NCBI GenBank assembly: GCA_020536535.1
Contig: JAHLWZ010000211.1
Coordinates: 1 to 36,197 of the forward strand
DNA length: 36,197 bases
Direction of reading: 5' to 3'
From: Pelomyxa schiedti
Lineage: Eukaryota; Protista; Evosea
In this document: positions 1-36,197 of the stretch, one piece after another
Layout of the letters: every line of letters begins with the position of its first letter
How positions within the stretch are numbered: position 1 is the first letter of the stretch
The notes under the pieces: model-generated
Seen by the model: the letters and a program-made list of their open reading frames with translations, nothing else
Databases searched by the model: none
Told to the model about the DNA's origin: nothing
Position numbers and translations under genes: made by a program

Positions 1-1286
1 ATACTCATAACAGCATGAAGGCTGACTCAAGTCATCTGATGGTGATGAGACGCTATACACTTCACGCACCAGTGTTTCACCATGTTTACACAAGCCAACG
101 ATGTGTGAAGGCCAGATTGTGTCAAGACTTCTGTACACCTCAGAGAATGACCGACTGTGACCAGTCTCGGTGTTGAAAACTCTGGAGCCACCACCCACCT
201 CATCATACAGAATGAGGATGGTTCGTGGTGAGGACCAAACCAAGTCACAAGGATTCTCTGCTGTGTTTGGCAGAAAGAAGCTCCTCTCAGACACCACCAC
301 AGTTACACGAGCTTCAATACTCTTCTCAAGGTCGACAAATGAAATTGAAGAGAACCACGGTGGATCCTCTTCCTCTTCTTCTTCTTCAGAACCACAGTAC
401 TTGCCAACAATAACAATCACATCACCACAAGGATCAAAAGGAGATAGCCTCACACAGCAACCACTGAGTGGCACGGTGCACCTCACGCCGACGCTGTTGG
501 AAACGGGAACACCATTCGAGTTCATCCTCCACACATTCAGCTTCCTCGCTGAGGCATGCACTTCCACCCTCACAAGCCACTTTTTGTTGCTGACCCACCA
601 CCCGCGCATGTCATACCGGCCAGGCTCGCCCTCCAGCGCCGCCACCAGCTTCCCCTCGCCGTTCACAATGCATGCGCCGGTCGAGTTGTTTTCCACGAAA
701 TTGTCACTGCCGCCGCCGCCCAGGCACTCCTCGATCGACCCCTGGGAACTGCGATCGTCGAACAGGTGGAACTTCCACATGCCCAGGCACCGGCACGACA
801 CGACGCCGAGGGTCNNNNNNNNNNNNNNNNNNNNNNNNNNNNNNNNNNNNNNNNNNNNNNNNNNNNNNNNNNNNNNNNNNNNNNNNNNNNNNNNNNNNNN
901 NNNNNNNNNNNNNNCACGAAATTGTCACTGCCGCCGCCGCCCAGGCACTCCTCGATCGACCCCTGGGAACTGCGATCGTCGAACAGGTGGAACTTCCACA
1001 TGCCCAGGCACCGGCACGACACGACGCCGAGGGTCACACTCAGGCCCAGGAACACGTGGACTGAGGTGGTTGTTGAGTTCCGCTCGGGGATCTTGACCGA
1101 GGCTCCGATCCACCTGGAGCAACCGACGACCCAGTCGCGGCCGAACTGCTCGCACAGCGCCCGATTGTGGGACAGCAGCCTCGCTGGGCTCCCTCTCCCG
1201 CACCTCTCCAGCCATGAGCACGCAAAACCACCAACAAACTGCGATCGCGCCTCGATCACTGCCCGAATCGTCCCCGTTAGTTTCAT
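1..1286 (-). CDS. Orphan 'ARxQ' family protein, copy 1 (3'-truncated by the window, spans a scaffold gap)
   Basis: ATG at 1286 gives MKLTGTIRAVIEARSQFVGGFACSWLERCGRGSPARLL...FGRDWVV...LGLSVTLGVV. After removing the gap and its duplicated flank (221 nt), the frame continues without a stop (…DNFVENNSTG…SNKKWLVRV…LNVWRM…VDLEKSI…) to base 1. It shares motifs with the other copies. Confidence 0.8.
694..1035. other. 100-N scaffold gap (815-914) with identical 121-nt duplicated flanks
   Basis: 694-814 is identical to 915-1035. Collapsing the duplicate restores the reading frame of the surrounding gene. Confidence 0.9.
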
Positions 1287-1476
1287 TTCGATTTTTGGTT
1301 GAATGTTACGCCGCTGTTTTCATCAAACCTGGGGACATTGTGGTTCACCTAAAATGATGGTGTCGTTTCCTGACTGAAAATGAGAGGGTGTTAGTGTCAT
1401 TAATTGATAATAATGTCGAAGGGTGTGGTTTTTTATTATTACTTTGTTTTGTTTGTCTCATACAGGAGGTTGTGCA

Positions 1477-2966
1477 ATGCAAGCCAATAAAGGAGTCGAA
1501 ATTGTGGGGCAACCATTTGGAAAGTCACCCCTCTTTGCCTCGAGCCAGTTCATTTCATTCGCTTCGGCAGCCTACCGGTACCACCATCACTTTCCTTTAC
1601 ACAACTGTCACCAAACTTTTCTAGTGCAGCACAACAGGATGAAACGAAGCAACAAATTGCTGAAAGTGATGACTCCAGCTGTAACATGGTTGTTGAGGGT
1701 GGGGCTGGTGTAACCTCCTCTACTTGTTGCTATGCTGGGATGTTGCCTCTTTGGATTGTTGTGGAGTGCATTGGGAAGAAGTGGGTGATGGCTGTTGAGA
1801 GGGTAGTGGCTGTTCAACCTGATGGGCCAAACCTTCCACTTGACACCGAGGGCATCATGTTCAGCATCTCATACACTCTGGGCATTGTACAAAGGCCTGT
1901 CTTTGTCGAGCTGTATTTTACAGTTATTGGCTGGATTTCTCCTGACAGAACTGTGGAGCGTTACATTGGAGACGATGGAACCATTATTTTTGTTGAGGAC
2001 CAGCACACTGGTGAGGTGGTAATGGGGCCTGTTGAACTTGAGGCAGAGGCACAGGAGTCACAGCTTTACGCTTGCAACACGAAATGGATTGTGTTGACAC
2101 AGAGTCCTGACTTGCTTATGGTGTGGAAAGTTGTTGATGGAAAGGTTGTGTCTGACTGTGTAACCTGCTCCTGGCTGGATTATGAATTTATAGACTACTT
2201 GGGCTTCATGCCAATCAGTGAGTATAACTTTGAGTCTGACATCCTTGAAGTGTTTTACTGGAAGTGTGGAGGAGGCGCAGATATTTATTATGGGGAGGAA
2301 GTTGGGGGTCTTATTGACTTGAACACGGTCTGGAACAAACATGCAATCAGAACCACAAAGGTTTTCAGATGCAATTTGGAGCATGCTTGGATACAAAGGA
2401 ACGAGCTGAAGGTGAATCCAAGACCACTTGTTGACCGCGCTGAAAGGAAGTACTACGTGCTCTGTAGGTCAGAAGGCATACTGGATTTGAGCACAGGGAG
2501 AGTCATGAGGAATTCTTATGGCACCGAACTGAAAGTAGTTGATGAATCACACATTGCTGCAATAAGCAGGGACCTCTCATCTACAGCAGTGGTTTCCCTT
2601 TCATCATTCCTCGCTGCCTATGCCATCACCCCCTCTGATGAGTTCTGCTATTCATCACCAAAAAGGAGCTTGGTTGAACCGTGCATTACACACCAACACA
2701 CACCAGGGACTGTGTTTGTGACTGCTGGATGGGGGCTGGTGCTATCTGTAATCCACTCAGAGAGTTCTCCAGATACTCGCTTGGTCACAGTCAAAGATGC
2801 TTTGTCAGGAACGGCTTTGTTTACAATGTCCATTCCAAGGAGCGAAAGGAGTGAGCGACTTCTGACACTCTTCCCAGTCCGATTCAGATCACCAAGACTG
2901 TATGGGTTCAGCACAGATAGAAAGATGAAAGATAATATGAAAGCATTTTCGTGTGTGATTCAGTAG
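1477..2966 (+). CDS. Orphan 'ARxQ' family protein, copy 2; join(1477..1577,1625..2966)
   Basis: MQANKG...LFASSQFISFASAAYR is in one frame and the 426-aa body (CCYAGMLPLWIVVECIGKKWVM...FSISYTLGIV...CNTKWIV...MVWKV...VKDALSGTALF) in another. A 47-nt GT...cttttctAG intron (1578-1624) joins them in frame. Its closest relative in the window is 34689-36197. Confidence 0.75.
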
Positions 2967-3069
2967 AATACAAGAATCATCCCTTCTCAAATAAATAACC
3001 GCCCTGTTGCCTTTTGTTGTTACAAAAATGATACATTTAAATGTTCTTACCAAGCCACTCTTCACTTGG

Positions 3070-3178
3070 GCAACCGACCGCCCAGTCACGGCCGAACTGC
3101 TCGCACAGCGCGCGATTGTGGGACAGCAGCCTCGCTGGGCTCCCTCTCGTCGATCACCGGGCGGATCGCGTTTCCCAT
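3070..3178 (-). pseudogene. 5' fragment of an 'ARxQ' family gene (copy-1-like) with an internal deletion
   Basis: 3070-3148 is near-identical to 1119-1197 (RGSPARLLSHNRALCEQFGRDW). It is preceded by MGNAIRPVID (compare TIRAVIE), but the ARSQF...RCG segment is deleted, the frame is broken, and similarity ends after ~80 nt. Confidence 0.7.
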
Positions 3179-3316
3179 CGTTTGTGATCTTTTTGATCAA
3201 CCCAGGTGGCCACGTTGTCTGATCCACCAACCCACGAGTCCCTCACTCAAACACCTCTGAAGAAAACGCTCATGGGTTGAGAAAATAAGCAACATCATCA
3301 AAACAAAAGGGTTGGC

Positions 3317-4424
3317 TCAAGAAGAGAATGTGATGAAAAGGGAACTGGATACAGTCACAGTGATGGCTGACGTGAATGTGATCATAAGGTACCCATTGGT
3401 AACACTGAATGTCGTCTGATGTAGGTCAGGGGGAGGGAACAGTGATGGAACAGAGATACAAAGATAGGAGAGGGAGATAGAGGTAAGAAAAGTGAAGTCC
3501 GAGAAAAGGCTAGTGGCCACTACAAGTACACACCGCAACGAGGGATCCAGCGAGTTTGGCTGTGACTTGCGTGGCGCTGCAGTTTCCGAGTCCGATTGAC
3601 TTTAGCGGGATGGAGCCGTACTTGAGTATGACCTGGGCCGTGCCGGCGGTTGTCCCCTTGACCAGGAAGTTGCCCCAGCCACCGCCGTCGCCGGTGCTGC
3701 TGCTGCTGCTGCTCCCGCTGCCGCAGCAGAAGAAGCACTGGAACGAGGGAGATGATACCCGCGGCAAGAACTTGAGGGTCTGGGCCGGGGAGCTGTACTG
3801 GAACCCGGTGAGCGCATCAATCAGGGACCACGATGATTGCGGCCGCGCGTACTGTATTCAGATCATTCCGGGATGTAGGGAATGTTAGATAATTTAAATA
3901 TTATTGCGGGGATTGTGAAGAAGAAGGAGGGGAAGGAGAATGGGAATGGGAAGGGTTACGTGATCACCGCATTCGACTTCTGTAGGTGGAATTAGGAAGA
4001 GCTCTTTTTTTAAGTGATTATTAGTGTGTTGGTGGAAGATACCGTTCCATGGGCTCCTTCTGGACCCATCTTGTCGGGCACGAATATCATCACAGATTGT
4101 GTTGCCCGTGTCACTGAGACCTTGGTAAAAAGCAAGTGCGGCTACTGGGTACTCCACACCACTCCAGCACTCATAACTACCAAAGGTTTTAGAGGAGTGG
4201 TTGAGGAGAGATCATCTATTACCTGTAAAGAATGGGAACTGGTGGTGCCCCCAAGGAGTACCTGAGTAATAGTGAGGATATGGCAAGTGTAGAATTTTGA
4301 AAAACTCCTACGTTCCAATCCACAAGCCATTATCGCGAGAGTCCATGAAGACACGAGGGGTTTGGGATGCTGGATCAAATCCCACTTGCCTGTTTTGATC
4401 AAATATACTTTGTGTTGCAGCCTA
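3317..4424 (-). CDS. GH116 glycosidase, second tandem copy (only 3' exons visible; 5' part lost in the gap)
   Basis: ~3524-4424 is near-identical to ~5309-6182 (MEYPVAALAFYQG...RRSPWN|EVECGDH|YARPQSSWSLIDALTGFQY...GGWGNF). The last exon is diverged (TTFSVTNGYLMITFTSAITVTVSSSLFITFSS*). Confidence 0.7.
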
Positions 4425-4524
4425 NNNNNNNNNNNNNNNNNNNNNNNNNNNNNNNNNNNNNNNNNNNNNNNNNNNNNNNNNNNNNNNNNNNNNNNNNNNN
4501 NNNNNNNNNNNNNNNNNNNNNNNN
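4425..4524. other. 100-N scaffold gap
   Basis: Run of N between the duplicated GH116 segment and a microsatellite. Confidence 0.95.
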
Positions 4525-4616
4525 TGTTTTGTTTTGTTTTGTTTTGTTTTGTTTTGTTTTGTTTTGTTTTGTTTTGTTTTGTTTTGTTTTGTTTTGTTTT
4601 GTTTTGTTTTGTTTTG

Positions 4617-4645
<29 letters not shown>
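4525..4645 (+). repeat. (TTTTG)n microsatellite, about 24 units, truncated by the gap
   Basis: Perfect pentamer repeat seen directly. Confidence 0.95.
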
Positions 4646-4647
<2 letters not shown>

Positions 4648-5139
4648 TATTTGGCTTAAAAGCCATCTTGCCGTCAACTTGGATGTATTCCCCAAGTTGA
4701 CTATTCTTGGCAAGTTGCTCCTTTCCCGATTGAGAATTCTCAGGGTGAGAATTTGTTGTGAGTGCAACTTGCTTGTGTTGGAAGTGTCAGGTGGGAACAT
4801 AGAATTTGCGAATCCCCAGAGTTTCGGCTGTCAGAACCCTTGTAGCATGCAACCCACTTAAGCCCAGACCGAAAAGTGATAGAAATCGTCATAAAACCAG
4901 TAACAACCAGAGTGTAAAAGTGCACAGAGGGACTGTGCAAGATATCATATGGTATTGAGAAGCAGTCTTTGCCATTTCCCTGCCATTCACAGATCTGTAC
5001 TTCTGAAAAGCACATGAGCTTGGACTCAGAGGATTCCGACAGACGTCGCTCATCTGGCTTGCAAGCCCTCACATACAACCTCGAGCACGCGATCGTCGTG
5101 TAATTCATTTGAAAGTTGTTGTTCCAGGAAATTTGGTTA

Positions 5140-8100
5140 TTATTCAATAAGGAGAATGTGATGAATAAGGAACTGGTTGTGGTCAATGTGATGGAAGACG
5201 CGAACGTAACCATCAAGTATCCGTTGGTCACACTGAACGTGATCTGTGTGTTTTTGGTCAGTTTGAATGTGAGGGGATGAAGGAATGGAATCAAAAACAA
5301 GGCTACTAGTACACACCGCAACGAGGGAACCGGCGAGTTTGACTGTGACTTGGGTAGCACCGCAGTTTCCGAGCCCGATTGACTTTAGCGGGATGGAGCC
5401 GTACTTGAGTATGACCTGGGCCGTGCCGGCGGTTGTCCCCTTGACCAGGAAGTTGCCCCAGCCACCGCCGTCGCCGGTGCTGCTGCTGTTCCCGCTCCCG
5501 CAGCAGAAGAAGCACTGGAACGAGGGAGATGACACCCGCGGCAAGAACTTGAGGATCTGGGCCGGGGAGCTGTACTGGAACCCGGTGAGCGCATCAACCA
5601 GGGACCACGATGATTGGGGCCGCGCGTACTGTATTCAGGTCATTCCGGGATGTAGGGAATGTTAGATGAAGTAAATATTATTGTGGGGAATGTGAAGAAG
5701 ACGGAATGGTTACGTGATCACCGCATTCGACTTCTGTAGGTGGAATTAGGAAGAACTCTTTTTTTTTGTGATTGTTAATGGTGTGTTGGTGGAAGATACC
5801 GTTCCATGGGCTCCTTCTGGATCCATCTTGTCGGGCACGAATATCATCACATATTGTGTTGCCGGTGTCACTGAGACCTTGGTAAAAAGCAAGTGCGGCT
5901 ACTGGGTACTCCACACCACTCCAGCACTCATAGCTACCAAAGGTTTTAGAGGAGTGGTTGAGGAAAGGTCATCTATTACCTGTAAAGAATGGGAACTGGT
6001 GGCGCCCCCAAGGAGTACCTGAGTAATAGTGAGGATATGGTAAGTGTAGAATTTCTGAAAGACTCCTACGTTCCAATCCACAAGCCATTATCGCGAGAGT
6101 CCATGAAGACACGAGGGGTTTGGGATGCTGGATCAAATCCCACTTGCCTGTTTTGATCAAATATACTTTGTGTTGCAGCCTATTTTGAATGAGCTGGCAA
6201 AAGTGGTGGGAGGAAGGAGATGTAATATACTTTTACATGCGCTTCTGGGAGGATGTATCCCAAGTCGAGGATAAATGCCCACCACTGGCCCAAAAGCTGA
6301 TCTGAAGAGAATCACTGGGTTTAAATTGTGAAAATAAATCCCAAACCGATAAAGCAGCCTGGAGAATACATGAGATGATGGTTTTTATGGAGGATAACTT
6401 TACCATTTCCAATTGCGCAGTTATTAGCATCGTAACCAACATTGACAAACCACCCGGCATCATTCCAACATAGTTTATCATAGTTAACAGTGCCCAGCAG
6501 ATACCTGTCCCGGTACTTAGCTGCCCTGGAGGTATCCTCAACCAAGAGTGCTATTGAAATAAGAGAACTCGAAAAATCTTCTTCATGTACCCATTTCTTC
6601 CATAGCCCTCAGAGCACACAGGTAAAGGCTACCAATGAATGTATTGGCACCATAAATACTGCAATCGTATGTATTAAATTGCTCGCCACGTATTACTCCG
6701 TCGCCTTGCACGTCATAGTCCGTCATGATGTGTGACATAAGCAGGCAAAGCTGTTAAGAGGAAAGGTTACATTAACGCACATTATTTTGGCGGGTCATTA
6801 TCCCAAATACCTGGGGCCTTAGTAAAAAGTGGTAAATAATGAATTTCAAGAAACAAAGTGAAAGCACACCATTTCTGGAGGAACCATGAAGAACTCCCCC
6901 CCTGCAACAATTCTCGGTAAGTCTTCAAGATGGTACCAAGCTCTCCATCCACTAAGATAGATTTAGCTTTCGTTCCATACAAACTGTTTACTTGCAACAA
7001 CACCGCCTTGAAAACTTGACCAAAGTTGCCACTCTTGCTTCATTTCAGTTGACGGAAGAACGGTTCTCTACCATTAATTAATTTAATTTGGGAAGAAATT
7101 TTGAACCTCAGGAATGACGCCATATGGACTGATTTTATCAAAGAGTTCAGTTTCTCGCATCCCCTGTGACGGATAATGAGTGTTTTCTCCAAGTATTAGT
7201 GAGGGTGAAGCGTACTTGTTCAAGAGTTGGGAAGAGCCGTGACAGTGTCATTTCATAATTCCACACCTGAGGAATTTATTAGGAATATCTTGCGCTCATC
7301 AACGGCATACATGCGTGCAGTCCATCGGGCAACAACCGCCAGTTCTTTGCATTGTACCACCTTATCTTAAGTTTCAGAAAATACAAAATTGGGAACATAC
7401 GAATCACAGCCTCCGGCACTGCAACCACAACATCCTTCAAATGCATGAAGTCTGCCAGAATCAGTAATGAAACGTGGAAAAAGTTAAGGAAGTTTAAAAT
7501 TGATGTAAGAGCTAAACAGAATGATTGGATATAAGTTGGACTTCGAAGTACTGAGATTCGACCTCCAGCGGATTCAAGGCTGACCAAGTATGAGGAAAAT
7601 CGTAGGAGGAAAGTGAATACGTACATTTGCCAGTTCAAGGTGCTAGAATAAAAACTGTCCACAAATGCTTGTGTAATTGCATCCAGTGTCGAGAAATTCG
7701 TTGTGATGTAGTTGACAACTTCCACAATTGAAGGCCAGAACCTTCAAGACGGATATTTATGTTATATTATACTTTCGAAAGTGGGAGGGGGAAGGAAACG
7801 TTGTGTATTGGTTCCCGAGCCAGAGCTTCGATTTCGAATCGGCAATCTGCAGAGGGTGAACGTGAAATTTTCACTGCAGTTTTGCTTCACAAACGTTATA
7901 CGGCTGGGAATAGTTCACCCAATGATTTGGGAAATGCCAGACAAGGGCAAAGTTGACTGTGTGCGTTGACTGGGCGGCAACTGTGAAAGAAACCTGGAAG
8001 TAGGATCAGAGGGTTAATTCGGCCAACTACAAACCAAGAACATACTATTGCAGCAGCATTCCACGTTGTGCCCGAAGGGGAAGGATCGGTTTGCCCCGGC

Positions 8101-9277
8101 TGAGGGGATGAGGTTTTTGTCTTTGTTGTTGTGGTAGTGGTTGTAGTAGTAGTCCCTGTTTTGTTGTTTTGGCATAAGCTGGAGAACGTGTGATTATAGT
8201 GGGGGACAGCAACCCATGAACTCAGCCCAAATAGTGTTCAGGTCGGTCCATTGTTCTATAAGTTGCACTGTGTCAGAGGCATCCGGGCTGAGGACGCAGA
8301 GGCCAACATGGCCTACGTAGGGAGCGCTGTCCTGTGTTCCTGTTTGGTACATTGACACCCACTTTGTACCATTCTGCTCAGGCGTGAGATGTTGAATTAC
8401 AAGGGCTGGTCCTTACAATTTGCGTTGTTGCACTGTTGATATTGTTTCCATACCCTGAATTTGACACATCTGTAATCTATAGGTACTTGTTAATTGAGTT
8501 ATTACACTTGGTTTTTTGCTCAACCTGGCTTTTGCCATCCCATCCAACAAAGTTTTGCTGTGTCATCATCAGAGAAGCTGACACAGGAGAGGTTGTGGTA
8601 TTGGAAACATTGAATTGGCAAATCACCACAGGCAAACCTATGTAATTTGAATCGTCATTTTAATTTATCCCTAGTGGAGGGTACATACTTGAGTACTGAA
8701 TGTTGAGCGGGCAAAATGGTGTGTAGATTCGAGAAGAAAACTGTAAAGCGGTTCCAAGGGCAGATGTGTCATATGAAAGTTCCGCAATTGGATATCTTGA
8801 AAAGGAGGAGATCAGATTTAGGCAGGAATTGAGTTTGATATTACACACTTAGCTGTCAAAGACAGGGAAGGGATTGAAGGAAGAGTCGAAAGTAGAGTCT
8901 TGCTGCTATCTGGGACCACATGGTCACTGACAAGAGGTGCAGGTGTGAAATCTTCGAGTGGAATTAGGAAGTGTCACCCCACTTTCTTTTCACGATCGAA
9001 ATTTTTTACCTGATTGATCATAGTTTTGAGAGCTTTGAAGCACAACACCATTAGTTCCAATTTTGGCAGCAAAGAAAGAATGTGGAACTTGTGCTGTATG
9101 ATACACCTCATTTACAATTTCCCATTGCCTGAACCCACCATCTCCACAAATTGAGACTGCACCGGTTCCTGTGAGAAATAGTAAGTCAGATGGCTTGATC
9201 GAATTTTCAGGAATGGACACACCAATTCCACCCATTGGCAGTGTCACAGCACGAAGATTTTCACCCGTGTAAATCAT
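5140..9277 (-). CDS. Glycoside hydrolase family 116 (GBA2/non-lysosomal glucosylceramidase-like beta-glycosidase), many introns; true start may lie upstream (up to ~9896)
   Basis: Exon translations include the GH116 N-domain (YTGENLRAVTLPMGGIG|TGAVSICGDGGFRQWEIVNEV, YPIAEL, FALVWHFP) and the catalytic domain: GRLHAFEGCCGC (putative nucleophile Glu), CCPMDCTHVWNYE, VDGELGTILKTYRE, GEQFNTYDCSIYG (putative acid/base Asp), QLLGQWWA and SPWNEVECGDHYARPQSSW. Stop at 5140. Confidence 0.85.
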
Positions 9278-10153
9278 ATCAGCCGTTTTTGGCCTAATGC
9301 TGCGCGAGATATAATTACAAAGTTGCCAATAGAATTTGGTGTGTTATACCCGTCGTTCTTGGGTGTCACAAAGAGGTACAAGATTGGGGTTGCTGCCTTT
9401 TGCGCGCAAGAAACAGCATTGCACAAATCAGCATCGGAAGATAGAGGAACAATTCCGCCATCACTGTTTTGATACTGATGTTGGGAGCGAAGATGTGGAG
9501 AGTCGGTAGGTTAATATGGAGATAAAATAAATAATAAGAAAAGAACACTACCGTCACAAGAATCCGTCCAGTAACACCAAATATTTTTCTCAAAAACGAG
9601 AATAACGAGGTTACGTCACGCTGCGAACTTTGCTGTCAAATCAAAGTTTAGTTCTTTCCTACACTCCCAAGCCCCCTTTGTTGACATTATGATAATACAC
9701 AGGGTATAAATACCAAAGAGAACCTCCTTGTTTGGTCGTGGCCCATTCGGGCCTTCACCGACACAACATCAACATCAGGCTCCGCAGCAGATTCGCAACA
9801 ATTTGCAGCCCCCTCACCACAACGTGCCCTGTCACATGCGCAATTGCAACCACACGACCCCAATGACAGGGGCATCTGTCGGTTGTACCTCTTCATTTGT
9901 GATCGGTTTTTTTTCAGCTCATCTGCGGCCAGATGGGCACTGTTTCCTGGAGATTGTGCTCCGTATTATAGGCCTCGAAATACAAGAGAAGATTATCACC
10001 TGAGGAGTGCGAGCCAGCGGTTCTAAGCTTATACCTGGCAATTTGATCAATTCGGTATCACCAACTTGGCAGAAAACCAAACTTTCGGCGCGACTACGGG
10101 TTGCGTGTAGTCTCTCTGCAGTTAGAAAGGGAAACCCCGGCAACCAACCGTTG

Positions 10154-13100
10154 ATGAACGCCATCTGTAAGTTATTCGGTGCCACCGGTGGGTCACCGCC
10201 CAATCCCAACGGCGACACCAACACCCCGCCGCCGTCGGCGACCCCGCAGGCGCCACCCATAATCCCGCCCACGAACACCGACGCCCCCGCAACAAACACC
10301 CCACAAACCGCCGAAGAAATCAGAGCCCGGAGGCTAGCCAGATTCCAGCAGCAGCAACCTCCCACAAGTGCATTACAACCTTCTTCTCCATATTCGGTAT
10401 CAACATCTCCATCACCATCACCTACTCATCAGACGCCCAACGGCGATCATGGGATGACATGCGGTGCTTCCCCCTCACAAATGTCGCCACTCCCACAATC
10501 CCTATCGGCGGCCGCGCCCCGGACGCCATCACCACCCTCCTCCCCGTCATCATCTTCTTCTTTGTCTAATATTAGATCCACACCACAGCAGCCAACGAAA
10601 TCCACATCACCAACTTCTCCATCATCAACATCAACATCAACAACACCACCATCAACAACAGGATTGAGGGCTGACAACGACGTGGAGATGACTGAGGCTG
10701 ATATACTGGCCAGGCTCAATTTCCTCTCCTCGTTGGAACGCCGCGCTAATCCTACTGTTGCTCCTGCTGCTCATGTCAATGCTAATTCTAATGTCACTGC
10801 CACAACCTGTCAAACCCAAACCGGTGGCTTGGAAGTGCATCGGCAGCCGGCGATGCCGGAGAAGAAGATTCCAAGAACCTACGAGGATTCTCCCGCTACC
10901 GGCGCCACTGTGAGAACACAGCCGCCGCCCGCGAAATGCACCTCACCGCCGGCCAGGTCAAATACTCCCCCCAATTCCACCGGCGGGGCTTCTGGGGGTT
11001 CCTCTATACCTTGGGATGACCTACTGGTGGCAAGGGTCATGCGAGTTTCTCTGCGGCCGCTGCCGCCGTCGAACGGAATTGTAAGTGGCAACATTCCCCT
11101 GGGGCCTTTCTTATTATTAGTATTATTATTATTATTATTATTCTTATTGGCAAGAAAACTTTTCCTTGACCTGAGAAACCAGGACAACTTCTCTCAAGTG
11201 CTTGTACTCGACAACGTGGCTTATCCAGATGGTGGGTACACAAGAGAAATATTGGACACTATTGTAGTTGAGTGGATAAGTGGATTCCATCATGTAAGGT
11301 GATTCAATTCGCTTTGTGGTCTGATTGGTTTTTTCTTTTTTTTTTTGTTCAAGAAACAAACTCCGTTTTCATATATTCTTGGATGCTTTGAGCGTGCTTT
11401 CATAGACAAAAAACTGTCTTTCACAATAACAAAGGTATTTTATCTCGGAGGCCCAAAATAAAACCTGCATTGACCCTAACTAGGTCCCTCAAGCCAAACA
11501 GCAGAATTATCTCCTTATCCTGACCACTATTACTGATCTTCTATGTAGTTATATCGCCACTCTACTTTCAAATCCAGATTTATTTGAGAATCCCGACTTC
11601 ATGTATGAGGACCACTCTCATTTCATTTTGAAAGCACTATTCCAACATTTAAGCCAGCGAGATTCCTCGTGGTCAACAAATCGTTGACCTATTTCTGAAT
11701 AATTCTACTGAACTCCCTAATCATTTATTACAAATGTTAATCACGAAATTTCCAACCCAAGAATCACTCAACTCTGTGAGTACATCGGCTTTTATCCTCT
11801 AGGTTTTTTACATAGTAAAAAGATTTTTGCTCCGATTTTTGAAGCCTTGTATACAACTATGTGCACAACAACAATAAACAGCCCCAAATTCCTTCCTCCC
11901 ATACAAGTTCGTTGGTTTTTTATCTATTTGTAGATTAATTTTTTCCAGATATTAGCGCAATTAACATGCTCTTCATCCCTTGTCAACGTGGTTTGTCTCT
12001 TCACCTTTTGTTTTGGCATCAAGCTCAACAATACTGCAAAAGATGACTGGGTTACCACGTTGGATACCTTCAAAAACACCTTTGACAGGGACAATTTTAG
12101 AGAAAGAATCTTTCCTGGGGCCTTTCTTTTCAGTTTCTATGTTTTCGGCAAATGTACCTTTTTTCCCGCAGTATTCTTTCAAAATTGACAGGAGAAATCA
12201 GGAAGATCAGTTGAAACAGTTTTTCCCGTACCCTCTAAATGGGAGGAGTGGTCCTTCCATGGATACAATACGCTCCTGCGCTTCCCACATAATTGTATGT
12301 ATCTGCGGCTGCTTGTGCATATTCTTCACAGTTGACATTTCTTACTAGTCTGTACTGTGGGATGTTGTTAAAAATATTCTCAAAGTGAACAAAGAACCTC
12401 TCCTCAATTGGTTTGCGGCAGTGCTTACAGCAAATACAGCGAGGACCAAAATAAATGTACATTTGTGTTGAACCACAAAGCATTTAATCACGCCAAGGTA
12501 CCTGAAGACGTAAGCAGTGATGGCTTGATGATGAACCTGAGTGGGGTGTTACTGTGCTTGGTGGAACCACTCATGGACACAGAAAGAGCGTTTTTCTTTG
12601 ACCCCTATTATGTTACACATGGAAAGAGAATAGACTTCTCAAATGTCATCCTCCCACCTCTGGATATTTTCTTTCACTCACTTCTCAAATCAGGAAACGA
12701 AACTAGCAGCATCACAAAGTGAAGTTGCCAACTGGGTGGACCCACGCAATGCCTCCCGCCAAGCGCACTATGAACAATCCCTGAAAACTATTCAACCTCT
12801 CCAAGTTATTGAAGAGACTTCCACAGAAGAAGGTTTTTCTCCATTAGCAATTCTTCCAGTTTCCAACATAAATGGCCAGTTCCCAAGTCTTTCAAACCAA
12901 CAACTGAGTACTTCTTCCTCACCCTGAGGAGCATGCAACTTGGATTCCTATCGACATGGTTTTCTCACAAGAAGTTGGCATCTGGTATTGGGGTAGACTC
13001 TTGTTAATTCCCAGTGCCAAGTCACTGAATTTATTTGTAGGATCACAAATCGTTGATGAACTCAATGGCTGAAACCAGATCCACATGGAATATGGTAGGT

Positions 13101-15288
13101 TAGACATCAAAGTTGGGGAGTTACTCACTTCCAGTACAGACTCCAGAGGGCTCCCTTAGAGAACAAGAATTAATGCGCGTTACAGTGTGCAGGAAAGAAA
13201 TAAAACAACGAAACTCATGCAGTTTCAGGACCTGGTTGAACGTGGAACACGCAGACTCTTCTCTGAGAATGCACAACTGACAGAATCGGATTTTGTTGTT
13301 AGATCCATCCGGTTCTTCAACTTGGTGGCTCACTGGATGTTATCTATCGTTGCTCCTGGAGGTCCTTGGTAAATAATAGTCTCCTAATAAATTCTCTATC
13401 GGCTTACTCTCTGAAGCGTGCCATTACCAATTTCTGTTCCAATGAAATTTGCTGCCCTCCCGGAATTCTTCATTGAAGCGATGTTTGAATACCTCAAGTT
13501 TCTTTTACAGTGTGTTCAATATCCTCTTGCTTCCATCTTTAAAATTAATGTTGTGTTTTAGGGCCGCCTATAACACAGTTGGTCAAATTTCCTGGTCCAA
13601 GTCCTCCATAATTGATTCACTTGTGTGCTTTCTGGGAAGCCCAAATTACATCCGGAACCCTTATTTGAGAAGCAAGTTTGTTCAGGTAACTAGAGAGTCT
13701 ACTAGTTACTAGAAGAAATTCCTCATGCATTTTTCAGGTTTTAGGGGAACTGACCCAGACCAAAATCCAGTTTGGAGGATCCAAGAGTGTTGCAGATATT
13801 GTTTTCAGTGAAAACGTGCTGGCAAAGAACTTTCTTGTGAAATCATTATTGAAGTTTTACGTGGACATAGAATTCACTGGCAGTAAGTGGAATTTGTACT
13901 TCTTGTCTTTCAGCTTATCCCCCGAATCTTCAGCACACACTCAGTTTTATGATAAGTTCAACTGGAGATTCGATGTACAAATAATCCTTGCTTATCTGTG
14001 GGGAATCCCACACTTCAAAGCTTCAATCATCCAGGAGACACAAAGGTAAACCGATCTTAACAACTTAAACCTAACAACAACCAAAGAGAGACAGAATTGA
14101 TGAGCAAATTTGCACAGTATGTTGTCAATGATACAAACTTCCTCCTAGATGAGGCATTGTCCAAACTCTCTGTTGTGCAATCACTACGAGATCAAATGCA
14201 AGATAGGGCGGAATGGTTATCTCTGGAGCCTGTGAGCTTGTCTAATCAGCTGCAACAAACCTCTAACACACCCAGGGTGTACGGCGAGACAAGGAAGGGG
14301 AACTACGGCATACTGAAGATCTTGTAAGGCACTATTTTACACAGTCTAATTCGTCAGTGCACATGCTCCACTTCATGTCTAAGGTTAGGCTTGCTGTAAC
14401 TACAAGTCCTTCTCATTGCGCAGTCGATCATAGAACCTTTTGTTGGGAACATCGTAGTCGATGGAGTTGCTTCCATGCTAAACTATTTCCTGGTCACACT
14501 TATTGGGCCAAATGCATTGAGCCTCAATGTGCATTTCTTTTTTTCGTGGCGGAACTAATGATCGGCAACAGATATCTGATCCGGAAAGGTACAACTTTAA
14601 TCCCAAACTCCTCTTGGACCGTATAGTGGATGTGTACATCTCTTTGGGTGTACATCCTAACTTCCCCAAGTATATAAGCCTGCCCCATACTTTGCAATTT
14701 CTTTTCTTACACATCCACAAGGGCAATGGGAACAGACACCCGATCCTACACCCCTGATGCCTTCGAAAGTGCACTGGAGTATTTAAGACAAAACCGGCTG
14801 AAATCAACCGTTACCTAGCCCAACTTTTTGTAACATTTTCCGCTAATTTTAAGTTAGGACGACCTGGAAAAGTTTCAGCAGTTGATATCAAAAGCTCAAC
14901 AGCACTACTTACAGGAACAGGGAAAGGAATCCCTCCTCGGAGAAATTCCCGACGAATTCCAGGGTAAAATAATTAATCTCCACACTCCACCTAACCTTGC
15001 AAAAAGACCCCTTGACTTTCACACTGATGTGGAACCCGGTAATTCTGCCAACCAGCAAAACAACAGTAGACAGAGCGGTTATAACAAGGTTACATAAACC
15101 GCCGGTAACAGCAAACCCAACTAAAACCGTTTGAAAACAGGCACCTTCTATCTGATTCCACGGACCCATTCAATAGGGAACCACTTACCATTGACCAGGT
15201 GATACCCAACACAGAGCTCAAGAAGAAAATCGATGCTTTTGTAGAAGAACGGCTCCGGGCCAGCAGGACTCAACCAAATAACCCTTAA
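10154..15288 (+). CDS. UBE4B: Ubiquitin conjugation factor E4 B / Ufd2 (U-box E3/E4 ligase), multi-exon
   Basis: N-terminal [13 protein letters not shown] motif. Ufd2 core exons ([88 protein letters not shown]). C-terminal U-box [53 protein letters not shown] at 15286-15288. Confidence 0.93.
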
Positions 15289-15501
15289 CAAATAACAAGT
15301 AACAACAGCACCTTCACCTCACACAACAAACCTCCCCACCACTCAGGTGTACTCCTACCGGCAATAGGAAACTCGATAACTTTTTTTTGGAAAAAATAGA
15401 AATTTAAAAATTCAAAATTCCTATCTTCCAATAACAAGCAGTTGCACGCCGGCTAATTAATAAATTAAAAAACCCAGGAGCTACACCACTACCCGGCGCA
15501 G

Positions 15502-16569
15502 ATGTCGTTCGCATTTTGGGGTGTGCATTGCGTTTTGTATTATTAATTTGCGATCTTCTTGTGCACATGCAGACGACGTCCTATTTACACTGTTTAAAAC
15601 AAAGGTGAGAGGATAAGCAACACAAAAAAGACATCACATCTACCGGAGTCATGTGCTTTGCACATCACTAATGTTTGTTCTGTTATTGCATTTGCTTTAC
15701 GTTGACACCTGCCCGGCAGATCGCACTCGTCAGGGGAGTTAATGGAACACCATCGCAGTTCTCCGTTAGCATTGATGATGAGGCTCCACTTATTGTGTGC
15801 ACCTTAGATGCAAACCGGACCCATTGCTCTGTTGATGTTAAAATTCACGCCAGTGCCGACATTTCTCTCAACGCTTCTGGACCCGGAGGTTGCGTTCTTC
15901 CTTTTTCGTTAACCTTTCTAACGTCGAGAAGAGTTCCACGTTGTTGGAATGCTACACGACCAGGGCACTCCTTTTGACTTTGATGAAGATGAGGATTCAG
16001 GTTTTTTTCGTACTTTATTGGTTACTGTCATTCTGACTTGCTCAAAGAGGAGGGAGAGGATGACGATGAAGAGGAAGAGGAAGAGGGAGATGAAAGTGCT
16101 GAACCAGAGGAACCAAAACCGAAAGTAGTGACACCAAAGCCAGAGGCGCCAAAACCAAAAGCAGAAGCCCCCAAGAAGCCAGAAGTACCAAAAGCGGAGG
16201 CAACAAAGCCAGAAGCTCCCAAAGCCGGCAAAAAAGCAAAAAAAGACAAGCCAGCTCCCCCCAAGGCCGATGAGCCCAAGAAAGAAGTACCAAAGAAGGA
16301 GGCACCCAAGAAGCGCGCAGGTGCCAAGAAGGCGGCAGAACCCGCCGAGCCAGAGGAGAAGCTCGCTGGCAAAAAGAGAGCCGCTGATGCCCCAGCCAAA
16401 GTATCCACAGAAGCAGCACCTGCCGCCAAGCCCATGGCATGCCCGGTTTGAGCCCCAACCCCCTTACGTTAACATTTTACTTACCCCTATCTTGCAGGAA
16501 TGCGGCCGCAAGTTCGGGATCCAAGAAGCACTTGACAGCCACATGCGATCCAAACACAAAAAGGAATAG
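15502..16569 (+). CDS. HD-tuin (HD2/HDT)-like protein: nucleoplasmin-like domain + acidic tract + K/P/E/A-rich region + C-terminal C2H2 zinc finger (~264 aa, 6 exons)
   Basis: join(15502..15520,15605..15672,15720..15888,15932..16000,16048..16445,16498..16569), all GT-AG and phase-consistent. Translation: MSFAFWGERISN...ALHITNIALV...PLIVCTLDAN...SGPGEFHVVGM...DEDEDSEEGEDDDEEEEEE...KPMACPECGRKFGIQEALDSHMRSKHKKE*. Confidence 0.8.
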
Positions 16570-16776
16570 AACACCAACAAACACAACACAAACCCCTTTC
16601 CCAAAGGGTCACAAGTACTAGGAAGTATAATGAAATAGCATTGGTCCACCAATCCAAGCCCTTTGTTTCACCCACACTAGTAGTTCTAGGAAATGCATCA
16701 CGCCATCAGTTTTTAATCATCTATTTTCTTGCGCTGAGGTGTGTCGAACAACACATAATAACGAAGTGAGGGGAGA

Positions 16777-18333
16777 ATGAACGGTGCAGCGACGCGTGGG
16801 ATGAAGCTGGACGACAATGTTGTGAGATCTATGGCCCGTGCAAAAGTTTTCAAGGAGAATGTACGCGCAGTTTAATCGTCGCCTAACCGTGTCCGACGCT
16901 ATTTTTTTTTCTTCCTTTTTGGGTTGTTTTTTTTTATTACTTTTATTTTCTAGTCGTTGTAGGTAGATATACACGTATATTTTGTTTTCCTTTTTTTTAT
17001 GAAGGAGTAAACTTTGAAGGTGGCGCCAATCAATTCAGTTGACTTCACGACCTCTGGTGACTGGGCAGTAACAACCAGCGACGACGATAGCATTAGGGTT
17101 TACAATTGTCTTGCTGGAACGTGAGTTTAAACGAACGCCTTTCCTTGCTTGTGATCTCACAATGCAAAAGTTTACACAGAACATTATACAGCAAAAAGTA
17201 CGGCTGCTCTACAGCGAGATTTACACATCATTCCAATAACATTATCTATGCATCGAAAAATGGCTGGGATGGTATTCAACTACTTTCGTATCACCCCAAT
17301 CTCAAACAAACAACTGCGCAAATAATACAATCTCATCCTTCTCAAGAGACCATTCGATATCACTCACTTCATGACAACCGCTATCTCATGTATTTCAAAG
17401 GGCACAGAGAAAGGTTTACTTTTTCTTTATTTTAGCTGCTAAAAGTAACTGATTTTCAGTGTGGTTTCCCTTTCCATGTCTCCTAGTAATGATACATTCT
17501 TAAGTGGTTCTGTGGATAAAACTGTAAGAATGTGGGACCTCCGTACACCATTGTGCCAGGTTTGACTCAAGTCTAGCATCTTCCTTCAACTCATATTAGC
17601 AGGGGCTATTACGGTCCACAGGTCCACCAGCAGTAGCATATGACCCAGATGGCCTTGTATTTGCTGTTAGTTACAGCAATGCAATGCGGCTATATGACCC
17701 CCGTTCGTTTGATAATGTTTTTTTCTTTATATTACTTCTACCAACCATATTTAACACAATTGTGCAGGGCCCGTTTGCCACATTTATAATAGAAGGGCCT
17801 AGATTTGAAAGTTCTCACATAAAGTTCAGCCCCGACGGAAAGAACCTCCTATTAGCAACAAACGAAAAGCTTGTCGTTGTTTTAGATGCCTTCAATGGCG
17901 ATCAAGTACACAACACACCCCTCCACTCCACAACTCAGTTGAATAACCTTCTTATAGAGACACACTTTTACCAACTTGACCAATAACTACAGTATTATAC
18001 AAGAGGCTTCCTGGAGCCCGGACTCTCAATATATCTTAGCCGGTACAATCTGAACCTCCCAAAACAAATTACAATCCCCTCCGATCCTCACAAACACCCC
18101 CGCACCCAATACAAACAACATACTAATACCCACCACAAGGATCCTCCGACGGAACCATACACGTGTGGAGTGTTATCACTGGCAATGAAGTTGCGGTGTG
18201 GGAGGGCCACCCTGGCCCCGTCTCGGTAGTCAAATGGTCACCCCGCGCCTCACTAGTAGCTAGTGGATGCACAAACCTTGTACTGTGGCTTCCAACCCCA
18301 CCCACTTCTGACCAACAACAGCAACATACATAA
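16777..18333 (+). CDS. WDR82: WD40 protein WDR82/Swd2 (COMPASS and PP1/termination complex subunit), multi-exon
   Basis: [20 protein letters not shown] (ATG 16801; upstream in-frame ATG 16777), [108 protein letters not shown] at 18331-18333. Confidence 0.93.
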
Positions 18334-18462
18334 TACATTCCACTATGACACCAAAATGGGGAAAAAGGGGAACAAACCAGAAAACTATGAATTGTCCTGC
18401 CCACCTTTGTGATCCATTTTTAGTGGTTTGGGTTAAAACAATGTATCAGATTTTTAGTTGTG

Positions 18463-19570
18463 TCAGGAAAATTTGATTGGATAGGGGGTGACATTGGGCG
18501 CGGGTTGTGGTGCATTGAATGAGTGTTCCTCTTTGCACTGCAGGACCCCTGTACCCTGCAGCAACGATGCATCTTCCAGTGTTCTTCCTTGAATAGTGTT
18601 GCACGGAGTGTCGAAGTCGGAGCTGCAAAACACATATCGAAGGCTGTCCTCCTTGGAAAAGACAACCAGATGTGAAGGGGGGTATGTAAACTCCACTGTG
18701 TATTGTGAGGGAAGCTTCTTCTCCTTCTTGGTGACAGTGTTGTACACTGAACAAGGCTCTTCACTGGTGGGAAGTTGGGGATAATTGACCATGAGCATTT
18801 CATCAGGGGAAACCCATAGCAGATCAAGAGCACCTGGAAGATTGCAGATAATTGCACTTCTTGCTGTCATAATTGAGTGACAAGCAAAGGTCTGAGGCAA
18901 GTCAAAAAACATCACATTGTAGAAGTTCTCGAGCCCATAAGTGAGAGCCAACACATTCCCATCACCGGGTAGAAACACGGCTTGGCAAATCCTGCCCCAA
19001 AGAAACTGGAGGTCCACAGTAACTCCGGGAAACTTCTCATCTTTTCTATCTTCCACAAATCAAAGCTTCTTGTACACAACAGATCAGCCACTTAGAATTT
19101 GACTGGGGTTTCAGTCTGAGGGAACTGTCATGATAGAGTCTCTTGTACAACTGGCCGTGACTGTCCATGAGCCAAGTGTCCTGAGAGGAGAGCAACACCA
19201 CAAACCTGCCACTCTCCCCGATTTTAGAGATTGTACGAAGGTCGTACGTCCTCCAGGCGCGGCAACTCACCACACCCATTGTGGGAGACAGGCCCAGGTA
19301 GACACAGAGATCCAAAAAGCCAGTCACCTTCCGGAACCGAACATTGTTGATGAGCTTCGCGGCGTGCCTGGTGACCCTAACAACCCAGTTCATACCCAGT
19401 CCCACAATGACCGACGGCGGCAGCGCCCTCAAAGCACTTCGGTACCCACACCTCTCGACGAACACACCACACGCAACGGCGACGAACTGCGCCCTCGCGT
19501 CGATGGCGGGGCCAACACTCATACAAACGTCGCACTCGGCCACTACTTCGCTGTCTTGTGGGCCAATCAT
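18463..19570 (-). pseudogene. Orphan 'ARxQ' family copy 3, frameshifted near 19040-19060
   Basis: IDARAQFVAVACGVFVERCGYRSALRALPPSVIVGLGMNWVV...LGLSPTMGVV...SNSKWLI then a stop at 19046. The family 'WKIE' motif is in a second frame and the remainder (DEKFPGVTVDL...FDLPQTF...) in a third. Confidence 0.65.
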
Positions 19571-19768
19571 TTTCCTGGGAAAACGCCCCCTCTTCCCGTG
19601 GATGCCCACGGGAAGCAAAAAAAAGTGTTTCCCGGCCAACACTGGTCTGATTGCCTATACAAATCCGCTTCCAATCGCCATGCAATTAAATTTTGCTCTG
19701 AGTCCATGGTTGGTGTTGTCGGCTTGCCTGGACTGTGGTAGTGCTTTACGGTGCGTAGTTGGTTGCTA

Positions 19769-22700
19769 TTATGTATTGTGGGTGCGTGACCAATAAGCGG
19801 TGTACTGTTGTGATATTTGTGGTAGGTTTGCGGGAATTGAAGGGATTGGTTCCGGTTTCGTCATTCCGGTATGTGCTGTTTTGTGGTTAGGCAAGGCGCG
19901 GCCGGTTTATTTAATAAAGGGGGAGAGCGTACGAACCCAGAGTTTTCAAAAGGGAGTCCAGTCTAAGCTTGGAATCGAATGCGGTGTCAATTACTTGTAG
20001 ACTGAGCTCGAACAGGTCCGTTTTGGTTGGGATGTGGTTGGACTCAAGCCGGTTACTGAGAAACTGGATTGGAATGAGTCCGGTTGTGTGGAATTTGTCA
20101 GAGAGAAGATAACGAACCTCCATATATTCAGTCGAATATTCACAGATGGAGGCCAGTACAGTGGCATTGCGGGAGGTGGAATACAAAAGAGAGTTGAATC
20201 TTTGTAAATCCTTTTGGGCTGTAGCCATGTTGAGAAATGCGGAAAGGGAAAAAATGTTCAGACCTTTAATTTCATGTGTTTTTTGTATCTTGCAAGATAA
20301 ATCAATTTCCTTTATGCTTTCTTCCAACGAGCTGAATTTAGCAGATAAATGCCGATACTCACTTGCAATTGTAGACTGGTGCTCCTTTACATTATATGCA
20401 GACACTTCTCTTTTGTACCTGAAGAGCTGGAATTTGTTATTACAATGGAAACGATTTTTGGCCGCACCTTCTGAATTTTGTCCACTAGATCTGGTTCCAA
20501 TCGTGTCTTTCTTCCTGGAAATGCTTTGGGGACCCAAGGTTGGGTGTGAGGAGGTTCGGTGCCTTTTGACGGTTCAACTGCGACTGGTGTAGTGTAAGGG
20601 AGAAGTGGAGATGGCCCTTCTAGGGTTGGTGTTGGTGTTGGTGTAATTGGGGGAGTAATATCTTGGGATAGCTGGCTGGTTGTGCCAGGCGGCTTGGCTG
20701 CGGGTGGAATTACTATTTGAGGTGAAGGCATTGCAACTGGGGTAATTTTATTTGTCTCAATTTTGATGGGAGTAGTAGGAATTGGAGTTCGGTTTTCGAT
20801 ACTTGGGGATGCTGTTGGTGCAGTGGTTACTGGAGGGGTTGCTGTTCGGGGTAGTCCAGGAGACTTGGAGTTAAGGGCGGGAGGTTGCTGGAACCGAGCT
20901 TTAATTGCTTCAAAAGATTCATTAGTTTGGTTGGTGAGCCCACTAGAGCGAGCAGTAGTTGGAGTGGAAAGAATACTTGGTGTAGGTGAAGACAGAGGAT
21001 TTTTAGATGGGGTCACGGGTGCTGTCACAGTTGTTGAATTTTCTGAGGGGGTTGGAGGTGGCAAAGGAGGGAGGGATAATTTTTGTTTTTCCTCAATTTG
21101 CGTCGTACTTATGCTCTTTGGAGTGAATAACGGGAAACTGCTTTGCGTACCTGAAAACACAGGGATTGTGTCTGGGGTAGAGGATTTGGAAGTGGACTGC
21201 TGGTCTTTTTTCTGTTTTGTGGCAAAGGGGTTTGTTGCCTCGGGAAGGCTTTCCAGGGAATCCACACTGGGCAATTTAAAATCGAAGGATCCTGAAGAGC
21301 CTGAAGAAAAGGAAAGTGGAACTGCGGGCAGAGGTAACGTGTCTGGTACTTTTGGAGCTGGTAAAGGGGGACCTTGCGGTTGAAATATTGAAGAGACCGG
21401 CGGTAGTTCGAATTTTGGTGAAGTGGCTGGTGGTTTTTCAGAGTGAACAGAGTCATGCTTCTTACTTGAGGTTGAAAAAGGGTCTGTTGTAATGGCAGGA
21501 AGACTGTCCAGTGCATCCTTTGTGGGAGCCGGAAAAGTGAAAGGGGTTGCTGTCACTTGAGGTTCAGTTGGAGTGAAACTGGAGTGTCCTGTAACAGGGG
21601 GAGATGCTGAGTTCAGCTTTTGGTTGGCTAATTTAGCTTGTGCTTTCAGTGGGAGACGGTGTTGCGTTTGGGGTGGTCTTGAGGATTCTTCATCAGCGGT
21701 GGTGGAAGGAGGTGCTTTTGTTTTCTTGGAATCAAAAATGGAGGACGGACTGTCAGACGAAGGGAGGGACGAAAGGGGATCGCTGTTAGCTGTGTCACTG
21801 AAGGAGAAAGATGGTATTGAGCTGAAGAGTGTTGGAGAGGGTGCTGTTGGTGAAGAAGTTGCAGGCGTCAGGCTTCTTGTGGAATCACTTGAAGCTGATA
21901 CTCCAATAACGTGTTGTGTGAGTTGCGTTGGGTTTGACTGGATAGGGACTAGAAATAGGCTTGGGCGCTCTTCAATTGGTTTTGGTGTGGTGAACAGGGG
22001 TGGTGAGGTTCCTTGTTGTTTGGCATCCGGGATTTTTTTCTCAAATATTTCCAATACAGGTGTTGCTGGTTTGTTCTGCGAGAAAAGTGATCCACTCCCA
22101 TTGAAAATCCCCAATGCCGGCCCCCCACTTACAACACCAGGGAATGCTGGACTGGTGCTGGAAGAAGTGGTTGTGGAATTGGAGGGTACTGGAGTAGGTG
22201 TAAATTGGAAGCTTGGTGGGGTGATGGGTGGCTGAGGTACCTTGAACACAGGAGATGGAGTGTCTTTTTTGGTTTGTGGGGAGTCAGATTTTGTACTCGT
22301 ACTGGGAATGGGTGCGAAAAGGATCGGCGCAGGCTCTTGTGGCTTGGCTACCTCGGTTTTCTTTTCGAACAGTGACAAAACAGGGGCTGTACCACTGGAG
22401 GGCTTGGCCGGAGATGACCCGGTTGTGTCCGCACCAAACACAGAACGAGAGCCGGATGAAGATGTAGTGATGGAACTGGTGGAAGAAGAAGAAGCGGAAG
22501 ACGGCGGAGCAAAGCCAAGTGCAGCCGGCGGGGCATTCTGGAACATTCCAGCGAAAGGGTTCACGGCCGTTTTAGCGGCGGCTGCCGGCTGCCCAGTAGA
22601 GAAGAAGTTGGTGGCCGCGCCAAAATCACCCGCTCCACTGCTACTGCTGCCCGACGTCCGGCTTGCATCCCCACTTCCGCCAAACACACTCCTACCACCA

Positions 22701-23497
22701 AAAACACTCCCTGAATTCCCGCCGCCGCCGCCGCCACCACTTCCAGATGATGATGGTGATGATGATGACGATACTGCCGGTGCAGAACCAAAAGTGCTCT
22801 TTCCAGAACCAGAAGCAGGACTCCCCAAACCACCAAAAATACTTCCCGAGCCGCTGCCGCCGCCGCCGCTTCCCGGCCCCGCCGTCGCCGTCGCGCTCCC
22901 TCCCACCACCCCCACCGACGGCGACGCCTTCCTCTCGAACAGGTTCCCCACCACATCGCCCAGCTTTGGCGGGGCGAACAGGACCATCGGCGCAGCCTGC
23001 TTCCCCTGCTGCTGCTGCTGCTTCTGCGGCGTGGTCGTAGTCGTCCTGCTGCTACTTCCGCTGCCGCTGCTCTTCCCCTTCCCGGCGAACATGCTCCCCT
23101 CTACCCCGCCTCCTCCCCACCCCCCCACGCCGCCGCCCTCCTCCTCTGCATCTGCATCTGCGTCTCCCCCTCCCCCTCCCCCGCCTCCTCCTCCTCGGTC
23201 TCGGTGTTCGTTGTACTCCCTCAGTGCCCGCAGATCCTCTTCCTCGTCCTCGTCCTCCTCTTCCTCCTCTTGGTCGTCGTCGTCTCTGCGTTCGCCGCCG
23301 CTGCCGTCGTCTTCGCCGTCGTCGCCTGGGTCGCCTTGCCCGCGGTCGTCGTAGTCGCTGCCACTTCCGTTCGGGTCGTCCTGGCCCTCGTAGTCACCTC
23401 CGTCGTCGTAATCGTCGTCGTTCTCCTCGCTGCCGCTGCCGTTTGGGTCGTCGGGCTTTGGTGGGCACCCTGCCGGTGGTCCCTGGTGCCGCCACAT
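19769..23497 (-). CDS. Large low-complexity protein (acidic N-terminus, FG-like motifs, P/S/T-rich region, helical C-terminal domain); possible FG nucleoporin
   Basis: 1010-codon first exon from ATG 23497 with SIFGG, STFGS, SVFGG (x2), DFGA, SVFGA and NPFA. A phase-0 41-nt GT-AG intron (20427-20467) joins it to the 19911-20537 frame, which is coiled-coil-like (EYRHLSAKFSSLEESIKEID). A probable last exon follows a ctaac...acag acceptor near 19880. The 3' end is approximate. Confidence 0.6.
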
Positions 23498-23676
23498 CTC
23501 CTATTTATCTAATCGTTACCGAAATTCGTTCTTCCACCAGGACAAACCCAGATTCCAATCATGATCTACTGCACCTGGCAGGGATGGAACTTCTTGCCAG
23601 TTGTTCGTGTTGAATGATGATGGTTCGCGGCGAACCAACTATTGATCGTCATTCATTCAATTTCTGAGTCATCGTG

Positions 23677-25041
23677 ATGGATGTAACTTCAGTGTTTGTG
23701 GGGCACGTAGACCGTATCACGCGTGCCAACGCTGCTACGGCGGGTCCCCCCGGTGTTCCCATAATGCCTGCGTCCACGGGCGGCGTGGCATCGGCTCTTT
23801 GGCGCAGGGCATTGGCGGTTGTTGCACCGACGGATGCAAAAGGGGCAGGGGGAGCTCTCGGTAGCAGTACAACCAAGAGCGTTGGTGCGGGCGAAACGGA
23901 TTATGGGGGGTACAAGCAGCCCCGACGATGCGCTCCGTTTCTAAACTCATGCTCCATTGTGGTATGATTTTTTTTTTGCTTATGGGACAGCCACGGGGTA
24001 ATGTTGCGAGTATCCCTTCTAATTTGATGTTCTATTATGAGCCTTTTTTCTTTTATAACAAAAAAACAACATACACCAAATCAAAGATGAATGAAATTGA
24101 GGAACTGAGGCGATTTATTACGAAGCACAACGGGGAACTTTTAAACACAGTATTTCACACAAACAGCTTGACGGAGGAAGAGAAGGCCAATTTGGAAGAG
24201 CAGATCAACGTAATGCTTCAACAATGCTGTTGCCATGTTGACTCACTCAAAGCTCTGCTTGGTATGATTCCCCTTTGTGATGATGCAAGCTTTTCACCAA
24301 CAACACCCACAAAAAAGGTGACCCATCTGATGTGAAGGATGAAGACGCTTCGGTGTACGCCCACATGCACGGAATCGTTTCTTACCTTTATACACGTCTA
24401 CAATCCGTGACAGACCTTTTCACCAAGGTGAAGGCTCTCCGGCTTGAGTCGTCCAAACACCAGCGGTGGTACGAATTCCATCTTCGAAACTCCTCTTCTC
24501 CTGTTAGTTTGGAGCCTACAGTACGGCCACCAAAGTCGGTTGCTCCGCAATCACAAACGCAACCCCACACATCAATACAAAAGCCGCCGCCTCTGCAACC
24601 GGTACAAACACAACAAGAACAACCGCCGCTTCAACTCGAAGCTGAAAGAAAGGCAATGGAAGCGGCGGAAGCGGAAGAGCTAGAACAAGAAAACGAACTC
24701 CTTTACCGGAAACTTGACAGCTCCCTGGAGCAAATCAAGTATAAAACCCTGAAAGTAAATAACCGCACTCTCACCACCACGAATCCAGAGATGTTGAGAC
24801 CCAGATTCTTGAGATATCCCGAATGCACCAAATTCTGGAAACAAAAGCCGTCGAACAAGCGGCCGATATTGACACCTTGTTTGAACATGTCACCCAAGCA
24901 ACTGCCAATGTAAAGAAAGGAAATGAAGAAGTCCGCAAAGCCACCGAAACCCGCAGTTGCCTTGATCTACAGTCAATGACAACCGGACTAGTCATAATAC
25001 TAGCTCTACTCCTCCTTATGTTGCACTACATCACTCCTTAA
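23677..25041 (+). CDS. STX18: Syntaxin-18/SYP81/Ufe1-like ER Qa-SNARE, multi-exon
   Basis: N-peptide MDVTSVF; helical region IEELRRFI...LTEEEKANLE...VDSLK and AHMHGIVSYLYTRLQSV; ELEQENELL; SNARE motif VETQILEISRMHQILETKAVEQAADIDTL...NVKKGNEEVRKA; C-terminal TM GLVIILALLLLMLHY. Confidence 0.85.
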
Positions 25042-25190
25042 CACCACAAAAGCATGAAGGAATGAATGTAAGATAGGAAATTATCAAAAAGAGTTTTCTT
25101 ATTGAGTTCACACTGTTTCGCCATCGCAACCAATACTATGGAAATGGTTTCCGCATGGTTTTCAAATGTGAGTATAGAATGGCATGGTGA

Positions 25191-25724
25191 TCAGAGGTCT
25201 TCTCTTTGCCTGATTGGAGTGCGGTCAAGGGGGCACACTTTTACTTTAGAAGCACAATCCTTGCAGCAGCAGGCGTGCATGCACGGCTTGAATGTAACTT
25301 CCACTTTGGGCTCGAGGCAGATGCAACACTCATCGTGAACATACACCTTGACATCCCGCTGATTCCACGCCTTCACAATCCCACCAACAAGCAACAGTAT
25401 CACAATGAGGTCATCCAGATACCTTTTGCAAACGTGAGATTCGTTTTGTTGTTGGAAAAAAAAGGTAAGTAAACAGCCAACAACAAAAACTGGAAAAAGC
25501 ACCAAGGCAGACCCGATAATAGGGATGGCATCAGGGATGAAATCGATTGGGAAAACTAGGTAGGCGAAGGAGACTATCAGCAGAATCCTGTTGAGCCACC
25601 CGATGGGCTCGCTGGCTCGCATTCCCTTACCCATCACTACGGCCCTGTACATTCTAAGGAGTGCACCTATCATGTGCCCCCATGGGAGCCTCAGTGCCGC
25701 TGTTATTATGTATCCCCACACCAT
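25191..25724 (-). CDS. Small membrane protein with DUF1232/YkvA motif followed by a C-terminal RING finger (putative E3 ligase); join(25513..25724,25191..25422)
   Basis: LLIVSFAYLVFPIDFIPDAIPIIG|YLDDLIVILLL is the DUF1232 signature once a 90-nt GT-AG intron (25423-25512) is removed. RING: CCICLEPKVEVTFKPCMHACCCKDCASKVKVCPLDR. Confidence 0.8.
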   Translation of the reverse strand: MVWGYIITAALRLPWGHMIGALLRMYRAVVMGKGMRASEPIGWLNRILLIVSFAYLVFPIDFIPDAIPIIGSALVLFPVFVVGCLLTFFFQQQNESHVCKRYLDDLIVILLLVGGIVKAWNQRDVKVYVHDECCICLEPKVEVTFKPCMHACCCKDCASKVKVCPLDRTPIRQREDL

Positions 25725-25832
25725 CACACTTTTTTTTGATCATCTTTGTCACACATTCTAAGGAGTGCACCTATCATGTGCCCCCATGGAGCCTCAGTGC
25801 CGCTGTTACTATGTTATGTTATTATGTATCCC
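25650..25832. repeat. Imperfect ~65-80 nt direct duplication at the 5' end of the DUF1232-RING gene
   Basis: cattctaaggagtgcacctatcatgtgcccc...gagcctcagtgccgctgtta...tatgtatccc occurs at ~25650-25716 and again at ~25754-25832. Confidence 0.85.
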
Positions 25833-25898
25833 GGTGTGGTGGATGTGAGGAAGACTGGTATCTAACAGTCAAAAAAACAAGAAAAAAAACAACGGGTG

Positions 25899-27499
25899 AT
25901 GGGGAATGGAGGTAGCAGCAACAGCACAACTATAGTGGGAGCAGGAGGAGGAGATACACACCTTGTCGTGGGGGAAGGTGTCACCCCGTGCCGTGCGACC
26001 AAAATGAACCTGGCCCGTGACCAGCTCCTCGCCCTCCTCGCCCTCGCCTGCTGCTGCTCCTCCTCCTCCTCCTCGCGAGGGGGAGCCCCCCGTCGCGGCT
26101 CTTCCTCCTCCTCCGCCACCAGCACCACCACGTCCTCCTCGTCGTCGAGCGGCCTCTGCGTGCTCCCCGTGGCTGTGCTGCGCCACATCGGCGCCACGTG
26201 GGTGCTGCCCACCCGCCGCGTCGTCGCCGTCGCGCGCGGCGCCCCTGCGCCCTTCAGCAGCAGCAGCCGCCGTCGTAAGCCGCGCGCGGCCCTGCCTTTC
26301 GGGGAATGCGACTGGGCGGCGATCACGTTCGGGGNNNNNNNNNNNNNNNNNNNNNNNNNNNNNNNNNNNNNNNNNNNNNNNNNNNNNNNNNNNNNNNNNN
26401 NNNNNNNNNNNNNNNNNNNNNNNNNNNNNNNNNNCGCCGCGTCGTCGCCGTCGCGCGCGGCGCCCCTGCGCCCTTCAGCAGCAGCAGCCGCCGTCGTAAG
26501 CCGCGCGCGGCCCTGCCTTTCGGGGAATGCGACTGGGCGGCGATCACGTTCGGGGTCTCTGCGACCCTCGGGATCACGTCGTCGGCTCTGCCTGTCCAGA
26601 TCCCGGCGACGCTCCCGATTCGCGGGTGGATCGACGACTCGACCCTGGTGGAGATGATACACATCGGAAGGGGTGTATTCACGTGCGACAGGCTCAACTC
26701 CATTGGAACGAGGAAGGAGCACCTGCCTGTTGGGCTCGCTGACGACCCTGACACTACCCCGGTGTCCCACTGTGCAGTCTCTGGCAAGTGGGTGTGTGTG
26801 ACCCACTTCCACTGCTGGGCCATGAGCGTGTGGAAGGTGGCTGGGGGAAGGCCGGCTTCTCTTGGTGAGTGCAGGACCTTCAGGTTCCCTGGGGACTTGA
26901 TGGAGGTGACTGCGCCACAGGTGGTTATGTTCACACACTGTCTCCCGCCCAGTGCTTCTGTTGGTTATGGTGACGAGCTGTCGGTCCTGCTTGCTGATTA
27001 TGTGAGTTATCACGTCATGCAGATCGATGTGAAAGAGAGCTTCATGACTGGCGAAATGAAGATCGCCTCCAGAATGTCTGTTCCACTTCCCCATCAAATA
27101 GCCTCTTTCGAGCCAACAGGAATCATGTGCGATCATCACAACCAGATTCAGTTCATTGTTGCAGAGGACGGTTTGATCAACCTCACAACTGGAAAATGCA
27201 TTGTGATCCCGGGTGCCATCAACACGTGTATTGTTGACGACCACCACGTGGCTGCTGAGACCTGGGATGGAGCCTGGAAGAGGCTCACTGTGTACGACGT
27301 AAGAATGCTCAACAACGCAACAGAGCTGAGTTCTGATGGTGTTGTAATGTCTCACACCAAAGTGGGTTGTGGAGCACATGGAGGGTTCCACATTGTCAAG
27401 GACAGTACCATTGTTGACACACTCACAGGGTGTGTTGTCATGAAAATGAGTGGGGGTGCATTCAAACAAGGCTGCTCTCTCAATGTTTACAATCTTTAG
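25899..27499 (+). CDS. Orphan 'ARxQ' family protein, copy 4 (~459 aa after collapsing the gap duplication)
   Basis: MGNGG...MNLARDQLLALLALACC...VLPVAVLRHIGATWVL...FGVSATLGIT...VSGKWVC...SVWKV...IDVKESF...IVDTLTGCVV. Removing the gap plus duplicated flank (221 nt) gives one intact 1380-nt ORF. Confidence 0.8.
26214..26555. other. 100-N scaffold gap (26335-26434) with identical 121-nt duplicated flanks
   Basis: 26214-26334 is identical to 26435-26555. Confidence 0.9.
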
Positions 27500-27867
27500 A
27501 AAGAGACATTTGTTAGCTTCTGTGGGCTCGAGAAGAAGTCCCACAGAGGAAGAAAACGAGTGAGAGTGAAGAGAATAAATCGGGTTCTCTTGTTTGTTCT
27601 TAAAGGGTGTGTAAAATCTCGCAGAGCGGTTGTGCGATTAGACTTTCCCTAATTTATAATTAATCAGTTTCGCAGCACTTGTTGGCGATTTTTTGGTACA
27701 ACTTGTGGCGAGGTGGATGGATTTCTTCTAATCCTATTCCCTGTTTCCCCTGCGCCACACAACTCGATTTTTGCCACCCACAACTTGGTTTTTTTACAAG
27801 TTGCGCCAACTGACAACTAACTGACAACAACAGACAACAGCACGGCCAATGTCAACGCCAACAGAAC

Positions 27868-27912
27868 AAATAACAACAACAACAACAACAACAAAAACAA
27901 CAACAACAACAG
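27868..27912 (+). repeat. (CAA)n-type microsatellite
   Basis: Run of aac/caa triplets seen directly. Confidence 0.8.
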
Positions 27913-28443
27913 TATGGCAACGGCCAACGGCAACACCAACCAACAACAAGCAACAACCACCGGCTGCCCAACAACGCTGGGGGAAAAAAAAGAGAAAATA
28001 CAAAAAATGGTTTTCTTTTTATTCACAGTGGGTGGGGGAAAACGAGACGAGCGGACGACCGAGCGGAGCAGACGACGGAGCAGACGGTGAATCAAACCAC
28101 GGAGCAGACGATGTGGCCTCGAAAAAACCCTGCACACACACCAACACAACAACCAGAGAGACAAACAAAAAAAAAACCTGGGTTTGCGTACCGACGAGCG
28201 GCTTTGCGGTTTGTTGAGTTTTAATTAAATTAAAAAAAAACTAGAAAAACCTAAGTCCGACGGGACGTGCGGTGCGGCACCTCCGAGCGATTCCTGTGGT
28301 CATCTTCGTTTTTTGCTGTTGTGGTTCTGTGTTTTGTTGCGTTTGGTATCGCTACCATTTTTTTTTTAACCTGTGTCTGCTTCACCAGGGAAGTAGGTGG
28401 TGGGTGATGGAGAGAACGGATCCACCATGAGAATGGGATTGCT

Positions 28444-28511
28444 GGGCGTGGGCGTGGGCGTGGGCGTGGGCGTGGGCGTGGGCGTGGGCCTGGGCGTGGG
28501 CCTGGGCGTGG
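28444..28511 (+). repeat. (GGCGTG)n hexamer repeat, about 11 units
   Basis: Seen directly, with two GGCCTG variants. Confidence 0.9.
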
Positions 28512-29154
28512 TGGTTGTACACAAAAAAAAAATTTCTTTTTTTCATCCACATGTTTGTATTGCTGCCACCCACTTTTATTGCCGGTTGTGGTTTGTTGGG
28601 CGTTGGCTGGTTGTTGCGGGTTCTGCCAGTTGGCAGCCGCCACAGATGAAAAATCGAGTTGTACCAAAAAATCGCCAAAAAGTGCTGGGAACGTGGCAGG
28701 CGGTTTTGATTACATGCACACTTGTCCGAGAATCCATTTGAACATCGCGGCCTTTTAACCCGATAGACTTTCCCGAATTTATAATTAATCAAGTGTGCAT
28801 GTAATCAAAACCGCCTGCCACGTTGTTGTTGCTGTATTTGTGCACCCAGCTGTGCTGATCATTACCTTCGCTGTCTCATTCTGGTAATAGTCCAGATTCG
28901 GCTCAGTCCTCAGTCTCTCCAATCCCACTCAAGTGCGCCAGACTTCAGAGCCTCGCGAGCAAGGCCGAGTTCGTGTACTTTGTGGAACACACAGTTGTTT
29001 TCGAAAAAGAAAAGAGAATGTGAGACCTGAGGCCGAGAGTGAGGATTAGTGCATAAGGACATTAGTGGGTCCCAGCAGTTCACACGGAGACGATGGGGAT
29101 GTTTTCCACTTCCCAGAACAGCTTTTTATCCCCGATACGGCGGATTGAAGAGCG

Positions 29155-30597
29155 ATGCAACAACAGATCCACGGACACGGACACCCGTCAGCAATTGTGT
29201 CGCTGAAGGCACGTGACCAATTCGCATCGTTGTTGATGCTGACACACCCTCGCTGTGGCCTTGGCGGTTGTGGTCGACAACAACAACAACAGCAACAGCA
29301 GCAGGTTGGGGTGGCCATCAGGGTCGTGTGGGAGTACTGCATCGAAGTAACCAGGGTGTTCTGTGTGCCTGTCGAGTGCGTGGCTCAGTTCAGGGTGTCT
29401 GATGCTTTGGGTTCTGTCGTTGGTGTTGGTGTTGGTGGTGCTGGTGGCCGTGGTGACGACGAAGTGTTGTTGCACTGGGTGTGCGGGCCTCGTTCTGTCT
29501 TCAAAAAGGTTCTCAATGCAAACCACTGCAACGTCGTTGAGACTACATTCTATGAGGATGACTTCACGGCATCGTTTTACCTCAGGAACATCTTAGTTGA
29601 TTGTGAGGTGGGCAATGAGAGATGCTGTCTGGCGAGGGACGTTGTGATGTCGAGTAGAACCTCACTGAACCCAAAGTGGTTTGTTCTCCTGGTAGATAGA
29701 AGCAGGAATCTACTGATTGCTCCAACAACAACAACCTCGTTGATGGAACGAAATTCACCAGAGAGCTTCCGATGTGTTGTTGCAGTGCCAATAGTCACCA
29801 ACAATGGCTCTGACATGAACTTCTTTCTCAACCACACACGCCATGACGAGGGTGTCTTACTGTCTGTCAAGAAAACTCGTGGTGCTGGTGCTGTTGGTGG
29901 CGGAGGAGGTGAACAAGTGTCCACTGTGGCGCTGACAAGGGTTGACATCCAGCAAACGTGGTCATCGAAAGCGTTGACAGTGCTCAGTTGCACAAGGTTC
30001 CAGCTGGCCAATGATGTCCACTGCATAGGCGACGCGTTGGTGATGCAGAAAAGAAATGGGTCTCGTGCTTTCATCCTCACTGTAGGTTACGAGGAGATGT
30101 GGAGGCAGCGACATGTCATCCATGTTGGTGAGGAGGATGGAGGAGGCACATCAACAATGATTGTGGGCACAGGTGGTGCTTCTGCCGTGTTTGTTTTGCC
30201 TCATCGTCACAGAAGTGATGATTGGGTAGTTTCCCTCTCACAACTGAGTGCTTCCCTATTCTGCGTTGGCATTCTTTCACTTGGAACCACTTGGAACTCA
30301 GGATACCATTATTGTCCACAATCATTGGAAATCTGGGACATCAACCAGACTGTGGCCACTCCAACAGGAGGAGGAAGCATAAGCAAGCCACTGAGGGAGA
30401 TTGAGCTGAGCAACTCAGTTCGTGGCATTTTTGCAGAGGGAGGCCTGCTTCTCACCTGCAGTTGTGACTGTGGACACAGTGATATTTCAGTGACTGACTC
30501 TTCAACAGGGGCACTCATCCTCACTCTCTCTGGTGAAGCTGCGCAGCCACTCACCGATTTTACTCACACCTTCTCCTTCCTGAATTACCATTTCTGA
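29155..30597 (+). CDS. Orphan 'ARxQ' family protein, copy 5 (480 aa, intronless, divergent subtype)
   Basis: LKARDQFASLLMLTHPRCG...IRVVWEYCI...FRVSDALGSV...LNPKWFV...VDIQQTW...LEIWDIN...IFAEGGLL...VTDSSTGALILTL. Single long ORF. Confidence 0.8.
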   Translation: MQQQIHGHGHPSAIVSLKARDQFASLLMLTHPRCGLGGCGRQQQQQQQQQVGVAIRVVWEYCIEVTRVFCVPVECVAQFRVSDALGSVVGVGVGGAGGRGDDEVLLHWVCGPRSVFKKVLNANHCNVVETTFYEDDFTASFYLRNILVDCEVGNERCCLARDVVMSSRTSLNPKWFVLLVDRSRNLLIAPTTTTSLMERNSPESFRCVVAVPIVTNNGSDMNFFLNHTRHDEGVLLSVKKTRGAGAVGGGGGEQVSTVALTRVDIQQTWSSKALTVLSCTRFQLANDVHCIGDALVMQKRNGSRAFILTVGYEEMWRQRHVIHVGEEDGGGTSTMIVGTGGASAVFVLPHRHRSDDWVVSLSQLSASLFCVGILSLGTTWNSGYHYCPQSLEIWDINQTVATPTGGGSISKPLREIELSNSVRGIFAEGGLLLTCSCDCGHSDISVTDSSTGALILTLSGEAAQPLTDFTHTFSFLNYHF

Positions 30598-31113
30598 AAT
30601 CTTACAATCCACTCTAGAGGCAAATCAGCCACTTAATCACAGTGTCGCCCTCAGCTGCTCCTACATGAATTCAGTTGAACATCGCAGCCTTTTAAAAGGG
30701 TGTTCAACCCTTTTTATGCCTTGACAACAACGACGAGAACTCTTTATTCTCTCACTCTCATTCCCAATTCCAATGGGAACTTCAGTGAAGCAATTACAGT
30801 AGTGAGTGCATCGACCGAGGGCAGTTCTGAGTAGCAGTACGCTACACGACGCTCGTAATAGCGACTTAGCTTTTCCTTCACAAGATCCAAATAACTCAAA
30901 CGAGTTGAGTAGTTTATTTAAAACTCAATTACTCAACCAATTTAACGACCATTGTGATCTCGTTGAAACGGAGATCTTATAAATGCTACGCAGGGGAATG
31001 GTGCCAAAGGTGTCAAGCTTGGCTGTGGTGAATCTCTTGCCATTCTAATCCCGCGATCTAAAGTCCCTTGAGATACCGAGAACAGCAGTTACACCAACAA
31101 ACGAAAACTGGTG

Positions 31114-32462
31114 ATGGGGAATGGCGGTAGCAGCGAGACCGCAATGATGGGAGGAGGAGATACACACCTTGTGGGGGAAGGCGTCACCTTGTGCCGTGTG
31201 TCCAAAATGAACCTGGCCCGTGACCAGCTCCTCGCCCTCGCCCTCGCCTGCTGCTCCTCCTCCTCCTCCTCGCGAGGGGGAGCCTTCCGCGGCTCTTCCT
31301 CCTCCTCCTCCTCCTCCTCCGCCACCACGTCCTCCCGTCGGCCGTCGGCCTTCTTCCCGTGGCTGTGCTTCGCCACATCGGCACCACGTGGGTGCTGCCC
31401 ACCCGCCGCATCGTCGCCGTCACGCGCGGCGCACCTGCGCCCTTCAGCCGCCGCAGGCCGCCTTTCCGAGAAAGCGACTGGGCGGCGATCACTTTCGGGG
31501 TCTCGGCGACCCTCGGGATCACGTTCGGGGTCTCTGCGACCCTCGGGATCACGGCGCTGCCTGTCCAAATCCCGGCGCCGCTTCCGATTTGTGGGTGGAT
31601 TGACGACTCGACCCTGGTGGAAATGAGACACCTTGGAAGGAGTGTATTCACACGTGACAGGCTCAAATCAATTGGAACGAGGAAGGAGCACCTGCCTGTT
31701 GGTGTAGGTCTTGTTGACGACCCTGACACTCTCCAGTTGTCTAGATGTGGAGTTTCGGGCAAGTGGGTGTGCGTGGCACACTCTTATTGCAGGGCCATGA
31801 GTGTGTGGGGGGTACTTGGAGGAAAGCCGGCTTCGCTTGGTGAGTGCAGGACCTTCAGGTTCCCTGGGGACTTGATGGAGGTGACCGAGCCGCTGGTGGT
31901 GATGTTCACACACTGTCTCCCGCCCAGTGCTTCTGTTGGTTATGGTGACGAGCTGTCGGTCCTGCTTGCTGATTTTGTGAGTTATCACATCATGCAGATC
32001 GATGTGAAGGCGAGCTTCATGACTGGTGAGATGAGGGTTGTCTCCAAAGTGTCTATTCGTAGAGGAGCCTATTTCGAACCAACAGGAATCATGTGTGATC
32101 ATCACAACCACAACCAGTTCATTGTTGTAGAGGACGGGTTGATCAATCTGGCAACTGGAAATCGCATTGTGATTCCAGGTGCCATCAACACCCGGATTGT
32201 TGACGACCACCACGTGGCTGCTGAGACCTGGGATGGAGCTCAGAAGAGCTTCACTGTGTATGACGTAAGCATGCTCAACAACACGACAGAGCTGAGTGCT
32301 GCTGTTGTAATGTCTCACGGAACAGTGGGTCGTAGAGCGCATGGAGGGTTCCACATTGTCAAGGACAGTACCATTGTTGACACACTCACAGGGTGTGTTG
32401 TCCTGAAAATGAGTGGAGGTGCATTCAAACAAGGCTGCTCTCTCAATGTTTACCATCTTTAA
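31114..32462 (+). pseudogene. Orphan 'ARxQ' family copy 6, recent paralog of copy 4 with a frameshift near 31330-31350
   Basis: High nucleotide similarity to 25899-27499 from start to stop. The ARDQLL N-terminus (frame of 31111) and the LPVAVLRHIG body (frame of 31359) are out of frame. It also has a 30-nt tandem duplication (ITFGVSATLG x2). Confidence 0.7.
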
Positions 32463-32579
32463 AGAGAGCGTTTCCCACTACTAATTCAAAACTGCGTAGC
32501 ATACATTCTATTGCCCTTTTTCTCAAACACACCATTTCCAAGCTGAAGGAAGAAAGTGCTGTTGTGTTTCAGCGATTGT

Positions 32580-33690
32580 AGAACGTCACACTCCAGAACA
32601 GTGGTGGAATTGACCCCAAAACAAGGTGTGACAAAAAAGGACGGCGGGTGCGTGTGCTGACACACCAAAAAGTCGAGTGGAGTGTGGGTGCGGGTGGTTC
32701 GCTGGCGGGTAATGGCATGGGTGGGTGTGGTTGGTTGCTGGCGGCAGCTTGAGAATGAAATGCCAGACTGTGGACAAAATAACAGGACGGAAGTGTGGTG
32801 GGCACTGCGACCCACCACTTTCAAACCGTGACTCCCCCACAAAACGGGACTTGGGGTAAAATACCAAAAAGACCAGTTTCCTGAGTGACATCCAGAAACA
32901 CATGTGAACACTGTGTGTTGCCCACACTGTCGTGTTGCATTGATTTTACTCGACGTCACACCCCACCTGTGGTGGACTTGTCCTGACACCCAAACCAGGC
33001 TGTCGCACCACCGTGATCGAGGCCACTCCCTCCCCGTTTTTCTCCCTCCAACACCCAAAGCATGGTCACACGTTCAGAACGAAACCCAGCCGGAAACGAA
33101 GTTTTTTTGATTGTGAAAAAATCGGTGCGTGCCAAAAAAGGACGGGCGGGTGCGCGGGCGCACCAAAAAATCGATTTTGTGCGTCGTTTTTCTCGGCTAC
33201 GGAGCCTCTGTGTGTCCTGGAAACACGCTCCCCGGGCAGCCCCATCGACGGTCTGCCTGGGCTGCGCACTTCCCGCCAACTTGGAGGCCCCAGTGCGGAG
33301 AACCAGGCCCACGCACTTTTCACTTTTGGTGCGTCCACGCACCTGCCAAAAATCTCTGCGCTTTTTCGAACACGCTGGTGTTTTTTTTCACGCACCAGTG
33401 CGTCCCGTTTTCCTCAGAAAATTTTCATCATTTTGTTTTTGCTCAGCCTTGGCGTGCGGGAGCTTGTGGTTCGACGGTTAATGGGTGGGGGTGGTTGGTC
33501 AGTGTTGTAGGCGACAGCTTGAGAAATGCCACTGAACATTGATTGTGGAAAAAATAACAAGGGAAGTGTGGTGGGGCCACACTGCGACTCACCACTTTAA
33601 AACTGTGACGCCCCACACAAAACAGTCGTTTTGGCATTTTACCCCAAGTCCCGGTCGTTTTGGCATTCTACCCCAAGTCCCGGCAAGGCA
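32580..33690. repeat. Two diverged direct copies of a non-coding element (32580-32880 is an internally deleted version of ~32950-33690)
   Basis: Shared blocks in the same order: acgtcacac; aaaaaaggacgg(g)cgggtgcg; atgggtggg.gtggttgg...cagcttgagaa; ggaagtgtggtggg...cactgcgac.caccacttt.aaac.gtgac...acaaaac. Confidence 0.65.
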
Positions 33691-33710
33691 AACACGGGTC
33701 AGTCACTGCA

Positions 33711-34645
33711 ATGGCACAGTGTTCGCAGGTACAACTGGTGCTGAGAATAAGACCTCCCTCTTCAGGAGTTCAGGACTCAACAGCTTTTACTTCAGCACCT
33801 CCTATCTTAGATCCCCAGGTACAAGGAATTACCACTGCAATCTCGTCAACATCAACCTCAGTTTCTTCTGCCAAAAACAAACAAAAAATTTCTCTTCAAA
33901 GTGGCAGCAGCAAACTTCCACTACAACTGTCGGTCACAGTAACGGCTATTTCTAGTAGTAGTAGTACATCATCCCCATCTCCTGCAACTACAAGTGGAGG
34001 ACCCCCACAGCGTGCTGCTCCCTCAGGCCTCCTCAGCGCTCTGCCCCATCAGGACCTCCCCAGCACACAGCCCCAACTGCCTCCCCTCAACCAACTCAGC
34101 CAGCACAACCAACCCCAGCAGTAGTGGTGCAGCCACCCCCTCCCCAGCCCACACCACAGCCAACTCCCCTGCCGGCGGTGCAGCCCACTCCGCAGCCGGC
34201 GCCGGAACCTGTGGCACACCCTGCGAGCCCCCTGTCTTCTGATGTGCCACCTCCAGTGACACCTTCTCCTGCTGCTGAACCTCCATCCAGCTTCATGCCC
34301 CCACCCCCAACCAGCACCAAATGGGTTTCCCAGAGAAAGGATGGACCACCAGACCTTACCGTACCCCACCTGGGACTTCAACACTCCAATCACCACCTTT
34401 GGCAGCACCATGCTCCACATCGCGTGCGAGTACGGGCACGTGCCGCTCGCGAGGCAGCTCCTCGCCGTGGGCGCGACGCGAGCGGTGTGGATGTGGACAA
34501 GGGGTACCCGCTGGCCTGGGCGTGTGAGGGGAAGCACATGGGCGTGGTGGCGGCGCTGCTCGGTGCCCACGCGTGGACGTCAACGCGGCGGATACGTCGG
34601 GGTCTCTTGTTGGCAAGTTGCATGTCGGTGACGACAGTAAATAGC
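33711..34645 (+). pseudogene. Degraded gene with S/T/P/Q-rich N-terminus and ankyrin repeats
   Basis: The ATG 33711 ORF stops at 34124 and the Pro-rich sequence continues in another frame. Ankyrin-like segments STMLHIACEYGHVPLARQLLAVGA and GYPLAWACEGKHMGVVAALL lie in different frames, followed by VDVNAAD in a third. Confidence 0.65.
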
Positions 34646-34688
34646 AAGGGAAAAGAAAAACCCTCTCATTCCTTATTTTTTTCTATGA

Positions 34689-36197
34689 TCATAGGGGATT
34701 GTGGAATGGAACAGGATGGATGTCAACTGGAAGCAGGGCGACCTGCACATCTGTCTGCTTCACTTGGAACAGCACAGTGCCTGTTGTTGCATCAATGAAC
34801 TCATGTGACATTAGGACCTGTGGGATGTAGAACCTCTCTGAGATTGGTGTGACCCTCATTTTGGAGAGCCTTGGTCTCTTTGGCTCTGAGGAGTGGTGCC
34901 ATGATGACATTGACAGGGAACTTGATGTTAGAATGCCGCAACCAACAGCAGCAACCACTGATCCTGGTGAAAAGTGGTGAATGTGGATTGGAGTCACTTT
35001 GTCAAAACAGGACACTTCAGAGGAGGGTGATGGTGGCAACGAAGTGGCTGATGAAATCAGCTCTGACAGAGAATAAACTGATGTTTTCACTGTGCTATGA
35101 CCACCCTTTGTGAGACTCAGGTGCGTTTCGTCAACTGCCTCCACAATCAGTCTCCTGGCAGATGGGGAGCCTTCAATCAATGTGATAACTTGGCCTGTGT
35201 TCAGCACCAACACCTTGACTTCACAATCTCTGTTTCCAAGCAGGAAGTGATACATCCCACTAGATCTGTCAACCAGTGGTTGCGTGAGCGACTCTGCCTT
35301 GATGGCCTTCTCTGAGACATTGCACTCTCCAATCACTTTGAGTGGCACTGTCAAACAATGTTCGACATTGGCCACAAATGTGGTCAGGTTGATGTGAACA
35401 ACACACAAGAATTCATTGGTGCTCCTTTCCTCAGTGAAGATAACTTCCAGAACATCAGACTCAAAGTCAAACTCACTGGAGCCAAAGAAGCAGAGTGACA
35501 GAATGGAATCAAACCATGGGTACTTCATCAAATTCCAACAGGGATCCAGTTGAGTGTTCTCCACCTTGCACACGAACAACCCAGATTCATTGGTGCTCTG
35601 TCTGACTCCAGCAATGACAACCCACCTCTGGTTGCAGCACCCCTTCGTGCCCTTCAACTTTATTTTGGATTCACCAGGAATCGCAGAATCTTCCTTCACC
35701 TCCCACACACTGAATTTCTTCAACCACTCCTTCTGGGTGATGACGGTGTTTCCCCCAATCCACCCAACACAGAACTCCTCCAGTGAAACCACAACAGGCT
35801 TGTGGACCAGCCCAAGTGTTGGCCCCACACTGAAGAACACGAAGTAGTCCTCAGATTCATTATAATCAGCAGTTGGATTTGCCCCAAATTCCACAAGGAC
35901 CCTCCTCTCAGGCCACATCACCCACCTCTTCCCGATCAGTTCCACCAACACCCACAATGGCAAAATGCCAACGCAACAACCGGTCGGTGGCGTTGCTGCA
36001 GGTGACACCACAGGTTCAGATTCGGAGGAGGATTGTTGGGATGGGGATGGGGAAGGCGACGGGACGTCATTATGGGGTGGTGGTGGAGGAGCGCTGGATG
36101 ACGAGGATGATGAATGAGCGAAAATGAGTTGAACGATCTGGGACCGAGCCCGCGTCCCACAATTGATCGCCACCGCACTGTCGTCAAAGTCACGGTG
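34689..36197 (-). CDS. Orphan 'ARxQ' family protein, copy 7 (frame open to the window end; start lies outside)
   Basis: RARSQIVQLIFA...CCVGILPLWVLVELIGKRWVM...FSVGPTLGLV...CNQRWVV...FDFESDVLEV...PLVDRSSGMY...FIDATTGTVLF. Clearly homologous to copy 2 (YNFESDILEV, PLVDRAERKY). Confidence 0.82.
   Translation of the reverse strand, partial: HRDFDDSAVAINCGTRARSQIVQLIFAHSSSSSSSAPPPPPHNDVPSPSPSPSQQSSSESEPVVSPAATPPTGCCVGILPLWVLVELIGKRWVMWPERRVLVEFGANPTADYNESEDYFVFFSVGPTLGLVHKPVVVSLEEFCVGWIGGNTVITQKEWLKKFSVWEVKEDSAIPGESKIKLKGTKGCCNQRWVVIAGVRQSTNESGLFVCKVENTQLDPCWNLMKYPWFDSILSLCFFGSSEFDFESDVLEVIFTEERSTNEFLCVVHINLTTFVANVEHCLTVPLKVIGECNVSEKAIKAESLTQPLVDRSSGMYHFLLGNRDCEVKVLVLNTGQVITLIEGSPSARRLIVEAVDETHLSLTKGGHSTVKTSVYSLSELISSATSLPPSPSSEVSCFDKVTPIHIHHFSPGSVVAAVGCGILTSSSLSMSSWHHSSEPKRPRLSKMRVTPISERFYIPQVLMSHEFIDATTGTVLFQVKQTDVQVALLPVDIHPVPFHNPL

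Follow-up and report, generated by a model that had tools for sequence, protein, structure and literature searches.

Family copies in the window

The window, that is, the whole stretch of 36,197 nucleotides of DNA of the anaerobic amoeba Pelomyxa schiedti analysed here, contains seven long copies of one protein family, referred to below as c1 to c7 in the order of their positions. All seven are real, and their start and end coordinates agree with those given in the initial annotation. The features of the window that are discussed here are as follows.

1-1286, minus strand: c1, subfamily C, with the N-terminal box (N-box) at 1050-1265, from frame and profile
694-1035: scaffolding artefact, in which 694-814 and 915-1035 flank 100 N, are identical at 121 of 121 positions and give the same peptide on both sides
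1477-2966, plus strand: c2, subfamily A, with the stop at 2966, the body located by profile and the N-box in a second frame
18463-19570, minus strand: c3, subfamily C, a pseudogene, with the N-box at 19298-19513 in a three-frame reading
25899-27499, plus strand: c4, a subfamily-C copy whose linker is rich in serine; complete, with 459 aa, after the false gap at 26335-26434 is collapsed
26214-26555: scaffolding artefact, in which 26214-26334 and 26435-26555 flank 100 N and are identical at 121 of 121 positions
29155-30597, plus strand: c5, subfamily B ("HPRCG" box), a complete single open frame of 480 aa, with the N-box at 29194-29409
31114-32462, plus strand: c6, a recent duplicate of c4 with 82% amino-acid identity
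33698-33760, minus strand: fragment, the probable last-blade remnant of a subfamily-B copy, a weak match
34689-36197, minus strand: c7, subfamily A, an open frame running to the contig end

The family profile, which comprises 124 domains, matched all seven copies in the window, in agreement with the earlier view that they form a single family. The E-values were 2e-55 for the body of c2, 5e-36 for c4, 2e-69 for c5, 5e-41 for c6 and 3e-74 for c7. The C half and the N half of c1 were matched at 4e-18 and 1e-13, respectively, and the N half of c3 was matched at 7e-17, but its C half only at 0.36. The ordered motif skeleton that had been described for the copies can be traced in the conservation of the alignment columns of these 124 domains.

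The gaps within c1 and c4 are scaffolding artefacts. When the gap and one of the duplicates (221 nt together) were cut out, the frames of both copies became unbroken, that of c4 running from ATG to stop, and this removal was used to check the frames and to compute identities. The gap at 4425-4524, which lies outside the family, is flanked by no such duplicate. The frame of c1 begins with an ATG at 1286 (MKLTGT...) and contains the false gap at 815-914, and its C-terminus is cut off by the contig start. As judged against a 92%-identical paralogue (L018), c7 is without only about its first four codons.

The claim that the family includes frameshifted and truncated members holds in part: c3 and c6 are frameshifted, whereas c1 and c7 are merely cut by the contig ends. 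In c3, the N half is intact, two frameshifts occur near 19050, and the LWKI motif lies there in a third frame. In c6, a 7-nt deletion relative to c4 near 31345, in the serine-rich linker, places the N-box out of frame, and a 30-nt tandem duplication is present at 31488-31547; three DNA libraries made from the source sample gave an identical assembly of 31255-31546. A fragment had also been claimed in addition to the long copies. The candidate at 33698-33760 has 62% identity over 21 aa to residues 428-448 of c5 (E = 0.01) and matches the subfamily-B profile at E = 0.0012, a weak match that makes such a remnant probable.

The description of the copies as almost all intronless agrees with the single open frames of the members, with c2 containing a candidate intron. 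The N-box helix exon of c2 at 1477-1577 (MQANKG...SSQFISFASAAY) is in a frame that differs from that of the body, and a candidate GT..AG intron of 47 nt at 1578-1624, which opens with GT at 1578 and has a pyrimidine tract before the AG at 1624, would put the N-box and the body in one frame. The Skp1 gene likewise has an intron of 47 nt.

The GenBank model Pelo_2671, which joins c5 to c6, is a false fusion of neighbouring genes. Two RNA-library contigs (30243-30498 and 30612-30885) match the region of c5, the one copy with evidence of expression, with 0 differences, although they come from one single-cell library and may include DNA, and the contigs at the 3' part of c5 continue across the splice site of the GenBank annotation. 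Because a model on this contig demonstrably fuses neighbouring genes, the domain fusions found in long database models (TBC/TLDc, RING/NOSIP, macro and MBOAT) were not accepted as evidence. For annotation, these observations mean that GenBank models can merge adjacent copies of the family, and that exact 121-nt overlaps may hide behind the 100-N gaps of the assembly.

Extent and evolution of the family

The copies belong to a very large P. schiedti family of proteins of about 450-500 aa. Amino-acid identity between the window copies is 13-30%, except for the 82% of c4 and c6 by direct comparison, and no match of c5 to c2 or c7 was detectable by BLASTP. Profile comparison connects three subfamilies, A, B and C, into one superfamily, with links of 99.5% between A and C (E = 2.5e-23), 98.1% between B and C (E = 1.2e-13) and 53.7% between A and B (E = 1.3e-4), the last being collinear across 370 columns. 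Six-frame searches of the genome gave at least 104 matches for c2 and at least 70 for c5. In a search of 1.84 billion proteins, the family profile matched 677 representatives at E ≤ 0.001 and 393 at E ≤ 1e-10; against the 19,876 predicted P. schiedti proteins reported in the genome paper, 677 corresponds to a share of about 3.4%.

All ten sampled profile matches were P. schiedti hypothetical proteins, and every match with a readable source, in the profile and word searches alike, was from P. schiedti; the profile matches inspected were the best 150 of the 677, and relatives in other organisms may exist beyond them. A word-based protein search with c2 and with alignment A1, which is an insensitive method, returned proteins named as P. 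schiedti and one unnamed WD40-kinase match of marginal strength (E = 3e-4). No Pfam family was matched at E ≤ 1 by five whole family proteins, sequence searches of the PDB with the whole-protein profile and the box profile gave nothing meaningful, and the family is absent from the text of the genome paper. The proposal of an unnamed, lineage-specific family is supported by the lack of a Pfam match and by P. schiedti as the only source read among the 150 best of the 677 representatives.

The dN/dS ratio was 0.34-0.66 in eight close pairs of paralogues. In subfamily-B pairs, it was about 0.2 over the first 80 codons and 0.34-1.35 over the body. Since the overall dN/dS is below 1, the genes are constrained and under purifying selection, yet fast-evolving, with rapid divergence of the propeller; a ratio below 1 gives no sign of diversifying selection, which counts against a repertoire of variable receptors. 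The unit of the duplication that relates c4 and c6 consists of the coding region and at most 15 nt. New copies arise by local duplication of a unit barely longer than the coding region, and some of them decay; the presence of tandem and recently duplicated copies and of broken members is compatible with the birth-and-death evolution suggested in the initial annotation.

The copies might instead be open reading frames of a mobile element or of viral DNA that has integrated, an origin that would account for their number and their lack of introns. In favour of it, the genes lack introns while the genome has 7.43 of them per gene on average (PMC8887013), the copies number in the hundreds, and a dispersed repeat of 230-250 nt lies between c5 and c6. 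However, no transposase, reverse transcriptase, integrase or capsid domain was found with Pfam, and the c4/c6 duplication has no terminal or inverted repeats and involves the coding region only. Ordinary intron-rich host genes flank the copies, and a dN/dS below 1 also argues against this origin. No relatives were found in JGI metagenomes (query c7) or in viral contigs (query c5), in scans that see close relatives only. Taken with these results, a mobile or viral origin is very unlikely.

The N-terminal box and the predicted propeller body

The box has the consensus ARDQF.AL...RCG..SPAR.L.P...W..WV, in which helix 1 (A-R-D-Q-F-x-A-L) is followed by an R-C-(G) turn and by helix 2 (L-P...W/G..W-V). 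Three residues, Q, R and C, all of them polar, are invariant across 48 boxes. The box columns carry 1.86 bits, compared with 0.93-1.07 bits in the central propeller of the 124 domains, so that the box is the best conserved part of the protein. In some subfamilies, a low-complexity linker separates the two box helices and reaches up to about 100 aa in subfamily A. When the box was modelled alone, helices were predicted at residues 2-18 and 29-46 with a loop between them, in addition to a hairpin (pLDDT 76). This model gave no Foldseek match at E ≤ 0.001, and its best VIA-align match had a Z of 4.7, with no F-box protein among the matches listed. An ESM Atlas feature search with the box alone gave no usable match.

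A catalytic Q...C pair was considered and set aside, as no other invariant catalytic residues are present. A signal peptide or membrane anchor was likewise rejected: no hydrophobic N-terminus or membrane segment is consistent across the family, and the most hydrophobic points are dispersed over the strands instead of being N-terminal.

The initial annotation described the N-terminal motif as F-box-like, and the box could accordingly be read as a divergent F-box or BC-box, with the proteins acting as SCF or Elongin-cullin receptors that dock on Skp1 or Elongin C. The segment LP..L...IG..WV loosely resembles F-box helix 1, a conserved box with a variable propeller agrees with the overall logic of such receptors, and Skp1 genes are present in the genome. 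The F-box/WD40 and F-box/Kelch expansions of plants and nematodes likewise combine a conserved N-terminal box with a variable propeller, and they are likewise large and lineage-specific, with tandem duplication and many pseudogenes. The box of the present family, however, is not an F-box by sequence, profile or predicted fold. Even with the Pfam threshold relaxed to E ≤ 10, none of the 48 boxes matched a model of the F-box (PF00646 or PF12937), SOCS or BTB families. In hhalign, the box was aligned with 20 F-boxes of P. schiedti at a probability of 0.3% over 5 columns, whereas one half of these F-boxes against the other half, as the control, gave 99.2%. Canonical F-box-like matches are easily detected in the genome (at least 147), but none falls in the family copies examined. 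The distance from LP to W is about 12 residues here, compared with about 30 in the F-box, and the box of subfamily A is split by the variable linker described above. The predicted two-helix hairpin is unlike F-box structures, which have a three-helix fold. The F-box-like assignment is not borne out by these comparisons, and the reading of the proteins as F-box or BC-box receptors is extremely improbable. Complex prediction of the box with a Skp1 that is not native to the species (P0224, whose identity to the exons of P. schiedti is 70-94%) scored 0.02, with 0.34 as the mark, a result that speaks neither for nor against Skp1 binding.

The propeller-like body that had been suggested is supported by the AlphaFold2 model of c5 (pLDDT 74.6, pTM 0.78). 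The model contains 26 strands, close to the 28 or so expected for seven four-stranded blades, and superposes on solved seven-bladed propellers with Z of 15-17 over 257-328 aligned residues. Foldseek returned at least 500 propeller matches for this model, including a seven-bladed bacterial lectin, and the ESM Atlas shape search returned generic bacterial propellers with a TM of about 0.5. The best structural matches (Z 15.9-17.1, rmsd 4-8 Å over 270-330 residues) were Atg21 and WIPI2 of the PROPPIN/Atg18-WIPI group, Sec12 and the methylamine dehydrogenase heavy chain, although the sequence identity to these proteins is just 7-12%. Because the match list is flat and none of its entries stands out, the fold is all that the family and the known propellers have in common. 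No WD40 (PF00400) or Kelch sequence signature was found in the propeller with Pfam at E ≤ 1 in five proteins. The body is therefore predicted, on the basis of the model, to be a generic seven-bladed beta-propeller.

A possible repertoire of modular receptors

We tentatively propose that the proteins are cytosolic receptors of modular build that together form a repertoire. Every member would dock onto one common partner through the conserved helix-loop-helix box, and every propeller would bind its own target, for which symbionts, viruses, prey and self proteins are candidates. The nearest working analogy would be the substrate-receptor repertoire of cullin-RING ligases, with an architecture nearer to the DCAF/DDB2 type than to the F-box type. 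In DCAFs, the DDB1 anchor is an alpha-helical H-box that immediately precedes the propeller, and the H-box or the DDB2 helix-loop-helix anchors many receptors to one adaptor with moderate sequence conservation (PMC3928422). For the family, the same order of a short N-terminal helical motif and a seven-bladed propeller is predicted. It differs from the DCAF/DDB2 type in the lack of WD40 sequence repeats and of WDxR (DWD) motifs (1 of 124 family domains, with 3 expected from shuffling), in its strongly conserved box with the invariant R-C-G, and in having hundreds of members in one species.

The proteins could also form a propeller repertoire with no link to a ligase, serving as cytosolic lectin-like, pattern-recognition or scaffold proteins, in which the box would be a structural cap or an oligomerisation or membrane-anchoring element and the invariant cysteine a possible lipidation site. 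The generic propeller matches from Foldseek, with the bacterial lectin among them, are consistent with this reading, modification might take place at the invariant R-C-G, and no adaptor signature was found with Pfam, by the F-box profile comparison or in the WDxR count. On the other hand, a pure folding cap should conserve hydrophobic residues and not polar ones, and the long disordered linker after helix 1 in subfamily A is easier to reconcile with a docking helix on a tether than with a rigid cap. We regard a repertoire of this kind as possible but rather unlikely.

A more specific form of the docking-box receptor proposal is that the HPRCG-type helix-loop-helix box is a docking module of a new kind, whose partner would be the adaptor of a cullin-RING ligase such as a DDB1-like protein, and that the repertoire evolved by birth and death to recognise proteins of bacterial and archaeal endosymbionts, viruses or prey, which we consider unlikely. 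DDB1/CPSF160/SF3B3-like genes are present in the genome (C1224, C793 and C839), each split into many short exons, and an ESM Atlas feature search ranked DCAF17 first (0.88, 172 shared features), which serves as a lead only. Comparison of the box with solved H-boxes by sequence and fold gave no signal, and no sequence or fold link of the box to any known adaptor box was found.

The family is unnamed, lacks a Pfam model and has no relatives detected outside P. schiedti. Its layout, in which the box stays constant and the propeller varies, with copies in tandem arrays and copies in decay, is the hallmark of recognition repertoires such as the F-box, DCAF and BTB-Kelch receptors. If the box does dock on a cullin-RING ligase, the family would be the largest known E3 substrate-receptor repertoire of a single species, at about 3% of the predicted proteome. 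Methanogens and syntrophic bacteria are the partners of Pelomyxa in an obligate consortium (PMC10579272). In view of these resident prokaryotes, a large intracellular recognition repertoire would therefore be a testable lead on how a eukaryote manages them.

Family copies in the window

The seven copies in the window (c1 to c7) belong to a very large, fast-evolving and almost intron-free orphan family, in which each member carries a conserved polar helix-loop-helix motif at the N-terminus (the box) before a variable seven-bladed propeller (the body). Together, the copies make up 27% of the window, and their GC content is 50–60% in six of the seven and 46.7% in c2, with 47% in the rest of the window. 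The start and stop coordinates in the initial annotation were right for all seven, which are listed here with their subfamilies (A, B and C).

1-1286, minus strand: c1, subfamily C, running off the contig start
1477-2966: c2, subfamily A, with the box helix and the body in different frames
18463-19570, minus strand: c3, subfamily C, with two frame changes within about 60 nt near 19050
25899-27499: c4, subfamily C, a complete open frame of 459 aa after gap collapse
29155-30597: c5, subfamily B, a complete open frame of 480 aa
31114-32462: c6, subfamily C, a recent duplicate of c4
33698-33760, minus strand: probable remnant of a last blade
34689-36197, minus strand: c7, subfamily A, running off the contig end

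The gap at 815-914 in c1 is bordered by an exact 121-nt duplicate (694-814 = 915-1035), as is the gap at 26335-26434 in c4 (26214-26334 = 26435-26555), and an identical peptide is readable on either side of both. These two gaps are unmerged contig overlaps at which no sequence is missing. When each is collapsed by taking out the run of N and one of its flanking duplicates (221 nt in all), c1 has a stop-free frame of 355 aa up to the contig start. The gap at 4425-4524, which lies outside the family, has no such flanking duplicate. Other 100-N gaps in the assembly may be artefacts of the same kind. At the other end of the contig, c7 lacks only about four codons, judged by a paralogue with 92% identity.

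Frameshifted members had been claimed and were found in c3, which is a pseudogene, and in c6, where a 7-nt deletion relative to c4 in the serine-rich linker puts the box out of frame. The proteins of c4 and c6 are 82% identical with a dN/dS of 0.37, and c6 contains a 30-nt tandem duplication at 31488-31547, absent from c4, that repeats the conserved strand motif ITFGVSATLG. The c6 region is identical in the assemblies of three DNA libraries from the source sample, which are not independent of the assembly. In c2, a 47-nt stretch at 1578-1624 of the form GT...polypyrimidine-AG would join the frames of the box and the body exactly and is a plausible candidate intron; an intron of the same length is present in the Skp1 gene on contig C76 (positions 1583-1629 of the fetched piece L041).

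The GenBank model Pelo_2671 (847 aa; 29155-32459) joins residues 1-436 of c5 to the body of c6 through a predicted intron at 30463-31226, which drops the last blade of c5 and the box of c6. This model is a false fusion. Many other database models hold two to four family domains per entry and are probably similar false fusions; apparent fusions of the family with other domains are therefore untrustworthy. In a single-cell RNA library (n = 1, with DNA carry-over possible), contigs identical to 30243-30498 and 30612-30885 cover the 3' end of c5 and continue across the splice site that GenBank predicts, and none was found over c6.

Unity and extent of the family

BLASTP connects c2, c7, c4 and c6, but not c5, and the pairwise identity among the window copies is 13–30%, c4/c6 excepted. 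Forty paralogues fetched from the genome were sorted into the three subfamilies, where A has a long low-complexity linker within the box, B has an HPRCG box, and C bridges the two. In the comparison of profile against profile, A and C match at 99.5% (E 2.5e-23), B and C at 98.1% (E 1.2e-13), and A and B at 53.7% (E 1.3e-4), the last collinear across 370 columns. A profile of 124 domains matches all seven window copies significantly, and its conservation string reproduces the ordered motif skeleton described in the initial annotation.

In six-frame searches of the genome, c2 has at least 104 matches and c5 at least 70, many of them arranged in tandem within a contig; contigs C33 and C93 carry examples of recent tandem clusters. 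The assembly comprises 52.37 Mb in 5337 contigs; the published single-cell genome of P. schiedti is described as 52.4 Mb in 5337 scaffolds, with 19,876 predicted proteins and a mean intron count of 7.43 per gene, and the paper leaves the family unmentioned (PMC8887013). Among 1.84 billion representative proteins, the profile search gave 677 matches at E ≤ 0.001, 393 of them at E ≤ 1e-10, and all ten proteins sampled from the best 150 of the 677 are P. schiedti hypothetical proteins. A word search with c2 likewise found a hypothetical protein of P. schiedti as the only database relative. JGI metagenomes and viral contigs were also scanned, with sensitivity for close relatives only, and no relatives were found.

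The possibility that the family represents a transposon open reading frame was not borne out: no transposase-like domains were found with Pfam, the c4/c6 duplication is limited to 25884-27505 and 31099-32468 with no inverted repeats, and the copies are interspersed with ordinary host genes built of short exons. Between c5 and c6 (30838-31085) lies a dispersed repeat of about 230–250 nt that recurs at 28900-28987. It has at least 40 further genome copies at 79–98% identity and a read depth 15–80 times that of its flanks, and it resembles a MITE or SINE.

Two other loci on the minus strand were noticed. The 1036-aa open frame at 20387-23497 has no Pfam match. After an acidic N-terminus it is rich in Ser, Thr and Pro over a long stretch that contains numerous FG-type motifs (SVFGG, IFGGLG, NPFAGMF); its product looks like an FG-nucleoporin-like protein. 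The short exon at 6586-6741 (56-aa open frame) matches the GH116 catalytic domain (PF04685, E 1.7e-5), in agreement with the intron-rich glycosidase gene annotated initially.

The propeller body and the N-terminal box

The body had been described as propeller-like, and modelling agrees. The AlphaFold2 model of c5, built on a 40-sequence alignment (pLDDT 74.6, pTM 0.78), places 26 strands behind the N-terminal helical part. Exhaustive structural comparison of this model gave Z scores of 15–17 to seven-bladed propellers of unrelated families in a flat list (Atg21, Sec12, methylamine dehydrogenase, WIPI2, SEC31), and Foldseek and ESM Atlas concur in a generic propeller. The family maps to no known Pfam family and has no sequence relative in the PDB.

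Conservation along the protein is highest in the box, which is about 70 aa long and has 1.86 bits per column, compared with about 1.0 for the central propeller. The consensus of 48 aligned compact boxes is ARDQF.AL......RCG..SPAR.L.P.....LW..WV, in which Q, R and C are invariant; in subfamily A, helix 1 and the R-C motif are separated by the linker. Folded alone, the box is predicted to form a helix-loop-helix followed by a hairpin (pLDDT 76).

The likeness of this motif to an F-box, proposed initially, was not supported. A Pfam search of the 48 boxes returned no F-box, SOCS or BTB model even at E ≤ 10, and a search of PDB sequences with the box profile gave no match. Structural comparison of the box model found nothing above Z 4.7, and F-box proteins were absent from its matches. 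Alignment of the box profile with a profile of 20 F-boxes from the genome reached a probability of 0.3%; the control, in which one half of those F-boxes was aligned with the other, reached 99.2%. Canonical F-box-like matches number at least 147 in the genome, and no family copy examined contains one. Because of these matches and at least five Skp1-like loci (C76, C911, C832, C165 and C1244), the canonical SCF repertoire of the genome is itself large.

Constraint and possible role

The dN/dS ratio is 0.34–0.66 in eight close paralogue pairs, which is below neutrality and indicates protein-coding genes under constraint; the overall values give no sign of positive selection. Housekeeping genes are expected to be under strong purifying selection, and the family values would be high by that general yardstick. 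Within subfamily B, pairs have a dN/dS of about 0.2 over the first 80 codons, where the box lies, and some propeller windows are near or above 1.

The closest known architecture, by analogy, is the DCAF/DDB2 type, in which many receptors attach to DDB1 through an alpha-helical H-box that immediately precedes the propeller and is only moderately conserved in sequence (PMC3928422). The family box is predicted to stand before a seven-bladed propeller; unlike the DCAF/DDB2 type, the family has no WDxR motifs. The DDB1-like genes of the genome are split into many exons. A DDB1/CPSF160/SF3B3-family gene occurs twice as mirror images on contig C793 (141477-145286 and 171977-175786), every exon scoring identically, which could reflect either an inverted duplication of the segment or an artefact of the assembly.

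The main rival explanation, to which we give only slightly less weight than to our own reading, takes the propellers as a repertoire outside the ubiquitin-ligase system, in which the box would be a cap or an anchor. Our own reading is tentative and held at less than even confidence: the family may be a modular receptor repertoire, in which the box would dock every member onto one common partner and the propellers would supply the specificity.
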